Source: Bilabrum cf. latius (lineage: Eukaryota). Taken from it: a stretch of DNA of 64,000 nt. Made by a program: the position numbers and the translations under genes. Where the stretch lies: assembly GCA_965178125.1 (NCBI GenBank), contig OZ237760.1, forward strand, positions 682,001-746,000, given 5' to 3'. How positions within the stretch are numbered: the first letter of the stretch is position 1; every line of letters begins with the position of its first letter. Positions 1 to 64,000 of this stretch are shown here, piece after piece. The notes under the pieces were generated by a model, which saw only the letters and a list, made by a program, of their open reading frames with translations, was not told the DNA's origin and did not search any database.

Positions 1-2805
1 CGCAGCTGCCGGTCGAGTCCACGCAAGGAGACCCGGCTGCGCCCACGACGACGAGGAGGACGCCAAGCCAGCGCCGGCCCGCCCGTGCCCATGCATGTGG
101 TCCATGAGGCCGTGGCGCTGCTTGGGCGACGGCTGCGCCCTTGCGCCCCGCCTGCCCTTATCAAGCGAAGCCGCGGCCGACGGCGCTCCGTCGCTGCCAG
201 ATGCAACTGATCCAAAGGCTGGGGGATGGGAGTGCAGCTCACCGTTCAGCTCCCGGGAGAGCCCTTGAGGCTCCGGCGAGCCCCCGCCGCTCGCCATCAC
301 GGCCCCTCCTTGCCCCTCGCTACCCATCTCCAGGTCCTCCACGACGATCCAATCGGCCCCTTCTGGCACCTCGTCATCCAGAGTGGCCACAGGGGAGGAC
401 GCCAGCTCCAGCATGAGCCCACTCGATGCGGCGTGGAGAGTGTTGGGGCGCCGTGGTTCCGTGGCAGCGGCGCCGGTCCCGATGAGTGGGGGTCGGTGAC
501 CGGCGCGGTGGCCCGGAGTGTGGGTTCCGTGGTGGTGATCGTTGAAGTCCCCCGCGCCTGCCCTCTCCAGCAGCAGCTGTCTCGGCGAGAACGGGGGCAC
601 GCCTGCGATACGGGCGCAGAGGTCCAGCTGCTGCCACACCTGGGCTCCAAAGTGCTGCTAGCACAGCCTGCTGTCCGCACCGGGCCCGTTGTCCAGCCCC
701 TTGCTCCTCGGAGGCGACCTCAGTCCCAGCCCGCTGAGATGTCTTTGCTCCTCACGGTACTCTGTGAGGAGGGTCCCCATAGCCGTGCGGGCCGCTTGCA
801 CGCACTCAACCGCGGTCTGCTGCAGGTGCATTCGGTTCACCTCAGACATGCCCTTTCGCTTGAGACCCTGCTGCAGCGAGTACGCAGCTCGCACCGCCGA
901 GTCTTGCGCCACCCTGCTGGCCATGAGCACCTGTTTGTCCACCCTCTCGAGCACCCTGTCCTCTAGAGCCAGTCCTGCGACTGACAGCGGAGCGCCGACA
1001 CCGGTAGACGAGAATGCCTGCCCGCCCATGGGCAGCTGCAGTCGGATACTGCCGGTGCTCGACCCATTTGGTGCGCGATACTGCCCCCCTTTCGCGCTGG
1101 ACGAGGTGCTGGTTGGCAGGGAAGCAGCCGTGGAGGCAGTCGTAAGGCCTCCGGTGGTGACTGCATTGGCGCGACCCACGTTGATCCGCAGCGCTGGCAC
1201 TTTGGAACGACCTGCGCCCGAAGAAGCAGCAGCAGCAGCAGCAGCAGCGACGGCTGGGGGGCGGCCTCCTCTCCCCGACTTCCCGGATTTGCCAGTCTTC
1301 CCGGCCTTACCGACGACTGCCCCCCCCTTGCCCTTGCCCTTGACGGTGCTCCAAGCAGAGCCTCCCCTGCCTCCCTGCTTGCGCCTGCTGCCGATCCCGG
1401 CGCTGCTGCGGCCGCTCCTGCGGGCGGCCAACCCAGCCGCAGCCGGTGGCGCGCCTGCTCCTGTGCCGTTCCACACGCCCGTACTTGCCCTCCCAGCGCG
1501 AGTTGGCAGTGACGGGGCCGCGGGACCTGCCCCTGAAACCAGCATAACTCCTGCCCCCGCAGCCGCACTCGCACCGACCACTGTTGTCGCGCTGGCTGCA
1601 GCCCTCTACTCCGCCGATGCCGCCATGAGTTCGCCGATTTCAGGGACGTCGCCGTGCGCTGACCCCGCGCTGGCCGACCTGTGGTTGTACCCGGTTCCAT
1701 TCCTTGCGCCTCCACCGCCCCTACCTCCTCCTGACGGTGACAGCCGCAGCACGCCAGTACCCAGTGGCGGACCCCTGGTGAGCGGCCTGCCCTCCACCAT
1801 CTCGATCAGCTCGTCAGTGCCCGTGTCTACTTGCCCTCGGCCCCTGCATTCTGCCGCGCGCTTGTGCAGCTTCTGGATGTACTTTTGCGCGTGCGTGCGG
1901 ATCTGCACGACGGACCTGGTTGGTACCAGGCCCTAGATCTGCTTCCAGTCCTTCCCGTAGGTTCGCAGGCCCTCCACGAACGTATCGTGCTCCACATCAC
2001 CCCATCGCCCCGTGGCCGAGCCACCCCCGTGTGACGACGACGACGACGACGAGGAAGCGCCCGATTTCCCCCGGTGCCGCCCGCCCCCGCGGCCCCGTGA
2101 CCTTCCGCTGCCGCTGCGCCGACCCCCCGCATCCCCGGAACTTCCACCGCGACCGTCCATCCCTTCCCTTTCTTCCTCGTCGCCCTCGTCCTGCAGCAGG
2201 CTCGGGGGCACTCGAGTGGTGGCGCGCGAGGAGCGGCGGGGGGGCGCGCTGTGGCTGCCGGCTGGGTGTGACGAGTGTAATGGGCCGCTCTGCATGCCAC
2301 CGGGTGCAGTGGCACCAATGGGCGGGTGGGGGTGGCCAGCGGAACCGGCGCCGCGCGGCAGGGACAGGACGAGCTTGGGGGCGGCGCCTGGCTGGAGCGC
2401 ATGCGCTGGGACGGGAGGCACCTGCGACAGGCCGTGCCAGCTGGATGTAGTGCCGCCATTGCTACTCCTTGTGCTGGTGCTTGAGCTGCTGCTCGTGCTG
2501 GTTCCAGGCGTGGTAGCTGCTGGAGCGACCGAATGCACGTCTGGCTCGACAGGAGTGCTCAGATTCGAGGCGCTTCCTTTCGGGCTGGTTTTTCCGCTCG
2601 AATTTTCCGGTGAGAGTGTGCCAACCGAACCGGCCATTGTGTCGCTTTCAGCAATTGCTTTGCGCTAGTCGGCGGGTTTGCCGGAGCTCCCATGTTGCTA
2701 TCTGCCCTGCAGCACATGCTAGACTGGCTGAATCCGCCCGGCTGGCACGGACGGCATTGCATGGCCATTGTTTGGAATCATGCCAGTCCACTCCATATTG
2801 TCCAT
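1..2805 (-). CDS. Myb-related (SHAQKYF-class) transcription factor; 3' end runs off the window
   Basis: One frame joins ORFs 2719..2931, 1933..2637, 1606..1908 and 658..1581 through TAGs at 2719, 2698, 2666, 1933, 1606 and 658, and stays open to base 1. The Myb domain reads GRWGDVEHDTFVEGLRTYGKDWKQI[TAG]GLVPTRSVVQIRTHAQKYIQKL. ATG 2805 is preceded by a CGCAG acceptor-like site, so small upstream exons (e.g. 2963..3006) are possible. Confidence 0.88.
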
Positions 2806-3791
2806 CCTGCGATGCGGGGTGAGAGCGATAATCGCACAGGGGTGGAGGTAGCAGAAGTTTCCTTTTTGCGGCGGTTGCTGCCCTTTGTGAAGGAGCCCTC
2901 GCGCTCGAACGGCTCGAAAGAACAGAAGCAATTCGTGCTAAATCCATGTTTATCGAGCTCACCAGACTCCTTGGACGCTTAGCAGGTCGCAGGTGCGTGT
3001 ACGAACCTGCGAAATGGGGGAGGAAGTAATCACGTCAACAGGTACTACATAGGGCACAGCGTTGCAAGTCCAGTTTAAAATACTCTGCAAACCATTTTCA
3101 AGCCAGGCGTTATGGAACATCGACGCACTACTAGTGGTCTTGGATGCCTTCAGGTATTCCCAGCAGGTAGCAAGCCAGAGCATCACAATGCAGAGCTTCC
3201 ATTCGAGGATGCTGACATTCACAGAGACGAGTGTTAACGAATCGTCAACGACACGATGCAACGCCGTTGCAGCCTAGAAGGAGCGCCCATCTAGAAAAAG
3301 AGCGACTTCACAGTGAGTCCTACCGAACACACTGCCAGAGCACGGGGCCATATACCAGCTTTTCAAGCATAAGAATGCGGCGGCAGTTATTTATAAGTGT
3401 ACTTCACCCCAATCATACCGATTAAAGCGGCACTTCAGGAGGAAATGGCGCTATGTTGCAAGGTAACGCCAGTAGTAGGACCTGCTGCTCACCTTCCACT
3501 GCCTTGAACACAGAAAATTCAACAAAAGAGCCACTGCGTGTGGTCAACGATATCAGCTGCCCGTTCTATTCTAGAAGCCCACGATATACACGATAGAAGC
3601 GATGTATATCTGGTACGCAGCAGAATACTCGAATGACCCGGGCCTTCGCAACTTGCGACCAAACCTGCGACTGATCCGATCACAATCAGTTACAACCGCT
3701 AGCGTATCCGTTGTTCGAACAGCAGCTACAGGTCCAAATTAGTCCATCAATCGCTACAACTTATTTTTTGTCGTAAAGTGTCAATGAACGT

Positions 3792-6700
3792 ATGGACAGG
3801 AGTAAGTCTAGACGAATAAAACGCAGGAAGGAACTCAGAAACCTGTTGAAGAGTGGCGTAGCTGGTGGATGGGAGCAAGATGAAGGAATTGTTGCGCTAG
3901 TTGAGCAGTTTCGAAGGTCAAAAAGAGGGAGGCACATATACCAGGCACCAAATCTGGATCACCCGGCGTTTCGTGATTGGTCGAGGACGGTATCGAGCGG
4001 GCGAGCAGGGTCTGCTCTGCAAATGAATGTAGGTTAGCCAGTAGAAGAGGCCAAGAAACCAAGTAAATTGCATGCTACAGAATCAAAACGGTCGCAAGCT
4101 ACTGGGAGCTAGCACGAGTCCCGAAGCGCTGTCGCTGATTCGGTCTGGAATCGTCTCTCTCAGGCTGACCCCAGAAAGCAATCAGACCTTGCGAAAGGTC
4201 GAGCAGCTCTCATGCGAGTCACGGCCCCGAAGCCTCCTTCCCGATCCGCTAGACGACGGGTGGGTCGGATTCACAAGGGCAGGTATCGGCGATCGAAGAA
4301 GCGAGGAAGTTACAAACAGTCCGCTGCGAACCCTTCCGTGGACGGGGACGGGATCATCGACCTGCCCGGTGTGACGATTGCGGAGCTGCGGAGGAGGGCC
4401 GCCCTGGCGCTGCCCATCCCGTACGAGCAGCGCCTGCGGGAGAGGCTCAGGATCTCTGGGTTTCTAGAGGGAGACAGGCACATGAAGTGGAGCACCAGCC
4501 ACAACGGCGGCGAGGAGGAGGTGGAGGGGGAAGGCCTCGGGGGCGCGGGCCCAGGCCAGGGAGTGAGGCTGAAGGGGGTGTCCTATGATAGCGTGGGTAG
4601 TAACGGGAGCGGGATAGGATGGGTCTCTTCCTCATCCGCATCCCGCGGCCGTGGCGGCAACGAACGTTCGTCGAGCGCGGCGGCGTGGAGCCAGGCCGCA
4701 GACAGCGAGGGCGTGGTGTGGCTGGCCAGGCAGGGATCCAGGCCCCAAATATCGATCTCCGGAGGTGGAAAAGAAGACTCGCGCAGGGTAGGCCGGCGGA
4801 CTGGGGGTTTGCGCGGTGCCGGTAAGAGCGGAACAGCCTTCCGGTTGGACGCGCACAGCTGGGTGCGGCAGACAGACCAGATTGGCAGGGCAGGCTCGGA
4901 CTCACCCTCGCCAGATGCATCACACGGCGGTGCAGGTGCTATTTCCAGCCTGGGTGCATTCCCGAGCGAGACGATCCGATCTGTGCGGCCGGGACTGGAG
5001 CTGCTACGGGAGGACGACGAGGTGCGGCGGCGCCGGCTTGGGCTGGACTGGGGCGAGCGCCGCCGTGCAATGCACCTGGGGCGGCGGGACGGCTCTATGT
5101 CCCACCATATCCGGGGAGGTCACAAACCGGCCCTGCCTCCGCGAGTGGCGGGGATGAAGGCGGCGCTGGCGAGGCTGGCTGCAGCCTCGTAGAAGCGGCC
5201 CGGACCGGCGATCGAGGCGGCGCGCCGCCGGTGGCTCGCCTGGAGCAGAAAGGAGAGAAGGAGGAAAAGGCAGGCGGCCAAAGGCAAGCAGTGGGTGCAG
5301 ATCAACCGGCGGGCCGTGCGCGCCGCCAGTGATAGGCTCTCTGCCTGGAGACGACACAGCCTCGCGCTTGGGGGGCAGCTGGACCGCCGCGGGCTGCAGT
5401 CTCTGGGACTGTGGGCAGGCGACAGTGCCGTGGGTCAGAACGGTGGGGGCCATGCTGTCCATGACTATTCCAGCAGCTTGGTGCCCGGCGGTACCTGGGA
5501 CCCTACGACTGCACGCGGGGCGGCAGATCCCGTGGACCTGCGGCCGTTCTCTAGGCCCAGCACAGCGCCCTCCCCCTCCTCGTCCCCTTCCCCCATGCTT
5601 GGATGGGGAGAGGGAAGGGGAAGGGGAAGGGGAAGGGGAAGGGGCGCCGATGACGGTGCGGAGAAGGGCGGAGGTGGTACCGTGTAGTGGGCAGGGAGCA
5701 GCCTGGTCGGGTCAGACTGGGAGCAGGAGGAGGATCTGAGGCCCTTCTCGGACGGTGACGAGCCTTTGGGTGCGTCTGGCAGAGCCAGGCGGCGGCGGCT
5801 AGGCAGCGGCGCATCGTCAGCAGAGGAGGAAGAACAAGTGGAAGGTTAGCGCGGTAGGCTGGAGACCGGGGGGCTTGGCGGTGAGATGGGGCTGGTGTCG
5901 ATACGAGACGACGACGATGTTATCCTGTCCGGTTCCGAGGCAGCTGCAGGGGGCGAAGACCGTCACGGTGAAGCCGCAGCCACCGCTGGCCTTGATGCAG
6001 CTGGTAGCAAGCCCTCAGTCACATTTTCAATCGATGCAAACAACGTATCGAGCAAGCCGCAGGGCAGAAGCCGAAGCGGTGGACAATTCAGGCGAGGCGC
6101 AGGGGCGGCCCACGTGCCGTCAGTGTCGTCAATGTAGGTAGGGAGCGAGCGTGGGCCGCCCGGACAATTTCTGAACGGGGCTGATAGCGTGGCAAGCAGG
6201 AAAACCACTGATTTGGGTGCGATTCCCATCACTCCGATGGACAAAGTGCAAGCGGCACAGGCGCGCCTCCGGAGGGTGGCTCCAGTGCGGGAGAGGGCAG
6301 CGGCCATCCAGAGGGAGAGGATGAAGTCTCGGATCGAGCAGGCCAAGTGGACCATGGGCAGGGGTAGGCGCAATGCGGAGCGACGCGCAGAGCAGGAGTA
6401 TCGCATGTAGCGGCAGCGCGCCTGGATCAAGCTCGTGACCGTGCTCACCTTCCTTCGCCACACGGCCCAAGCCGCCGAGCCGGCCCTTGCGGAGGCTCGG
6501 ACGCTTCGCATCATGGAAAAGTACGTGTTCTTGATCCAGCGGACGGTGCGCAAGTACGCTCGCAGGATGAAGCAGAAGCTGCAGAAGGGAGCGTGGGTAC
6601 GGCAGAGGCAGCAAGCGGCACATCTCATCGCGAGATTCCTCAAAGACCACAGCGGCTTGCAGCAGGGGCTGGCGCGGTACGTGACTCTGTTCCGAGGGAA

Positions 6701-9700
6701 GGTTCTTCACGTGCAGAAACTCTTCCGGGGATACATGCAAGTGACAGAGGGCAGGATGAGGGCCCTCGCAGTGACCTTCGATGCCATGGTAGCCGAGAGG
6801 TTCTCCCTTCAGGTAGAGACCGCCAGCAACTAGTACAAAGCCCTATTGCACCAATACCAGAGGACAACGCTTGGAGATGCGCTGCGACGCTCCCAAAATG
6901 ACCGAAAACACCGGCTGCAGCTCATGCGGGCAGGTAGGCTTGGATGGAGGGGCATACTGCTGACCGCGGCTGAGCGCCTGTACGGCGGCGAAAAGTCTGC
7001 CAAGCAGAAGATGCAGGCCGCGGCAGCTTCCGCGCTTGCCATGCGGAGGCGTGCCGAGGCCGTGGACGAGCAGGAGCACGAGCGGGAGAAGGAAGTGCAG
7101 GATGCGTACAGGGCCACCAGGGTGCAGCACGCCGCTCTCCTCTCGCCAGGGGTGTCAGAAGAGACTGGGTCGCATGCAAGCACTGCAGTGGACTAGCTCC
7201 TTGGCGGGGGCAGCGCGCAGCGTGGCGGATTCTCAGGTGCTGGCGATGCGGTGGCATTGAAAGGCCGCCAAACCATGGACATGGGTCGCTTGATGCAAAC
7301 TGCAGCGGCGCAAGCCGGCCTGCATCACGTTGCGTTTGGCTTCGCGGGCGGCGGGCACGACGGGGAGGTGGAGCAGGCAAAGCTGCGAGACAGGGCCGCT
7401 CTGGATGCTCTCTCGATGCAGTTTTCGGATGCACAGAGGCTTGTACTGAAAGACAGGACCCATCGGCCGGCAGGGGGCCTCGTGTCACAGCTAGCGGACT
7501 CGTTTGCGACCACACCAGATGGATCGGTCTCGGTGAAGGCTGGCACGGTCGATGCAGAGCGAGCGCAGCTGCTCAAGCTCTTGATATCCAATAGGAAGAA
7601 GTATGGCATCACCGGGAGGCAGCTAAGCGCTCTGCAGGCCGAAATTGCTGGGGGCATGACCGGGAGACGAAGGGCCCCAACAGGCGGAGGCAGCGTCGGC
7701 CACCCCGGTGAGGCAGTGCCGCCTCCGGGCAGCCCACCCACCACACCACCTCGCCGTAAGGGTCTGGGTAAGGGGCCTAGGAGAGTGTCCATGCTAGGCT
7801 CTGGCGGCGCACTGGATGCAATGGTCAAGAGAAGGAACACCGCAGGCAGCAGTAGGGCGGCAGGCGATGGTGAGGCCGGTGGGCTGCACAGCGACAACTC
7901 GTCGAAGCCAGAGCCGCCTCGGCGGCCGATGCCCCCACCAAGGCGCCCAGGCGGAGGGCTGATCCTACCACCACTCGTCACGGAGAATCCGAACGAAACT
8001 GCATCTTCAGAGGCCAGCTCCATGCCGATTAGCGCCAGGACTGGACTCGGCTCCTCTCCGCCGCCTGCAACTGACCTACCGAAAGACGGCACTAGGACCT
8101 TCCAACTGAGCTCCAATGTCAACTCAATGAGTTGGAAACTTGGAGGAGCAGCACAAGGGCATATCGGCAGGGATGCTGTCCCCACGCCACGTATGAAGCA
8201 TCCGGCGACTGCTCGAGCAGCTCCTATCGGCGGCGGCAGCCTGCTGGGCACAAAGTCGCCACCTCGTCCCCACGCGCCGCTGTCGGCGCGCAGGAGACAG
8301 CCAGGAAGCAGGATTCCAGCCGACTTTGGACGAATTGGGCCGAAGCGCAGGCGAAGAAGCAGCAGCACGCGCGGCCGCTCCACCGCTCGGAGCTCTGCGG
8401 GGGGTTAGCAGGTGTTCTGGGGGGCATCGGGTGCTGCAGGCAGCGCAACGTTTCGGTCGGGCTCCAGATCCCCTGGCTCTGAGGCCGGGTCCGAGGACTC
8501 GAACTTTTCCGCGAAGTTTCGCGGAAGGTTCTTGGGCACGCCGCGGGGTGGTGGCCGACGAGGAGTCGCATCGGCCCAGGTGGGGAGGCCAAGGCCTGGG
8601 GCAAGCCCGAGGGAGAGGCGCCGACGAGGCTCTGCGCAGCACAGCAGCCCGAGAGACGGGAGTCCCAGCGGCGGTCTGCTGGGGTAGCTCGGCGGCGGGA
8701 TTGCGGTGAGATCGAGGAGTAGATCCAGGTCGCCCCTTGGCAAGGGGGCTGCCATGGCGGGAGGGAGGAAGATCGCAAGGCCCAGACGAAACTCTGCCTC
8801 CTCTTTGAGCGGCAGATCAGCACGAAGCAGCAGCGGTGGTGATCGTACCATCGGCAGCGAATTGCCATCTCTGGGCCTGGAATCGATGCTGCAGTCCCAG
8901 CGGAAGATCGAGCGCCGGAAATTCCTGAGAAAGCGGGAGGGCCCAATCAGCCGAGCTGGGCTGGACTCCGACAGGCGAGAGAGCCGCGTGATCCGCGCGC
9001 TGGAACAGGGCAATGCAGACGACATCAGCACAGCGCTCACCGGTCTGCAATCGAGAGACACCACCGATGGGAGTGTGGATGAAGCCGGTACAGCAGGCCC
9101 AGGCAATGACGTGGATCTGACGGAACAGCTGGGCGAGGCGCCCACTGCTGCCGTGAGCGAAGACGGTGACGGGGTGCTCTTCGGTGACGGCGATGACGTG
9201 CACGGCGACAGCCTGCCAGTGCGCTCCACTACCGCTGCAAGATCGAGACCAAGGCCGCCCACGACCATCCGCAGAGTCGGCAGCGCATCGATTCCGCGGA
9301 CTACGCGGGCGTCCGATGTCAATGGGGCTGATGGCTTATACGATAGACACGTTATTGGGTCAGCGCGGTCACCGCTCCATGCCAGGCTTGGGTCGCAAGG
9401 CAGAGGTCGCGCGGGTGCTGGTGCTGGTGCTGGTGCTGGTGCTGGTGCTGGTGCTGGTGCTGGTGCTGGTGCTGGTGCTGGTGCTGGTGCTGGTGCTGGT
9501 GCTGGTGCTGGTGCTGGTGCTGGTGCTGGTGCTGGTGCTGGTGCTGGTGCTGGTGCTGGTGGTGCAGGGACCGCGGACCGCACCGCGGGCCGATCGCTTT
9601 TTATGCAGACCCAGGCCACGCCGCTGAGGAGGATCGGATCAAGGATTGCGGCGCGCACGGCTGACGTGGTGGGCGGCAGGTCGCGGCTGGAGGCGTTTGC

Positions 9701-11876
9701 CAGCGTAGTCGAGGGAGCTGAAGTGAGCGCCGGCTCTGCTGGTCAGGAGGCGGCCGCTGAGGCAGATCGTGCCCCGGCTGTTACGCCCTTTCAGCACTAC
9801 TTGGGTGGTGTAGGAGAGCGAATTGGCATGTCGGAGCAGGGTCGCAGGGCTTACGCGCGCCCGCACCTGGGTGGCGCCGGTGCCGCGCCCAACTGGCACA
9901 AGCGGAAGCGGTCAAAGTCTGGGCCAGGCGATGAAAGCGGGCCTGCCGATGCGGGTGAGCGCAAAGGCGGGACTGGGGGCACTGCTAGCAGCCGCCCGGG
10001 TACGACACCCGGTGGGACTCTTCACCTGGTGAGCCCTCGAATGGCTTCGAGGCACGGGCCTAGGACTTCCCAGACCCGCATGATGACTTCGATCCGGCTG
10101 GATCTGTCAAAGGTAGCCAGAACACGAGCATCATCCGACGCTAGTTCGCGAGGCAGTGAAGCAGGGAAGAAAGCAGGTAACGCAACCGTTGGGAACAAGC
10201 CAGGAAGTATGGAAGGCAGAGCACCGTCTGACGCTTCCCAACCGAACGGCGCAACCGCTGCTCCAAAGGGCAATACCTAGGGCAGGGCCAAGCGCTCCCG
10301 CAGACCCTCCTTCCGACCTCTCTCTATCCCGTCCGGATCCGACTCGGCTGCTGCTCAATCCACGCCGATGGTGATTCGACCTGCCACAGCCCGTGGCGCC
10401 AAGCCGTCCCCTAGCATCAGCCGCAGCGGGAGCCCCGCAACAGGAGCCAGGTCATCGACCGCAGCGCATTCGACTGTCACAAGCTCTGCAAGCGGCGTTG
10501 CCTAGCAGCAGGAGCAACAGCAGCAGCAACAGCAAAAGGGGGACAACGAGCAGTAGGACAAGGAAGCAGTCAAGTAGAGTCGGCCTGTGCAGGCCACGGT
10601 GCCGAATCCTGGTGCTGGCGGCAGGCTGTCTCCTCGCGGGTCCTTTGGCAAGCATCCACTGCGGCTGGGACTTGGCGGTAAGGCAGCCGCAAAGCACTTC
10701 ATGGACACGCACGTGACCATGTGGCAGAGGAAGGAGCTGGCCGAGTCGGAGGCGATGCGGCACGCGGCGGTCGCGATCACGCACAAGCTATCGTCAGGTG
10801 GCGTTGAAAAGAAGCATGGCCGCAGGAGTGCCGGCGGGAGAAGGAGCAGAGGCGACAGGAGACCCTCCGATTCGAGCGTGTCCACGGTGGGGAGCAGCCG
10901 ACCAGGCAGCCGAATGCACGGGCAGAGACACGCGGCAGATGCAGGCGGTGAGGCCGGGTAGTCTCTCATGTCCTTAGAAGGAGCAGTTGGATTCAACGTG
11001 GACGTGGAGGAAACAGAACCAGGAAGAGAAAGAGGTGGAGGCCAAGTTAAGAACAGAGTTGGTGGAAGCAAGGCTTCATCCCCAGCACCGGCCCGCAAGT
11101 ACAACGGGCGTTCCAAAACGCGCACAGCCCGCAAACGCTCTTCTGGCTCGAGCAGTGCATCAGACGCTGATGATGCCTCGCCGCCTGCCCATTCCGAGCC
11201 GCCCCCAGCCGCCGCCAAGCTTGTGGACCGGCTGGGCACGGTGGCCACGACCGGTGCTCTGTCTGGAGAGGCGCCCACGGGACAGGCCCTTAGGGCTTCG
11301 ATTCAAGACATGGCGCGGCGGGCATCGCCCTCCTTCGAACCGCCGACGGGGCCATTCTAGGCCGAGGGCCGCGGGTTCAGATCCCGGAAGAAGGCAGGCC
11401 GAAGTAATCAAAACAAGACTTGGTCTGAACGATCCGGGATACTCGCGGAGCACATTCTGATGACCGCTGCCCGTCTGCCCCCCAACATGAGACCGGCAAT
11501 GCCCGATCCTGACTTGCGGCGGGCCATGCTGCGCGCGATGGTGTCTGCCATGCGGGTGAAATTCCGCGCGCGGGAGCTGCCGCACTGGCGCACTGGTGCG
11601 GCGGAGCGGTAGCTGGAGGCGATGCAGATCAGGCTAGAGGATGCCAGGCAGATGATGAAGATGAGGAGTGATGACGAAATGGCGCGCGCGGTAGCCGCTC
11701 GCTTTCTGTCGGCGCAGGCAGCCAGGACCCGACCCCCTGGGATGGTGATGGGGCTGAGAGACCGGGAGAAGCTGCACCGCTTCATGCTGCCCTTCCTTGA
11801 CAAGGCGTTCGAACAGGCGACTCTCTCAACGATGATCAAAGCGGCGGCGGGGAAGGGAGTGGAAGATCTGAGCTGA
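3792..11876 (+). CDS. Large (2694 aa) low-complexity protein with IQ-like calmodulin-binding motifs, function unknown
   Basis: Thirteen listed ORFs (3792, 4212, 5295, 5886, 6189, 6435, 6846, 7251, 8412, 8706, 10587, 10968, 11622) share one frame. They are separated only by TAG (18 counted) and end at TGA 11874-11876. IQ-like motifs LIQRTVRKYARR (~6531) and VQKLFRGYMQV (~6711) lie in a helical region. Confidence 0.8.
9414..9560 (+). repeat. (GGTGCT)n hexanucleotide microsatellite, ~24 perfect copies, encoding poly-(Gly-Ala)
   Basis: Directly visible perfect tandem repeat inside the 3792..11876 frame. Confidence 0.97.
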
Positions 11877-12010
11877 CTGCCGTTGATGCAGTGGCGTGCG
11901 CTTTTTTTCTTTTTTTCTTGCTTCATGTGTGCGACCGACCGTTGATTGACTGTTTTGCCTCTCCTTCTCGATCTCGGCAAGGCACTGTTCCTGTACTGCA
12001 GTGCTTCTCC

Positions 12011-15000
12011 ATGGAGAGCAAAACCAATGACACCGACTCAAATGTTGTTCACACGGATCCGACAATCATAACTGTAGTAGATGGCAAGAAGTACGTGTCA
12101 GGCACCTCGCAGGACGCGATCGCAGCTCCGGCCCCTGCTAGTTCCCAGCCCCCGCACACGACAAGTTCAGCGAAAGGAACCCCGCAATTCAATGGATTGG
12201 AGGGGCCAATCATAGCAGATCCTACAGACGATGATGATTCGGACGACGATGACGAGGAGGACTACGGCTGCGCCGACTGGATCCCATCGGTTTGCAGGTG
12301 CTGCGGAATGGACCTTCCAGCCCGACGGAGAGCAGCCACGCTAGAAACTGACGCCGAGACATAGGATGAGGGCGATATAAAGCCGGTGCTTGCGCATTCA
12401 TCTCAAGTTTCTCCAATCAGGCGGCGCCACCGGGCCAGCCGTACATGCTTGTTCTGGCACTGGGTGGGGCTGCGCCTTATTCTTGGCCCGGAGGCAGATC
12501 AGGTGCGAAGGCGGGCCTCAGCCAAATCAAAGTTTGGAAATTTGTTGGGCGCGTCCTAGGCCAAGAAGCCGAACGCCAGCGGGCCGTGCATGGGGTGGAG
12601 CTGCGGAGGTCTGGGGACCACTCCGCTGGCAGAACCGGGGGTGTGCTCAGTTTTGACCGCCATGCTCACTCAACTGGGGCCATGGGCCATCGTCGCCATT
12701 TTCCTTGCGAGCGCGTCAGGATTGGTCTGGTTGGGTGGGCAGGAGGACGGGAGGCCTCTCCTTCAGCTGAGGGAGACGGCGGGGTGGCAGTGGCTTGCAT
12801 ACCTGGCGGTTGTCATCGCGGTGGTGCCTGTGCTACGGGTGCTAAACAACGCGCTGTTCCTGTGCGTGACACTCACGTCCAGCACCTGCGGCTGCTTCCA
12901 TTGCGCGTTTCACATGGGGGCTCTGGATGGGCCCCTGTGGCTGGGGGCGCTATCGGGGGTGCACTGGGCGGCATGGAACCTGACCATCAACAGGGACATT
13001 GACGGGGAGGCGGGGGCAGGAACGGAGCGGCTGCGGGACAGGATCGGAACGCTGCTCGTGCTGTCTGCTCTGTACCGAGTAGCGGTAGGGGTGCTGCAGC
13101 GGGTTGTGAGGGGGGGCGTCAATGTCGAAGGGTTGGCAGCCAAGATCGAGCGACTGATGGGGTCCATGAAGGCCGTGAAGCGACTGACGGCAGCCGCAGC
13201 CAATTGCACAAGGGAGAGAAGGAAAGCAAGGGCGGCGAGGAGGGCCGGCGTAGGAGCTGTGGGCACAGCGCTCGGCTCAACGGCATCTCTGCCCCCCGAG
13301 ACCTGGAACACCAACCGAGCCAGCAGTCTCATGTACGGGGGAGGCGCAGATTCTACGCTCGGCTATTCCGGGTCTCTCGCCCCTGGCACGCACCCCGCCA
13401 GCGGGAAATACGGCGGCGGCGGTGTCCGCGGGCACCGCCGGATTCCAAGCGAGTGGCGTCAGCAGGAAGCGTCGCCGCCTCTCGTGACAGGGAGCGAAGA
13501 TGGGGGGCTGGGGCGGACGGCTAGAGGCGGCGGTGCGGACAGCAGCGCGATGGGGCGCGGCGTAGCCAGTGTGATGAGTGGGAGGGCCAGCGTCCCGCAT
13601 GGCATGGTGATCGGCAGCAGCGCCATTCCGCGCCCACTAGCGATGGCACCGCCCTTGGCGGTACCTGCAGCCGGCAGCATGGGGGCTGCCTCAAGCAGCA
13701 GCGACGCGCTTGGGGCGATCCATCCATCCCCTCGTCGGGCTGTTCCGATCCAACACGACCGAGCCCACATGGACGCAGACGCGCAATCTGATCTACCCCC
13801 AGAGGAGGGCGGCGATGCACCGCCACCCAGCGTTGCCTCTGCGGGTGCAACGAGCAGTGTCCAAGAAGTGGCACCGGCACCGGCAACGGCTCGCGCCGCT
13901 GCCAACACATCAGCTCGGAGCCACTGGGGCCAAGCAGAGCACCAAGAGCCCGATAGCGCCCCTACAGCATCGCAGCGGGCCACCGGCATGACTGCTGAGC
14001 TTGACGCTCCCATGCCGCCGCGGCTCCCTGGCAGCAGCCTTGGGGCCGAAGCGCCTGTTGGCGCACTGCCCGGGCCTCCAAGCGCCGGCACAGGCCACCG
14101 TAGGTACGTGTCTGGAAGTGGCAATACCACAGGCAGCCAGCAGTATGGCACTCGCGACTTCACGGGTCTCTCTGCGTTTGCTGCTGGCACCCCGGCTCCA
14201 GTGGGACAGAGCGACCACCATGACCCACCGCCCAGCGGTCTTCGCATCGACTCGACGCATGGAGGAACCGACAGGAGGCAATAGCACGGTCATCATTGCG
14301 ATCGGCAGCAGCATCAGCAGCGGAAGGTCTACCACGAGAGTCAAACCAGCGCATTCTTGCCCCGCCGTGCCAGCGGCGGCATTTCTCCCGGTTCGACTTA
14401 GGCACAGCTTGCGGGACACGACCAGCAGATGAGTCAGATCGGGAGCCGGGGAAGCACCTCAATTCGGCAGCCCGCCAGCATGCCCTCTGTGGATTCGCTG
14501 CAGCTGGCCACGCAGGCGGCGCAGACCGGTGACCTGCAGGGAGTGCTTCGCTTCGTAGTGGTGGACCCTGTTTTGGTGCAGCTGACCGGTGATTCGCTGG
14601 TAGAGGTCACCTCCGCCTCGCAGATGAGGAAGCTGGCCAGCGCGGCCTTCCAGAGGCTGGACGCAAGGAGAACGGGTAGGGTCTCAGAAGAGATGCTCAG
14701 GAGGCTAGGCGGGCTCGAGTATGCCGAGGCGGAGGAGTGCGTGCAGCTGATGGAGGCGACCGCAACCAAGACGTTCACCCGTCGGGACGCAGTGCTGTTT
14801 GCGAATCGCGTGTGGTCCGAATGGAGAGGGCTGTCGCTGACCATGCAGGGGTACAGCAGCGCCAATGACGCGATTCGTCTCATTGCAGAGGTGCTCTTCG
14901 TGGTGGCTCTGGTCATCACGGCTCTCGTCGTGTTCGGTGCGGACGTGGGGCAAGTGCTTTTGACGTTCGGCACGGTGCTGGTTTCGACGTCATTTGCCGC

Positions 15001-16972
15001 GGGGGAACCCATCCGGAACGTACTTCAGAGCCTCATCTTCATCATCGGGTACCAGGCCTTCGACGTGGGCGACCGCGTGGTGATCGAAGGGCAGCCCACC
15101 TCGTACGTGCATGCCATCGGGCTGCTTACCTGCACCTTCCGCACGCTCACATCGAAGAAATACATGATCGCGACACATCGGTTGATCGACATGACCATTC
15201 AGAACCACCGGAGATCGCCCAAGGCACTCCTTGAGGTCCTCCTTAAGGTGGGCTGGAGGACGACCCCGGAGCAGCTGGACAAGCTTGTGACCGGTACGGT
15301 GGAGTGGGTGCGGCAGCGGCCCCACGTCTTTGACGCTCAGGTAGTGGAGGCGTACATCTATTCGTGCGACCCGGCAGCGGGCACAATCCTCGTGTCGTTC
15401 TGGGTGGGCCACCGGCTGAGCTGGCAGGAGGGTGTCACCATCTGGGCGGACATGTCTCGTCTCCTCGTTGCCATCAAGGAGATGATGATCGGGCTGGGGA
15501 TCGAGGTGGCCCAGCCGCCCCTACCAGTGGCCCTTGGCGCCCCGCAGGAGATCACCCCCTCGCTGGGTGTCGAATCCAGGGCGGCCCTTTTCGGCGGGTA
15601 GGACCGATTCACCGGGGCTGCGGCCATGCAGCAGCAGCAGCAGCAACACCAGTAGCAGGCGATGTTGCAGCAGCAGATGCAAATGATGCAGCAGCAGATG
15701 AATGCGCAGCAGCACATGCAACAGCAACAGCAGTTGCAGCACGAGCATCAATACCAGCAGTGGCACCAGCAACCCCCGCTTTGGACAGCTGTGGGCCAGC
15801 CCCCACCTGCTTCTCCTCCTGCAGGTACCCGTACTTAGGGCGGCTTGGTGGGTCTGCCGCTTGACCACAGCAGTCCCGGACAGAAGCAAGTAGAGACCTT
15901 CCGACAGCTCGGGGATGATCGTCCCACCGGTCTTGCAACAGCAGGGGACGCGTGGTCACCGCAAGGAGTCCGCAGCACCTAGCATCCGTGCAGCCCCTCG
16001 AATGCGGATGACCCCCTGGCCTCGCCGCCACAGAGAGCGATGCGTGGGCTGGGAGGGGCGGGGCGGAGCGGGGGCAAGCTTTTGCCCAAGCAAATCGGGG
16101 GCGAGGGTCCCAAACTGCTCTCGGCATTCAATCTGTCTCGCGGTTCCGTGGGTGCAGCGCACGGTGGCGCGCACAAGGAGCGGCGGCTGTCGAGCGGCGG
16201 TGCCTCGGAGGGCGGGCTGGTTCACGGGGGGGCGGAACGGGGCAGATCCGGCCTGCTGGACGACGGCGACTCGGTGTTCGAGCTTAGTGGCACGTAGATC
16301 AGGGGCAAGGGTACACCGCATGGCGGTGCGCTCAATGGGGAGCAGGCGAGCGGCGGCATGCGGGCCTCGGCATCCGACAGCGAGCTTCGCAGGCGGTCAG
16401 GCGGCCTCCAGCACGAAGAAGAGGAGGAGGGTTACAGGAAGCCGAGGAGCAGCATTCCTTTCGTCCAAGGGGATCAATAGCCTGCAGTGCCCCCACGGGG
16501 ACGGCTCGGCGTGCGACCGAATCTGCGAGCAGCTGCTCCAGCTGGTGCTCGGGTGGCCAGTCGATGGGGCAGTGCTCTCTCCGGCCCAATCCAGCGTCAG
16601 TCGCGCGGAGCAGATGCCTGGGGTAGACCCTCTGGCCAAGGTGGCGATAGAATTCATGATCGGAGAGGCAGGGATGCGGCGATGCTCGGTTCGGACGGAG
16701 ACGGTGCGAGCAGCGCTGCCACCGGGCCAGAGCCTCTCGTGCCGCCCGGAATGGAGGCGGAACCGGGCGGCGTGCTGCGGCGCCGCGCAGCGGCGATTCG
16801 CCGGACGGATCCGCGCGCCCTTGCCCGCAGTTTGGTTGACGTGAAGGCTGGCATGGCGGGCGGGACTCACTCCTGGGTGCAGCCGTACCACGAGCGGCAG
16901 GCTGTGTATCCGGACGTGAGGCAGGCAGACTTAGCTAGCGGTGGACGGGACAGGAAGCGAGGTGGACTTTGA
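12011..16972 (+). CDS. MscS-family mechanosensitive channel with EF-hand-like motif and poly-Gln C-terminal tail (1653 aa)
   Basis: Single frame from ATG 12011 through 10 TAGs to TGA 16970-16972. It has N-terminal TM segments (12640-13110) and a degenerate EF-hand AFQRLDARRTGRVSEE. The MscS core reads ...TFGTVLVSTSFAAGEPIRNVLQSLIFIIGYQAFDVGDRVVIEG...IQNHRRS. Confidence 0.88.
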
Positions 16973-17175
16973 TCGCACGGTATTATCATTTTTTCCCCTT
17001 CAATTGGTTGGGATTGCACAGAGCACCCTGCAAAGTACAGAAAATCGGATTTTATTGTAACGTGCAGTCTCCAAACGGAATCTGTCGGTGATGAAGACAA
17101 AGCAAACGGCAACTGCTCGAACGAAGGGATCCTTTCCGGCAGTGGCAGGCAATCGTAAGATCCAAACCATCTGCG

Positions 17176-19107
17176 ATGTCAGGCAAGCGAGCTAGTAGCC
17201 AAGCGTAGTCAGGGCAGGGTAGGAGGGGCCAGGCGTCCAGCAAAGCCGTTTAGCGAACGCAGCAAGTGGCAGCCGGCGCACAGCTCGGCTCCAAGCGTGG
17301 GCGGCAAGGAATGCGATCCTCGCAAGCGCCATCAAGTGAATCATCTTTCAGCAGCCAAATGGTCTTCGCCCAGAGCCAACCAATGGGAACCCCTCAGAGC
17401 TCACAGCACATTTCTGCATCTGCTGGGTACCAGCATTTGATGTCAATGGGGCAGCACATGGGACATGGACCTGGCGGACACCAAGTAATTTTGGCAGGTC
17501 ATTCGGAAGAGGCTGCTCGACAAGCGCAAGGGATGATGCAAGGCGGAGCCTATCTGCAGCAGCAGCCGCTGCATCACCCCCACATGGGCATGCAGCCGCA
17601 GTATCCCCAGTCGAATCTGTTCCAGTTCCAAGCGAACTAGGCGGCCGCGATACTCGGCCAGGTCGACCCAACTTCCTTGCAGAGGCAGTCAAAACGCCTT
17701 CGTGTTGACGCTGCCGCCCAAAGGGCGCAGGAAGTGGCCGCTGCCGCTGCGCACCGAGCGAGCCTGGGCCAGCCGGGGAGGGCCGCCGAGGGCAGCTCGT
17801 CATCATCGTCTTCCTCTTCGTCTGGCGGTCCAAGGAGCGACGCAGCCGCCGCTGCCGCTGCGGCTGCTGCAGCGGTTGCTATCCAGAGCCGGGGCGGGGC
17901 GCGCGGGTAGGGACATGGACAGGGGCAGGCGCAGGCACAGGGTGGTGTGCCGGCAGGAGCCTACAGCCAGCAGCAGCAGCAGCACGTCTCGAAGAGGGAC
18001 GGATCCTTCGCGCCTTAGGCTCCCCCTGGCATGGCTGTGGCAGCGGGGGGAGTGGCGGGTGCAGGTGCAGGAACGCGCGGATCTCTCGGTGGCAGGGGGC
18101 AGCAGGGGCAGGGGCAGGGTCCGAAGGGCAAGCTGGGGCGACCCAGGCTGCCTGAGCCCCCGAAGAACGGCGCAGGCCTGTACATCTGCGTCACTTGCAG
18201 CAAGGAATTCAAGCTGGCTGGCAACCTGAGGCGGCACCAGGCCACGATGCACGGCGATCACAAGGATAGGCACAGGTGCCCCGAGTGCGGGAAGGCATTC
18301 AGCCAGCTGGGCAACCTAAAGAGACACGTGGCCACGGTGCACCGAAAGGAAAAGAATTACAAGTGTGACCAGTGCGGGAAGCTCTTCACGCAGCCCGGCA
18401 ACCTCCAGAGGCACAGGAGGGTCATGCACGCCGCGCTGATCGGAGGGGACGAAGCGGGCGCAGCTGCAGCCATGCCTCCACCGATGCTGCCCTGCCCCAA
18501 GTGCGGGAAGACCTTCAAGCAAGCGGGCAACCTGAAGAGGCACTTGGAGCACGTGCACGACACGAATAGGCCGCACGAGTGCGGGGTGTGCGGCAAGCGC
18601 TTCCACAAGGAAGGCAGCCTCAGGAGGCACTACAAGAGGCACACGCAGGCGGCGGGATCTGGCGAGGGCGTGGGCGCGGGCGGTCGTCGCTTCCTCGGGC
18701 TGATTCACCCGGATGCTGCTGCTGCTGCTGCTGCTGGCTCCGGGGCCAGTGCAGGTGCCGCCGCGGCCGCTGCTGCCGCTGCGAGTGCGAGCGCCAAGAG
18801 GAAGGCAGGAGGTGCAGCGCATTCAGGTGCAGCGGTGACGAGTCCCAGTGACGCGGCCGCCATCGCCAACTTCATGACGGCCCAGCGGCTCGGGGGTGCT
18901 GCACCGGCGATCGGGGCCCGGGGGGCTGCGCAGGGTGGGGCGGGTGCGGCTAGTCGGTCCAGTGGGAGGAACGCTTCGGGGTAGTCGTCTGGGCTGCCTC
19001 CTACAGCAGCGGCTGCTGCCGCAGCAGCTGCAGCAGCCGGCGCGGCGGCGGGTGCCCGCCTGGCCGCTTCTCAAAAGCCCGCCAAGAAGGCCCAGTCAGG
19101 CAAGTGA
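17176..19107 (+). CDS. C2H2 zinc-finger transcription factor (5 fingers, Gln/Ala-rich flanks)
   Basis: Five CxxC...HxxxH/HxxxxH fingers at 18187-18645. The frame is continuous from ATG 17176 (or 17311) through TAGs at 17206, 17251, 17638, 17908, 18016 and 18982 to TGA 19105-19107. Confidence 0.9.
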
Positions 19108-19159
19108 CTGGACCGAGTCAGGCAAGTGACTGGACCGAGTCAGGCAAGTGACTGGACCG
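19094..19159 (+). repeat. 3 x 22-bp tandem repeat AGTCAGGCAAGTGACTGGACCG spanning the zinc-finger gene stop codon
   Basis: Three exact copies at 19094, 19116 and 19138. Confidence 0.95.
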
Positions 19160-19360
19160 CTCATATGATTGCTTCCATTGTGTTTGTGTGTGATAGTTGC
19201 GGTGAATTAGAGCATGCTATCTCTCTTTCCGAGCGTTCTTGTCGCAATTGAAGTATTTGAAGATGAAGAAGGTCAATCCAATGTTGCCGTTGCGCCAGGA
19301 GGACGTAACTTGCACCGTATACGAGATCATTTTCCGCATCTAATCTAGAAGTTGGACGTC

Positions 19361-20002
19361 ATGGATGATGCATCAGCGGCTAGTATGGCCAGCAAAGCAA
19401 GAGAGTACGCGGAAAAGCATGGATTGATGCACTTGATAGCAGAATTGCAGCGCGGCATTTTGCTGGCTAAGCCCGAGCCCATGGATAGCATAGCTGATTG
19501 GCTCATTAAGGATATGAATAAGTTAAGGTCGCTTGCACCAGGTGAAGAGGTGGAAAGAGAAGGAAGCGGGGATACCGAGGAAGCAGCGCAGGCGTACCTC
19601 GAGAAGTATAGGATCCCACAGCTGATGGAAGAGCTGCTCGGCAGGGTTTTGTACAGCCAACCAGAGGACCCACACGCTCTCATGATTAAAGAGCTGGAAA
19701 AATTGCAGCGTAGGGTCGCGGGTGCCCGCCCACCTGGGTTTTTTAGCGACGACGACTTGCGGGGCGTGTTTACGCTATTTGACCCCACAGGGAAAGGGAA
19801 GATCAGCGAGAAGCAGGTTATCACCGGCTTTCAAGCCCTTGGAATCAGCGTGAAGGCAGAGAGTGGCGATGGCGATGCCGGAAAAGGAGCAGGTGCTGGA
19901 GAAGGCAAGGAGGCCGACGAGCCGTCCAGCGAGCCGACGGTCGACGAGGCCGAGTGGGTCCGCAGGGCGAGGCAGGAGCTGTCCCATCACTCTGTTTTGT
20001 GA
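19361..20002 (+). CDS. EFCAB10-like protein: two RIIa/Dpy-30-like docking modules plus an EF-hand
   Basis: Repeated module AREYAEKHGLMHLIAELQRGILLAKPEPMD / AQAYLEKYRIPQLMEELLGRVLYSQPEDPH, followed by EF-hand FTLFDPTGKGKISEKQ. Ends at TGA. Confidence 0.75.
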   Translation: MDDASAASMASKAREYAEKHGLMHLIAELQRGILLAKPEPMDSIADWLIKDMNKLRSLAPGEEVEREGSGDTEEAAQAYLEKYRIPQLMEELLGRVLYSQPEDPHALMIKELEKLQRRVAGARPPGFFSDDDLRGVFTLFDPTGKGKISEKQVITGFQALGISVKAESGDGDAGKGAGAGEGKEADEPSSEPTVDEAEWVRRARQELSHHSVL

Positions 20003-20526
20003 CATTCCTTTCGCAAAGGCGTGCTTGCAGGCTGAAAAAGGTTCGATTTGAGCGCAGATAGGCTGTTTATGTTCAGCAGACATGCCACCAAAGACCGCCA
20101 CGGCTTCAAGGGTTCGTTTACAAGAGAAAACTACCACTGGACCACTGGATGGGCCGGTGCACATCTACACTAGCAGGGTGATGCGCAGTCAAGCACGCCC
20201 ATCGGCCCGCATAGCCTCCAATTTAGCACCCCATGGCCGCCTACGCCTCTGGCAGCCAGTAGACACGAGCCGGCACTGCAGACGATTGCAAAGGCAGAAA
20301 TGCCAACCGTGCCTATGCCCCTCGCCTCCACACCCACCAACCCACCCCCTTTGGCTCATCTTCCCAGTACCCCTTCCAACCGGCAATCATGGCGCCTCGC
20401 CGAAACAGCTCGACTTCAGCGCGCACGCTCCCGCACCACACCCTCTTACCGCAGCCACCTTTCGCTTTGCCACCAATCACATCTGTGCAACTACTATTAT
20501 ACCATCTACCGCGTGCTTGCTTGCAA

Positions 20527-20761
20527 TCACTCGTGGATCTTGCTCACGATCCCGGCCCCCACAGTGCGGCCCCCCTCCCGCACAGCGAACTTCAGGCCCT
20601 CCTGCATGGGCACGGGCATCTGCAGGGTCACCGTCAGGGTGGCGTCGTCACCGGGCATGACCAGCTCCACGTCGTCTCCGAGGGAGTCAATCTTGCCGGT
20701 GACGTCAGCGGTGCGGAAATACAGCTGGGGGGAGTACCCCTTGACGAATGGGGTGTGGCGG

Positions 20762-20792
<31 letters not shown>

Positions 20793-22161
20793 TTGCGTCA
20801 AACTTGGTGTGCTGCTTCACGCTGTCGGGCTTGGCCACGACCTGCCCTCGCTTCACGTCGTCCCGCTTGAGTCCTCGCAGCAGGATACCGACGTTGTCCC
20901 CGGCCTGCCCCTGGTCCAGCTGCTTTCGGAACATCTCCACACCTGTGCATGTGGTCCTGATCGGGTCTGCCTTGAGGCCAAGGATCTCGATGTCGTCTCC
21001 CACGTTGATCACTCCGGTCTCCACGCGCCCCGTCACCACGGTCCCTCGCCCAGAGATGGAGAACACGTCCTCCACAGGCATAAGGAAATCCTTCTCTAGC
21101 TCCCTTGGCGGCAGGGGGATGTACTCGTCCACGTGGTTCATCAGCTCCAGCACCCTGTCCTTGCCGATCTCGTCCTTCTCCCCCTGCAGGGCCATGAGCG
21201 CGCTTCCCTGCACGATGGGCACGTCGTCTCCGTCGAAGTCGTAGAAGGAAAGCAGGTCACGGATCTCGATCTCAACCAGCTCTAGGAGCTCCTCGTCGTC
21301 CATCTGGTCCAATTTGTTCATGAAGACAACTAGGGCGGGGACGCCCACCTGCTTGGCAAGCAGGATGTGCTCCCGGGTCTGGGGCATGGGCCCGTCTGGC
21401 GCGCTCACCACCAGGATGCCGCCGTCCATCTGCGCCGCGCCGGTGATCATGTTCTTGACGTAATCTGCGTGGCCTGGGCAGTCCACGTGGGCGTAGTGCC
21501 TATTGGCCGTCTCGTACTCCACGTGGGCGGTGTTGATGGTGATGCCGCGTGCTCGCTCCTCGGGAGCCCCGTCGATTTCGTCGTATGCCTTTGCCTGGGC
21601 CGCGCCGCCGTCCGCGGCCTGTGACAGGACGGTGGTGATGGCTGCCGTCAGCGTGGTCTTTCCGTGATCTACGTGGCCGATTGTGCCGATGTTGGCGTGA
21701 GGCTTCTTGCGCTCGAACGAGCACATGCCGCGCTGGGACGACGCCAGGGCCGAGCGGCCAGCTGCAGCAGGGAGGGGAGAGTGGAGAACAAAGTTGCAAA
21801 ACATAGAAATACCACTCATGAATTATATGCTGACACTAATGGCGCGCATCGTGGGGAGCGGCTACCAGCAGTCCGTTGCTGGCATCGAGGCACATGTAAG
21901 TTCCGTATTCCCACTACCAGTGCAGGCAGCCAAAAAACCTCGAACGGACCAGTGCCAATATGAGTGGCTATGGAGGAAACACGGACTTGGTGGTTTGGGC
22001 AGACACAGCTAGGGCAGCCAGCAATGCTCCTGTGCAATCTCCACATCAGCCCAACGTCAAGTCGACGACTGCCCACTCAACCACAAGCCGTGACACCTAG
22101 CTTTCTCACCAACGCTTCGCATCATACGAGCGGATGCATTCACGGCGCGACGGGCGAGCAT
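20527..22161 (-). CDS. TUFM: Mitochondrial elongation factor Tu (nucleus-encoded), 2 exons: 22161..22110 and 21761..20527
   Basis: Motifs [31 protein letters not shown] and NKLD. Splicing the intron 22109..21762 (GTGAGA...polypyrimidine...CTGCAG, phase 1) gives an Arg/Ser/Ala-rich, acid-free presequence [32 protein letters not shown]. Ends at TGA. Confidence 0.95.
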
Positions 22162-22334
22162 AATGCCTGTACGAGTCGTAGAGATGCGCGCAAACCCGGT
22201 GGCCTCTGGGGAAATTTGATCGGATTTTTGGGCTCGAGTAGCGTTCGATTTCAAACCAGGTGCAACTGCTAGTATCGGGCTGCTCCTGAGTTCAAATCGA
22301 AACCATAGGCATTTGTACCAGTGCTGTGTAGCCT
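22162..22334. promoter_or_regulatory. Putative compact bidirectional promoter between EF-Tu and the cytochrome b5 reductase gene
   Basis: Only 173 bp separate two divergent ATGs, and the segment is less GC-rich than the flanking CDS. No specific motif identified. Confidence 0.5.
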
Positions 22335-24189
22335 ATGGAGGGTAATGTATCGCGACCAGCTGTGGTTGGATCTACAAAGCCACGCGGGCTCGGTGCACCG
22401 CCGCGGATTCCCACTGGTGCGGTGGCTCAGCGCGCTGTTGCCTCATCTGCTGGTCCTTCGAGCAGCATCCGGACCGGTGGTGGCGCTACGGGGTCAGGCC
22501 GAACTAAAACGGCCCTCCGAAAGGGTTTTAGTCTCATGGTAAGTCGATCAGCAGCTGCCATGATCTGTTTTGTTTTGCCAAGGGTCACCTGCACCACGTC
22601 CAATCGCGTCTGTGCTATACCCAGCAACTCTATTCCTGCAGGATTGGATGAGACTCTCCATGAGGAACGATGATCTCACAAACGCTGGGGAGCGCAAGGG
22701 CGAGTATACCATGGCGGACGTTCGCAGCCACCAGTCCCGCGGCGACTGCTGGATGGTTCTGAACGGAGTGGTGTACGACGTCACAAAGTACGTGGATTTC
22801 CACCCCGGTGGCGCGGAGGAGTTGCTCCGCGGCGCTGGGGAGGACGCCACCTCGATGTTCGTGGAGGCGCATCCCTGGGTGAACTACGAGAGCATGCTGG
22901 AGAGCTGCGTGGTCGGCAAGCTGGCGGCGAGCGAGGGTGCGGCTGGCGGCGCCAAGGGGTCCAGGAAGGGCGGATCCAAGCTCGCCAGGGGAGCGGTGGC
23001 CATGGATGGGGAGGCCGGGGGCCCGGGCAGAGCAGAAGGGGCGGTTTCCTCGGGGCAGCTGCTTCGCGGGGACGGCGCGTGGGAGAGCGTGCAGCTCGTC
23101 TCGAGGGGCCCCGCCTCGCGGGACGGCAGCAGCGTCCTGTTCCGGTTTGCCCTGCCCGAGGGCTGCGCCTCGCTGGGGCTCCAGCACGCGGGGCAGCACC
23201 TGGACGTTCGATTCATTGACAGAGGCATGGCCGGCCGCACAGGCACCGCGGGCGCGGCCGGTGAGGCGGGGCGCACGACCGAGGTGATCCGGCCCTACAC
23301 GCCCGTGCCACCCATGCAGCTGGGGGTGGGGGCTAACGAGACAGACGATACGGCGAGCGGAGGCGGGGCCCCTGCAGGGGCAGGCACAGGGTCTTCTTCT
23401 GCGCCGCACCCGTCCTCCTCTTCCTCTTCGTCCTCGTTCACGTCTACCACCACCAGCAGTGCAGCTCCCGCCGCTCCCTCGACGACCGAGGGACAGCGAA
23501 CAGGGGCGGCGGCAGCTCCACGGCGGCACTTGGACTTGGCGGTCAAGCTCTACGAGCGGGGCAGGGCGTCTGGGTTCTTCAGGGCCCTGAAACCTGGGGA
23601 CTCGATTGACGTGCGGGGGCCCAAGGGCGAGTTCGGGTACCGCCGCGGGATGGCGCGGTGGGGGGGGCGGGCCAGGAGGGCGAGGCCGCTGCTGCTGGCG
23701 GCGGGTGGCAGCGGTGTCACGCCCATGATGCAGGTGCTCGCGGCAGCCGCCAAGGACCCCGAGGACGGCACGCCCATCCACCTGCTGGTGGTGTCCAGTA
23801 CGAGCGGGGACGTTATGCTCAGGGAACAACTGGAGGCGCTGCACGCGGGTCGCGAGGGAACAACGGTGTCGTTTCTGTTCACAAGGGAGACGGAAGGCAC
23901 TGCCACTGGCACTGGAACTGGAACTGGAACTGGAACTGGAACTGGCAATGGTGGTGCAGATGATGGCGGGAGTGCAGCCTCTGCTGTGAAGGGTAAAACT
24001 GGTGGCTTGAGAGATGGTGCGCCGGTAGTGCAGCGTGGGAAGCTGTCTGTCGCTACGGTCGGCAAGGCGTGGCCCGCCCCTTCGGAGGATGCAGTGGTGG
24101 CTGTGTGCGGGCCCGAGGGGTTCAACCTGGCCGTGGAGGAGATCGCCAGGGAGCTGTACTACAGGGCTGACGGGATCTTCAAGTTCTGA
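22335..24189 (+). CDS. Cytochrome b5 / NADH-cytochrome b5 reductase fusion (CYB5R4/Ncb5or-like), exons 22335..22538 and 22642..24189
   Basis: Splicing the GTAAGT...CTGCAG intron restores KTALRKGFSLM|DWMRL, which resembles the Ncb5or N-terminus. Also present: heme motif FHPGG and second His AHPWVN, flavin RPYTP, NAD-binding AGGSGVTPM, CGP and a terminal Phe. Ends at TGA. Confidence 0.9.
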
Positions 24190-24446
24190 GAGTTTACGTG
24201 GCCGTGGAAATTGGTACTTGCAGAATCCTCCGTCGCGTGAGATTTCTGCGTTTAAGTATTGGGTTCTCCTGTTCTTAAGTGAATCGGTGGAGAATTGGGT
24301 CTGCGCAAGCGGCCTGCTCCTTGCCGTGCTGTCGGTGGCCTCGATCGCCAAGCCGGTATGAATGAGGCGTATATACCGTGCCGTTAGCCTTGATTTTAAA
24401 ACGATTCTCTCAAATCGCGCTCCAAACGCTCTACGGAAGGATTTAG

Positions 24447-27400
24447 ATGCCCTCGTGGTGGCGGCCATGCGCCGGGGTGTTGCGACCGCCGGCGATGCGA
24501 CCGGCGCTTGATCGCTCGGGCCTTGCGGACAATCACAAAGCGGATATGTGCCTTGAGCCAACATCAACAAGTTGGATCGAGTACTTGAATGAACAGACAG
24601 TTTTGGCGAAATGCGCAAGACCAAGAGTGCGAGTTGAACTCAGCTCTGTCGCGGTGGTCGGCAAGCGGGAGGCATTGCATATCAAGCCAGACGGACTGCT
24701 CGAGTACTTCGGTCGCCTGCTGTCTTGTGGAGCTTGGCACGAGCCCCCCACGGAATTTAGTGTGTTACATCCATGCTCACGTAAGGTAGCATCGCACCTA
24801 TCTGATTACACGGTCTCTTTGCCAAAGAGCCGATGCTCCTAGATTATTTTTCCCTGGCTCTCTGTGCAGTGCGGCTAAATCCAGGCACGATGACCTTAGT
24901 CGTTTCTAGCCCTGGGGGTGGATCTTCAACTCTATTAAAGATCATCTCTGGGCGCACCAAACCGCACCATGGCAAAGTCGCGTTCAATGGGCGCAGCTCC
25001 GATGAGCTTGGCTGCACGGACTATCGCAAAGTCGCCTCCTACGTGGACTAGGTCGACGTGCACGAGCCTTTGTTTTCTACAAGAGAGACATTCTAGGTGA
25101 TATATGCTTCTATTTCAGCTGATTCCTGAATAAATTCAATCTTGATGACTGAGTGGTCGTGGTACCTCGCCCGCCTTGCTACATTCGCAGTTTGTTGCCG
25201 GGGCTACGTACGGTAGAATAGAACATGCATCCCAATCATCAGATCCCAAATCATTGTTTGAGCCAGCAGTGCGTGCTGATGCTATGCTTAAGCTACTCCG
25301 GTTGGAATCCAGCGCCGACACGAACATCGGAAGCTCCACCACCCGAGGCATCAGCGGCGGCCAGATGCGGCGGGCTTCACTCGGGGAGGCGCTCCTAACC
25401 GAGCCTCGGGTGCTCTGCGGGGACGAAATTACCGCAGGGCTGGATGCTGCTGCTGCAGAAGAGGTGGTGCTCCGCCTCGGGGAGTACGCCAAGACCGCCG
25501 ACGCTACCGTGGTGCTCGCCTTAAAGCAGGCCACCCCGGGCATGTACGCGCTCTTCGACGACGTGGTGCTCCTGAGCGACGGGCACATAATCTACCACGG
25601 GCCCAGGGTGGAGCTCGAGGGAAACCTAGCGGCCAGGGGGTTCCCCCCTCCCCAGGACGGGGACTTCTGCGACTGGCTAGCTGCACTCGTCACAGACCCC
25701 ACCCTGGCCACACCTGCGAGCCACGCAGGGCCAATTACTACAGTGGAGACACTGTCTACGGGTCCTGATGGCTGGTACCGCAGCGAGGCCTGCAAGAAGC
25801 ACCTCAACCGGCGCTCGCCCACTAGGTCGGCACTGGGGCAGCAGCTGCTACCCGAGGGGCAAGACCCAAGCGCTGACTACGATGACCTCGATCTGTTCCT
25901 GCGAGCTAGTCCAGCCCTAGCCCTGCGCTTCGGCCGGAACGGTAGTTTGGATTGCTGTTCGAGGTTCAGCATGATGATGGAGCGGCAGGGCAAGCTGCTG
26001 TGGAGGCACCCGGTGCTGACCAGGGTCCGCTGGCTCGAGTCGATCGTGCTGGGGCTGCTGTATGGGGCGGTCTTCTTCCAGCCCGACGTGAACGAGTTTG
26101 CGCCCAGGCTTGGTGTGAGCATTCAAAGCAAATCGATGGTGCAGGCGTCTTGCGGTGCTTGCGCTCGACTGTGCCTCGTCACCCCGGTGTTCGCCTGCGT
26201 GTGCCCCAGCACACCCCCAACCCTTCACTCCAATGCATGCACCCTTTCACTGTGTCGCAGCTGGCCACCGTCTCACTGGTTCACGTAGCCTTTGATTTCG
26301 CCGTAAGTCCGATAAACTGACCTGCTCCGGCCGAACGTTGCGGAGGAGACCTCTCTCGGAATGCCGCCTCGCTCCATTCACTGCCGCCCCATCGCAGGAA
26401 GTGCATGCAGGTATGGACGGAAGGGCCGTTGCATACAAACTCTCCCGGTCTGGCATCTTCGATGACTTCACGTACATACTTGCGGTGTGCTTCGTGCACG
26501 TGCCAGTTGCCCTCTTCAACTCGCTTCTGCTGACCATGTGCGTGTACTTCTTGGCTGACATGAGCCTTGAGGTTTCGCGAATCGCCGTGTTCTGGATAGT
26601 TATGTTCAGCACGCAGCTGGCCATGTCTGGATGGTTTCGCGTTTTAACCTACGCGAGCCCGACCTTTGAGGTGGCGCACGCCCTCGGGGGCTCCCTCGTC
26701 GGCATCTTCCAGCTGGTGGCGGGATTCCTTGTGACCCGCACCAACATCCCCGTGTTCATGCGATGGCTGTACTACTTGAACCCGCTAAGCTGGGCCCTCC
26801 GCAGTCTGGCGCTGAACGAGTTCTTCGCTGCCAGGTACGATGGGCCTGTGGAGCTGCGAGGCAGCTTGGCAGGCAATGATACCGGTCTATTGAATTCCAG
26901 CACGTCTCCCCGAGGGAATCTCGGCAGTGTCCCACTTAAACGAGAAGCATACCTTGACGTATTCGACATCGAGCGCGATCCTCACCAAGCGTGGATGTGG
27001 GGCGCTGTGGCATACCTGCTGGGTACCTGGTTCCTGTTCGGGATCGTGCTGTCATACTTTGCGCTGGCCACCTGCAAGTACGATTCAAGGCCGGGGACGC
27101 AGCGGGTACATGACGAAGGGGCCCGGCAGCAGCTCCAAACGAAGCGATCTATTATGCTCAGGGGGTCTCCGGCTTCGCTGCAGTCCGTCCCACGGACTAG
27201 CAAGCGATCGACACGAGCAGTGGGCCCCATTGGCATTGCAAGCAAGGCCGAGGCTGGCGCGAATGGTGCTCAGCCTGAGGATGTCGAGTGTGGTGTCACG
27301 CCTATGACGGAATCCGCGTCCTCGGCTATTTCGGCGGAGCCGGATACCACAGAGCTTCGGGCAGCGGCTTCTGTTGCATGCCATGGCGACGTCCATGCCG

Positions 27401-29559
27401 ACCGTGTTACTTCGCCTCGCGGTCATTCATGCTAGGCTGGCTTGAGTGTGCAAGCGCAGTGCACCCCTGTTGAGCTGGCATTCGATGACATACGGTACAC
27501 GGTCACAGTGTCCACCGACAAAGACGGTTCTACCAACACGATGATGGAGGTAGACAGGTTTGCTGGCTTCGTTGCTAAGCGTACTAGAGCTGGGGTAACC
27601 CGCCCGAAACACCGCGGCCACCTCTCTCGCGCCCTTTCCACTGCCCAGTTCGCCGCACATCACCTGCCCATTCTTAGAGGTGTATCAGGAATCGCTCAGC
27701 CGGGGCGCCTTCTCTGCCTCATGGGTGCCTCGGGGGCTGGCAAGACCACTCTGCTGGACGTGCTGGCTGGCCGCAAGACGCAAGGCAAGGAAATTGGCGT
27801 GGTCCTGATCAACGGGCGGCCCGCCTCAAAGAAAGCGAGGGCCTCCCTGATAGCATATTGCGAGCAGACAGACCTGCATATTCCAACGCTAACGGTTGAA
27901 GAATCGCTGGATTTCTCTGCGAGACTACGGCTGGATGCAGAGACGGCTGAAGACGAGAGCGCCCGGAAGAATATCGTGGATGACGTGATGGATCTGCTTG
28001 AGCTAGGCACCATCAAAGGCCGGCCTGCTGGCTCTCTGTCTGTCGGCGAGGCCAAGCGCCTCACCATCGGCTGCGAGCTGGTGGCCAACCCGAGCCTGCT
28101 CTTCCTGGACGAGCCAACTACAGGGTTAGACTCTTTTTCAGCAGCGCAGGTGCTTCATGTGCTGCGAAACGTGGCACAGACAGGCCGCACCGTGGTGTGC
28201 ACTATCCACCAACCGAGCTACGACGTGTTCACGGCATTTGACGACCTTTTGCTGATGGCGAAGGGCGGGAGGCAGGTGTACTTTGGTCCGATCGGCGAGC
28301 ACTGCAGCGACTTGGTACGGCACATGGAATCGCACCCAACGGCGTCGCCGCGCCCAATCCGAGTGAACCCGGCGACATGGATGTTGCATGAGCTGGAAGC
28401 AGAGCGAGCTCGTATTGATGTGATTTTGGACGAGCAAGAGGATAGGAAGAGCTGCCCGGACACTGCGCTTCCCAGCGCAGCCGGCCAAAGTAATGCGCCA
28501 ACTGACAATCTGGTGCAGCTGCAGCGCACAACCAACCTGTTCATGGAGACGTTTCGCGACTCCAATGCGTACTAGCGTATGGCGCAGAGGCTCTCGTGCA
28601 TCAAGGCGGCCCGTGCGACCGCTGGCGGCAGCAAGGAAGCGCCACCGGCGGTCAAGGTCGGAGATACGACCAGGTTTCTTGCAGTCCTGGAGCGAACATT
28701 CACTGACAGCTACCGCGATCTCGCCTTCAATGGGTCGCGGTTTACAACCCTTCTTGTTATTGGGCTTATTTTTGGCCTACTTTTCTTTGGGCTCGATTTC
28801 AATGCGAGTCAGGGCGGCGTGCTGTCCATGGTTGGGGTGCTGCAGAGCATGGCGTCGTACAGCGGGATCTAGTCACTTGCGGCGCAGGTGGTGCTGCTGT
28901 ACAAGTACAGACCGATCTTCTACAGAGAGAGGGCACTTGGGATGTACGGCACCATGACCTACTACCTGACTATGTCGCTGAAGGAGATCGTGTACCTAGC
29001 TTGTTTGTGCGTGGTGTTCACGCCAATCGTGTACGCCTTCGTCGGTCTTCGCTTTGACTACATTACGGTGTTCCTTGAGACGCTAGCCAGCGTTTTTCTG
29101 GTGGGACTGCAGCTGTCCCTCATGTCACAGTTTGTCGCGGCGTCGTTCAGGCACTCCAGCACGGCAGAGGTTTTCGTTGGTGAGCTGCTGCTCCTGATGG
29201 CCATCTTCAACGGCGTGCTAACGTCCGGTGTGCAGAACTTCAAACCTGCCCTGCGTTGGATCGTCTACCTGAACCCACTGTTTCTCGTGAACGCCCCGCT
29301 GGCCTTGAACCAGGCCCACTGCTTCGAAGCAGGGCCTGAGGCCGGCGAGGAGGCTCGGCTGGAGGCTGGCTGCCCCACGGTGACGGTGGTGAAGGACGGC
29401 ATAGAGCTGGTTCAGACGGTGGAGGGCTACGTGGAGCAGCTCCTGGATGTAACGTATGCGGAGCGTTGGAAGTACTACGCCGGAATATTGGCGATCACGG
29501 CCGTGTTTCAGGTGCTAGGATGGGTGCTCGGGCACGTATTGGATTTTCAGAGGCGCTGA
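24447..29559 (+). CDS. Full-size ABCG/PDR-type transporter (NBD-TMD-NBD-TMD); introns 24781..24869, 25097..25190, 26115..26260, 26303..26397
   Basis: NBD1 has SSPGGGSST, SYVD[TAG]VDVH, ISGGQMRR and CGDEITAGLD. NBD2 has GASGAGKTT, AYCEQTDLH, LSVGEAKRLTIG, FLDEPTTGLD and CTIHQPS. Four GT-AG introns restore the frame. In-frame TAGs at 25049, 25094, 27433, 28573 and 28870. Ends at TGA. Confidence 0.92.
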
Positions 29560-29789
29560 TCTCTCGATCTAGAATCTAGATCTAGTCGGGCATTGCATCC
29601 ATGGTGCGCAGTAGTGCGCTGCGGGTATGGAGGCCGTGCTTGCACCATGACTCGTTCTGCTTCTCTGTCTGTCGCCACCAGCCACCAGCACAGCCTGCCT
29701 GTCGTGCAACTGCACCGCACGGTCGCTCGACCTACACTGTTTCAAATCCGGATAGACCTAGTCCAGTTTCAACACCAGATACGAGCACA

Positions 29790-31851
29790 ATGACTACTAA
29801 GAATCATAAAGTGAGACTACACTTTCCGATTTTCGTACTGATTTGAGCAGAAACAGCTCTGGATCGCAGAACCGAGGTCACCCTTCTGCTATCTCCTGCA
29901 GCTCAAAATCGAACAATGTGGAGGATTTAGCACTGTACGGGATACGCTGCTGACACATGATAACATGGAAAGCCTTGCTTCCTTTGTAGCACACAACGAA
30001 CTGACAAATCTGCAGCTTGTGCGTTGCGACAGAAGGAGCTTAATCCATTCCGGTGCTCTCTGCAAGCTTTTCCCGAGGCTACAGGGAATCGCCGAGTTGC
30101 ACCTTGAGAAGTTGAAACTTAGCATGCAAGAAGTGTGTGCTCTTGGTAATCTCGTCTCGTCAAGCATTAATCTGCGGCGGGTCAAAGTACTTGGTTGTGG
30201 CCGTCTCGGAGATCTGGTGACGCCGGCGGTCAAAGGCAGCCTGAGGATGGCAATAACTACTGCGGCCCAGGTGTTCAGTTCTGCGTTAAGGAAAAATACA
30301 TCCCTACAGCACATACATGTTGCCCCGTTGCTTTTTGGGGGCAGCGCAGTAGACAAGCAGGAGCTGCTCGACGCCATCGGTGGCCATTCTCGGCTCCAAT
30401 CCGTAGTGCTAGACCTTGCGCAGCCAGGTACTTCTAGTCAAACCTTAGCTGTGTGTACTAGACCCATCGCACCAGTATTTACGGTCTCCACGGGGTTTGC
30501 GCGCGAGGCACACCTTCGTCATGTGGACCTGAGGTGCCTGGCAGTGAAGCCCGGGCACATGCTGAGGAGCATCGATCTCAGGTTGATCAAACCATGCCAC
30601 GTCGGATTGCGCGATCTGATGCGGACCCTCGGGGACACCCCATCACTCAGCCACATTTGTGTACGTACCTCGTGCCGGCACACGCATTTCGAAGAGTGCG
30701 GCCTGCTCAGGTATTCCGGGCCAGCCACTGCTCTGTAGCTGGAGGTGCGTCCTACCCCCTGGGGCCACAAGGTCTATGCAGAGGAGCTTTGCGCGATATT
30801 AGCATCTAGCATCAATCTCCAAAGGCTATCAATATCAGGCATCAGCTGGAGCGAGGCTATCTGCCCGACATTGCTGCGTGCCATGCGCGCCCACCCATCA
30901 CTCCGACAAATGCGCCTTCAAGTGAGCGGATAGCGGCTTCTTGCATACTCAGAGATGGGCGGCGTGAAGCTGGTTGGTAGCCAATGCTCGGCTAAAGACA
31001 CGTACTCCACATACTCAGGAGAAAGCACACTCGGCGGCACTTGGTGGGAGGAGCCAGGGGGGGCAGATCCAGAACACAGCACAGCAGAAACCGACCGAGC
31101 TCGCATCGCATGGCTCGATCCCTCCGCGGATCTCGCCCCCGATGCATGCCACAGGGCAGCTGCCATGCTGCACATGGTCACTCAACAAGAGCCGCTGGGT
31201 CTTCCGGCCCTGCTGGCGTATATCACCCGCGCGCTGTAGACCGACACATCCACAGCTGGGTCACTGGCGGTGCTGGTGCGGGCCTTGGTGGAGGTCACGA
31301 GCGCGACCTGCCTCCGCGAGCACTTCCAGATCTGTGGCCTGCCACTCCTGCGTGCCATTCCCGTGTCAGCACTGCGGCAGGCCGGCGTGATGGACGAGGT
31401 GACCAGGGTCTGGCGCCGGGCCAGGGGGATGCGGGTAGCAGGCGCGTCTGCTGGACGGACAGAATTTGCAACAGAGGGCTGTGCCACTGGTGCAGCGGCA
31501 GGTGATGACCAGGCACCGAATGACGCACTGGCTGCAAGTCCCAGCGACCACCTCATGCTGCTGAATGAGCTGTGTCTGGAGCTCTGGCAGCGGGGACAGA
31601 AAGGCAGGTGCGCCAATGTCGTGCGGTGGAGAACGGCCCGAGATGCGCACAGGGATGCCGAGCTTGTGTTCCAGATGGCCGGCGAGGGCAGGCCCATGGA
31701 GCTGGCCAAGCGGCTGAGGCTGGGCAAGCTGGCGGGTGGGCTTGTAGATCGCCGTCGGGACGGGAGTGGCGCGATGGTGACGGCGCTGCAGGCGGCGATG
31801 GCTGGTGGTCACGTCGAGTGCGAGGCAGTGCTGCGGGATGCGGAGGCCTGA
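29790..31851 (+). CDS. RNI-like leucine-rich-repeat protein with C-terminal ankyrin-like module
   Basis: ORFs 29965, 30745, 30955 and 31270 are in one frame, joined by 3 TAGs, and end at TGA. Repeats such as LVSSSINLRRVKVLG, LRKNTSLQHIHV and LASSINLQRLSISG are RNI-like. The C-terminus TALQAAMAGGHVECEAVLRDA is ankyrin-like. A probable intron lies at 29811..29901 and the start is uncertain. Confidence 0.65.
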
Positions 31852-32023
31852 TGCACGGAGCATATTAAGGGCGGGAGGTCGCCCAGGAACGTGCTCTCAA
31901 AGCCGGGAGCGGGGCTGTGGCCACCCACGGATTCAGCCCGAAGGCGCCGCACGAATTGCTCCGGTTCCGGGTACTAGGCCTATTGGTTCGGCGCTCGAAA
32001 AACATTCAGTCACATCAGCTGCA

Positions 32024-33259
32024 ATGAAGACCGCATTCGCAGCATTGTGTTTGGCCTGTCCTGCAATTATTTGTTGCGCATCTGCACAAGAGAGCGCTTG
32101 CACGGTAACTCAGTTCGGGGCCAAAGGTGACAATTCGACGGAGGACACCGCTGCGATCCAGAAGGCGTTCGATGCCTGTGCTGGGCCAGTCGTATTTCCA
32201 GAGCCAGGAGTGTACCTGACTCGATCCATCACCATTCGTCGGCCGTCGCTTGATCTTGTGATTGAGCCGGGAGCAACCTTGCTCGTGTGGGGTGATATCG
32301 ACACATATAACACCTCCTCAGCCGTGCATCCAGTCATCTACCAGGACACGGACTCGGTGGAACATATCACCTCATTTTCTATCACGGGAGGTGGCACCAT
32401 TGACGGGCAAGGGTGGCGGTGGTGGCCATTTCTGAAGACGAGGCCGCGGCCTTTCCTGCTCAGCTTGAAAAAAGCCAGTAACGTATTCGTGAACGACACA
32501 ATTTTTAAAAACTCTCCATCATGGAACATGGAACTGAGAGGTAGCAACATAACGGTCTCGCACGTGCGAATCGAAGCGAATCTGGAAGGCTGCGGAGGCT
32601 GGGACACTGCTCCCAACACTGACGGGATTCACACCTCGGGCACCGGCATCCGCATCCATGACGTGTGGGTGCACAACGGCGACGACTGCGTTGCGATTGA
32701 CACAGAGGGGGTCACCAGCGACGTGCTCGTGGAGCGTGTGCACTGTGAGTGCGGCACCAACGGCGCCGTCACGTTCGTGAGCGGCCCGAGGTCCCCCGCC
32801 CCCGGGGGGCAGGGCATGACGGTGCGCGACATGCTCTTCAGGGACATGGTGGTCAACCACACCAACCAGGGGGCGGGCATCAAGATCGCGGAGGCCTACG
32901 AGAACGTCACGGGGCAGATTTACAACGTCACCTGGGACAACATACACGTCATAAACCCTCGAAACGCCATCGCGTACATCAACGTGTTCGAGGAAGACGC
33001 ATCCGCTGGACAGTGCAAGCTGCCGTCCAACCCCGCGCGGCCCCACTGGCTCACGGCCCAGAACATCACATTTCGCAACATCGTAGCTGAGACCAGCACC
33101 TACGCTGGCTGCTTCATGTGCTCGCCTACTAGGCCGTGCGAGGGCCTCGTAATGGACAACGTGACCGTGACTGGGGAGTCATCGGGGTACAGGTGCTTCA
33201 ACGCGCACGGCAGATCGGAAGGTGCCTCGCCCTCCCCCTGCTTTGAAGACACGCTTTGA
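32024..33259 (+). CDS. Secreted glycoside hydrolase family 28 (polygalacturonase-like)
   Basis: Signal-peptide-like N-terminus MKTAFAALCLACPAIICCASA. Motifs FGAKGD, GGGTIDGQG.WW, catalytic NTDG and NGDDC. Ends at TGA. Confidence 0.88.
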   Translation: MKTAFAALCLACPAIICCASAQESACTVTQFGAKGDNSTEDTAAIQKAFDACAGPVVFPEPGVYLTRSITIRRPSLDLVIEPGATLLVWGDIDTYNTSSAVHPVIYQDTDSVEHITSFSITGGGTIDGQGWRWWPFLKTRPRPFLLSLKKASNVFVNDTIFKNSPSWNMELRGSNITVSHVRIEANLEGCGGWDTAPNTDGIHTSGTGIRIHDVWVHNGDDCVAIDTEGVTSDVLVERVHCECGTNGAVTFVSGPRSPAPGGQGMTVRDMLFRDMVVNHTNQGAGIKIAEAYENVTGQIYNVTWDNIHVINPRNAIAYINVFEEDASAGQCKLPSNPARPHWLTAQNITFRNIVAETSTYAGCFMCSPTRPCEGLVMDNVTVTGESSGYRCFNAHGRSEGASPSPCFEDTL

Positions 33260-33640
33260 GTTATACACTTGCGCTTGCCAGGGAATCAGAGTCCGGGATT
33301 TGTGCTGGATGGCCAACCTGAAGCTCAAATTGACGCAGGTTTGCCCTGTTTACAAAATGACTGCACATGAACAAGCAGATAGCCTAAAGAAAAATTGGCG
33401 CCGACACTCGCACCCAGGAACGCACTCAACGGTGCAAGACAAAAAACAGCGGGGGGCCAGCCCCAGCCCACACCTGGACCAGGGCCTCGGGGTCCGATGG
33501 TAGCGAGGCCGAAGCAGGCCAGCGGAGGGAAGAAGGGCAGATGCCTCGCCCTCACGGAGAGCAAAGAGACCCGGTCACCCATTGGCGGCGGCGGCACCGG
33601 TCGCACCCCTAGCCCGTCAAGGATCGGATCAAGAGTCGGG

Positions 33641-36600
33641 TCAATCGAAGAGGTTGGTGTCATCGTTGACCTCCTCAGCCTGCTCGTCTTCATTCTGCAC
33701 CGACCCCTGACTCTCCGCCCCGGCGCCGTTCTAGGCTTCAGCAGCAGCAGCCGCCGTCGCTGCACCCAGGTTTCGTAGCGATGATTTGGCTCTTCCCCAA
33801 AGCGACTTTTTGGCGGGCTGTGCCGCCTGCACGCCACCTTCCTCCTCCTCCCCCTCTACACCGCCCGCTGCCGACGCCGTGGATGCCTGCGAGGCCCTGG
33901 CTGCCGCCTGCAACTTAGCCCCCCACGCAGACAGTGGCCCTCCCTGGACGGCTCGCGTGGCTCCTCCCTGCCCCTGCTGCTGCCTGGCCTTCTCCTCCTC
34001 TTCCTGCTCCTTCTTGGCCTCCTCTGCCATCTTGAGCTCCTCCCGCTCGACATGCTTGAGGGCCTGCTGCAGCACCTCGTGGAATTCGTCCCTCCTGGCC
34101 CGCTGGGAGAACTGCAGGGTGTAGGTTGTCTCAAGGCCACCGATGTTCTCCTCCTCCTCGGGATCAGACCCTTGGCTGCTGAACACTAAGTTGATGCGCC
34201 GATCGTCAGAGTGAAGCCGCTCCACCAGCACCATCTACCGCAGGGGCAGCCGTTTCTTGAGCCGCAGCTGGCTATCGAAGTTGTAGAGCGTGGGCTCGAG
34301 GAACAGATGGCAAGGGGGAGCCGCTCCGTCCGCCTTGGACGCCTCGAGCTCTCCAGATACCCGAGTGCCGATGTCGATCCAGAGCCGGCGCGTCTGCACC
34401 ACACCATCCACGTTGACTTTTTCCACCTTGAACATCTGCATGTGGTGACCCGATCCGAGGGCGGCGCCGCCGGACGAGCCCGCAGAAGCAGAAGAGGACC
34501 TGTGCCCCCCGCCCTGCCCCGCCGCCAGCCGCTTGTACCTCTCTATGGGCGGCTCCAGGGGCACTGGGTTGGTCACCACCTCCACCCGCTTGAGGTCGTG
34601 GTAGGCAGCCACGAGCGCCTTGGCAGTCTCATGCGGCTCCCCATGCACGTCGACGCCATTCTGAGTCAGCAGCGTCAGTGACATCTCCGTGACGTACATG
34701 GAATCGCTGTCGGGCATGAACTTGTACATCGCCCTGATCCACTCATACAGGTCGGGCTGCCCGTTTTGCTTGGCCAGGTCAGAGCAGGCACTGGCGCATT
34801 CGAGCAGCTTGCCCCATTTCTGCTGCGTGGCCTGGAGCTCACCCAGCAGGCGCTCTTCCTTGCTTCGTGGCGCGCCACCGCCTGCCACCTGCACCAGCGG
34901 CAGGGCATCCCCAGCACTTGGCTCCTCTGCCGGCGCCGTGGCCTCCTTGGACTCGTGGTCGGACCTCCGCGCTACTCCGGACACCGTCTCTTTCCGCATC
35001 GGGTTAGGGGTGGTCATTTCTAGATTTCGCGTGTTGGGAACGCTGGAGGACGGCGGGCTGGACGATGACCCGCAGCACGCGCTGAAGGCACTCATGCACT
35101 TTCCAGCGATCGTGTTGCTGTACCTGTCCTCGCTGGCGTCTGCCGACTCGCGGCTGACCAGGGAACCCCCGCCCTGCCCGTCCTCGTCTAGTTGCTCGAG
35201 TGGGCAGCAGCAGCTGCACACCGTCGTTCTGCACATGATATTGCACTGCAGCTGCAGGATGTTGCACTGCGCCTGCGTGTCCTCCTCGAGCGTCACCACG
35301 GTCCCCTTCCACCGGTCCGACATGAAGATGTCGTCGTAGGTCTGGTCGAAAGCCTCGCTAATGATACCGATGATGAGGTTCAAAGCGACCAGGAACACAA
35401 TCGCGGTGTACGCCACGAAGTAGACGGGCGTCAGCTGCGGGCGGATGCTGGCCATGCGGTCGTAGTCTGCGTCACCGAGAGCGAACCGCAGCAGCGACGA
35501 CATGCTGGACGCGAAGTTGTGCCACTCGTCGAGCCTGGTCCCGTAGATGAAGTGTCCCAGCACGCTGAATCCGATCACTACGATGCCAACGCCCACGAGG
35601 AACGTGAAGAGGTCGGTCTTGGACCGATCCAGGGTGGCCCACACGGTCTGCATCTGCTTGGCTATCCCGAGGTAGGCAAACACACGCAAGAAGCTGATCA
35701 TTCCCAACCAGCCAGAGAATGCAGTCGCCGTGTAGTACGTGCCGGCAAAGTCCCAAAGGTCCCTAAAATCGCTGTCGTCATTCGGCTCTTCAAAGTCGTG
35801 GATCCTCAGCCGAGCCAGGAAGAGACTGTACGTGAGGATGAACGAGTACACGAGGACCAGAAAGATCAGGTCCACTAGAGTACTCAAGCTGGACAGGTAC
35901 CGGCGAAATCCATTCCTCATTGTCTTCCAGACCTCGACGTACGTAAAGTACGCCACAAGAAAGAGAAAGATGATCTCGAAGGCGACTCGCACCCAGTCCT
36001 TCGGGGTGGCGTACAGAGCCACGGGCACTGGAAACATCCTGGCGTACTTGACCACGTGACCTGTGGCAAACGACTCGAACACGATCCGAACGACCGTAAG
36101 CAGCCTAGTCTGCGCGCTGTACAGAGACATGTCCACGGCAAATGCGCGCGTGGCCCGGTCGAGCCACATGTCTTCCTGGATCTCGCCCACGACCCGCTCG
36201 GCGTCGCTTGCATTCCTGGCGTCCAGCAGCACCGTGTATCCCGCCGTACCGTAGGGTCCCCCCGTGTAACCGATGAGGCCGTCGAGCTTGGACATGCCTG
36301 AGACGTAAGGGTACATCCTGCCGGTGCTGTTGATCACCCACGTGCCCGTCTGGGCCGCATCGTCATCATAGTCTGCGAAACACGTGCCATCCTTTGTGTC
36401 GTACCGGCCCAGCCTAACCCCCCCGTGCACCTCCGTCTCATCTACCAGCCTGTTCTTGTCGCACGAGTCGCTGCGCACGCGTGCCTGTCTCAGCCGCACG
36501 CTGCCCACGATCCTCTGCGAGTCGAGGATGTACGGCTTGCGCAGCGCCTGCCGCTCCAGCCCGCTGTAGTACTCTCCCGGGTGCATGGCGGCCACCAGGG

Positions 36601-37360
36601 GGCCCCTCACCCACTGCATCATCTCCTCCCGCCTGAACACCTCGAAGTAGTTCTTCTTGTAGGGGCTGTTCATGTTCCGCATGGTGCGCGGTGCCCCCTC
36701 GTCGAACTCGAACTCCTCGTCAAGGAGCAGGTCCTGCATGGCGTCCGTGGTGGCGAAGGACCCCTCCACGTCGTGAAGCAGCAGCGCGATCACGAGGAAC
36801 ACGCTGAAGAACAGCATGAACACGATGGCTTCCTTCACCTCCCGGTCCCTGTTAACCCGGAACAGCATCTGGAGCAGGTCCCTCACGCTCACGGCGTCTA
36901 GCTTCTGCAGCGTCCTGCGGTCGCGCACCTTGGCCTGCGCCTTGCCGGCAGACTGGAACATGCTGCTGGCCATCACGGCTGTCATTGGGTTGCGGGCCGA
37001 GCCAGGGCTGGTCGCACCAGCCGGTGTGGCCCCTGGACCCGAAGCCGGCCTGCCGACGCGAGGCGGCGGGGCTGCTTTGGGAGAGGGTGGTGGAGGGGCC
37101 CTCCGAGAGCCGCGGCTGCCCGAGCCCTGGCTACCATTGTCATCGAACAGATTCACATCGATAAGGGAGTCCTCTTTTGAAGCCATGCCACGGCCTGATG
37201 CTAACTTTGCTTCTTCTTTCGCCTTTGAGTCGCGCCCGATCCGGGCGAAAGCGCCACGAAGCCTGCTCTTTGGGCTCAACGGTTTGCTAGCCTCGCTATG
37301 CAAACGCTTTCCCCGCTGCCTGCGATACAAGTACACATTTATGACGCTCTGGACATACAT
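33641..37360 (-). CDS. Polycystin-2 (PKD2/TRPP)-like cation channel with C-terminal PH-like domain
   Basis: Polycystin-domain signatures VGSVRLRQARV and MWLDRATRA, six TM segments, and pore region SSMSSLLRFALGDADY...FLVALNLIIGIISEAF. The frame continues through TAG 34235 and TAG 33731 to TGA 33641-33643. The 5' end may have further exons. Confidence 0.88.
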
Positions 37361-37849
37361 TGCATCGTTGACATGCGCCTGAGTTAGTTGTCAAGCGGAA
37401 ACTCAACATCGCAGAACCGGTAGTGATACCTGGAAATCGCGAGCTTACTGAACAGGTAGCTAATGTCGGGATAAACTCACTAACGCAACAAGTTTTGCGG
37501 ATCAGAAGCCTATAAATATCCGGGCTACCTGCTTTCTGAGCTAACAGAGTGTGTGGGCGATGGAGTGCCTTTGGCCGGATTTGCAGACCAACTAGATGTC
37601 TCGAATGTGTCAGTAAGGACGCGGAGCTACTGAGACGTCCCAGCCATACACAGTGATGCAGAAGGCTTCGCGGCAGCCTTCCTGATCAACGGTCAGTGCG
37701 ACCCTAGGCGTGCTGCAACAGGTCCATGTGTCGGCGCCGCGCTCGTTTGGTCGCACAGTTCCGCTATCAGACAGAACCTTCGTGAACACCGCACGGCAGC
37801 AAGATCCATTTGTGGCCCCTGTGGCGCTCATGTAGGACTATGTATCAAT

Positions 37850-40800
37850 ATGCCTCGCTCTATCGTAAGACATTTAGTATTTATACAGCGAGTGGGCGAC
37901 CTTTGTCCATCTGTTCATTCCGTTTTGTCTGCCCTAGGCACCCATCTTAATCGCAGTGACGATTTGCTCAGACCTGTACCATTTGTTGACGCACCCGGCC
38001 CACTGCACGGTCAGCAAGAAGGTAGGACTGTGTTAGACTCTGCAGTCCGAATGGCTTGCGTCCTATCTACTGCTGCCTGTGACACGGCGGTGCAGGACAA
38101 TCGCGAGTTGTTGGCACCTGTGGTGTCGGCAGATTTCAAGGGCAGTCGTCTGTGGTATCCAACAGAACCGGTCCGGATACGTGCCAGTAATCGATCAGGA
38201 TCTGGCAGAATTCACAGATAGCTTCGATCTCGGCTGCAAGATGCTCGCGAAACTTGCAGAGCTGCTCTGCTTCGAGGCCAGCCAGGGCTACCCGGCGATC
38301 AAGCGGGCGAGAATCCGCTGCCAACCTAGCCAAGCATACCGCATCTAGGCAGACCCACCGATCGAGCGCGTCGCTCCCCACGCAAGGCTTCGCCGTGGGA
38401 GCGACTGCTCCGTGGTACTGCGGAAGCTGTGCAGAGCCGATACAAGCAGGCAGCGTGGGCCTCAGCCTCGGCCGCGCCGCCGTTGCACGGATCGAACAAA
38501 TCTACAGCAAACTCTCAGACCCATTCGGATCCCCCCGGTGGCCAGGCTCGACCAAGCACTGGGGCTCATAGCCCCATTCAAAATAGAATTATTCCAAATA
38601 GAATTGTTGGCAGCAAGAACAGAAATAGAACGGCTATGCTATTGCTAGGATCGTCTCACCTGGCCCGATGCACGGCCCCCAGCCGAGACGTGTTCGCGCA
38701 AGACGGGCCTCTCTCTCGCATGCGGGCTGTTGGGTGCAGCCTCCACGTTCTGCTGTTCGATTCGGAGGGGCCGTTTGAGGCCGATAGAGGGTAGTCTTCT
38801 AGCAGAGGGGTGGGTGGATTAAGGCCAGTGCTGGCTTCCCAGTCTTGGCTGGCAGACGCAGTTCTGGCCGTGGGGGGATCGCTTAGAGTCTTCCGTTGGG
38901 ATGGAACCACGCGCGTGCTGCGACACACGGGCTCCATCCCAAGACTGCCGAGCTCCGCAGAATTATTCCCATCAAGCCAAGGCGAGGACATGTTTACTGC
39001 AAGCGTATCAGCTGGGCCTTAGTTTGGATCTCATCCCCGATCTAGGCCAAGCATGGGGGGAGCGGCACGAACAATTTGCTCCAGTCCTGACGGCGAAGGT
39101 GCCGCGCTGGACGGACTGCTGACGGACTCTCTCTCTGCGGCTGGTGCAGCACAGAAAAGCAGCAGTGCATAGGCCGCCACAGGCCTCTTTATCCGTCACA
39201 TGCACGCCAGAAGCGCCTTCCTGAGCCCGAAGCACCACACCGTGGATGTGGACCTGCGTGGGCTGCACCGCGCTGCGCCTCGCTCCCAGAGGAACAAGGC
39301 CTGCCGAGGGCAGACGGCAGACCAGTCCGACTCGCCGGCACAATCAGGGCCGCAATCGGTTGCCGGGTCGGTCTCAGCGGAGAGGCGGCGGGTGAGGAGC
39401 GCAACCAGGCTGCGAGAAACCGTGTATCGCGTGCTTGGAGGCAAGCGGGCCACAGCCCCAGTCATCGTCCTGCGCATCGGAGTGGCCTCCCCGAGCGATC
39501 TTGGTAGCGGAGTGGGTTCTATGAGCTCAAGTTTGTCGTCGGGTGTGGCTGCAGCTGATACCAAGGTCGGTACGGAAGCAGCTGGACGTATCGGCGAGGC
39601 CGAGGCCGACCGGCGAGAACCGCACGTGACGTTGCATTGCAGGCCGCGACAATGGGCCGAGTGCATGTGGTATTGGCCGCTGCTGGCAACTCACAGTGAC
39701 CTCGTTCGCACTCGCAGCGAGCTTGGATTCATCCCATTGCGGTGCGACTAGGCAAGCTCAGGGGCTCATGATCGGCTGTGCGCCGAGGCAGCGTCGGATC
39801 AGGTGGACCTGGAACAGGCGGTTGGGGTGTTCGCGCGCACAAAGGCCGACTCGGGCCGCCGACATTGCGCATCAAAGGCATTCAGCTCCATCGCATACTG
39901 TGCTGCAGGCGGCACTGGCTCTCTCGCAGCAGGCATGGGCCCTTGCTTGTGCCACCTGAGGGCCATTGGGGACGGCTTTGTGCTTGTCGTGGTTTCCACG
40001 CCCGCCGTGCCGCAAGCTGCCTCCTCCGGCCCTGATCAGTCCCCCAGTCGGGCCTCGTTTCGCGCTTTGGACTCGCGGGGGCCGCATGCAATCCAGTGCT
40101 GGAAGGTAGTGGCAATGGTGATGAAGGTTGGGGAAGCGGTCCAGCTCCCCGTTGACACAGAGCAGGTGCATGAGCGGGCGGCATGGTTCGCACAACGTAC
40201 GAAGGCACTGGATGCACTCTCTGAACGCCGTACGTAGCTTGTTTCTAGGCGTGCTGACACCGAGGACCTGAGTCTGTCTGCTGAAAGCAAAGAGGATAAC
40301 CTTTCGGCTGACATGTCAGAGCGCAACAGCGCGGGCGGCGCTGAAGAATCCTACGTTGCCGCGGCTGCCCCAACGAGCCCAGTGTCTGGGGACTAGGAAG
40401 CGGCTGGGTCCCTGGCGGGCAGTGACAGCGGTGGCGGACTGCAGGCCTCAAGGGACCATCGCAACAGCGTCGGTTCTTTCACCAGCATGGGCACAAACGA
40501 CTCGAGGCCGGTCACGAGGGCCTCGCGGTCAGACACAGAGGAGCTAGATCCTATGGCGTTTGGCACGCCAGCCTTCGGACCACTGTCTTTCAAACGTGCC
40601 GCTGGTAGAGAAATCGCTACGAGCCACAAGAACCGCCGCGACAGCCGTCCGGCAAGACTGGCATCCTTAGGCCTCTCTCCCCCGCAGGGGCCCATCGACG
40701 TCCGTGGAGTGCTGGACGAAATGCCGCAGCTGTCACTCAAGCCTAGCGATAGTACCGGAGCGCTCAACTCCCTGGCAATCTCGTATGATCTGCATGGCGA

Positions 40801-43800
40801 AGGGCGAGGTATACGCCAGCAGGTCGCCATTAGTGGGGCGGCTCGCATAGCTCCTGCCAATGCGGCTGCAATAGCGCGGGCGGGCACTCGGCCGTCGAAA
40901 TCTCGATCACCTGCCGAGAGGCGGACCCAAGGTATCCACACCAGTCCTAGCGACAGCCAGCTTGCACTTGGGGGGCGGCAGGGCGGACAATCGTCTGCCC
41001 ACAGCCGTGCCAAATCTGGAGATTTTGAGCGTGGGATTTTGAGCAGTCGCGGGTAGCGACGTCCAATAGTTAGTTCTGGCACCAGGGCAAACCGTGCTGA
41101 CAGCAAGCCGCACAGCAGCAGAGTTTCATTCCCGGACGCACGCGCAGAAATGGGCTATGTTATCAAGCGGATTGGTGGTGCAACGGTTGGCATGCCACCG
41201 CGTGTTGATCTTGCAGGTGCGGCGGCCCTGGTGGTTGGTCCGGGGTCCTAGCGTAGACGAGCAGCCTCTCGGATCGCTGCGTTTATTCGCAAGCGCATGA
41301 ACCACCGAAGTGCAGCAAGGTTCAGAGCCGCAACTGCATCTCTGAGAGATAGCGATGCAGTGCTATCCCAGCAGCAGCTGCTGTCGGCTTCATCGCAGCC
41401 TATCGATCCGCCGCGACCCGATGCACAAGGCGCCGTGCGTGTCACGACTACGTAGAGCGGGGATTTCATGCAGACACTGTCCAAAGGGACCTTCCAGCAA
41501 ATTGTTAGGGGCATTGTAGCGACTGGGTAGTGCCCCCAGTGGTGGGAGTGCAAGACCGTGGATGTGGCCTGGAGTGGGACTGGCAAGCCCCTACCAGGCA
41601 GCTCCCAACAGCGCGGTCCGGTGATCGCGATGGGCGGGATCAGCAGGGTGGCGGTTGCCTTGCGCAACCTAGAGTGCGTTTTGCGGCGGGCTACTTGGAG
41701 GGCAGTACGGCATGGAGCAGTCCACTCGCTGCAGGTGAGGCCGACGGATGGGCAGCGCGCAGTGCGGGTTGCTCTGCACATGGCAGAGGTGCATGGTACA
41801 GCGGGTGCGTCTCAAGCACCTGTTGTTGTATTGATGCTTCCTGCGGTACGATAGAACGGAGCTGGGTCCTCCCTACCGATGTCTGCGAGCAGTGGTTCGC
41901 ATGCTAGGCTGATGGCGGTGTTTCCGTCTAGCAGTGGCGGCACTAGCATGCATAGCCTGCTTGGAGCCGTCCGCACGCTGATGGCAAACATCACGAAGCG
42001 CATCAAGGCGGAGTCAGACAGCCTGCTTGATGCACTAGATGCAGACAAATCCCTCCACACGCAGTCTCTACGCACGGCGGAAGAAGGGGGGTCTGGTGAG
42101 GCAGGTCCGATCTCAAGCCCGAGGCTGCGCCTCAGGTTTCTGTGGAACCATGCCGCAAGGCTGCCTGCTGCTGACGGACATTCCGACGGGCCGCTGGAGT
42201 TCCCTGTCACTGACTTCACCGGCACCAGGACGGCCGCGTACTCCGTTCGGGTGCTGTCAGCCCACGCCGTGCTAGCATGCTTCAAGGAAACCGTCGCAGG
42301 GCGCCTGCGTGACCGGTCCCACCAAGGCGATAACGGGCTGTCGTGTCTTGGGATTGAATTTGATACCGGTGGCGAGGCTAGGTTCACGGCGCGGTTTGTG
42401 GAAGAGCTGGGAGTGTCGCCGTTTGGCGGAGCCGTGGTTCTCCTGCAGGAGGTGACGGGCACGTTCGCGGACCCCTCGATGCTGGCTTCATCGTCTTCGG
42501 ATTCGACCGGCGTGATGGAGTGGGGCGTGTCCTCCCTGTAGCCATTCGTGGGCCAGAGCGGGTCCGTGTCGGTTGAGTTTCGCCTCGTCCTCGGGTAGCT
42601 CCAGTCTGTGGTATCTCCCATCCTCAATAAGCTGGCCTCAAAGAAGTAGCTGGCAGCAGCAATGGATTCTGCCGTCGCTCGATGGTTGGCCGCAGACTAG
42701 TCCGGCTGGAGGCCACACCTTTCCTGCTCCGTGCTCCATGGGTTATCAACCACCGTGCTCGCCGCCTAGTCGCCCAGGACAGACGGTGCCAGCAGGGTAT
42801 CAGGACGTCGCCTCTCCATGATGCCGGGGACACTGGCGCCACAGAGCAGACTGCCTGGGTACGTCTCGACGGTCCCCCGGTCTACGCCCGATACCGGCAG
42901 ACACTGTCGATTCGTGAGCGTCGGATACCTCGCCGATACGAGCGTGCCGGTTGTCGCGCCTTCCCGGACAGCTGCAGCAAGTGTAGCAGCGGTAGACGGT
43001 GGTGCCGTGGCGGAACTGCCGCGGGCGTCCAGTCCGCTTTGGTCTCGGTTTCTATTCGTGCCGGAAGTACGCGGTTAGGCCACTCGGCTGGGACTGCGGC
43101 TAGGTGCCGGCGGGGGTGCTGCAATGGACTGGCATCGCACAACGATGCAGGGTGCCGCAATGGCGCTTTCCAAGTGGTGCGAGTTGTCGTGGAAGAGCCA
43201 TCGGCTGCCCCCCGCTGCCATGAGCCAGCTGTCCCGCAGCGCACATCAGCTGCGAGGCATATGCGTGGCCTCAACCCAACAAGGCATCGAGTTCGACCTG
43301 GAAGAAGCGATCCCGCAAGTAGTCTGGGCGGAGCAATCGGTGAATTTGCTATTAATTGACAGCAGGGTAGCTCGATCAACTTATGCGCACAGTGAAGCAA
43401 AGCCTGGAGATGCAGCGCGCCCAGATATCGCGTCTGGCCATGGGACCGAGGATAGCAGCGATGCAGCCCGATACTCTGGTCTGGAGCTTCCCGCCCTGGC
43501 TTCCACCAACGGTGCTTTCGGGAGAGTTCTCAACCGGACCCTGTGCGCTGAGCTAGCCCTGAGCACGTCAGCCTTCGCCCTGCAACCAGGCGATGTCATA
43601 GGCAGGGCACAGTCCGGGGACGCGTCCTACGACCGAGGCACTGAGAGTCGCTCACGGGAGCACGAGCACGAGCACGAGCACGAGCACAAGAACGAGCACA
43701 AGAACGAGCCAGTCGATAATCAGTCAGGGGAAATCGGAAATATCGAGCTTGCAGACCTGAAGAATGCGGTGTTTCTCATCGCAGGCGAACAACAGTGCTT

Positions 43801-46800
43801 CGTGCTAGCGATCGAATGGCTACGTGCCAGCGGCGGGGACCGTGGCCACAGGACAACTGCATCGGAGCTTCTACCGCTGCGTGCACGGCTAGGTCTGCTG
43901 GACGCGAGCGGCAACCTGAGCAAGCAGCACTTTGCCCTGGATGGCTTGAAAGACCTCCGTTCTGCACTGCTTGCTCTGTCCACCACGGCGCTGCTTGCCG
44001 CCACCGAGCGCTGGTGCGTGCTGGCAGAACACGAGGCCGCATCCTCGACGCAAGCGGCAAGCAGCCAGGCTCCCCACCTGCGGCTGTGCCCAAGCCCCTT
44101 CCCGCACTTTAGCGACGTGCTCCACAACGCTCTCAAGAGGTCGGACTGGATGGAGGTGCGCGTGGATTTCTCTCCTGTGCTTACAGTGCTTGCGATGGCC
44201 GCGGAGTCGGACGACGAGGAACATGCAACCATGCTGCTGCAGGCGGTTTGCTCTGGCATAGAACGAACTCACAGGCTCTGCTGCACGCGGTTCGTTGCCC
44301 TGCCAGTGCAAGCCGGGCTCATGGGTGCCCAGCAGCAGCACCTCCAGGGCAATTCCACGTCAACGAGCTCGAGCAAGCAGTCAGCACTCCCTGGTTTCGC
44401 GCCTTCGATGGAGTCCTCGGCGAGTAGAGCTCCCTCCAGCAATGCTGCCTTCCACCCGCACCACGAGTACGGTAATGTGTACCACTCGATTCAGCAGAAA
44501 GCTGTCGTGTACACGGATGCATCGCGGGGGCAGGTGCAAGGGTACAGGTGGCCCATCGTGGGCTCTACGCCGTCTCAACTGATGGTGCCTGTGCGCCACG
44601 AGAAATCGCCGCCCGCCTCCCTGTCGGGCAGCCAGCGAATGCGCAGTGCATCATCAGCAGTGGAAACAGACGTACCGCCAGCGCATTTGCACGTCCACCG
44701 GGGGAACCCGCCAGAAGCGTTCCATTCGGTTGACTCGAAACGGAAGATTGACCGCTTTCCGGTGGCAGCATTCGCCAATACTATCTCTGCGATGCTGTCT
44801 GATGGTGGCAACTTGCCTCTGCAGCATGTTGTCCATTTACATGGCCAGCTGCCGTCAACCAGAGGGCCAGGTCGGAGTGCCAGCGCATTGGGTGGCACAG
44901 ACGGCACAGCGCAGAAGGAGCACAGCAGCGCAGCAAGCCCCGTTGCCAGACCCCGCCCCAGGGCTAGCGCCCTCGCTGGCCCAGACCTTAGCAGCGCAGC
45001 GCGAGAGGAGCGGTCTAGCCATTTGGCGCGGGAGGCATCCCAGGGGGAAACTAAGACGCAGCAGAGCGACGCAACAGAGCCATCTAGCGGGTCAAGCAGC
45101 AGCCTTGATGGACACTCGCAGCCAGCGATGGAGTGGGTCCAGCGAGATCGGCTTGAGGCTCGCGCTCTCAGCACGATGCACGACCTTTTCTTGTCATCCT
45201 TCGGGAGAGAGGCGACGGATGTCGAGTTTGATATTGGCAGCCGGACAAAGGGCGGGCATGCGTCCGCTTGGGCCTCCCACCAAAATAATTCGATGGAACC
45301 CCAGTAGCAAGCGATGGGTGGAATTGACATCGGTAGGTCGCACCCGAGTGTGTCTACGCTGTCGTGGGAACTGCAGCTCCCGTTCCGTGAGTTTGGTAAC
45401 ACGTCTCGTTCTGCGACGGCCACGGAGATGGACTCGTCTGGCGAAGGCACCGACAATTCGGAGGAGCAAAACGAAGATAATGAGCCCCACCGAGCGGGAC
45501 GGAAGTCCTCGGCCCCGCCGTTGCTGAACGCCCGCGGGCGCGATACTGCACCACTGCCATCGTAGAGTCTTGCAGATCGACTGATTGTCCTTAGCGAGCG
45601 CCTGAGCGATCACCAAGACCAGAACGCACATCCCTCGCAACCGCGCGCGGATTTGCACGCGATATCTCGGCTGCAGACGCTAATCGAAGGAGTCCGGCCG
45701 TGCCTGGACTGCCCAGGCCTGCGCAACCGCATCATGCGCCATGCCTCGGAGAGCGCCACTCTGCAGCCAGATGCCATGTCTCCGAGCCGAGCATGCCTGT
45801 TTGCCCGCACTGCCATTGCGGTTCCTGCGGCAATCACCAGAGAGTACCTGCACCGCACTGCAAGGTCATCCACCTCGTCTGCAACGGACGGCGATGCGGC
45901 ACAAGATGACCACGATGGACTCACGCCGACTGAGAGCGTTTGGAGCAGAGTGTCAGCCCGCGCGCGCCAGGCTCTTCTTGGTTTCTTCCAGCGGTTGCGC
46001 GCGTCGGCAGCGCACGCAGAACTGGACGGGCTGATCGCGACGGGGCTGCAGGCGAGGCAGGCGGGGTCCAAGCGGGCTCTGCTGCTTTCCTGCTGCCTGC
46101 CGAGGCGAATGCAAACCGCCAAGGTTTCTATCGTGCTCCCCAACGCGACAAGTTCGGAACTAGTGGGAGCGGTGCAACGCGGCAGGACCAAGACGGCGTT
46201 CGCGCTTCACCGTGAGCTGGAGGTGCTTGCAATCGAGTAGCTCGAGGCCATCGCATAGGTTGCTCGAGGTGTTGCTTCAGTGGAGCACGCAGATATGCTG
46301 CAGGGGGGAATTTCGGATCCGATCAACGCGGACGAGGCGGCGTTTGGAGAGATGCAGGCACTGCTCAGGCCAATGGATGATGGTCCTATCCACGTCCTCG
46401 GTACGATTGGCCGCGGGCACCTCTAGAGCACTGCAGCAACAAATGAGAAAGCTGTAGAGAAGGTGAACAGAGCTGCTGCTGCACTACACCCGCCTTGGTT
46501 TTGCAGTATGCAGTTGGATGGCATCCTAGAGGGTGACCTAAATTCAACCCCGGCGATGGCAGGCAGCAGCGACGCGGTCTCCACCATGCTCCTGGTTCCG
46601 AGCACACTGCCTACCGCTTCCCTGGAGACAGAGCGCGATACCAACGCGTGGCAGCGCATGGAACTCACCGTAAAGTTCCTGACGCTGCCGGGCGTGCAGC
46701 ACGGCACAGCAGCGACCATGCTTATCGAGGGCTTGCGGGGATCCCTCTAGAGATGCACGGACAGGGCTGCGGCCCACCTCGCGCTTGCAAGAATGAGAAG

Positions 46801-49800
46801 CACAAAGACTCTGCCTCGTTTCCTGTACAACTAGCACCGAACGCAAGAGGGCGATGATGCGAGCCTGCCAATGACCGCAACCAGCGATGGAGGCACCAAG
46901 CCCGAGCAGCAGCAGCAGCATCCGCAGTAGGACTTCCCAGTGACACTGAGTGCGATCGACCGACTGTTCAACGGCATCAAGAGAAGCATGCCCGCTGTTC
47001 AGCTAGCACCGTGGGTCAGTGCAGACGATGCTCTCACTTCGGTCAGCCAGGCGCTGAGGGATTTCAAGCTGTCGTCTCATCGTCTTGACCTGGATGTTGC
47101 CGACTAGGCACGGTCCCGATTTTCGTCTACTGATGCCACAGCAGCCCATGACAACCCGCCTGCAGCGGTACAATGCGTTTCAGCAATCTGCATTCAGCCA
47201 GCTGATGAGTCGAAGCGCGGGCTTACTTTGCAGTAGCAGCTATCAAATTTCGATCAGTTTGTGCTCGTGTTGTACTGGCACGAGGCTGGGCCAGACCCCG
47301 CTGGTGGAAATGGCCGCGCGCCTGGCTGCATCACGGGCGTATCATTCAGCTCCAGGCACCCTCCGTCTAGCGTCCTCTCCCAGGTGCACTCTAGGGTGGC
47401 GAGCTGGATGCAGATTGACGCGACTGTTGCTCGTCTGCAACACCCTCCATCCGTGCTGCGGCAACACTGGGACGTGTCAACCGAGGGGGCTGCTGCCTCA
47501 TCGCCGTGGTACGACACCCGCTTGTTCGTCCAGAGCAGCTCGACATCGATGAAGCACGCTGCTATTGCTGGCAAGGAGCCCCTGCATCCTCATGCAGCCA
47601 GCGTTGAAGTGTATCCGCGCAGCACCGTGCCGTCCATCCTGCGCGCCCGAGAATCGGCTGGCACCGCTGACTTGGAATCGATTTGCAGTGAGATGCGCAG
47701 AGAGCTTGATCATCTCGTGACATGCTGGCAGGATGTGCGAGCAGTTGGAAGCAGTGATGCGGTCTTATTGCCCAGAGCTGAGCTTCCAGCAGGCCACACT
47801 CGCGTGTCTCAATCCGCCAGCATCTGTGGTGTGTGTCACCTGAATGTGTCTGATGGCGCAGCAGCTGGCAGCTCAACTGGCCCAAGGCCCGCGCCAGCTG
47901 CCCAACACCCCCACCGAAACGTGACTGATTTGCTAGCTGGATCAAGCAGCGGGGGCGTGCACACGGGGTCTGGCATGATTTCATCTGTCGGCAGTGCCAG
48001 TACTGAAGCCCGCTCGCGGGCCACGCGTGAAATCCTGCGCACATCACGAGCTGACTTGGCCGGCATAGCGGTGGTTCGCATCAGCGTGTCTGTGGTTGAA
48101 GTGCACGAGCAATCAACGGGCGACAGGCGGAGCCATGCCGCTTCACATTCGAAAAGGAGAATCGCTACGTCTGCCAGCTTTCGCGGGGCACGCCCAGCGA
48201 CCACCAAGCATAGATTGCCAGGGAAGCGTGGGCTGCTGCAGCTGCAGCCCACACGCGTACTCCATATCAAGGGAACTGCCAGCAAGGAGCCGTGGCTAAG
48301 AGGAATAGCCCGCATGGGCGCTCCCACGGCAAGCATCCTTCCATCAAGTGAGGAAGAATCCGCAAAGTGCCTGCGGCCAGTCGTCAGCTGTATGTAGCGA
48401 GCCAGCACCACAGTAGCCCTCGTGCTCACGACGGAGATCTGGGTATCCCCCGCGAGACAGCTCTCTGCAGCCCGCAAGCAGCTCTCGCGCCAGCTGCTGC
48501 GGATCGCGGCTGCGTCGGCTTCTGACGGTCTTCGGACATAGGTGTAGCGTGCTGCAGTGCGAGAAGTGCAGTCCACACCAGCAGAGCTGTTGCACTGCAT
48601 GCGGCTTCCATCGGCCGCGACGGTAGCTGCCCGCCTGGAGATGCCACGGCAGGGGCGACTATCTACCCGCGCATGTCGATTTGCGGCTCTGTCTATCGTC
48701 AAGTGGGCGGCCGCAGCCGGTCTAGTGCGAACGAAAACTGTAACAGACTCACGGTCACAGTCACGGGATGGCTAGCAGGAATCAGCTGCCAGTGGGGAGC
48801 ATTCGGTATCTAGTGAGGGCGATCCCATTGCACAGCCCTCCCCGAGCGAACACCCTATTCGCATCGATGTGCTCCTGTCCGGCAGATTGTCCGATCCGAA
48901 GAGGTTTGTGTTTCAATCCACTTCGCCCATCGTGCCCATACCTACCTTCGATCCAAGCAGTGCCACCGATCGAGGGCTAGGTGTGGGTACAGGGCACCAA
49001 GGCTCAGCACCTGACGCACCAAAGCAGACCGCTTCCAGGCTGCTGGCACACTGCCGCGACTGGGAGCGATTTACCCGGGCCTCTGGTCTGTTCCCCTAGG
49101 AGCACGCGATGCTTACCACGACCGAGACGCAGGACGGCACCATGGTCAGGGTAAGGCTCGGCGGCAGTGGCAGTGGCAGTGGCAGTGGCAGTGGCAGTGG
49201 TGTTGATGAAACGCAGGGATTGGTGTCAGGGTTGCGCCATGATGGTCTGGAAGCTTGGCTGGTGGTACTGCTGAGACCTGCGAGCACCGACGTGTTCGTC
49301 CTCGGCACGACCCCGAGGATGGCGGAGCGGCTGATCGGCGAGGTGTGGGGCACTTTGACGTTCCTGTCCGCCGCGGAGCAGCTGCTCCGGCCTCGCGTGG
49401 CCGCAATGAAGGCAGGCAAGCCGATGCCGCTGCATGTACCGGACCTGATAGTGCTGCGTAGGGCGGGAAGCGGCGAGGCGCAGCTGCAGGGAGCATCGTG
49501 CGAGTACGCGACTGCAACAGACATCGACACTTTCCGGGCCCTGATTACACATCGAGTGCGTGGCATGGGTGCTGGGGACGCGGTCCAGCAGTGGCTGCCT
49601 CCAGCTTGCTTGGACCCGGCCGGCCTCGATCACCTCTCGAGTCCGAGTCCAAGGGGCCTTCCGCTGCTGCCTCTCGTGTGCTCAGGGGCTGCAGTCGGGT
49701 TTCGTCTTGGAGCTGTGCTGGCCACGGGCGGCGGCGCATCGCTGCCGAGACCATCCAATACTAGCCATGCGGTGCGGTTTACACTGCTGGACGCATGCAT

Positions 49801-52800
49801 GATCACAGCGTTTTCGGCTCCGAGGCTGCCGCACGCTAGCGTGGCGTCAATCTTGGTCCCAGCCGATGGCACCGAAGGCTGCGATGGTGCATCCAACGTC
49901 AATGCCACGGGGCTTGGACTGCCATTCCTAAACGCAAGGCTCTTCGGCGGCGGCCGCCTGATCGCGGCAGTGACCCGTGATGGTGTTCGTTGGCTGGGCG
50001 ATTGCATGCGCAAAGCACTGCACACGCTTGACTCTAGCAACCATACGAGGTATGGCAGATCCGCAGCGTCCAGCAGCAAGCCTGGCTCCGGCTCTGCAGT
50101 CAGCGGAGACCTCAATCGTGCCCCGTCAAGGACGTAGGCTCCCCGTACACGAAGCGGCGAGGTGCCCTATGCCCCTGGGTTCGGTATGAACCGCAGGGGC
50201 CACGAAGACGACCACCACCTGCGAGCGGCTGCGTCCGACCGCGCGCTGTCCTTCTCCTCCCACGGGACAGGAAGCACCGCCCGGGATTCTCTGCAGCTCG
50301 ACGCTGCGGGGACCGTGATGGACGCGAGGGGCTCCGACGCATCCAAGCGGCAGCAACGTCAGCTGCCTAGCCCAGGTTCGGGTCAGCCTGGCCCCGGGAC
50401 TGGTCCCAGAGATCCGCAAGCACGACGGCCCAGCTCCTCGAGCAATGTGCTGGCCCAGCAGCCGCAGCAGCCCGGGCAGCACCAGAGGCGTCATAGCAGG
50501 GCAGACACGGATACTGGCAGTAAACACTCCAGGAGGCCTTCGGAGCTATCACGGCCGGCCATCCGGCGCAGTGGTGGGCCGGGCGGAGGTGCAGGCGGAG
50601 GTGGCAGCAGCAGCAGTCGCCCTGTGCTAAAGAGCTCAAAGTCGCTGCGCCTGTCTCGCAAACCAGGCGCCATGGCCAGGCGTCACCTTGCCCATTTGGC
50701 CATGCAGGGCGCAGGAGGGCCTGACCCCAGGGGCAGTGTCATGCCCCCATCCGTGCAGCCCATGCAACCACCGGTGCTGAGCACTATCGCACAGAACCCA
50801 ACCGCGCAGCAAACTGGCAGTAGCACGCCATCTGTCAGGTCTGAGGTCCCCGATGCCCATACCGCTGGCGTTGCTGGTGAAGGTGCTGCGCAGGACGCTA
50901 CCGGCGCGGCAATGCCTGGCCTCCTCTCCGTTGAGAGGGCCCCAACAGGCCAGCCGCACCGGGGACCTCTGGCGAAGCGCGCTGCCAGCCCTCGCTCGGT
51001 GGACAGCTCGACGGTCGCAGCAGCAGCCAAGGACGGCGGCATGCCCGAGCAGAAGGCTGCTTCAAGCCGCTCTCTTCTGGTCGATGCCGGCGGGCTGCAG
51101 GCAGACAGCGGCGCTCTGGAGCTGTGTGGCATGGCTGCTGCTGTCGGCGCCACCCTGTCGGCAAGGTGCAACCCCGTGGTGCTCGCTGCCGTGTGCACCG
51201 CCGTGGATTCGCAGGTATTTGCCAGGACGGCGCCGGGGCCCGACCCGCTGCAGCTGGCTCGGTCGGCCCTGGATCTTGTGTCTGCCCAGCAGGGGGGCTG
51301 TGCCTGCCTTGGAGTGGTGGGCAAGGAAGCGTGCAAGTACCTGCTGCAGCTCACCGGCTCCGTGCTGCCGTCCAATGGGACGGGGTCCTGGCTGACTGAA
51401 CCCCTGCCGGGTCCCAGTGCCCATGCCCAGCGCAGATCCGCTCTGGGATCCCGAGTGCGTGCGGCCGCATCAAGAGAGCTTGGATCCCTTGGTAGGTTGG
51501 TTGGATTCTCGGCTGGGGCCAGAGACGTGCTGGCCAACCCGCCGAGCACGCGCGCGATCCTGTCGAACGCCGCAAGGCGCATGGCCAGCGCGGGCGCGGG
51601 CGCGTCCGACTCGAGAACTCCCGACACAAGCCCGGCCAAGGCACCTGCCGCCCCCGGACCGCCGAGGTCCGGTGCGCTCGTCACACCGCAACAGGGGGTA
51701 CCCGGTGGCTTTGGTCATTTCAGGGCGGGAGAGGAAATCCTGGCCAAGACGCGCTTGCTGGACTTCAGGCAGCAGAGCCAGGCCGAAGACCGCGTGATGA
51801 GGACGATTGGGTACGAGGGCACGCTGGGTGGGGCCGTGGCGCGTGGTACTGAGTCGCTGCGAGCGGTGGCTGGGGTCGGAACGGGCGCCGTCAGCCCGTT
51901 CTCCGACAGCCCCTCTACACACGGCACTCCTCCCGCGGCCTATCTGCGGGCCCTCATGCCCGGATTTGGACCCATGGCCACGGTACAGGACCGGCACAGG
52001 GAAGAGGCCCTGGCGAGTGCGATCCTGCGGCAGAGGCAGCACCAGCTGCTGCAGGGACACCTCAGGGCCGTCGACAACAGGTCGCACTCGCCGCCCCGAA
52101 GTGGGGGTGGGGCGAGCGGCGTGCTCGGGGAGAGGGCCCGGTCCGTGTCGGTGGCATCTACGCAGAGCGGGGCTGCTCGGGGCGGCAGACCAGAGCACCG
52201 CACCTCGGCCGAGCGGGCCCGGAGCGGCATCAGCGAGATGTACGGCAGGCAGCACATCCACAGGTGCGGCTTTGAAGTGCCGCTCGTGGCCGGGCTCTCA
52301 GTGGCCGGTGCCTGTGCCGCTGTGCTGAGCACGCTTCTCGCCAGCATCCGCGCTGGGACGGGCGAGTGGCCCGTGAGAGCGTGCCACTTCCATACGGAAG
52401 ACGCGGGATCGAGCCCCGCCCCGAGCCCCGCCGGCATGAGCGCTCCATCTCCCGGGCCGCGGCGGCGCGATGTGGCCTGGTTTTCTCTTCTGCACGCAGC
52501 GGCCGGGACCGTGTCTAGGACCAGGGGCACCCTCGGGCTGCAGCGGCACCAGGCGCGGGCGATGGCAGAGAGGAGAGCAAAGGAGCGAGCAAGGGAAGGT
52601 GCGGGGATCGGCGGCAAGGGGCCTCCATCAGCAAGCAGGTCGGGGCAGGCTGGTACCACTGACCCCGCCGCCGCTTAGGCCCGTGACAAGCGACCTGTTA
52701 CGACCCGTGCCCCCTCGCCGAAGCGGGGCTCCTCTTCGACCAGGCTGCCAATTTGCATCTGTGTGACCTTTTGCAGGGTCACCAGCACGGCCCCAGTCAA

Positions 52801-55800
52801 CACGCCGCGCCCGTCCTCCAACCGAAGACTTGGCTCCTCTGTTGCTGTTCCCGACGCTGAGCGCGAGGGTAGGCCGGGTCTGACGGGCCAGTACGGGGAC
52901 ACATCGGCCTGGGTGGAGCTGTGCACGATGCCGCTGGGAGTTTGGAGGCCTTCGCAGTGGTCGCAGTACGCGAGCAAACAGCAGCAAAGGAGGGCGGCTT
53001 CCGGCGAGCGATCCGCCGGTGGCGCGCAGGAGACCAAGGAGGGTGAGGGCGAGGCTGAGGACGCATTCACCGCGGCGGTGCGTCCTATCCACGACGAAGT
53101 GGCCAACACGCTGTCCCCTGCCAGGCTGCGGTTTGCGGGCCAGTCGGCATAGGCCGGCACCACTCCGCTGGCGGGCTTTGAGCTTGCGCCCGGCCAGTTC
53201 GACGAGATCAGCTTGCCGATCGTGGCCACGTCCGGGCTGGGCATGAGCACGAGCAGCAGCCCGCCGGTCGGCCGCAACGCAGGAGCCTCTGGCGGGCGCG
53301 GCGCCAGCGATGCCCACACGATCGGTAGGTTGTCCTCCTTTGCGCCCGAGGCTCTGCGTACTGCCGAGTCGGTTCGAGTGCCCGAGTCCTCGATCAGCGG
53401 GACCGCTGGCGGTCAAGGATACGCTTCGATTCGACCTGGGACTGTGGCGTGGCCGGCAGCGAGCGTGCAGGCAGTCGTGTCTACGATGCTTCGGATGGTC
53501 GCAGAAGAGGCAGCCAGGGCAGCGATGGTGAGGCCACAGGCGCCCCTGTGCGTGTCACCCATGGCCGACGGTGAGCCGAGTCGGCTGCGGTTCCGCTCCG
53601 TCCGCTCGTTTGTTCCCCAGGGCCCGCACAGGCAGCTTCTGGAGCACGAGGATCCGGTGGGTGCAGACCTGCTGCCTGCCGTGATGACCGTGCACACTGA
53701 CAGGGGCTGGGCGGCCGTGGCGCAGGCCGCCGTGCACCCGTGCTCGCGGGACATCAGCAGGAGTCGGGGCGACGGCACGTTCCATGCCTCGCTGTCCGGC
53801 ATGGTGACTCTGCCGGAGCAGGACACGCACCCGCCCACGTTCCGGCAGGACACGGCAGGCACGCAGGCCGATCTCTTCCAGGTTGCATGCTGCGGGGGGC
53901 AGGGCTTCGCCATCGCTGCTTCCAAAGCGGTGGCGGGTCAGTGCCAGGCGCAGTTGCAGCACGAGTGGGGCTCTTGTGCCAGGGAACAAGCCAGGGAACA
54001 AGGAGGTGCGCCGGACCTGGCAGGAACGACAGCGGGTACAGGCGCAAGCACAGGCGCGGGCGGGCCAGAGGCCAACCCGGAGCAGCCACCCATCCGCGTG
54101 TCGCTGTGCGGGTCAGCCATGGCCCCATTCGCTGTCAGAGGGAACGGCGGCTCACCGTCAGGGATGTCGTCACCGGCCCCAATGGCAAGCCCGGGGGGGC
54201 AGCATCGGCAGGCGCCGTTCCGAGGCGTGGCATCATCGTCGACGCAGTGCGGGTGCTTCGTACATGCGGCGCTGCGGGTTGGGAGCACCGCTCCGGACCT
54301 AACCTGGAAGCAGCAGTACGAAATGCAGCAAGCTCACAAGAGCGAAGATATCGCAACTGCTGGTGGGACCAATGCTGTCCCAGCCAAAGCAGGGGCTAGG
54401 CAGGGCAAGCCATTTCTCGCCGGAGGATCGGCGCATCGCTCTGGATCCATTGACCGAGGTGACCTATCCGTCGACCTTTGGCTGGTACCAGTGCCCATTC
54501 CCGCCCCGGCGAGCCAGAATGGGTCGCCCATGGGGGCCTCCGGTAGCATCGCGGTGGAATACGTGGCGCACGTGACGAGCACCTCCCGGCAACTCGCATC
54601 CAGCGGTTTGCATGCCGTGCAGCAGTGCGTGCAGGCGTCCTCCCTTGCTCTCATCAGAGAGGCCATGCTGTTGGCTGCGTGGGAGGCCGGCGTGCTGCTG
54701 CTGCCCTCGCCCGAGTTCTGGCCCAGGCTCATTGGGGTAGAGGCATCCGCCTCTGAGATCGACGGCTACCTGGTGCGCAACCTCAACACTATGCTGGCCA
54801 CACCCCCGCCCGCTGGGGGCACCGCCCGCGGGCATGGCACCGTGGTGCATCGCACGCAGGCACAGGCTGCCATGGAGCTTGCCTTGGGCACGGATGGTAG
54901 CGGGGATGGTGAAACTGCCGCCGCAGCAAATCATCATGCTGTCGCTGCCAGGCCCGCGATAGCATCCCCGTCAGGTGTCCGCAACAGCTCAGCGGGGGAC
55001 AGCGGCACGCCGCACTCCAGGCAGGGCTCGCAAGATGGTAGTCCAGTGCACGGGCGCGGCGGGGGTCCTTAGGATGTGCACGATGATGAGGAGCACGATG
55101 GTGGTGACCTTCTCAGCGCGCAAGAAGGTGCAAGGAGGAGCCTGAGGGGGCTGAGGCGGTTGCTGGATCCGCAGAGCGGCGTGTATGGGGCCGGCCGATC
55201 CATCCTGCTGCTTGCCAGCCTGGCTGCCAAGTAGAAGGGCAGGCGAGAGCTGGAGACACCGCTTCGGGCTCTGTGTGCTACGCTTCGGCTGCGCTCTCGG
55301 CTGCACGCTGGGGCGCAGCCCGCGGTGCAGTAGCTGGCCGTGCTGCTGCGGCTGGCTGCATCTACCAGTCTCGTGTCGGTGCGCGCTGGACTTGCCACCA
55401 ACGCCGCCCTGAGGTCCTGTGGGCCCAACTGGGTTGGTGCCAGGACGGCTGCTGAATTCCCGCTGCGGCCCAGCATCGTAGTGCTGCTCGTGCACGCCAG
55501 ACAGAGAGATCGGGCGCTGCTTGGCATTTGCTGCACCGATATCCCTTCCGGTGGTCGAGCCGGGAGCGCCAGTGGAGAAGCAGCAGGTGCGGCCCAAGGC
55601 GGCAGCAGCGCGCGGGGCACCACTCCGGTGGCCCCGCTGCCCCCACCTGATTTGCGGCTGTTCTCACTGGCAGCTCCCGGTTGGAGCCTACTGCGCGGGG
55701 GAAGCGCTGGAGAGTCTGGGGGTGGACTCACCGGCAACTGGTGGTCTGCGCCGCTGCGGATGCTCATGCCCAGGGAGCAAGCTGCAAGCAGCTTGGGTTC

Positions 55801-56059
55801 CTCTGGTGGCACGGCAGTAGGGGGGAAAGGTCTAGGCGAAGATTCAAGGGATGGAATAGGTGGTGGCGCGCAAGAAGCCCCCCAAGACGTTGCGAGGGCA
55901 TAGTTCGAGCAGGGCCTCGCCCTAGCGGTGCCAGGGTGGAACGGTGAGGGCGCTTGCAAGGAGCTGCTGCTGGACGAGGTGAGCAAGTCGCACTAGGCGC
56001 TGCTTGCTGCGATTGAGAGGGAGCGAGAGGCAGAGCAGGCTAGACGTGAGGAGCTGTGA
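37850..56059 (+). CDS. Giant uncharacterised protein, 6069 aa, single uninterrupted frame under TAG=Gln
   Basis: All of ORFs 37850, 38429, 38810, 39200, 39803, 40487, 41558, 41879, 42818, 43124, 45314, 45653, 46463, 47261, 48557, 48869, 49109, 50162, 52763, 53213 and 55340 share a frame. The gaps, read by hand, contain only TAG (about 42 in total). The first TGA is at 56057-56059. Confidence 0.82.
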
Positions 56060-56191
56060 GCCGGGTCAGGAATGACTAAGGATCCGATAGGCTGGGCTTG
56101 CCCTGTGAGAGTCTTGAAAATCAGTTCGTCTGTGACTTATATTTAATGTCATGGCGTTAGGATCACCTAATTTGCAGTCAAATTTGCCAAA

Positions 56192-57363
56192 ATGTTGAAG
56201 TTCAGCTGCAACTAGCAATGGGGCACTATCCGGGATCGCCCAGGGGAGTCCGATGGATTCGATTGCATAAAGCCCGCTGGAACGGCTGGCAGCGCTGCTC
56301 TGCTTGCCATCGGTCGCGCCCGCGCCTCTCGGAAGGGACTCTCGTCGAACAAATCTCCCGCTGGTGTGCATACGCTGGATACTGCGCTAGTCATCATGAA
56401 GGAGCTGCTCGACGCCGGTGCGGATCCGAACGCCAAGGGTTTAGTGAGAGCCGCGATTGTGCGAGTCTCAGCCAGACGTCATGCCAACAGTCGCTGCGTA
56501 CCTCGCTCGCTGACTGCACGCGTGCATCGGAAGCTTGCATCACTCTCCACTTAGTATTTTGCTTGCAGGACGGATCGCCGCCTCTCCACGCCTGCACCGC
56601 CGAGGCACACGAACCGCTGGCCCGGTTGCTGCTCGCACATGGAGCAAGTGCTCGGGCAAGCAATTCTCGGGGATGGACGGCCGCACACTTCGTGTGCTGC
56701 AACTCAGACGTGCACATGGCCGAAATACGGGGAACGAGCATTCTCCAGCTACTCGCAGATTACGGCGCTGATTTTGGCGCAGTCAACGAAACAGGCAAGG
56801 CGCCGCTCGATTACGTCATGAGGAGGAACGCCGGTTGCAACCCCGCCGTGCTCGCCCTCCTGCTACAGCCCTAGAGCGCGCTTGCAGACAGGCCCGCCCG
56901 GACCGGCTTGCCGTCATGGAGGTCGGACTTCGCCGAATACCTGGAACAGCTCATAAGGAAAGAGAAAGAGGCCGGAAAGCCGCTGCGGGAGGCCGGGCTC
57001 GTCATGGTGCCGTACGACGTGCGGGGGCCGGCCTTTGGAGAAGACATGGTGAAGAATCGCTGTGGATCGCAGGGACGCGATGGATGCTCTGGTGAGACAG
57101 GCGGCCAAAGGGGCCAACGCGCCTGCCCCATCGGAGGACGCGGCGGCGGGAGTCAAGGCCGCCTGGCAGCGCGCTTGGAGGCTGCGGCTCGGGGGTGCGC
57201 TGGGAGCAGGGGCCATCTTGCAGACCCAGCCGTACGATGTGCCCAGGTGGCTGCCGCCCTTTGCAGCAGCCCTGGCACGGCGCGGGGCCTCGGACAAGCA
57301 GCGGGAGGTGAAACAGTCGGTGCAGAAGGCCTTCCAGGAGTTCAGGCGGACGCACGCGTCTGA
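56192..57363 (+). CDS. Short ankyrin-repeat protein (intron 56444..56568); 3' end uncertain
   Basis: The spliced product reads IMKELLDAGADPNAKGL|DGSPPLHACTAEAHEPLARLLLAHGA...RGWTAAHF...LLADYGADFGAVNETGKAPLDY. TAGs at 56213 and 56872 are read through. After ~57060 the frame overlaps the PA200 fragment and no longer looks protein-like. Confidence 0.7.
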
Positions 57364-57448
57364 CTGGGAGCGCGAGTCGCAGAGGTTTGACAGGGAGGAG
57401 TCGGCCGCCCTGCGCGACCTAGAGGTATCGCCGCACTACTTCGTGTGA
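57062..57448 (+). other. Isolated C-terminal domain of proteasome activator PA200/Blm10 (gene fragment, fused exon or mini-gene)
   Basis: GGALGAGAILQTQPYDVPRWLP...VKQSVQKAFQEFRRTHASDW......F...E...LRDLEVSPHYFV-TGA matches the recalled PSME4/Blm10 C-terminal pattern PYDVP.W.P...F.RTH.D.W...VSP.YYA. Only ~125 aa are present. Confidence 0.8.
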
Positions 57449-57805
57449 TGATGCGATGGATTCAGGCCCCGGGGTTTCATCAAGTGCCGCCAAGCGGACA
57501 CAGCAACCCGGAATGAGAACTGGTGCGGCATGACCCAAGATGCTCATTCCTGTGATTTGCAACGAGATGTCATCTTGGTCATTTGATTCTAGCGAGTACT
57601 ACCGCGAAGGAAACCGACACCCGCCGTCTCGTCAACAGTTTCTTTGAGAAAGCGATCCAGTCCGCCGCATCCGGTGATGACGCTACCATGGAGACCATGC
57701 TTGGAATGCTTCGAGCGCGCAGCATTCCTCTTGATTTGACAATACGAGCAAGCGCTTTACGTTCCTGCGTATTTCCTGCTGGGTGCCCCAGTGTTCAATT
57801 GGGTC

Positions 57806-60800
57806 TCACGAAGCTGCTGCAGCAAAAGGTAAAGCGCTCTCCAGCAGTGCCTCCACCTGCGGGCACGGCCGCCCAGCGGATCGCAGTTGGGACAGCAGAT
57901 CGGTCCCAGGTACTGCAGTACCCACTGCACCCTCGGGGGGATGCATGGCCATCGAGGCAACCAGGGAGACAGCAGCACAGGCAGCGCCATGCCCTGCAGA
58001 TCCCATGCGCACCTCCCACGCCTCCACCAGCACCCTCACGCACTCGTCATGGCCCTCGAGCAATGCCGCCACTAGCGGACCGCTCAACCAGCCCAAGGGA
58101 CCAGGCCCCGGGACATCTACCACTGCAACTGCCACCGGGCCACGAATCTCCATCCCACCCGCCAGCCGGCCCAGCCTCAGCCGCTTGGCCAGCTCCAGCG
58201 GCCTGCCCTCCCTGGCAGCTCGGTGCACCATGACAGCATCTCGTTTGGCCTCCACGGCCCTCCTCCACCGGGCCAAATGCAGGATCCTCGGGTTAAACTC
58301 CCGGATGAGCTTGGCCGTGGCTGTCTTGCCCGTGTGGTCTGCTTCCTCTGCTGGGGTGCGTCCGTCCTGCAGCAGTAAGTTACAACCTGCAATACGTTTA
58401 GAAGTATGTTAGTAAGCCAATAAGTCGAATCAATCACAAGAAAACCCATCTCACCTTGTTCTTGGCCGTCCTGCTGGCTCCGGCCCGCAGCAGAGCGAGA
58501 GCCGCGGCGTCCCTGCCACAGTAGGCGGCTTGATGGAGAGGGGTGCCCTTGTTCTGCGGAATCAAGTAGCCAAAGATGCATATTATCATCTCAATGTGAA
58601 TGCCAACCCGCAATCATGTTCAAGGTCCGCAGGGAAGGCCCGAGGAGCAGCTATTGACATGGATCATCGATTTCCCGGTTCCTAGAAAAGCGCTGGCGTG
58701 CTCCGACCTGGTCGCAAGCGCAGCTACCCACTAGCATGCAAATAGGCAAAGCCAACGCAACCAGTACGATTAAGTCGACAAGCAAACCAATAATAGTCAT
58801 ACACGTGCAGCGAGGAACAGGCTAGGTAGGCCTGGCCGACGAACAGGATGCTCGGAGCAAGCAACTGCATCGGCTCTGTAATCAGTTGATTCACTATCTC
58901 GATTTTGCACACAGGCCCGCTGATTTCAATGGTACAAATTCCATCGTCTAACTCCGCCTGCATCCCGAGCGATCCCGGCTCCCAAGACACAAGCGCTCCT
59001 CGACCACCTCACGACCACGCCGCACCCTTCCCAAGCCGAGTCACAGGGAACATTAACTCCCATGCATCCAACCATCCCAGTCAAACATACATCACGAAAA
59101 CTCACATTGTCCTCAGCGTTCACATCGGCCCCCGCTGCCACAAGCGCACCCACCACGTCGGCGTGGCCACTTTCGGCTGCCACATGAAGCGGTGTGCGCT
59201 GGCCCTGTGAGCAAGGAAAGCAAAGGACGACAGAAGAGGGGGTGGGAAGGCACGGCAACGGAAGGCCGAAAAGGGGGTCCAGCGAACGGAAGTCACAGTC
59301 AGAGCATCGGCGCCGCGCAATCCACCCATGGACTGGCCTCTGGCCCCCACAGGTTCCGCTGCATCCACTCGCCCAAGCACCCAGCCAACACTGGCACCAT
59401 TCCAGCATATGCAACCCCAATCACAAATCATATCCCACAACCAAATTACCAGACCACACATCCAGCCATCCAGGACTGCGGCAAGGCCGCCCGGCAGGCA
59501 TGGTCGCAAGCTTAGCGCAGTCGGCTGAAGGCTGAAGATTGCAACTGTTGCATTGTGTGTAAACTGTACCCAGCAGACGCAGCTCGATGAGAGGACTCAG
59601 GATCTAGTTGGATCGCCTTGTTCTTGCGCCTGCATCCCGAGCTATCCCGGCTCCCAAGACACAAGCGCTCCTCGACCACCTCATGACCAGGCCGCACCCT
59701 TCCCAAGCTCCCATGCATCCAACCATCCCAGTCAAACATACATCACGAAAACTCACATTGTCCTCAGCGTTCACATCGGCCCCCGCTGCCACAAGCGCAC
59801 CCACCACGTCGGCGTGGCCCTTTTCGGCTGCCATATGAAGCGGTGTGCGCTGGCCCTGTGAGCAAGGAAAGCAAAGGACGACAGAAGAGGGGGTGGGAAG
59901 GGATGGCAACGGAAGGCCAAAAAGGGGGGACAGCGAACTGAAGCTAGAACCAGAGCATCGGCGCCGCGCAATCCACACATGGACTGGCCTCTGGCCCCCA
60001 CAGGTCCCGCTGCATCCACTCGCCCCAGCACCAAGCCGGCATTGGCACCATTCCAGCATATCCACCAATCCCAAAATACAAATACATAATCATATCCGCG
60101 ACCAGACCGACCATACATCCGGGACAGCGGCAAGGCCGCCGGGCGGGCATGGCCCGAAGCTGGGCGAACCACAGTCGGCTGAAGGCGGTAGATTGCGACT
60201 GTTGCATTGTGTGTAAACTGTACCCAGCAGACGCAGCTCGATGAGAGGACTCAGGATCTAGTTGGATCGCCTTGTTCTTGCGCCTGCATCCCGAGCTATC
60301 CCGGCTTCCAAGACACAAGCGCTCCTCGACCACCTCACGACTATGCCGCACCCTTCCCAAGCCGAGTCACAGGGAACGCTAACTCCCATGCATCCAATCA
60401 TCCCAGCCATACATACATCACATCAACTCACCTAATCCTTGGCATTCGCATTGGCCCCAGCTGCCACAAGCGCACCCACCACGTCGGCATTGGCTGCCAT
60501 ATGAAGCGGTGTGCGCTGGCGCTGTGAGGAAGGAAAGCAAAGGACGACAGAAGAGGGGGTGGGAAGGGATGGCAACGGAAGGCCAAAAAGGGGGGACAGC
60601 GATCCGAAGCTAGAACCAGAGCATCGGCGCCGCGCAATCCACACATGGACTGGCTTCTGGCCCCCACAGGTTCCGCTGCACCCACTCGCCCAAGCACCAA
60701 GCCGGCACTGGCACCATTCCAGCATATCCAACCTCCAGTCCCAAAATACAAATACACAATCATATCCGCGACCAGACCGACCATACATCCGGGACTGCGG

Positions 60801-63800
60801 CAAGGCCGCCCGGCGGGCATGGTCGCAAGCTGGGCGAACCGCAGTCGGCTGAAGGCGGTAGATCACAAATGTTGGATTGTGTGCATAATGCGCCCAGCGG
60901 TCGACACTCGATGAGAGGACTCAGGATCTAGTTGGATCACCTTTTGGTTCCCCCTGCATCCCGAGCTATCCCGGCTCCCAAGACACAAGCGCTCCTCGAC
61001 CACCTCACGACTATGCCGCACCCTTCCCAAGCCGAGTCACAGGGAACGCTAACTCCCACGCATCCAACCATCCCGTCCATCTATCCATAAATCACATCAA
61101 CTCACCCAGTCCTTGGCATTCACATTGGCCCCCACTGCCACAAGCGCACCCACCACGTCGGCGTGGCCACATTGGGCTCCATTATGAAGCGGTGTGCGCT
61201 TGTACTGTGAGGAAGGAAAGCGAGGGATAGTAAGGCGGTTCGGAAGAGATGGCAATGGAAGGCACACGGGAAGCAGCGAACGGAAGTCACAGTCAGAGCA
61301 TCGGCGCCGCGCAATCCACCCATGGACTGGACTAGATCTGTGGCCCACAGGTCCCGCTGCACCCACTCGCCCCAGCACCAAGCCGGCACTGGCACCATTC
61401 CAGCATATCCAACCCCAATCACAAATCATATCCCACAACCAAATTACCAGACCAGTCCATCCAGCCATCCAGGACTGCGGCAAGGCCGCCCGGCGGTCTT
61501 GGCCCCAAGCCGGGCGAACCGCAGTCGGCTGAAGGCGGTAGATGTCGGAGCTTGTGTGCATAATGTGCCCATCGGTCGACACTCGATGAGAGGACTCAGC
61601 ATCTGGTTGGATCGCCTTTTGGTTCCCCCTGCATCCCGAGCTATCCCGGCTCCCAAGACACAAGCGCTCCTCGACCACCTCACGACTATGCCGCACCCTT
61701 CCCAAGCCGAGTCACAGGGAACGCTAACTCCCATGCATCCAATTATCCCAGTCAAACATACATCACATCAACTCACCTAGTCCTTGGCATTCACATTGGC
61801 CCCCACTGCCACAAGCGCACCCACCACGTCGGCGTGGCCACATTGGGCTCTGTTATGAAGCGGTGTACGCTTGTACTGTGAGGAAGGAAAGCGAGGGGCA
61901 GGGGGGAATGACAAGGGATGGCAACGGAAGGCCAAAAAGGGAAACAGAGAACCGAAGTTAGAACCAGAGCATTGGCGCCGCGCAATCGACCCATTGACAT
62001 CGTGACTTCCATGTAAAAAATTCAAGATGATCTGTCAGTCCTTGGCTCTTCCACCCCGAATGGAGGCGATTGACTGGAGAGCAGACGCAGTTCGATGAGA
62101 GGACTCAGCATCTGGTTGGATCGCCTTTTGGTTCCCCCTGCATCCCGAGCTATCCCGGCTCCCAAGACACAAGCGCTCCTCGACCACCTCACGACCAGGC
62201 CGCACCTTTCCCAAGCCGAGTCACAGGGAACATTAACTCCCATGCATCCAATCACCCCAGTCAAACATACATCACGAAAACTCACCCAGTCCTTGGCATT
62301 CGCATTGGCCCCAGCTGCCACAAGCGCACCCACCACGTCGGCATTGGCTGCCAAGTGCAGCGGTGTGCGCTTGTCCTGTGAGGAAGGAAAGCGAGGGACG
62401 GCAAGGGAGAAGGGAAGGGATAGCCAGGGAAGGCCAAAAATGGGGGACAGCGAACGGAAGTCACAACCAGAGCATCGGCGCCGCGCAATCCACCCATGGA
62501 CTGGCCTCTGGCCCCCACAGGTCCCGCTGCACCCACTCGCCCAAGCACCCAGCCAACACTGGCACCATTCCAGCATATGCAACCCCAATCACAAATCACA
62601 TCCCACAACCAAATTACCAGACTACACATTCAGGAATCCAGGACTGCGGCAAGGCCGCCCGGCGGTCATCATCGCAAGCTTAGCGCAGTCGGCTGAAGTC
62701 GGTAGATCGCGACTGTTGCATTGTGTGCATAATGCGCCCATCGGTCGACACTCGATGAGAGGACTCAGCATCTGGTTGGATCGCCTTTTGGTTCCCCCTG
62801 CATCCCGAGCTATCCCGGCTCCCAAGACACAAGCGCTCCTCGACCACCTCATGACCAGGCCGCACCTTTCCCAAGCCGAGTCACAGGGAACATTAACTCC
62901 CATGCATCCAATCATCCCAGTCAAACATACATCACATCAACTCACCTAGTTCTCGGCATTCACATTGGCCCCCGCTGCCACAAGCGCACCCACCACGTCG
63001 GCGTGGCCACTTTCGGCTACCATGTGCAGCAGGGTGTACTGGCCCTGTGAGGAAGGAAAGCGAGGGACGGCAAGGGAGAAGGGATGGGAAGGCATGGCAA
63101 TGGAAGGCCAAAAAGGGGGGACAGCTAACGAAAGTCACAACCAGAGCATCGGCGCCGCGCAATCCACCCATGGACTGGCCTCTGGCCCCCACAGGTCCCG
63201 CTGCACCCACTCGCCCTAGCACCAAGCCGGCATTGGCACCGTTCCAACATATCCAACCCCAATCACAAATCACATCCCACAACCAAATTACCAGACCAGT
63301 CCATCCAGCCATGCAGGACTGCGGCAAGGCCACGCCCGGCGGTCATCATCGCAAGCTGGGCGAACCGCAGTCGGCTGAAGTCGGTAGATCGCAAATGTCG
63401 GAGATTGTGTGCATAATGCGCCCATCGGACGCAGCTCGATGAGAGGACTCAGCATCTGGTTGGATCGCCTTTTGGTTCCCCCTGCATCCCGAGCTATCCC
63501 GGCCCCCAAGACACAAGCGCTCCTCGACCACCGCACAAGAACTCACCCAGCCCTCACCATTCACATTGGCCCCCGCTGCCACAAGCGCACCCACCACGTC
63601 GGCGTGGCCCTTTTCGGCTGCCATATGAAGCGGTGTGCGCTGGCCCTGTGAGCAAGGAAAGCGAGGGACGGCAAGGGAGAAGGGATGGGAAGGCATGGCA
63701 ACGGAAGGCCAAAAAGGGGGGACAGCTAACGAAAGTCACAACCAGAGCATCGGCGCCGCGCAATCCACCCATGGACTGGCCTCTGGCCCCCACAGGTCCC

Positions 63801-64000
63801 GCTGCACCCACTCGCCCTAGCACCAAGCCAACACGGGCACCATTCCAACATATCCAACCCCAATCCCATATACAAATACACAATCATATCCGCGACCAGA
63901 CCATCCAGCTATCCATCCGGGACTGCGGCAAGGCCACACCCGGCGGGCATGGTCGCAAGCTTAGCGCAGTCGGCTGAAGTCGGTAGATCGCGACTGTCGG
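57806..64000 (-). CDS. Multi-exon ankyrin-repeat protein, one repeat per exon; 5' part beyond the window
   Basis: Phase-0 exons flanked by CAG| and |GTGAG at 63645..63547, 63044..62946, 62375..62286, 61875..61777, 61204..61106, 60521..60432, 59855..59757, 59204..59106 and 58553..58455. The terminal exon 58366..57806 ends in TGA. Each exon is 99 or 90 nt, e.g. GQRTPLHVAAESGHADVVGALVAAGADVNAEDN. Confidence 0.85.
58955..64000. repeat. Tandem array of ~8 exon+intron cassettes, period ~510-675 bp
   Basis: Recurrent blocks (CAAGCGCACCCACCACGTCGGC, CCCAAGACACAAGCGCTCCTCGACCAC, CAGAGCATCGGCGCCGCGCAATCCAC). Exon-to-exon spacings are 651, 675, 674, 671, 509, 660 and 601 bp. Confidence 0.95.

Follow-up and report, generated by a model that had tools for sequence, protein, structure and literature searches.

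In a 64,000-nt stretch of DNA with a G+C content of 61.9% (the window), neighboring open reading frames (ORFs) fuse into long frames once TAG is taken as a sense codon. This raises the question of whether TAG specifies an amino acid here and, if so, which one, and whether TAA shares that meaning. Across 13 gene models comprising 17,663 codons, we counted 95 in-frame TAG codons (about 5.4 per 1,000 codons) and not a single in-frame TAA or TGA. The nine models that carry TAG lie on both strands, the Myb and PKD genes described below being on the minus strand. An initial annotation had put the number at about 95 TAG codons in 10 genes; our count agrees on the codons and gives nine genes among the 13 models. 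Left out of the count were an ORF at 62074 to 63378 (two TAG codons), which is part of a tandem repeat array, a TAG at 26286, which most of the candidate placements of the second ABCG intron include, and two TAGs 5′ of the start of an EFCAB10-like gene. In the eight uninterrupted frames, 89 of 90 TAG codons came after the first in-frame ATG.

Gene models and TAG codons in conserved domains

The window opens within a minus-strand frame for a Myb protein of the SHAQKYF type (positions 1 to 2949), which extends past the window start and has seven in-frame TAG codons and a Pfam Myb_DNA-binding match at amino acids 314 to 357 (E = 6e-11). On the plus strand follow a long, low-complexity ORF, big1 (3777 to 11876; 2,699 codons, 18 in-frame TAG codons, TGA end), for which a Pfam search matched no family; an MscS-like channel frame (11801 to 16972; MS_channel_2nd, E = 3e-6; 1,723 codons, 10 in-frame TAG codons, TGA end); and a C2H2 zinc-finger (ZnF) gene (17095 to 19107; zf-C2H2, E = 3e-28; six in-frame TAG codons, TGA end). 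The gene for an organellar EF-Tu (20527 to 21822, minus strand; GTP_EFTU, E = 5e-62) contains no TAG and has a TGA directly after the conserved C terminus. A plus-strand gene for a cytochrome b5/b5-reductase fusion (22641 to 24189; Cyt-b5, FAD_binding_6, and NAD_binding_1) likewise lacks TAG and ends at TGA.

By homology mapping, a gene for a full-size ABCG/PDR-type transporter spans 24869 to 29559 on the plus strand, with Pfam ABC_tran and ABC2_membrane matches. Its exons lie at 24869 to 25096, 25191 to about 26138, and about 26398 to 29556, followed by a TGA at 29557 to 29559; the exact limits of the second intron are ambiguous, and exons farther upstream may exist. The intron at 25097 to 25190 starts with GT and ends with AG in the sequence. 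Five in-frame TAG codons, at 25049, 25094, 27433, 28573, and 28870, fall in this gene.

Downstream on the plus strand are a gene of an unknown family (29902 to 31851), with three in-frame TAG codons (30736, 30931, and 31237) and a TGA end, and a GH28 polygalacturonase-like gene (31781 to 33259; Glyco_hydro_28, E = 5e-35; no TAG, TGA end). The sole Pfam match of the former is below threshold, and the label "LRR-like" is without Pfam support. The gene for a polycystin-type cation channel (PKD; 33641 to 37390, minus strand; PKD_channel, E = 8e-27) has two in-frame TAG codons in its C-terminal part (codons at 34237 and 33733) and ends at TGA; a search for relatives of its product in metagenome contigs gave 583 pattern matches, none of which was confirmed. 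A giant orphan ORF (37634 to 56059, plus strand) runs for 6,141 codons with 42 TAG codons, and no TGA or TAA, inside it and a TGA at its end. No Pfam family matched it, and its residues 1200 to 3300, compared with shorter proteins, had no match at E ≤ 0.001. The last frame of the series encodes ankyrin repeats (56080 to 57363, plus strand; Ank_2, E = 3e-9, amino acids 169 to 261), with TAG at amino acids 27 and 265 and a TGA end.

Three Pfam-matched stretches contain a TAG codon: the Myb domain (amino acid 339; a minus-strand codon that begins at 1935), the ABC_tran nucleotide-binding domain (NBD; 25049), and ABC2_membrane (28870). TAG codons had been annotated inside a Myb domain, an ABC NBD, and ankyrin exons. 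The first two placements held up; in the ankyrin frame, the TAG at amino acid 265 sits four residues beyond the Pfam-matched ankyrin stretch (amino acids 164 to 261). The standard code would break the ABCG gene both between and within domains and would halve the Myb domain. For the ZnF and PKD genes considered singly, on the other hand, the standard code spares the Pfam domains if the start is placed later or the end earlier, at a TAG.

The reading frame is kept across TAG codons

We scored inter-TAG segments of at least 60 codons with a codon-usage model whose training set was five genes supported by homology, all stop codons being ignored. The same frame was preferred in 50 of 58 segments (p ~1e-16 against an expectation of one in three), including 12 of 15 in big1 and 21 of 23 in the giant ORF. 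In the latter, the two off-frames contained 75 and 105 TGA codons and 12 TAA codons each, versus none of either in frame, while TAG occurred at similar frequencies in all three (42 in frame, 45 and 55 off frame).

C>T change at the rate implied by CAG>TAG would be expected to turn about 32 of the 195 CGA codons into TGA and to create about 30 TAA codons from CAA. We found none of either, which excludes C>T change through DNA damage or a RIP-like process.

The use of TAG varied with codon bias. Its share of CAG, CAA, and TAG together was 0 in the EF-Tu, b5-reductase, GH28, and EFCAB10-like genes, 0.03 in the PKD gene (GC3 of 0.80), and 0.09 to 0.16 where gene GC3 was at most 0.72. TAG is thus a nonpreferred, rather disfavored codon that the most strongly biased genes lack. 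The base after TAG had the same distribution as the base after CAG (p = 0.90), so that a special readthrough context is not needed. An apparent excess of C after TAG (0.40 versus 0.26; chi2 = 10.65) vanished when CAG or all NNG codons served as the reference.

TAG codons are retained in transcript-like contigs

Contigs of three sequencing runs, X5, X6, and X7, are transcript-like, with gene-shaped, patchy cover; their library type is not on record, and X6 was guessed by a tool to be DNA. These contigs skip two GT..AG introns, both on the plus strand. The joint 22537>22641, found in contigs of X5 and X6, removes 103 nt (22538 to 22640) 5′ of or inside the b5-reductase fusion gene, and the joint 29810>29902, found in contigs of X6 and X7, removes 91 nt (29811 to 29901) 5′ of the gene at 29902 to 31851. 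In each case, a contig of run X1 reads through the intron.

Over the 20-kb stretch that was compared, 10 of the 16 coding TAG codons lay within contigs of X5 to X7 that had no differences from the window. A ZnF contig of X6 covering 17112 to 18704 retained the TAGs at 17206, 17251, 17638, 17908, and 18016; the remaining one, at 18982, lies past a repeat at which the contigs break. Contigs of X5 and X6 were also free of differences over 29902 to 31711 and, for the PKD gene, from 33423 and 33376, respectively, to 37094. Depth in this stretch was highest over the EF-Tu gene (85 to 340). Cover of the ABCG gene in X5 to X7 was near nil, except at site 28870, which was covered at low depth in X5. 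Sequence was identical over kilobases among independent runs from three studies. Almost none of the window's words were present in a further run, X8. The one T>C change seen at a TAG was linked to other differences and thus comes from another gene copy rather than from editing. The prediction that TAG would be kept, neither spliced out nor edited, agrees with these contigs, whose library type is not on record. Taken with the count of 95 in-frame TAG codons and the frame kept across them, this supports TAG as a sense codon throughout the window, as had been proposed, about as fully as one window and transcript-like contigs can.

Genes end at TGA, and TAA is not a sense codon

All 12 gene ends that we could place were TGA, with no TAG and no TAA, a sample too small to separate rare TAA ends from none. 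The initial annotation had listed 13 ends; the finding that all are TGA stands, with the number corrected to 12. Two of these ends are fixed by homology. The alignment of the EF-Tu product reaches residue 424 of 424 of the Cafeteria EF-Tu immediately before the TGA, and that of the ABCG product reaches the last residue of four homologues immediately before its TGA. Neither C terminus is at a TAG; UGA terminates here and UAG does not.

CAA accounts for 24% of CAA plus CAG (184 of 760), so that about 30 in-frame TAA codons would be expected beside 95 TAG codons if the two shared a meaning. None was seen (P ~7e-14), and UAA is therefore not a sense codon. This count is not circular for the giant, MscS, ZnF, and PKD frames, since a TGA flanks each of them at either end. 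The earlier claim that UAG alone, and not UAA, had changed meaning thus holds over the 17,663 codons.

The amino acid specified by TAG

The most informative single site is the TAG at 25049 to 25051 (plus strand), which occupies the position of the Q-loop glutamine in the first NBD (NBD1) of the ABCG transporter. In a MAFFT alignment of homologues, this column contained Gln in 104 of 105 sequences, Glu in one, and Ala, Ser, or Leu in none; by BLASTP, the Q-loop residue was Gln in 117 of 118 NBD1 matches and in 126 of 126 NBD2 matches. The Walker A motif of the same NBD1 is degenerate, however, with Ser in place of a Lys found in all 103 homologues aligned there, and the solved fungal PDR pumps Cdr1 and Pdr5 have Glu at the corresponding NBD1 Q-loop position. 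The constraint to Gln at 25049 may therefore be relaxed.

Beyond the Q loop, four homologue columns were variable and did not favor Gln, and one consisted mostly of gaps. The Myb column (codon 1935) had Ala in 90, Ser in 26, and Gln in eight of 144 homologues; the column at 25094 had Glu in 68, Asp in 16, and Gln in eight of 105; and that at 28573 was mixed (21 Arg, 18 Gln, 17 Ala, and 15 Glu). At 28870, Ile (46) and Val (23) led, with Ile, Val, or Leu in 77 of 105 and Gln absent from the eight commonest residues listed. Summed over six columns, the log-odds placed Gln first, 4.7 to 4.9 nats above Glu and farther above the others, a lead due to the Q-loop column only.

In run X5, an expressed but diverged copy had CAG for the TAG at 28870 to 28872, which lies in the second membrane domain, and TAG for the CAG at 26079 of the window. 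The same contigs carried 12 other differences, eight of them synonymous. The surroundings of TAG matched those of CAA in their Gln and hydrophobic content, and hydrophobic neighbors were depleted around TAG relative to Leu codons (0.21 versus 0.30). A full likelihood of neighbor composition preferred Ala or Gly; Gln came first in only 11 to 196 of 500 bootstraps, the number varying with window size. The assignment to glutamine in the initial annotation thus fares well at the Q loop and in the two TAG/CAG exchanges; informative sites are few, and the other columns do not favor it. On these sequence comparisons, TAG most likely stands for glutamine.

Alternative readings

If UAG is a sense codon for a different residue, which we consider unlikely, glutamate would be the strongest candidate, followed by Ala, Ser, Thr, or Leu. 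UAG is known elsewhere as Leu, Ser, or Glu (excerpt of PMC11687900). In our data, the Glu-rich column at 25094, the fungal PDR Glu at the Q loop of an NBD1 with degenerate Walker A, the Ala and Ser of the Myb column, the aliphatic column at 28870, and the neighbor likelihood would all suit a residue other than Gln. Against these stand the near absence of Glu, and the absence of Ala, Ser, and Leu, from the Q-loop column; the summed log-odds; the depletion of hydrophobic neighbors relative to Leu codons; and the diverged copy, in which both TAG differences pair with CAG and not with GAG, GCG, TCG, or TTG. Still less probable is an ambiguous code, with UAG read through in genes and ending some of them by context, or decoded by near-cognate tRNA-Gln only, no tRNA being dedicated to it. 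Condylostoma and Blastocrithidia have codes that depend on context (excerpt of PMC5304391), the most biased genes avoid TAG, and some TAGs lie so near the C terminus (amino acid 6121 of 6141 in the giant ORF, 1220 of 1249 in PKD, and 630 of 670 in ZnF) that stop and sense are indistinguishable there. Yet TAG is at none of the 12 placed ends, the homology-fixed ones of EF-Tu and ABCG included, the base after it is not special, and inefficient readthrough cannot translate a frame with 42 TAGs.

A code in which both UAA and UAG are Gln, TAA being merely rare through high G+C content, would match by far the commonest eukaryotic stop reassignment (excerpts of PMC11687900 and PMC5304391) and the lack of TAA at any gene end in the window. 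The deficit of about 30 in-frame TAA codons makes it very improbable. The least probable reading, close to refuted, is that the TAGs reflect pseudogenes, errors in sequencing or assembly, damage of the C>T type, or short introns that happen to contain TAG, or that U>C RNA editing turns them back into CAG. Most of the TAG-bearing ORFs are indeed long, of low complexity, and without homologues. Decay or error does not account for a single type of in-frame stop (95 TAG and none of the other two), for the missing TGA and TAA products of C>T change, for kilobases of identity between independent runs of three studies, or for TAGs unchanged in spliced contigs, and the lone T>C change at a TAG traces to a different copy of the gene.

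Mechanism, lineage, and significance

We therefore regard it as probable that UAG is an ordinary, rather disfavored sense codon, most likely for glutamine, that UGA terminates, and that UAA is not a sense codon. UAG would be decoded by a tRNA-Gln whose anticodon, CUA, differs by a single base from that of the CUG isoacceptor, and eRF1 would no longer grip this codon, as proposed for Iotanema. ARAGORN found no tRNA genes, and Rfam no families, within the 64-kb window, and eRF1 is absent among the genes found in it.

The description of the source as a non-ciliate, GC-rich protist fits its base composition and spliceosomal GT..AG introns, and two genes have the stramenopile Cafeteria as their nearest named eukaryote. 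A b5-reductase query of a protein atlas returned family-level matches only and did not narrow the lineage. In a more specific version, which we put forward tentatively and rate as rather doubtful, the host would be a bicosoecid-like stramenopile with UGA as its sole working terminator, UAG as Gln, and UAA neither sense nor stop and effectively unassigned. Its eRF1 would be narrowed to UGA, as in ciliates in which both UAA and UAG are Gln, yet paired only with a tRNA of CUA anticodon, and such a state could be an intermediate toward that common code. We know of no stramenopile with a changed nuclear code, and a bicosoecid-like host would be the first. A literature search for a code with UAG alone as Gln in such a stramenopile-like host found no report.

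If the probable reading is true, a UAG-alone change in a GC-rich, intron-poor, stramenopile-like protist would be a further and probably independent case. It would offer a new system for asking how eRF1 separates the codons UAG and UAA and whether codon capture is made possible by GC pressure together with the scarcity of stops of these two types, with the assets of an existing genome and transcript-like data and of termination seemingly at UGA only. Gene prediction under the standard code would shatter long genes of this genome; in the window alone, nine of 13 models are hit.

Comparison with known codes

In the available excerpts of PMC11687900 and PMC5304391, UAA and UAG are nearly always reassigned together, and the few cases of UAG alone are Iotanema, one rhizarian, Scotinosphaera, and some ciliates. 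The type of code with UAG alone as Gln is thus already known, from Iotanema and a few ciliates. Iotanema spirale (Fornicata) resembles the window as a non-ciliate protist in which UAG alone has become Gln, UAA and UGA being stops; its eRF1 has a T32G change in the GTS motif, and its genes end mostly at UAA (excerpt of PMC5304391), whereas those of the window end at UGA in 12 of 12 cases and never at UAA. Iotanema is moreover an anaerobic metamonad, while the organism of the window has an organellar EF-Tu and a stramenopile-like look.

The same NCBI table 15 type is listed for ciliates with UAG only as Gln, namely, Protocruzia tuzeti and two phyllopharyngean lineages (excerpt of PMC11687900). 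Unlike these, the window has long, intron-poor genes, a G+C content of 62%, spliceosomal introns of about 90 to 100 nt, and best named matches in stramenopiles. Codes with both UAA and UAG as Gln (table 6) occur in many ciliates, Ulvophyceae, Hexamita, Streblomastix, and Amoeboaphelidium. They share UAG as Gln and UGA as terminator with the window; UAA as Gln is theirs only, the window lacking in-frame TAA against an expectation of about 30. As in the window, UAG has a meaning separate from that of UAA in the rhizarian exLh (Leu), Scotinosphaera (Ser), and the ciliate PL0344 (UAG as Glu, UAA as Lys) (excerpts of PMC11687900 and PMC5304391). The residue differs, the Q-loop column and TAG/CAG exchanges of the window pointing to Gln, with Glu less likely. 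Codes of the type found in Condylostoma and Blastocrithidia let the reassigned codon serve as a gene end as well; TAG is at none of the 12 ends of the window, its near-C-terminal TAGs being ambiguous. TAG also stands for Gln in the code 15 of crAss-like and Lak phages, which bring their own suppressor tRNA, whereas the genes of the window are cellular, eukaryotic, and intron bearing.

Gene content and host lineage

The window has a G+C content of 61.9%, and its genes are eukaryotic, long, and poor in introns; the introns observed were 91 to 103 nt in length with GT..AG ends. Pfam searches identified a SHAQKYF-type Myb protein, an MscS-like channel, a C2H2 zinc-finger protein, an EFCAB10-like protein, an organellar EF-Tu, a cytochrome b5/b5-reductase fusion, a full-size ABCG/PDR transporter (24869 to 29559, plus strand; here called ABCG), a GH28 glycosidase, a polycystin-type channel (33641 to 37390, minus strand), and an ankyrin protein. 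Three long ORFs had no Pfam family. From 58881 to 64000 lies a tandem array of at least eight copies of a unit of ~650 to 680 bp, 60 to 95% alike, with a strongly positive AT skew and a negative GC skew; ORFs within it, such as 62074 to 63378, are probably spurious.

The nearest named eukaryote was the bicosoecid Cafeteria roenbergensis both for ABCG (38% identity over 94% of the query) and for EF-Tu (75% identity), and environmental sequences were as close or slightly closer. These similarities point weakly to a heterotrophic stramenopile host. The Cafeteria and environmental ABCG and EF-Tu proteins are recorded as intact, full-length products, which fits use of the standard code by these relatives.

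TAG is read as a sense codon

Read with the standard code, the long genes break up into same-frame pieces with TAG as the only separator, and reading TAG as sense turns them into single frames of 6,141, 2,699, 1,723, 1,249, 983, and more codons. The initial annotation had described such ORFs split only by TAG, and our counts bore this out: 13 gene models (17,663 codons) held 95 in-frame TAG codons and no TAA or TGA. In eight uninterrupted frames, 89 of 90 TAGs lay downstream of the first ATG. The gain in length is not convincing alone, because reading TGA as sense likewise lengthens ORFs in GC-rich DNA. What decides the matter is the asymmetry between frames. In the largest ORF (37634 to 56059, plus strand), TGA and TAA together number 87 and 117 in the two off-frames versus 0 in frame, and TAG shows no such difference (42 in frame, 45 and 55 off frame). 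We also trained a codon-usage model on five genes supported by homology and left all three stop codons out of its scoring; of the 58 inter-TAG segments with 60 or more codons, it assigned 50 to the same frame (p ~1e-16). Mutation of C to T, through damage or a RIP-like process, was excluded as the source of the TAGs, because at the CAG-to-TAG rate needed to yield 95 TAGs, ~32 TGA from the 195 CGA codons and ~30 TAA from CAA would be expected, and none were seen. It is thus close to certain that TAG is a sense codon.

The largest ORF runs uninterrupted for 6,141 codons. Its product is an orphan protein of very large size that matched no Pfam family and had no homologue among the shorter proteins of a collection of 5.8 billion. 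The 2,699-codon ORF (3777 to 11876, plus strand) contains a long simple coding repeat at 9700 to 9900, an (Ala-Gly)n run of ~30 units. In the ABCG region, the TAGs at 26286, 27433, and 28573 are spaced 1,147 and 1,140 nt apart and give three standard-code ORFs, each of exactly 379 amino acids; we take this even spacing as coincidence.

UAA is not sense, and all placed gene ends are TGA

CAA makes up 24% of CAA plus CAG in the gene models. Were TAA also a glutamine codon with that bias, some 30 would be expected beside the 95 TAGs; none was present, so UAA is not a sense codon, and reassignment of UAG alone, as initially proposed, is supported. The absence of TAA is not a circular result, because a TGA flanks each of the large frames on either side. 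All 12 placed gene ends were TGA, in keeping with the earlier claim, and in EF-Tu and ABCG the TGA falls exactly at the last residue of the homologues. No end was TAG (0/12). None was TAA either (0/12), which in so small a sample only hints that UAA may be unused as a stop.

TAG is retained in transcript-like contigs

Seven public sequencing runs from three studies contain the stretch, none recorded as RNA, and we compared contigs of four of them (X1, X5, X6, and X7) over 17095 to 37094. Those of X1 covered the whole region evenly and read through introns. Those of the other three covered gene bodies patchily, with a depth of 0 over most of ABCG and 85 to 340 over EF-Tu, and skipped GT..AG stretches at the joints 22537>22641 (X5 and X6) and 29810>29902 (X6 and X7). 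On these two grounds we read the X5, X6, and X7 contigs as spliced transcripts, although automatic run classification guesses X6 to be DNA. Contigs matched the window with 0 differences over part of the zinc-finger gene (17112 to 18704, five TAGs), the gene at 29902 to 31711 (three TAGs), and the polycystin-type channel gene (33376 to 37094, two TAGs). Thus 10 of the 16 coding TAGs of the region lay within such contigs, and none was found spliced out or altered there.

Contigs from all runs broke at poly-Ala/GCN repeats in the zinc-finger gene (18705 to 18797). At 31102 to 31768, summed contig depth reached 970 (X1) and 453 (X6), and at 31711 to 31742 many contigs ended or continued unlike the window; this segment looks like a dispersed multicopy element between two genes.

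Glutamine is the best-supported meaning of TAG

Most TAGs fall in low-complexity, orphan sequence, and six could be aligned to homologues. Mapping homologues onto the DNA exposed an ABCG exon (24869 to 25096) holding the Walker A motif and Q-loop of the first nucleotide-binding domain (NBD1), in which the TAG at 25049 occupies the exact position of the Q-loop glutamine. This column held Q in 104 of 105 homologues and E in one (MAFFT); by BLASTP, the Q-loop position was Q in 117 of 118 NBD1 and 126 of 126 NBD2 matches. The remaining columns do not single out glutamine: 25094 (E 68, D 16, Q 8), 28573 (R 21, Q 18, A 17, E 15), and 28870 (I 46, V 23, L 8) in ABCG, the mostly gapped column at 27433, and the Myb codon starting at 1935 (A 90, S 26, Q 8 of 144).

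Glutamate is the main alternative. Summed log-odds over the alignable columns placed Gln first, with Glu 4.7 to 4.9 nats behind; once the Q-loop column was left out, Thr, Glu, Gln, and Ala were not separable. That column is itself weaker evidence for glutamine, because in Walker A (24905 to 24940) Ser replaces the Lys found in 103 of 103 aligned homologues and because the solved structures of two fungal PDR pumps, Cdr1 and Pdr5, show Glu at the Q-loop position of NBD1. By sequence, NBD1 is probably catalytically degenerate, as in those pumps, and NBD2 canonical. Independent support for glutamine came from run X5, which contains a second, diverged, expressed ABCG copy that may represent a paralogue, an allele, or a different strain. 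Over two contig stretches (25998 to 26079 and 28826 to 28916), this copy differs from the window in 14 places: eight synonymous third-position changes, four residue changes, and two TAG/CAG exchanges (TAG to CAG at 28870 and CAG to TAG at 26079, where the copy has an in-frame TAG of its own). Context measures were mixed; Gln and hydrophobic content around TAG equalled that around CAA, and the full neighbour likelihood preferred Ala or Gly. The initial assignment to glutamine therefore stands as the likely and best-supported one, drawn from few sites.

UAG behaves as a general, nonpreferred codon. Its share of presumed Gln codons was 0 in the EF-Tu, b5 reductase, GH28, and EFCAB10-like genes, 0.03 in the polycystin-type channel gene, whose codon bias is strong, and 0.09 to 0.16 in the weakly biased long genes. 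The base after TAG was distributed as after CAG (p 0.90), and reading of UAG requires no special downstream context.

Comparison with known codes

By analogy with cases already described, decoding would most likely involve a tRNA-Gln with a CUA anticodon and an eRF1 that had lost recognition of UAG. No tRNA gene or Rfam family was found within the 64-kb window, nor was eRF1 among its genes. In Iotanema, a T32G change in the eRF1 GTS motif has been proposed for such a loss of recognition (PMC5304391).

We found no report of a reassigned nuclear UAG in any stramenopile, bicosoecids included, in the full-text literature, a scope mostly outside subscription journals; for that reason, and since the runs date only from 2025, a description of the host's code may exist or be forthcoming. 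UAG alone is read as Leu in a rhizarian and as Ser in Scotinosphaera (PMC11687900, PMC5304391). The kind of code seen here is already known, and any novelty would lie in the lineage and, in this sample, in UGA as the exclusive terminator. UAG as Gln with UAA outside the sense set is of the table 15 type, which has been described from Iotanema spirale, Protocruzia, and two phyllopharyngean ciliate lineages (PMC11687900, PMC5304391).

What the first reader, a model, noticed from the sequence alone, without database searches (positions are those of the whole stretch)
3792..56059. TAA is absent both as sense codon and as stop: UAG decoupled from UAA
In about 50 kb of reconstructed coding frames I found no in-frame TAA, although CAA is used freely and TAG occurs about 95 times. 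A ciliate-type UAR=Gln code would be expected to show some TAA. TAA also terminates none of the 13 genes. TAA is therefore either a rarely used stop or nearly unassigned. Either case needs a release factor that ignores UAG and a Gln tRNA that reads UAG but not UAA.
Basis: partly seen in the sequence, partly recalled or inferred. Interest (0 to 1): 0.85.

Follow-up and report, generated by a model that had tools for sequence, protein, structure and literature searches.

The report
UAG-means-glutamine code in a protist
This GC-rich stretch of protist nuclear DNA reads the stop codon TAG as glutamine while never using TAA inside genes, a rare but already described type of genetic code, here seen with TGA as the only stop in use.

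Summary
In 17,457 codons of 14 ORF pieces there are 94 in-frame TAG, 0 TAA and 0 TGA, and 12 of 12 complete ORFs end in TGA. This is not circular: with TGA as the only stop, the four longest frames are unchanged.

TAG means glutamine. One TAG lies at the Q-loop of the window's ABCG transporter, where 115 of 116 and 124 of 124 aligned homolog segments have Q. In a related metagenome contig (L001), one TAG lies where 145 of 147 exportin-2 homologs have Q.

TAA is not a free glutamine codon. About 29 would be expected from the CAA:CAG ratio; none is seen (P about 3e-15).

Whether TAA is a rare stop or unassigned cannot be settled. Zero of 14 stops gives a 95% upper bound of about 18%.

UAG/UAA decoupling with UAG=Gln is already published for Iotanema spirale and several ciliates (PMC5304391, PMC11687900). 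In those, UAA is the main stop; here only TGA is seen.

The organism is unidentified. The tRNA and eRF1 parts are inference. Verdict: a new member of a known kind, of moderate interest.

The parts
1..2931 (-). Myb (SHAQKYF-like) protein gene. The 3' end lies outside the window. Six in-frame TAG.
   Evidence: Pfam Myb_DNA-binding 6.8e-11; TAG positions.
3792..11876 (+). 2694-aa low-complexity protein ORF. 18 in-frame TAG, 0 TAA, stop TGA.
11891..16972 (+). MscS-like channel ORF (up to 1693 aa). 10 TAG, stop TGA.
   Evidence: Pfam MS_channel_2nd 3e-06. Counts. All 10 TAG lie in contigs of run X5 that are identical to the window.
17176..19107 (+). C2H2 zinc-finger protein ORF. 6 TAG, stop TGA.
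   Evidence: Pfam zf-C2H2 2.2e-28.
19169..20002 (+). EF-hand (EFCAB10-like) ORF. 2 TAG in the N-terminal extension, which may lie upstream of the true start. Stop TGA.
20527..21822 (-). Mitochondrial-type EF-Tu gene. No TAG, GC3 0.84, stop TGA.
   Evidence: Pfam GTP_EFTU 5e-62. Nearest Atlas clusters are eukaryotic EF-Tu. Counts.
22570..24189 (+). Cytochrome b5 / FAD-NAD reductase fusion gene. No TAG, stop TGA. Its ortholog lies on metagenome contig L001.
24806..25096 (+). Upstream exon of the ABCG/PDR gene (Walker A to Q-loop of NBD1).
   Evidence: Frame translation. Matches to NBD1 of Pdr5/Cdr1.
25049..25051 (+). TAG codon at the Q-loop glutamine of NBD1. This is the key column for TAG = Gln.
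   Evidence: The codon is TAG. The aligned residue is Q in 115 of 116 NBD1-side and 124 of 124 NBD2-side segments of 120 homologs.
25176..29559 (+). Rest of the full-size ABCG/PDR transporter gene. It holds a GT..AG intron at about 26114-26407, which contains the TAA at 26304-26306. Three more TAG; stop TGA.
   Evidence: Pfam ABC2_membrane 7.7e-47, ABC_tran. PDB Cdr1/Pdr5 1e-82. Intron seen. TAG columns 746 and 845 favour Q.
29965..31851 (+). 628-aa ORF of no known family. 3 TAG, stop TGA. A 91-nt GT..AG joint (29811-29901) lies upstream.
   Evidence: Joint seen in one X5 contig.
31805..33259 (+). GH28 polygalacturonase-like gene. No TAG, stop TGA.
   Evidence: Pfam Glyco_hydro_28 4.7e-35.
33641..37360 (-). 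Polycystin-type cation channel gene. 2 TAG, the last one 30 codons before the TGA stop.
   Evidence: Pfam PKD_channel 7.8e-27.
37850..56059 (+). 6069-aa ORF with no Pfam family. 42 in-frame TAG, 0 TAA, 0 TGA. The last TAG is 21 codons before the TGA stop.
   Evidence: Relatives are P0276 (86% identical) and P0277 (35%).
56098..57363 (+). Ankyrin-repeat ORF. 2 TAG, stop TGA.
   Evidence: Pfam Ank_2 2.5e-09.

Best explanation
The window is nuclear DNA of an unidentified, GC-rich, gene-dense, intron-poor protist. Its cytoplasmic translation reads UAG as glutamine. UGA terminates every gene seen, and UAA is never read as an amino acid. This is the UAG=Gln, UAA/UGA=stop type of code (NCBI table 15).

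Shown: TAG is a sense codon at near-neutral frequency; it stands at conserved Gln columns; TAA and TGA are both excluded from reading frames; TGA is the terminator.

Inferred: a dedicated tRNA-Gln with anticodon CUA, probably derived from tRNA-Gln(CUG). Its C34 pairs with G but not A, which explains why TAG but not TAA can be decoded. Also inferred: an eRF1 whose N-domain no longer recognises UAG but still recognises UGA.

I take UAA to be still a stop that is seldom chosen. The reasons would be G+C pressure and perhaps a preference for UGA, which would account for 0 of 12 (+0 of 2) terminators.
For: 1. Frames of 6069, 2694 and 1693 aa open only when TAG is read through.

2. In-frame TAG is 94, against 124 and 127 in the other two frames, so TAG is not selected against. 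TAA is 0 against 42 and 46; TGA is 0 against 292 and 277.

3. TAG = Gln in the window. The TAG at 25049-25051 is at the ABC Q-loop, with Q in 115 of 116 and 124 of 124 aligned segments. ABCG columns 746 and 845 give Q 4.47 bits against 1.12 for the next residue (N). The same method decodes 47 of 47 control codons correctly.

4. TAG = Gln in a relative. L001 carries a Cytb5-reductase ortholog (70% identity) and an exportin-2 ORF with 7 TAG and 0 TAA. Column 582 has Q in 145 of 147 homologs. The summed score is Q 6.39 bits against S 0.86, and 49 of 53 control codons are decoded correctly.

5. TAG is read close to gene ends (21 and 30 codons before the TGA), so it is not a position-dependent stop.

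6. Twenty TAG codons lie in contigs of run X5 that match the window letter for letter. The kind of run is only guessed to be RNA. If it is RNA, TAG is not edited away.

7. All 12 complete ORFs here and both genes of L001 end in TGA.

8. The mechanism matches that argued for Iotanema spirale and the rhizarian exLh (PMC5304391, section 9).
Against: No gene ending in TAA was found, so 'TAA is a stop' rests on analogy and on its absence from frames.

Against the intergenic TAA:TGA ratio (72:141), 0 of 12 has P = 0.007 and 0 of 14 has P = 0.003. That hints at stronger avoidance than composition alone would give. Against the off-frame ratio within coding DNA (0.134), the same zeros are unremarkable (P = 0.18 and 0.13).

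In every published UAG=Gln lineage whose passages I read, UAA is the predominant stop (PMC5304391; PMC11687900), unlike here.

No tRNA gene, no Rfam hit and no eRF1 gene is in the window, so the mechanism is untested.

Only three window TAG columns fall in alignable regions, and two of them are weakly conserved: column 746 has R 32, Q 22; column 845 has I 36, Q 19.

Against the distant homolog P0277, 1 of 5 aligned TAG positions shows Q.

A neighbour-composition test was uninformative.
Confidence: 0.72

Rival explanations
1. UAA is effectively unassigned. eRF1 is UGA-specific, as in UAR=Gln lineages, but only a CUA-anticodon tRNA-Gln exists. UAA is then neither terminated nor decoded efficiently, and G+C pressure has purged it from frames and gene ends. 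This would be an intermediate, codon-capture-like state.
For: Zero of 12 stops here and 0 of 2 in L001 are TAA. That gives P = 0.003-0.007 against the intergenic TAA:TGA ratio. The TAA trinucleotide occurs 164 times on the + strand, about a third of the roughly 460 that I calculate from base composition. UGA dominance is the opposite of published UAG=Gln lineages (PMC5304391, PMC11687900).
Against: The sample is tiny: the 95% upper bound on the TAA share is still 18-21%. Against the off-frame ratio, the zeros are not significant (P = 0.13-0.18). TAA is present in intergenic DNA and introns at ordinary levels (72 in 4708 nt, both strands). No eRF1 or tRNA data are available.
Confidence: 0.17
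2. This is an ordinary UAR=Gln code (table 6), and TAA is missing only because of GC3 bias.
For: UGA is the only stop seen, as in table 6 organisms. GC3 is 0.57-0.84.
Against: Other A-ending two-fold codons are used freely: CAA 24%, GAA 29%, AAA 23%. That predicts about 29 TAA against 0 seen, P about 3e-15. L001 adds 7 TAG and 0 TAA.
Confidence: 0.03
3. TAG encodes another residue (Ser as in Scotinosphaera, Leu as in the rhizarian exLh), or is decoded ambiguously.
For: Some TAG columns favour other residues. CSE1 column 252 has S 45 of 147. Human ABCG2 has S opposite window TAG 845. Against P0277, TAG positions align with D, D, T and S.
Against: The Q-loop column has Q in 115 of 116 and 124 of 124. 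CSE1 column 582 has Q in 145 of 147. Summed scores are Q 6.39 against S 0.86 and Q 4.47 against S -0.83. TAG also occurs inside poly-Q runs.
Confidence: 0.03
4. The in-frame TAGs are artefacts: pseudogenes, assembly errors, unrecognised introns, or RNA editing of UAG to CAG.
For: Many of the TAG-rich ORFs are low-complexity and have no known family.
Against: Frames of up to 18.2 kb contain 42 TAG but no TAA or TGA. An independent metagenome contig shows the same pattern. Independent runs hold identical sequence across 20 TAG codons. The fragment P0276, from a relative at 86% identity, ends exactly before window TAG 1069.
Confidence: 0.01

Closest known systems
Iotanema spirale (Fornicata) nuclear code: UAG = Gln, UAA and UGA stops (Panek et al. 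2017, PMC5304391; abstract, passages and section 9 read)
   Same: UAG alone is reassigned to glutamine and UAA is never sense. The same inferred mechanism applies: tRNA-Gln(CUA) and an eRF1 weakened on UAG.
   Different: In I. spirale UAA is the predominant terminator; here 12 of 12 stops are UGA. The organisms differ too. I. spirale is an anaerobic metamonad. This one is GC-rich and encodes a mitochondrial-type EF-Tu, a full-size PDR-type ABCG, GH28 and a polycystin channel.
Ciliates with UAG = Gln only (Protocruzia tuzeti, Hartmannula sinica, Trochilia petrani; NCBI table 15; McGowan et al. 2024, PMC11687900; passages read)
   Same: The same codon table applies: UAG = Gln, and UAA is not sense.
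   Different: In those ciliates 93.5-100% of C-terminal alignments end at UAA. Here there are none. Nothing in this window points to a ciliate; the long multi-gene contig as a contrast to ciliate macronuclear DNA is my recollection, not a test.
UAR = Gln codes (NCBI table 6: many ciliates, hexamitin diplomonads, Dasycladales/Cladophorales/Trentepohliales, Streblomastix; Amoeboaphelidium protococcarum as cited in PMC5304391, PMC6299283, PMC11687900)
   Same: UAG = Gln, and UGA is the working terminator.
   Different: Those codes also read UAA as Gln. Here 0 in-frame TAA are seen against about 29 expected.
UAG reassigned to other residues with UAA kept as stop: rhizarian exLh (Leu; PMC5304391) and Scotinosphaera (Ser; PMC8271138, passages read)
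   Same: UAG is decoupled from UAA in a non-ciliate nuclear genome.
   Different: The residue differs: Gln here.
TAG-recoded bacteriophages ('genetic code 15'; PMC9523058, abstract in search listing only)
   Same: TAG = Gln with TAA kept.
   Different: Those are phage genomes translated by bacterial ribosomes with RF1/RF2. The window carries eukaryotic genes with spliceosomal-type GT..AG introns.

Membership tests
UAG=Gln, UAA/UGA=stop code (NCBI table 15 type) | In-frame UAG in bona fide genes at positions where homologs have Gln | tested here: met
   Q-loop column has Q in 115 of 116 and 124 of 124. ABCG columns give Q 4.47 bits. In the relative L001, Q scores 6.39 bits and one column has Q in 145 of 147.
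UAG=Gln, UAA/UGA=stop code (NCBI table 15 type) | No in-frame UAA or UGA in coding sequence | tested here: met
   0 TAA and 0 TGA in 17,457 codons. 0 TAA in 906 codons of the L001 exportin-2 ORF.
UAG=Gln, UAA/UGA=stop code (NCBI table 15 type) | UGA used as terminator | tested here: met
   12 of 12 complete ORFs; 2 of 2 in L001.
UAG=Gln, UAA/UGA=stop code (NCBI table 15 type) | UAA used as terminator | tested here: inconclusive
   0 of 12 and 0 of 2. The 95% upper bound on its share is 0.18-0.21.
UAG=Gln, UAA/UGA=stop code (NCBI table 15 type) | tRNA-Gln with anticodon CUA and no tRNA-Gln(UUA) | not testable with these tools
   No tRNA gene in the window, no Rfam hit, and no genome held.
UAG=Gln, UAA/UGA=stop code (NCBI table 15 type) | eRF1 N-domain altered so that UAG is not recognised | not testable with these tools
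   No eRF1 gene in the window; no genome held.
UAR=Gln code (NCBI table 6) | UAA used as a Gln codon alongside UAG | tested here: not met
   0 TAA against about 29 expected from CAA:CAG, P about 3e-15.
Context-dependent stop/sense codes (Condylostoma, Blastocrithidia type) | The reassigned codon also terminates genes and is depleted near gene ends | tested here: not met
   0 of 12 ORFs end in TAG. TAG occurs 21 and 30 codons before TGA stops. The sample is small.
UAG=Leu (table 16 type) or UAG=Ser (Scotinosphaera type) | UAG at conserved Leu or Ser columns | tested here: not met
   S scores 0.86 bits against Q 6.39, and -0.83 against 4.47. L is not among the eight best residues nor the six best. 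The Q-loop column has no S or L.

The most novel reading that the evidence does not exclude
UAA is a truly unassigned codon in this lineage. UGA would be the sole terminator and only UAG, through a CUA-anticodon tRNA, is captured for glutamine. G+C pressure would have purged UAA. That would make this lineage a living intermediate between the standard code and the common UAR=Gln code, in a deep, so far unnamed non-ciliate protist lineage that also turns up in environmental data.
Probability: 0.15. Interest if true: 0.8.

Novelty: new member of a known kind. Interest (0 to 1): 0.45.

Why it matters
In the papers read here, the nuclear codes named as giving UAG and UAA different meanings are Iotanema, the rhizarian exLh, Scotinosphaera and a few ciliates (PMC11687900, PMC5304391). 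They bear on whether eRF1 and tRNA wobble tie the two codons together.

This window adds what looks like an independent, GC-rich, non-ciliate case. A second, related organism in metagenome data (L001) shares the code.

Here UGA rather than UAA does the terminating. That offers a natural test of how G+C pressure and release-factor specificity interact during stop-codon capture.

There is also a practical side. Gene callers using the standard code shatter these genes. The public protein fragments P0127, P0132 and P0276 end exactly at TAG. Any annotation of this genome needs table 15.

Tried and rejected
- Whole genome: not held.

- Neighbour-composition test for the meaning of TAG: Q was the most enriched neighbour (32 seen, 24.2 expected), but the profile likelihood did not favour Q. 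Uninformative.

- First pairwise look at ABCG columns 746 and 845 and human ABCG2 (S opposite TAG 845): inconclusive. Superseded by the multiple alignment with controls and the Q-loop column.

- PKD channel homolog search: 4 hits, the best three at 31-33% identity, and none covers its TAG codons.

- Search for short fragments of relatives of the 6069-aa protein: only two hits. P0276 spans no TAG. P0277 (35% identity) shows Q at 1 of 5 aligned TAG positions.

- Identifying the organism failed. Nearest Atlas clusters for EF-Tu are generic eukaryotic ones. Of the ten best exportin-2 homologs looked up, the named ones are a streptophyte alga and a sponge at 32-34% identity. In an ABCG tree the window groups only with unnamed environmental sequences (FastTree, long branch).

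- More DNA of the lineage: the metagenome scan gave one related contig (L001) and three unrelated ones. Two scans of genome contigs gave none and only bacterial distant homologs. One scan of viral contigs gave none.

- Sequencing runs: no RNA holder is listed. X5 and X6 are only guessed to be RNA. Parts of the stretch without cover are not interpreted. The planned TAG/CAG comparison with the roughly 90%-identical relatives in X8 and X9 could therefore not be made.

- Six TAA-ending or small ORFs in intergenic DNA and the satellite had no Pfam family.

- Literature searches for a GC-rich non-ciliate UAG=Gln eukaryote found none. The library lacks many subscription papers, and supplements were not open, so a published description of this organism cannot be excluded.
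Full report
**What is there.** The window is G+C-rich (0.59-0.68 per 4 kb). Under the standard or bacterial code no ORF exceeds 1041 aa. Reading TAG through opens frames of 6069, 2694, 1693, 1239 and 1073 aa.

TAG is the codon that matters, not TAA. The longest stop-to-stop frames are 1052 codons with all three stops, 6142 with TGA+TAA, 6142 with TGA alone, and 1052 with TGA+TAG.

The ORFs are eukaryotic:
- a SHAQKYF-like Myb protein
- an MscS-like channel
- a five-finger C2H2 protein
- a mitochondrial-type EF-Tu
- a cytochrome-b5 reductase fusion
- a full-size PDR-type ABCG transporter
- a GH28 polygalacturonase
- a polycystin channel
- an ankyrin protein
- two giant low-complexity proteins without any Pfam family

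Genes are tightly packed. Most are uninterrupted. The ABCG gene has GT..AG introns.

**The observation.** In 14 ORF pieces (17,457 codons) I count 94 in-frame TAG, 0 TAA and 0 TGA. The two other frames of the same DNA hold 124 and 127 TAG, 42 and 46 TAA, and 292 and 277 TGA.

TAG is therefore under no selection against being in frame. TAA is excluded as strictly as TGA.

A-ending synonymous codons are not avoided: CAA is 24% of CAR, GAA 29%, AAA 23%. If TAA were a synonym of TAG, about 29 would be expected; P(0) is about 3e-15.

Twelve of 12 complete ORFs end in TGA.

The count is not circular. With TGA as the only stop, four of the long frames are unchanged and two gain only 34 and 3 codons upstream of their starts. 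The only TAA that closes a homology-bearing frame (26304-26306) lies inside an intron of about 290 nt.

- *In the window.* An upstream exon of the ABCG gene carries a TAG (25049-25051) exactly at the Q-loop of the first nucleotide-binding domain. In 120 homologs the aligned residue is Q in 115 of 116 NBD1-side segments (1 E) and in 124 of 124 NBD2-side segments. Fungal Pdr5 and Cdr1 have E in NBD1 and Q in NBD2.
- *Two more ABCG columns* are weakly conserved. Column 746 has R 32, Q 22, K 16. Column 845 has I 36, Q 19, N 15. Together they still score Q best (4.47 bits; next N 1.12; S -0.83). The same procedure decodes 47 of 47 control codons correctly.
- *In a relative.* A metagenome scan with the b5-reductase found contig L001 (3606 nt, GC 0.58-0.60). 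It carries the ortholog's C-terminus (70% identity). On the other strand it carries an exportin-2/CSE1 ORF of 906 codons with 7 TAG and 0 TAA. Both genes end in TGA.
- *Exportin-2 columns.* Against 148 exportin-2 homologs, one TAG column has Q in 145 of 147; the other six are variable or gapped. Summed log-odds are Q 6.39 bits and S 0.86. That is 0.91 bits per codon, against 0.89 for CAG. The control decodes 49 of 53 codons correctly.
- *Context.* TAG also sits inside poly-Q runs.

Evidence on the other side:
- Human ABCG2 has S opposite TAG 845.
- A 35%-identical homolog of the giant protein shows Q at only 1 of 5 aligned TAG positions.
- A neighbour-composition test was uninformative.

Ser (Scotinosphaera type) and Leu (exLh type) are not supported.

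**Not an artefact.**
- Contigs of run X5 identical to the window (0 other letters) cover 20 of the TAG codons. The run's kind is only guessed to be RNA.
- One such contig carries a 91-nt GT..AG joint (29810 to 29902). If these contigs are cDNA-derived, UAG is not edited away.
- A public protein fragment from a relative (P0276, 86% identical) spans residues 902-1068 of the giant protein and stops exactly before the window's TAG 1069.
- L001's own public gene calls (P0127, P0132) are likewise cut at TAG.
- TAG occurs 21 and 30 codons before TGA stops, so it is not a position-dependent terminator in this sample.

**What TAA is.** It is not a sense codon. Whether it is a rarely used stop or unassigned cannot be decided here.

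Zero of 12 (14 with L001) gives a 95% upper bound of 0.21 (0.18) on its share of stops. Against the intergenic TAA:TGA ratio (72:141 in 4708 nt, both strands) the zeros have P = 0.007 (0.003). Against the off-frame ratio within coding DNA (0.134) they have P = 0.18 (0.13). So there is a hint, no more, that TAA is avoided as a terminator beyond composition.

**Mechanism.** No tRNA gene, no Rfam family and no eRF1 gene is in the window, and no genome is held. The rest is inference.

A tRNA-Gln(CUA) reads UAG but not UAA, because C34 cannot pair with A. An eRF1 altered in its N-domain spares UAG. This is the argument of Panek et al. for Iotanema and exLh (PMC5304391, section 9).

**Comparison and novelty.** Decoupling of UAG from UAA is in print:
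- UAG=Gln in Iotanema spirale and UAG=Leu in a rhizarian (PMC5304391).
- UAG=Gln in Protocruzia, Hartmannula and Trochilia, with 93.5-100% of C-terminal alignments ending at UAA in the latter two (PMC11687900, passages).
- UAG=Ser in Scotinosphaera (PMC8271138, passages).

The present case fits the table-15 type on every feature that could be tested, except that no UAA terminator was seen. UGA, not UAA, is the working stop.

The organism could not be named. Homologs are 31-42% identical and span plants, oomycetes and algae. In an ABCG tree the window joins only unnamed environmental sequences. Six literature searches found no GC-rich non-ciliate UAG=Gln eukaryote. The library is incomplete and supplements were closed.

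I rate it a new member of a known kind. The bolder reading is that UAA is truly unassigned, an intermediate towards UAR=Gln. I give that about 15%.

Noticed in passing
window 58881-64000: Tandem satellite of about 650-680 bp units, at least 8 copies at 60-95% identity, running to the end of the window. The ORFs in it have equal GC at all three codon positions and no Pfam family. It may be a subtelomeric or centromeric array.
   Followed up: partly
window 9411-9570: Perfect (GCTGGT)n hexanucleotide array. It encodes an (AG)n dipeptide run of about 50 residues inside the 2694-aa ORF. Similar shorter arrays occur at 23893-23986 (TG dipeptides in the b5 reductase).
   Followed up: no
window 57806-58408 (-) and 31624-31740 (+): A minus-strand ORF ending in TGA shares a C-terminal motif (…GRP.ELAKRLRLG.LAGG…) with the 628-aa ORF (inverted repeat I1, 75% over 117 nt). 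The site 31684-31742 attracts many loose-ended contigs in all four runs, so it looks like a dispersed repeated domain or gene family.
   Followed up: partly
L001 1-3606: Metagenome contig from a related organism using the same code (7 in-frame TAG, TGA stops). Gene order differs: exportin-2 lies tail to tail with the b5 reductase, where the window has the ABCG gene.
   Followed up: yes
window 11880-31879 in runs X8 and X9: Two further public runs (one labelled protist metagenome) hold contigs about 88-92% identical to the window over 0.7-2.4 kb pieces. So at least one close relative exists in other samples. Their TAG/CAG differences could not be read because the variant table was truncated.
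   Followed up: partly
window 11877-11890, 19108-19168, 56060-56097: Spacers between consecutive same-strand ORFs are only 14-61 nt as ORFs are drawn. Contigs of run X5 end 6 and 16 nt after two TGA stops. The genome looks very compact, or the true start codons lie further in.
   Followed up: no
window 25342-28260: Contigs in all four runs that match the ABCG gene at under 95% identity, with non-GT..AG 'joints' (for example 25710 to 26647). These look like paralogous ABCG genes rather than splice forms.
   Followed up: no

Follow-up and report, generated by a model that had tools for sequence, protein, structure and literature searches.

The window, i.e., the whole stretch of 64,000 nucleotides analysed, consists of intron-poor eukaryotic nuclear DNA with a GC content of 0.57–0.69 (overall about 0.6). 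Its plus strand carries a full-size ABCG/PDR transporter gene of five exons and 1562 codons, which contains five in-frame TAG codons (at 25049, 25094, 27433, 28573, and 28870) and no internal TGA or TAA. The gene is composed of the following elements, listed together with the codons discussed below:

24447..24780, plus strand: exon 1, from the ORF and splice model; the ATG at 24447 is a provisional start
24781..24869, plus strand: intron 1, 89 nt, GTAAGG..CAG
24870..25096, plus strand: exon 2, NBD1 from the Walker A motif to just beyond the Q-loop, ending in TAG/GT; Pfam ABC_tran, E 1.4e-9
24923..24925, plus strand: TCT (Ser) where the NBD1 Walker A has K in 117/118 homologs
25049..25051, plus strand: in-frame TAG aligned to the Q-loop column of NBD1; Q in 118/120 homologs
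25094..25096, plus strand: in-frame TAG, last codon of exon 2; column E 74, D 15, Q 14 of 120
25097..25190, plus strand: intron 2, 94 nt, GTGATA..CAG
25191..26114, plus strand: exon 3, NBD1 signature ISGGQ, Walker B GDEITAGLD, and start of TMD1
26261..26302, plus strand: exon 4, 42 nt
26398..29556, plus strand: exon 5, remaining TMD1, canonical NBD2, and TMD2; TAG at 27433, 28573, and 28870
27433, plus strand: TAG in a linker; gap in 118/120 homologs
27865..27867, plus strand: CAG on the NBD2 Q-loop (AYCEQTDLH); column Q in 120/120
28573, plus strand: TAG; column R 27, Q 24, E 16, A 16 of 118
28870, plus strand: TAG; column I 45, V 28, L 15, S 7, Q 5 of 120
29557–29559, plus strand: TGA, stop codon of the gene

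All four introns of the model are of the GT..AG type, with lengths of 89, 94, 146, and 95 nt. The other two frames across the span of the gene hold 12 + 3 and 36 + 8 TGA + TAA codons (15 and 44 in total), so the open frame is not a product of chance. Pfam matches, including ABC2_membrane (8.1e-47) and ABC_tran (1.6e-22) in exon 5, placed two ABC_tran and two ABC2_membrane domains in one polypeptide in the order NBD-TMD-NBD-TMD, and the model aligned end to end with the best 120 PDR homologs. The best named relatives belonged to Phytophthora, plants, and Salpingoeca (E from 1e-212 to 1e-111), with a top identity to database relatives of 56% across about a third of the query. The window protein has the (NBD-TMD)x2 order and a canonical NBD2 in common with the full-size ABCG/PDR proteins of plants and oomycetes, and its NBD2 motifs GASGAGKTT, EQTDLH, LDEPTTGLD, and TIHQPS all lie on columns conserved at 95–100%. 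When metagenomes were scanned with NBD2, the 10 loci obtained were all at ≤52% identity, so that no close relative was at hand for a codon-by-codon comparison, and the comparison of the NBD1 exon with longer proteins gave one weak match (E 3.6) among 25 candidates. Logan contigs from two runs of one sample showed no differences to the window across 24400–25372, and the TAG codons are therefore not an assembly slip; since this sample may be the window's own source, the match does not amount to independent confirmation. Sequencing run X5 was without coverage of 24400–25269, and the contigs compared yielded no evidence of transcripts. Additionally, the same runs contained several diverged contigs, more than 10% different in the compared parts, which matched parts of the ABCG gene (24400–29600), and the genome thus has ABCG paralogs.

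The exact in-frame reading at 25030–25100 is SYVD[TAG]VDVHEPLFSTRETF[TAG], followed by GTGATA. The initial annotation had placed the first of these TAG codons on the Q-loop glutamine of NBD1, and the alignment bore this out. A MAFFT alignment of the model with the best 120 full-size PDR homologs showed Q in 118, A in 1, and E in 1 at the position of TAG 25049, and by BLASTP Q was found in 116/119; the flanking columns were conserved as Y (102), V (97), D (115), and H (120 of 120). Among the 120 columns with ≥95% conservation, only 3 are Gln columns, one of which is that of TAG 25049, and the window protein kept the consensus residue at 107 of the 119 other columns of this class. The CAG at 27865, cited in the same annotation as the counterpart in NBD2, was likewise confirmed on an invariant Gln column.

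The Walker A motif of NBD1 reads SSPGGGSSTLL (24905–24937, plus strand), with Ser for the invariant Lys and Ser for the first Gly; plant and oomycete PDR proteins have GxPGxGKS/T where the window protein has SSPGGGSS. The NBD1 signature and Walker B motifs are intact, and NBD2 is wholly canonical. ATP site 1 thus looks degenerate, as in fungal PDRs, although the closest matches are not fungal. The best solved structures for the NBD1 segment were those of Candida Cdr1 (9iuk, 9s2c) and yeast Pdr5 (7p03), all of which have Cys for the Walker A Lys and Glu at the NBD1 Q-loop, with Gln at the Q-loop of NBD2. Since fungal PDRs are also without this Lys, the Ser in the window protein is no bar to membership in the family. 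Pdr5 lacks the Walker B Glu. The window protein shares a non-Lys NBD1 Walker A and a canonical NBD2 with Pdr5 and Cdr1 (7p03, 9iuk, 9s2c); in contrast to them, it has Ser and not Cys, keeps the Walker B D-E, and has TAG as its Q-loop codon, so that the fungal combination of Cys in Walker A with Glu at the Q-loop was not found. The warning in the initial annotation that fungal NBD1 Q-loops can be degenerate is relevant here, the NBD1 of the window also being without the Walker A Lys. The deviant NBD1, together with the fungal Glu, weakens the argument from the Q-loop taken alone: conservation of Gln at this site is less sure than 118/120 would indicate, and Glu had to be excluded by other means. 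The claim that the comparison of the two Q-loops points to Gln consequently stands as regards the column itself and is weaker than it was stated as regards its force.

The second TAG of this segment had been interpreted as an exon end equivalent to the common CAG|GT junction. Judged by frame and homology, TAG/GT at 25094–25097 is a true exon end joined to 25191, with F in the next column in 116/120 homologs. The other exon ends of the gene read CAC/GT, GGT/GT, and GCC/GT, and for this reason the junction carries no information on the amino acid.

The TAG codons of the transporter gene are part of a pattern that extends over the whole window. Translated by the standard code, no ORF is longer than 1051 aa; when TAG is read through, the ORF scan of the window yields ORFs of 6141, 2699, 1723, 1249, and 1087 aa. 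The longest is as follows:

37634..56059, plus strand: ORF of 6141 codons, open only with TAG read; 42 in-frame TAG; ends in TGA

In-frame TAG amounts to 95 in 17,570 codons and is spread across 10 of 12 ORFs, which were delimited with TAA counted as a stop. TGA is the terminator in 12/12 delimited genes, TAG in 0/12, and TAA in 0/12. When TAA was also read as sense, four of the five longest ORFs were unchanged and the fifth gained only 34 codons; the long ORFs therefore have no TAA inside them. If TAA and TAG were equivalent, the usage of CAA and CAG (169/547) would predict about 29 TAA alongside the 95 TAG, and none was seen, which indicates that the code change touches TAG only. Counted per frame over the whole window, TAA is scarce (47–67), with 130–159 TAG and 163–299 TGA. 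TAG is a sense codon window-wide.

The ORFs of 6141 codons and of 2699 codons (3777–11876, plus strand) gave no Pfam domain at E up to 1 and are rich in low-complexity runs, the latter including a long Gly-Ala run encoded by (GA)n. No domain beneath a further TAG was found in the Pfam search at E up to 1 of these two ORFs, the PKD C-terminus, and orf669, and there are no more conserved TAG sites in the window than those considered here. Apart from the transporter gene, one TAG falls on an alignable position, in an ORF that runs off the start of the window and has a Pfam Myb_DNA-binding match at 1e-10:

1933..1935, minus strand: TAG in a SHAQKYF-type Myb domain; column A 98, S 23, T 8, Q 8, E 5 of 150

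Over the five alignable TAG columns, the summed log-likelihood (lnL) was highest for Q (-9.99), followed by A (-14.01), E (-16.75), S (-18.19), and L (-21.55). When the Q-loop column was left out, the other four gave A -9.54, Q -9.93, and E -12.15 and thus no distinction between Q and A. The support that Gln receives from the alignments therefore comes from the Q-loop, and the other TAG sites are compatible with Gln. An assignment of TAG to Ala, Ser, or Leu, by way of a tRNA whose synthetase ignores the anticodon, has to be considered on these grounds. Ala leads once the Q-loop is set aside and is the predominant residue of the Myb column. The column at 28870 holds I, V, or L in 88/120 homologs, and a paralogous contig seemingly reads ATGCTG for ATCTAG of the window at 28867–28872 (deduced from two indel rows), which would, it seems, put Leu at this site. 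UAG = Leu and UAG = Ser are also reported, in a rhizarian and in Scotinosphaera, respectively (PMC11687900). Against such an assignment, the Q-loop column has A in 1/120, S in 0/120, and L in 0/120, the total lnL of all three residues (A -14.0, S -18.2, L -21.6) lies below that of Q, and none of them is enriched around TAG (z 0.4–0.8). We regard these residues as improbable.

Evidence that does not depend on alignable columns was obtained from residue composition. The proteins of the window are rich in compositionally biased stretches, and a residue therefore tends to sit among its own kind. Compared with 2000 sets of random within-protein positions, Q was the only residue enriched around the 92–93 TAG sites tested, with z of 1.98, 3.30, and 3.74 at radius 5, 10, and 20, all other residues remaining at |z| < 1.3. 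The observed value was reached by 62, 5, and 1 of the 2000 permutations, respectively, and the Q fraction around TAG was 0.061, 0.066, and 0.064, with 0.045–0.046 expected. As a control, all codons were treated in the same way, each subsampled to 93 sites. The codon's own residue was the top-enriched one for 23/60 codons at radius 10 and 23/59 at radius 20; among those reaching z ≥ 3, it was on top in 13/23 and 10/14, respectively, and the calibration of the test is thus moderate. Besides TAG, the only codons with Q-enriched surroundings at z ≥ 3 were CAA and CAG, plus the His codon CAT at radius 10. Q adjoins TAG at 11/87 sites (12.6%), near the 13.6% found for CAA. Two results point away from Gln. 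At radius 2–3, Q clustering at TAG sites was below that of Q codons (p 0.025 and 0.017), for which pure CAG runs may be the cause. In a plain neighbour likelihood over ±3 residues, the top ranks went to A, G, and S, and Q came 13th of 20, tied with I; this measure mainly mirrors overall composition and does not discriminate.

On the Q-loop site alone, glutamate is a serious rival, as the window NBD1 is without the Walker A Lys and the Q-loop carries E in those fungal PDR structures whose Walker A has another residue for this Lys, so that TAG could be Glu there as in the deviant NBD1 of Pdr5 and Cdr1. E is also the most frequent residue at the column of TAG 25094 (74/120), and UAG = Glu is known in a ciliate (PMC11687900). 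However, a Q-loop Glu, which the initial annotation had named as telling against Gln if carried by close orthologs, occurs in only 1/120 homologs in addition to the fungal Pdr5 and Cdr1, and the window protein keeps the Walker B D-E and does not show the full fungal pattern. The lnL for E, at -16.75, compares with -9.99 for Q; E is not enriched in the surroundings of TAG (z 0.6–0.8); and E adjoins TAG at 3/87 sites in contrast to 14.6% for Glu codons (p 0.0007). Glutamate is therefore very improbable as the meaning of TAG, and the Q-loop TAG would, on this evidence from outside the Q-loop, be Gln and not the fungal Glu.

Even less credible is a standard code in which the TAG of the DNA is edited in the mRNA to a sense codon such as CAG, since all 95 in-frame TAG in 10/12 ORFs would need editing and TAG is the terminator in 0/12 genes; we know of no editing system of such kind. 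The reading of TAG as a true stop in a pseudogene or through sequencing error, which the deviant Walker A of NBD1 and the paralogs in the same runs might suggest, is already contradicted by the absence of TGA, TAA, or frameshifts in 1562 codons (other frames, 15 and 44 TGA + TAA), by the 6141-codon ORF that is likewise open with its 42 TAG, and by a second assembly of reads that is identical across 24400–25372, and its probability is negligible.

Glutamine is accordingly the best-supported meaning of TAG, with a probability that we estimate at about 80% from comparative and compositional evidence. The proposal in the initial annotation that TAG encodes Gln is hence supported by the Q-loop column, by the CAG of NBD2, and by the composition test across the window, in which Q alone was enriched. 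With UAG a sense codon and most probably Gln, TAG 25049 would thus be the NBD1 Q-loop Gln of an intact, spliced transporter. Under the mechanism that we propose, UAG would be read by a tRNA-Gln with the anticodon CUA, and a release factor would be devoid of UAG recognition, the genes of both lying outside the window; UGA is the terminator at every gene end in the window, and the coding sequence is free of UAA. A tRNA scan and an Rfam scan of the 64-kb window gave no match. The Q-loop site offers a ready target peptide, VASYVDxVDVHEPLFSTR, for a mass spectrometry test of the code.

Information on the lineage was gathered from a gene for a mitochondrial-type elongation factor:

20527–21822, minus strand: mitochondrial-type EF-Tu; no TAG

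The best named eukaryotic matches of this protein were Cafeteria (75%) and oomycetes (69–72%), with nothing more than 75% identical in the protein collection. In a tree of 33 sequences picked from the EF-Tu matches, it formed a long-branch sister to the clade containing Cafeteria, with a support of 94/94, a value under the tool's star threshold. Judged from this gene, the organism probably belongs to the stramenopiles, near the bicosoecids.

The code in which UAG alone is changed to Gln corresponds to NCBI table 15. UAG-only reassignment to Gln is reported among ciliates for Protocruzia tuzeti and some phyllopharyngeans, and among fornicates for Iotanema spirale (PMC11687900). The same paper reports reassignment of both UAA and UAG (UAR) to Gln for many ciliates, Ulvophyceae, Hexamita, Streblomastix, and Amoeboaphelidium. 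The window resembles the UAG-only systems in having TAG as a sense codon whose best reading is Gln, no TAA used as sense, and TGA as the stop. In contrast to these organisms, the DNA of the window is GC-rich and intron-poor, its mitochondrial EF-Tu groups with Cafeteria, the organism is neither a ciliate nor a fornicate, and TAA serves as terminator in 0/12 genes. The UAR = Gln codes (NCBI table 6 type) assign the same amino acid, presumably by the same route through a mutated tRNA-Gln, and differ from the window in their use of TAA, of which the window has none in frame against an expectation of about 29.

No report of nuclear UAG reassignment in stramenopiles was found in the literature searched, which was represented by titles and the starts of abstracts. 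The change seen here is of a known kind, probably in a lineage with no earlier report. More specifically, the window could come from a stramenopile-related protist with a code undescribed for its group, in which UAG means Gln, UGA is the sole stop, UAA is avoided, and the change arose independently, a combination that we put forward tentatively and give somewhat less than an even chance. Nuclear code changes are rare, and those of UAG without UAA are rarer still, with reports so far from a handful of lineages (PMC11687900). A non-ciliate genome that is GC-rich and intron-poor, has UAG as sense, and shows TGA as its one observed stop would represent a further independent origin and would bear on the uncoupling of UAG from UAA. 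For annotation, the standard code would truncate most of the long genes of this genome, the 6141-codon ORF alone having 42 TAG.

The end of the window is occupied by a tandem array (58953–64000, up to the window end) of at least seven units of about 660 bp that are 80–90% alike. Each unit contains a minus-strand exon of 99 nt (87 nt in two units) that corresponds to exactly one ankyrin repeat with the pattern G.RTPLH..A..GHADVVGALVAAGA.VNA.D, then GTGAGT; the codon that ends the exon at this splice site is AAT, TGG, or TAG. TRF called no array on the window, the period of the units being above 500. An exchange between TAG and CAG was sought in the copies of the repeat, among which this one codon alone varies in such a way (AAT/TGG/TAG), and it is uninformative. 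Finally, a stretch of 63 nt with 90% identity occurs at 31678–31740 (plus strand) and 58154–58216 (minus strand) and encodes the motif RP.ELAKRLRLG.LAGG. It is common to the C-terminus of a 669-codon LRR-like ORF and to a minus-strand ORF at 57809–58408, which suggests a dispersed domain family.

Follow-up and report, generated by a model that had tools for sequence, protein, structure and literature searches.

A spliced ankyrin gene with tandem one-repeat exon cassettes that are mosaics of one another and vary at the canonical binding surface

The window, the whole 64,000-nt stretch of Bilabrum cf. latius DNA analysed here, carries on its minus strand the 3' portion, at least 477 codons, of an ankyrin gene. 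We consider it probable that this spliced gene grew by tandem amplification and subsequent recombination of exon cassettes, and that it encodes a binding adaptor diversifying in the germline. Nine exons of 99 or 90 nt occupy positions 58455-63645, and each corresponds to one Pfam ankyrin repeat, a 33-residue helix-turn-helix plus beta-hairpin: E1 to E9 all score above the 21.1-bit cut-off of the Ank family (PF00023, clan Ank), with 23.6-41.5 bits (9/9). Downstream lies a terminal exon, E10. From the window edge to the 3' end of the gene, the features are:

63646-64000, minus strand: partial intron I0, the 3' 355 nt of a cassette intron, ending CACAG
63547-63645, minus strand: exon E1, 99 nt, GQRTPLHMAAEKGHADVVGALVAAGANVNGEGW, Pfam Ank 36 bits
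63045-63546, minus strand: intron I1, 502 nt, GTGAGT..CACAG, with about 87 nt missing near its 5' end compared with the other cassette introns
62946-63044, minus strand: exon E2, 99 nt, GQYTLLHMVAESGHADVVGALVAAGANVNAEN plus terminal TAG, Pfam Ank 30.1 bits
62376-62945, minus strand: intron I2, 570 nt
62286-62375, minus strand: exon E3, 90 nt, DKRTPLHLAANADVVGALVAAGANANAKDW, with a 3-codon deletion
61876-62285, minus strand: intron I3, 410 nt, with an unrelated insert (about 61999-62091) in place of the cassette-intron middle
61777-61875, minus strand: exon E4, 99 nt, YKRTPLHNRAQCGHADVVGALVAVGANVNAKD plus terminal TAG
61205-61776, minus strand: intron I4, 572 nt
61106-61204, minus strand: exon E5, 99 nt, YKRTPLHNGAQCGHADVVGALVAVGANVNAKDW, 96% identical to E4
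60522-61105, minus strand: intron I5, 584 nt
60432-60521, minus strand: exon E6, 90 nt, RQRTPLHMAANADVVGALVAAGANANAKD plus terminal TAG
59856-60431, minus strand: intron I6, 576 nt
59757-59855, minus strand: exon E7, 99 nt, GQRTPLHMAAEKGHADVVGALVAAGADVNAEDN
59205-59756, minus strand: intron I7, 552 nt
59106-59204, minus strand: exon E8, 99 nt, GQRTPLHVAAESGHADVVGALVAAGADVNAEDN, the final cassette exon
58554-59105, minus strand: intron I8, 552 nt, repeated-unit part from 59105 to about 58953, remainder unique
58455-58553, minus strand: exon E9, 99 nt, NKGTPLHQAAYCGRDAAALALLRAGASRTAKNK, nucleotides 52-60% identical to E1-E8
58367-58454, minus strand: intron I9, 88 nt, GT..AG
57806-58366, minus strand: terminal exon E10, 186 codons plus TGA at 57808-57806, starting with a degenerate ankyrin repeat, DGRTPAEEADHTGKTATAKLIREF
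57992-58279, minus strand: conserved C-terminal module in E10, about residues 30-125, W+RA.EA+RDA..V..AA.EGRPLELAKRLRLG.LAGG ... PL.AAL.GGH.ECV.VL

The original prediction of at least nine symmetric phase-0 exons, each encoding one ankyrin repeat, is borne out by the Pfam matches and by the intron borders. All nine complete introns read GT..AG, with I1-I7 sharing the form GTGAGT..CACAG, and since every exon border falls between codons, all exons are phase 0-0. The extent proposed for the gene, 58455-64000, holds for the array, but at its 3' end the tenth exon (58366-57806) had to be added. Six of the eight cassette exons (E1-E8) measure 99 nt, while E3 and E6 measure 90 nt because of a 3-codon (9-nt) deletion, and a 24-nt core of these exons has eight exact copies on the minus strand of the window and none on the plus strand. 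Exon and intron together form a tandem unit of about 0.66 kb, with a unit spacing of 500-684 nt; Tandem Repeats Finder, whose maximum period is 500 nt, did not detect the array. The eight exons were indeed copied jointly with their introns, but these are not near-identical as had been claimed: the cassette introns, 410-584 nt long, are 78-92% identical (8-22% divergence), and pairwise nucleotide identity among E1-E8 is 81-97%. E2 is the most divergent cassette exon, and its TPLH motif reads TLLH. The partial intron I0, 82-91% identical to I1, I2 and I4-I7, is the 3' piece of a cassette intron, and the array therefore continues upstream, past the window edge at 64000. At the other end, the repeated unit stops about 155 nt into I8, near 58953, and E9, diverged from the cassettes, is an older ankyrin repeat. 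The cassette has no other match in the window, and a chance origin of the array is not an issue. A plus-strand ORF at 62074-62949 was rejected as a gene, being open in one unit only.

Three of the eight cassette exons (E2, E4 and E6) have an in-frame TAG as their last codon. Their reading frame is open only under a code with TAG as sense, which the rest of the window supports. TGA/TAA-free frames of 6141, 2699 and 1723 codons hold 42, 18 and 10 in-frame TAG codons, the remaining frames at these places contain 25-105 TGA, and the longest TGA/TAA-free frame obtained in 50 block shuffles was 689 codons. All long ORFs of the window (10/10) end in TGA. When TAG is read as Q, a Pfam ABC2_membrane match covers residues 793-997 and spans TAG codon 859, where the alignment with 16 homologues is gap-free. 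In spliced contigs, TAG remains in frame over the junction (GAC TAG/TAC AAG and GGC TAG/TAC AAG, the slash marking the joint). These data show that TAG behaves as a sense codon across the window, with TGA as stop, and the genome appears to translate TAG as an amino acid. This amino acid is probably glutamine, since TAG codons occur within CAG/CAA runs; at the sole well-aligned TAG site the homologues carry I/L/V/N/M/S/A, a mixture from which homology does not fix the residue. A tRNA gene search of the window returned none, hence no UAG-reading tRNA among its genes. A pseudogene reading drawn from the three terminal TAGs was rejected on the window-wide code evidence, as a non-standard code, not decay, explains them. 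Gene prediction in this genome thus needs a code with TAG as sense; under the standard code, annotation would report the ankyrin gene as broken, along with most of the window's large genes.

Contigs from sequencing runs bear on the predicted splicing. We compared two DNA-like runs (X1 and X3) with two RNA-like runs (X5 and X6); for X5, X6 and X7 an RNA origin is only a guess, none being recorded as such, X5 is flagged 'probably DNA', and the organism labels of X5 and X6 differ from those of the DNA runs. Nine of the ten joints listed for X5 and X6 are exon-exon, at positions and with intervening lengths that fit the predicted borders exactly, and the remaining one is intron-to-intron. By contrast, none of the six joints listed for X1 and X3 is exon-exon. 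The E9-E10 joint (58365 to 58454, cut +1) and the E8-E9 joint (58553 to 59106), both with CT..AC ends, are found in X5 and in X6. The other seven exon-exon joints connect cassette-type exons, which appear joined serially in the contigs as E1 to E2, E2 to E3, E4 to E3-like and E8 to E1-like; in X5 and X6, for instance, 61777 is joined to the start of an E3-like exon (GAC TAG/TAC AAG). Depth in X5 is 0 in intron-only bins. We conclude that the gene is transcribed and is spliced at E8-E9 and E9-E10. With a few percent of differences from the window, the X5 and X6 contigs may represent close relatives rather than the window gene.

The cassettes have exchanged segments. The nearest neighbour of each unit switches along the unit's length, so that the units are mosaics. 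Over 75 informative sites, four-gamete failures make up 49% of site pairs and cluster significantly along the sequence, and a PHI-like statistic of 0.299, against 0.489 +/- 0.016 in permuted data, was matched by 0 of 2000 permutations. Contigs of other runs, moreover, show successions of cassette types that the window lacks. The mosaics indicate gene conversion or unequal crossover, and the recombination among cassettes foreseen in the original prediction is sustained by the neighbour switching, the four-gamete failures and the new cassette orders.

Cassettes could also be combined within an individual, by exon skipping, exon choice or somatic recombination, making the locus an active generator of a repertoire. 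Many binding proteins would then arise from each locus, as in an immune-like receptor directed against viruses, parasites or prey. The phase 0-0 exons would keep the frame in any subset, the family has multiple members that combine variable repeats with a constant module, and in X5/X6 contigs an E1-like exon is followed directly by an E9-like one (58552 to 63549), next to the window-absent orders E4-like/E3-like, E2-like/E7-like and E8-like/E1-like. In addition, a 15-nt element of I8 (58592-58606), adjoining E9 upstream, could in principle loop out exons: it complements the 3' part of E4 and E5 without a mismatch, and for E3 and E6 the complementarity is 93%. However, every contig with an unusual junction differs from the window in bases at or beside that junction (TAG/TGG, TAC/AAC, AAA/TAG). 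These contigs therefore stem from another copy, another allele or another species, and alternative splicing of this locus is not demonstrable from them; paralogues or other strains explain the alternative junctions as well as the exon skipping suggested earlier would. As for the element, we estimate a chance expectation of about 0.02 perfect 15-nt inverted matches per 7 kb, and its four complement matches amount to one event, the exons being mutual copies. No signalling domain, recombinase or deaminase was found in the window. Taken together, these results make an active repertoire generator unlikely. A 20-nt stretch with 80% complementarity at 57193-57212 was dismissed, as it is GC-rich and looks like chance.

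Amino-acid differences among the cassettes fall mainly on the surface with which ankyrin repeats canonically bind. At seven exon positions that we take to be those randomized in DARPin libraries, with a numbering reportedly going back to Binz et al. 2003, amino-acid diversity is 0.583, compared with 0.161 elsewhere (p=0.00027, in a test on eight short, non-independent sequences). At these positions plus exon position 2, pN is 0.319 and pS 0.182, values that come from only eight short, recombining sequences; elsewhere in the exon, pN is 0.083 and pS 0.141. Natural ankyrin repeats in general vary most at these surface positions, and the pattern is therefore no proof of positive selection. The pN/pS over the whole exon is about 0.93 (0.136/0.147), which alone fits relaxed constraint and would be expected if the array were a young internal macrosatellite, possibly decaying, and shaped by drift and gene conversion with no selection for diversity. 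Some units would in that case be non-functional. The intron divergence of 8-22%, close to the pS of 0.147, the loss of TPLH in E2, the 9-nt deletion in E3 and E6 and the large deletions or insertion in I1 and I3 are all in agreement with such neutral duplication. Against it, all eight cassette exons are open, free of TGA and TAA, with both splice sites intact; framework codons show a pN below their pS, so that purifying selection is still acting; the replacements are placed non-randomly, on the binding surface; and cassette-type exons, TAG-ending ones included, are present in spliced contigs. We therefore hold a purely neutral origin of the variation to be decidedly improbable.

It is very improbable that mis-assembly of reads from dispersed paralogues created the array or dictated how many units it has and in which order: although no contig in four runs spans the stretch, the DNA-like runs contain five window-absent cassette-to-cassette joints and the best-matching runs contain only 0.61-0.64 of the sampled words, the units can be told apart individually by their 8-22% divergence and private indels, DNA contigs from two samples match the unit-specific segments 58341-58911, 59985-60227 and 61821-62032 exactly, and the extra joints are as expected if more mosaic cassettes exist upstream of 64000 or elsewhere in the genome. 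For the number of cassettes and their order we rely on the assembly. Cover is low in parts of the stretch (for example at 60978-61211 in X1), and I3 shows loose ends at 62015 and 62080 in all four runs compared.

The module in E10 is ankyrin-like and defines a multicopy family whose N-terminal parts are either ankyrin or leucine-rich. Membership was defined by the C-terminal pattern W+RA.EA+RDA...EGRP.ELAKRLRLG.LAGG...PL.AA.LGGH.ECV.VL. E10 matches 112 cluster representatives at E<=1e-3 and 30 at E<=1e-10, and residues R55, L59, R62 and G66 of the module are invariant in 44 sequences. Searched against the PDB, the module profile matched designed and natural ankyrin proteins (best E 1e-14); with a model of E10, Foldseek likewise ranked ankyrin proteins at the top, none at E<=0.001. 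Pfam assigned no family to E10, and no ROC-COR or NB-ARC domain was found in E10 or in the family members P0001, P0039, P0068 and P0071. In P0001 the module is preceded by ankyrin repeats, identified by Pfam, and in P0039 and P0068 by a leucine-rich, LRR-like sequence that was read by eye and in which Pfam found no family. The window itself holds a second member, a leucine-rich-repeat gene (ORF 29842-31851) that ends in an E10-type module (31678-31740), and in X1 a variant at position 58168 is carried by 20 different contigs. A word search with E10 among longer proteins gave no match, a cluster look-up of family members gave no names and Atlas searches for relatives no lineage. Of two metagenome scans, one yielded 24 matches to the module pattern, 0 of them confirmed, and the other 0 matches to the exon core. 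With the E8 exon region, no close paralogue was detected in a collection that seemingly lacks the organism's own proteome; the proteins retrieved were generic ankyrin proteins with at most 72% identity, except for two rows (92% over 30% of the query).

Gallagher et al. 1997 reportedly found that vertebrate ankyrin genes mostly encode one 33-residue repeat per 99-bp exon, and the membrane-binding domain of ANK1-3 resembles the locus in its 99-nt single-repeat exons and in having the intron at the same place in each repeat. Unlike those of the locus, however, the ANK1-3 introns are old and mutually unrelated, without recent cassette copies or mosaicism. Canonical ankyrins carry ZU5-UPA-death domains, and none of these follows the repeats here, E10 having no Pfam family. 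The array also departs from Dscam-type clusters of mutually exclusive exons: the sole possible pairing element is one 15-nt complement, and the contigs join cassette-type exons together, so that several are included in series. As in DARPin libraries (PMC8683736), a constant framework is combined with surface variation in each 33-residue module, and in designed ankyrin proteins the N-cap-like helix and the first repeat are the part to which the E10 family module aligns. The locus differs in being natural and genome-encoded, with binding predicted, and its modules vary also at positions 8, 9, 27, 28 and 32, two of them with a 3-residue deletion. Repeat expansion has been ascribed to tandem duplication of repeat-encoding exons via intron recombination (PMC1553488), and in the same source, a survey of metazoan genes, ankyrin repeats were mostly duplicated several together; the unit of the locus is, in contrast, a single repeat with its intron.

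The closest analogue is found in the brown alga Ectocarpus, in its exon-shuffled LRR (ROCO) and TPR (NB-ARC) genes for candidate receptors (PMC3341825; see also PMC11378527). According to the former, these genes share with the locus one repeat per exon in consecutive, equal-length phase-0 exons (here seven of 99 nt and two of 90 nt), duplication and shuffling of exon-plus-intron units within a multigene family, and variable residues on the ligand-binding face; recombination among units is evident here from the mosaics, the PHI-like test and the exon orders in contigs. The repeat, on the other hand, is ankyrin (99 nt) instead of LRR (72 nt) or TPR. Ectocarpus genes carry a ROC-COR or NB-ARC core, which was not seen in the locus, where the N-terminus lies outside the window and the constant part is an ankyrin-like C-terminal module. 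Nor do the locus introns contain full reverse-strand or inactivated exons like those of Ectocarpus, but only the 15-nt inverted fragment, and the organism, other than Ectocarpus, reads TAG as sense. Among the papers listed by our literature searches, none reported cassette arrays with one ankyrin repeat per exon.

From the observed anatomy, mosaic structure and location of variation, we propose that tandem amplification of an exon-plus-intron unit of about 0.66 kb produced eight or more copies, each internal repeat corresponding to one phase-0 exon with borders predicted to lie at the tip of the beta-hairpin finger. The copies would then have diverged by 8-20% and exchanged segments via gene conversion or unequal crossover within their homologous introns, the reading frame being kept in each exchange because every exon is symmetric. 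With framework residues held constant and the ligand-contacting surface residues of the ankyrin type variable, the array would encode a stack of related, non-identical binding modules. We infer a protein-binding adaptor that diversifies in specificity over evolutionary time, in the germline and between paralogues and strains, and to which the constant C-terminal module may supply a common downstream contact or cap. A broader possibility, which we regard as speculative and rather unlikely, is a lineage-specific recognition family of at least 20 genes in a UAG-as-glutamine protist, each with an ankyrin or leucine-rich repeat array fused to the constant ankyrin-like C-terminal module, and with symmetric cassettes that are continually reshuffled within and between loci, and possibly selected by splicing, so that new binding surfaces arise; if true, the LRR/TPR exon-shuffling receptors of brown algae would have a counterpart that uses ankyrin repeats.

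For ankyrin repeats, the locus displays the genomic logic that has been proposed, for the LRR and TPR repeats of brown algae, as a route to fast-evolving receptors: single-repeat exon cassettes that recombine freely. Because the copies are young, the duplication unit, its intronic end point and the recombination mosaics can be read directly, making the locus a good natural case for the growth and diversification of repeat proteins. With variable repeats and a constant C-terminal module, it also offers a concrete family in which a recognition role can be tested.

The 3' part of an ankyrin gene occupies positions 57806-64000 on the minus strand. A 24-nt repeat core occurs in eight exact copies on the minus strand of the whole window and in none on the plus strand, every core lying inside an open stretch of 99 or 90 nt. 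The corresponding cassette exons are bordered on their 5' side by ...TTCCTCACAG or ...TTGCTCACAG and on their 3' side by GTGAGT, and are followed by a diverged ninth ankyrin exon and a terminal exon:

63645-63547, minus strand: E1, cassette exon
63044-62946, minus strand: E2, cassette exon
62375-62286, minus strand: E3, cassette exon
61875-61777, minus strand: E4, cassette exon
61204-61106, minus strand: E5, cassette exon
60521-60432, minus strand: E6, cassette exon
59855-59757, minus strand: E7, cassette exon
59204-59106, minus strand: E8, cassette exon
58553-58455, minus strand: E9, diverged ninth ankyrin exon
58366-57806, minus strand: E10, terminal exon, 186 codons then TGA

Introns I1-I7 measure 502, 570, 410, 572, 584, 576 and 552 nt, in that order, followed by I8 (552 nt) and I9 (88 nt), and the spacing between units is 500-684 nt. 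The original prediction of an array of cassettes with one ankyrin repeat per exon was borne out, with corrections: all nine short exons E1-E9 match Pfam Ank (23.6-41.5 bits, cut-off 21.1), and introns I1-I9 are all GT..AG and all fall between codons. No Pfam family matched E10. The array is absent from the Tandem Repeats Finder output, because the period limit there was 500. The cassette has no further occurrence in the 64-kb window beyond the array, which continues past position 64000, where another intron is cut by the window edge.

Three of the eight cassette exons (E2, E4 and E6) carry an in-frame TAG as last codon, immediately 5' of the donor site, at which the standard code would terminate translation. 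Reading TAG as sense opens plus-strand frames that lack TGA and TAA over 6141 codons (37634-56059), 2699 codons (3777-11876) and 1723 codons (11801-16972), and no frames of comparable length appear in the window when TGA or TAA is taken as sense instead. These three frames contain 42, 18 and 10 in-frame TAG, respectively (70 in total), and neither TGA nor TAA; their two alternative frames hold 25-105 TGA and 1-12 TAA, and the longest TGA/TAA-free frame in 50 block shuffles was 689 codons. A gene for a PDR-type ABC transporter has, with TAG read as glutamine, its second nucleotide-binding domain followed in the same frame by an ABC2_membrane match. The latter match (residues 793-997) crosses TAG codon 859, across which the alignment with 16 homologues has no gaps; the best full-length named homologues, from Cafeteria, oomycetes and plants, are at most 37% identical. 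On this sequence evidence, TAG appears to behave as a sense codon rather than a stop in this organism. Given the window-wide evidence, E2, E4 and E6 are therefore read as intact. TGA terminates all ten long ORFs in the window. TAA is lacking in ~10,500 codons despite CAA use there (CAA:CAG = 62:197), and it thus probably remains a stop codon. TAG is found within CAG/CAA runs, such as CAG CAC CAG TAG CAG at 15653, a context that probably points to glutamine; the homologue alignment at the TAG site of the transporter did not settle the amino acid.

The region 26296-29559 (plus strand) is a further example in which TAG behaves as sense. The reassignment of UAG only is seen here in a GC-rich eukaryote (~62%) with spliceosomal introns. 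Nuclear UAG-only reassignment is described for a rhizarian (Leu), for Iotanema (Gln; PMC5304391) and for some ciliates (PMC11687900); our literature searches on UAG-only codes found no GC-rich non-ciliate listed with TAG-only reassignment. The 6141-codon frame is low-complexity and rich in Ala, Ser and Gly, with no Pfam family matched, and the 1723-codon frame has a mechanosensitive-channel beta-domain match. Within the 2699-codon frame (3777-11876), a run of ~30 Gly-Ala pairs is encoded in frame by a long GA-type dinucleotide repeat at approximately 8800-9000 (plus strand).

Parts of the stretch are present in seven public runs: X1-X4 (organism A) contain 0.61-0.64 of the sampled words, and X5-X7 (organisms B and C, two other studies) 0.08-0.13. 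The RNA status of X5-X7 is the tool's guess, and X5 was marked 'probably DNA' by the tool. Contigs of the DNA-like X1 and X3 and of the RNA-like X5 and X6 were compared with 57000-64000. X5 depth was zero in intron-only bins, with signal present in bins that include an exon. Nine of the ten joints listed for X5 and X6 are exon-exon, as against none of the six listed for X1 and X3; one joint, 61221->59300, found in X5 only, runs from intron to intron. E9 is joined to E10 at 58365->58454 (cut +1) and E8 to E9 at 58553->59106 (one variant with one other letter), both with CT..AC ends. The seven other listed exon-exon joints connect cassette-type exons, with 3, 9, 12, 30, 37 and, twice, 1 intervening letters. 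These are exactly the counts of exon bases differing from the window, and all nine exon-exon joints are therefore at the predicted borders. TAG is in frame over the splice junction in two of the spliced contigs, which read GAC TAG/TAC AAG and GGC TAG/TAC AAG GGC (slash, junction). The X5 and X6 contigs are labelled as other organisms and are up to a few percent off the window (e.g., 3 other letters in 84); what can safely be said is that splicing follows the prediction in this gene or in relatives with 96% identity or more over the listed pieces.

The cassette introns are 78-92% identical to one another, with pairwise values of 85-92% for I1, I2 and I4-I7, and lower values for I3, because an unrelated insert replaces its middle. 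The introns had been described as near-identical; they are indeed homologous, but the wording was too strong for copies that are 8-22% diverged. Cassette exons E1-E8 share 81-97% identity, E9 being more distant at 52-60%. Alignment of I8 with the cassette introns holds for its first ~155 nt and not beyond. The duplicated unit therefore ends inside the intron, as duplication by recombination in introns would predict. The insert in I3 spans ~61999-62091; contigs of X1, X3, X5 and X6 match 62015-62080, then enter other sequence on both sides, so that this piece is multicopy, and it is probably transcribed at one or more other places. I8 also contains a 15-nt element (58592-58606), located 39 nt upstream of E9. 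Its complementarity to the 3' part of cassette exons is perfect for E4 and E5 and 93% for E3 and E6. By our estimate, chance would produce ~0.02 such matches in 7 kb; an inverted exon fragment may have left this element behind, or it may serve in RNA pairing.

The nearest neighbour of every copy switches repeatedly along the aligned unit: U7, the unit of E7, has U1 and U8 as its nearest neighbours in the exon, U2 just after the exon, U6 in mid-intron, and U2 and U4 beyond. Recombination was tested on six units, excluding U3, for its large replacement, and U8, which stands at the array end. All four combinations occurred in 49% of the pairs formed by 75 informative biallelic sites. Adjacent sites were far more compatible than in shuffled order, with a neighbouring-site incompatibility of 0.299 against 0.489 +/- 0.016, and none of 2000 permutations gave a value as low. 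Among the joints listed for the DNA-like runs, five connect cassette to cassette in combinations not found in the window, best explained by additional mosaic cassettes, either upstream of 64000 or at loci elsewhere. RNA-like contigs display further exon-type orders not in the window (E4-like->E3-like, E2-like->E7-like, E8-like->E1-like and E1-like->E9-like). Each such contig differs from the window in bases, so paralogues, alleles or sister species account for these orders, which do not demonstrate exon skipping at this locus.

Codons 15-23 (ADVVGALVA) are invariant in all eight cassette exons, and the variable positions are 1, 2, 8, 9, 11, 12, 14, 24, 27, 28 and 31-33. With TPLH aligned to the designed-ankyrin consensus, exon positions 33, 1, 3, 11, 12, 24 and 31 correspond to what we take to be library positions 2, 3, 5, 13, 14, 26 and 33, in a numbering that is said to be that of Binz et al. 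2003. These seven positions have a mean amino-acid diversity of 0.583, versus 0.161 elsewhere (permutation p=0.00027). Nei-Gojobori estimates over the eight exons are pN 0.319 and pS 0.182 for the library positions together with exon position 2, pN 0.083 and pS 0.141 for the remaining positions, and pN 0.136 and pS 0.147 for the whole exon, pS being close to intron divergence. This pattern would fit purifying selection on the framework with fast change of a putative binding face; with eight short, recombining sequences, positive selection and relaxed constraint cannot be told apart. Positions 33 and 1 are the two most variable residues, and the exon borders lie between them, at the tip of the hairpin. 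In designed ankyrin libraries, surface positions are randomised (PMC8683736).

E10 opens with a degenerate ankyrin repeat, followed by a conserved module, W+RA.EA+RDA..V..AA.EGRPLELAKRLRLG.LAGG ... PL.AAL.GGH.ECV.VL. A HMMER search of 1.84 billion representatives returned 112 proteins at E<=1e-3, of which 30 reached E<=1e-10 and none E<=1e-30. They are mainly short fragments of unnamed assemblies; a sample of ten came from Logan (six), ENA (two) and NCBI (two), and in it a name was attached only to a generic ankyrin match. The module is C-terminal in all 17 sequences read. It is preceded by ankyrin repeats in the protein P0001, by leucine-rich stretches that we read as LRR-like in P0039 and P0068, or by regions without a Pfam family. 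R55, L59, R62 and G66 are invariant in 44 aligned sequences. The module profile matched designed and natural ankyrin proteins in the PDB (top 6ndz_B, E 1e-14), with ELAKRLRLG aligned on a cap-like first helix and PLEAARLGGHEECVKVL on a regular repeat. The AlphaFold model of E10 has a mean pLDDT of 77.6 (~90 across residues 11-135); its top Foldseek matches are ankyrin proteins, none at E<=0.001, and the Atlas neighbours are chiefly ankyrin clusters.

Multiple copies of the module exist: 20 different contigs in X1, 12 in X3, 11 in X5 and 7 in X6 have a variant base at position 58168. A second carrier is the leucine-rich-repeat-like ORF 29842-31851 (plus strand), read with TAG as sense at three in-frame TAG. 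It carries EGRP.ELAKRLRLG.LAGG, its C-terminus reads ...EGRPMELAKRLRLGKLAGG...GGHVECEAVL, and its positions 31678-31740 match E10 over 63 nt of DNA at 90%. The module is therefore shared by two differing repeat types within 30 kb. One contig each in X1 and X3 skips, at 58054-58154 in E10, 99 nt (33 codons) of the linker joining the two halves of the module; these short-linker contigs likely represent a paralogue or allele. Just downstream of the 6141-codon frame, an ankyrin-repeat ORF (56161-56871, plus strand; Ank_4, E 1e-9) is convergent with the cassette gene and faces its 3' end; it is without the C-terminal module.

In vertebrate ankyrin genes, one ankyrin repeat per 99-bp exon is the rule, and the introns are old and unrelated among themselves, unlike the cassette introns, with their 78-92% identity. 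The literature searched yielded no report of tandem exon-intron cassettes with one ankyrin repeat each. A repeat-expansion survey places intron recombination among the mechanisms and finds ankyrin repeats mostly duplicated several together (PMC1553488), and a preprint on ankyrin arrays raises exon shuffling as a possibility only (10.1101/858845). The closest described system is found in Ectocarpus, in exon-shuffled genes of the LRR (ROCO) and TPR (NB-ARC) types: a single phase-0 exon encodes each repeat, the units have been shuffled, and the sites under selection are located on the binding face (PMC3341825; exon-shuffled genes also in PMC11378527). Gene architecture and recombination signature are common to both. 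The present locus differs in having ankyrin repeats, an ankyrin-like C-terminal module as its constant part and a non-standard genetic code, and a signalling core is not visible in a gene seen in its 3' part only.

The original prediction of a diversifying recognition system is partly supported: unit duplication and recombination stand, in view of the mosaic units and the permutation test; an immune-like role, alternative exon use or somatic change is possible but unsupported. The best-supported reading is an expressed ankyrin-repeat protein whose array grew by unit duplication and intron recombination. It would be a putative binding protein of a lineage-specific family, its array growing by tandem duplication of a unit of one exon and one intron and being reshaped via gene conversion and unequal crossover within homologous introns, with the reading frame always kept because all exons are symmetric. 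The diversification shown here is evolutionary.
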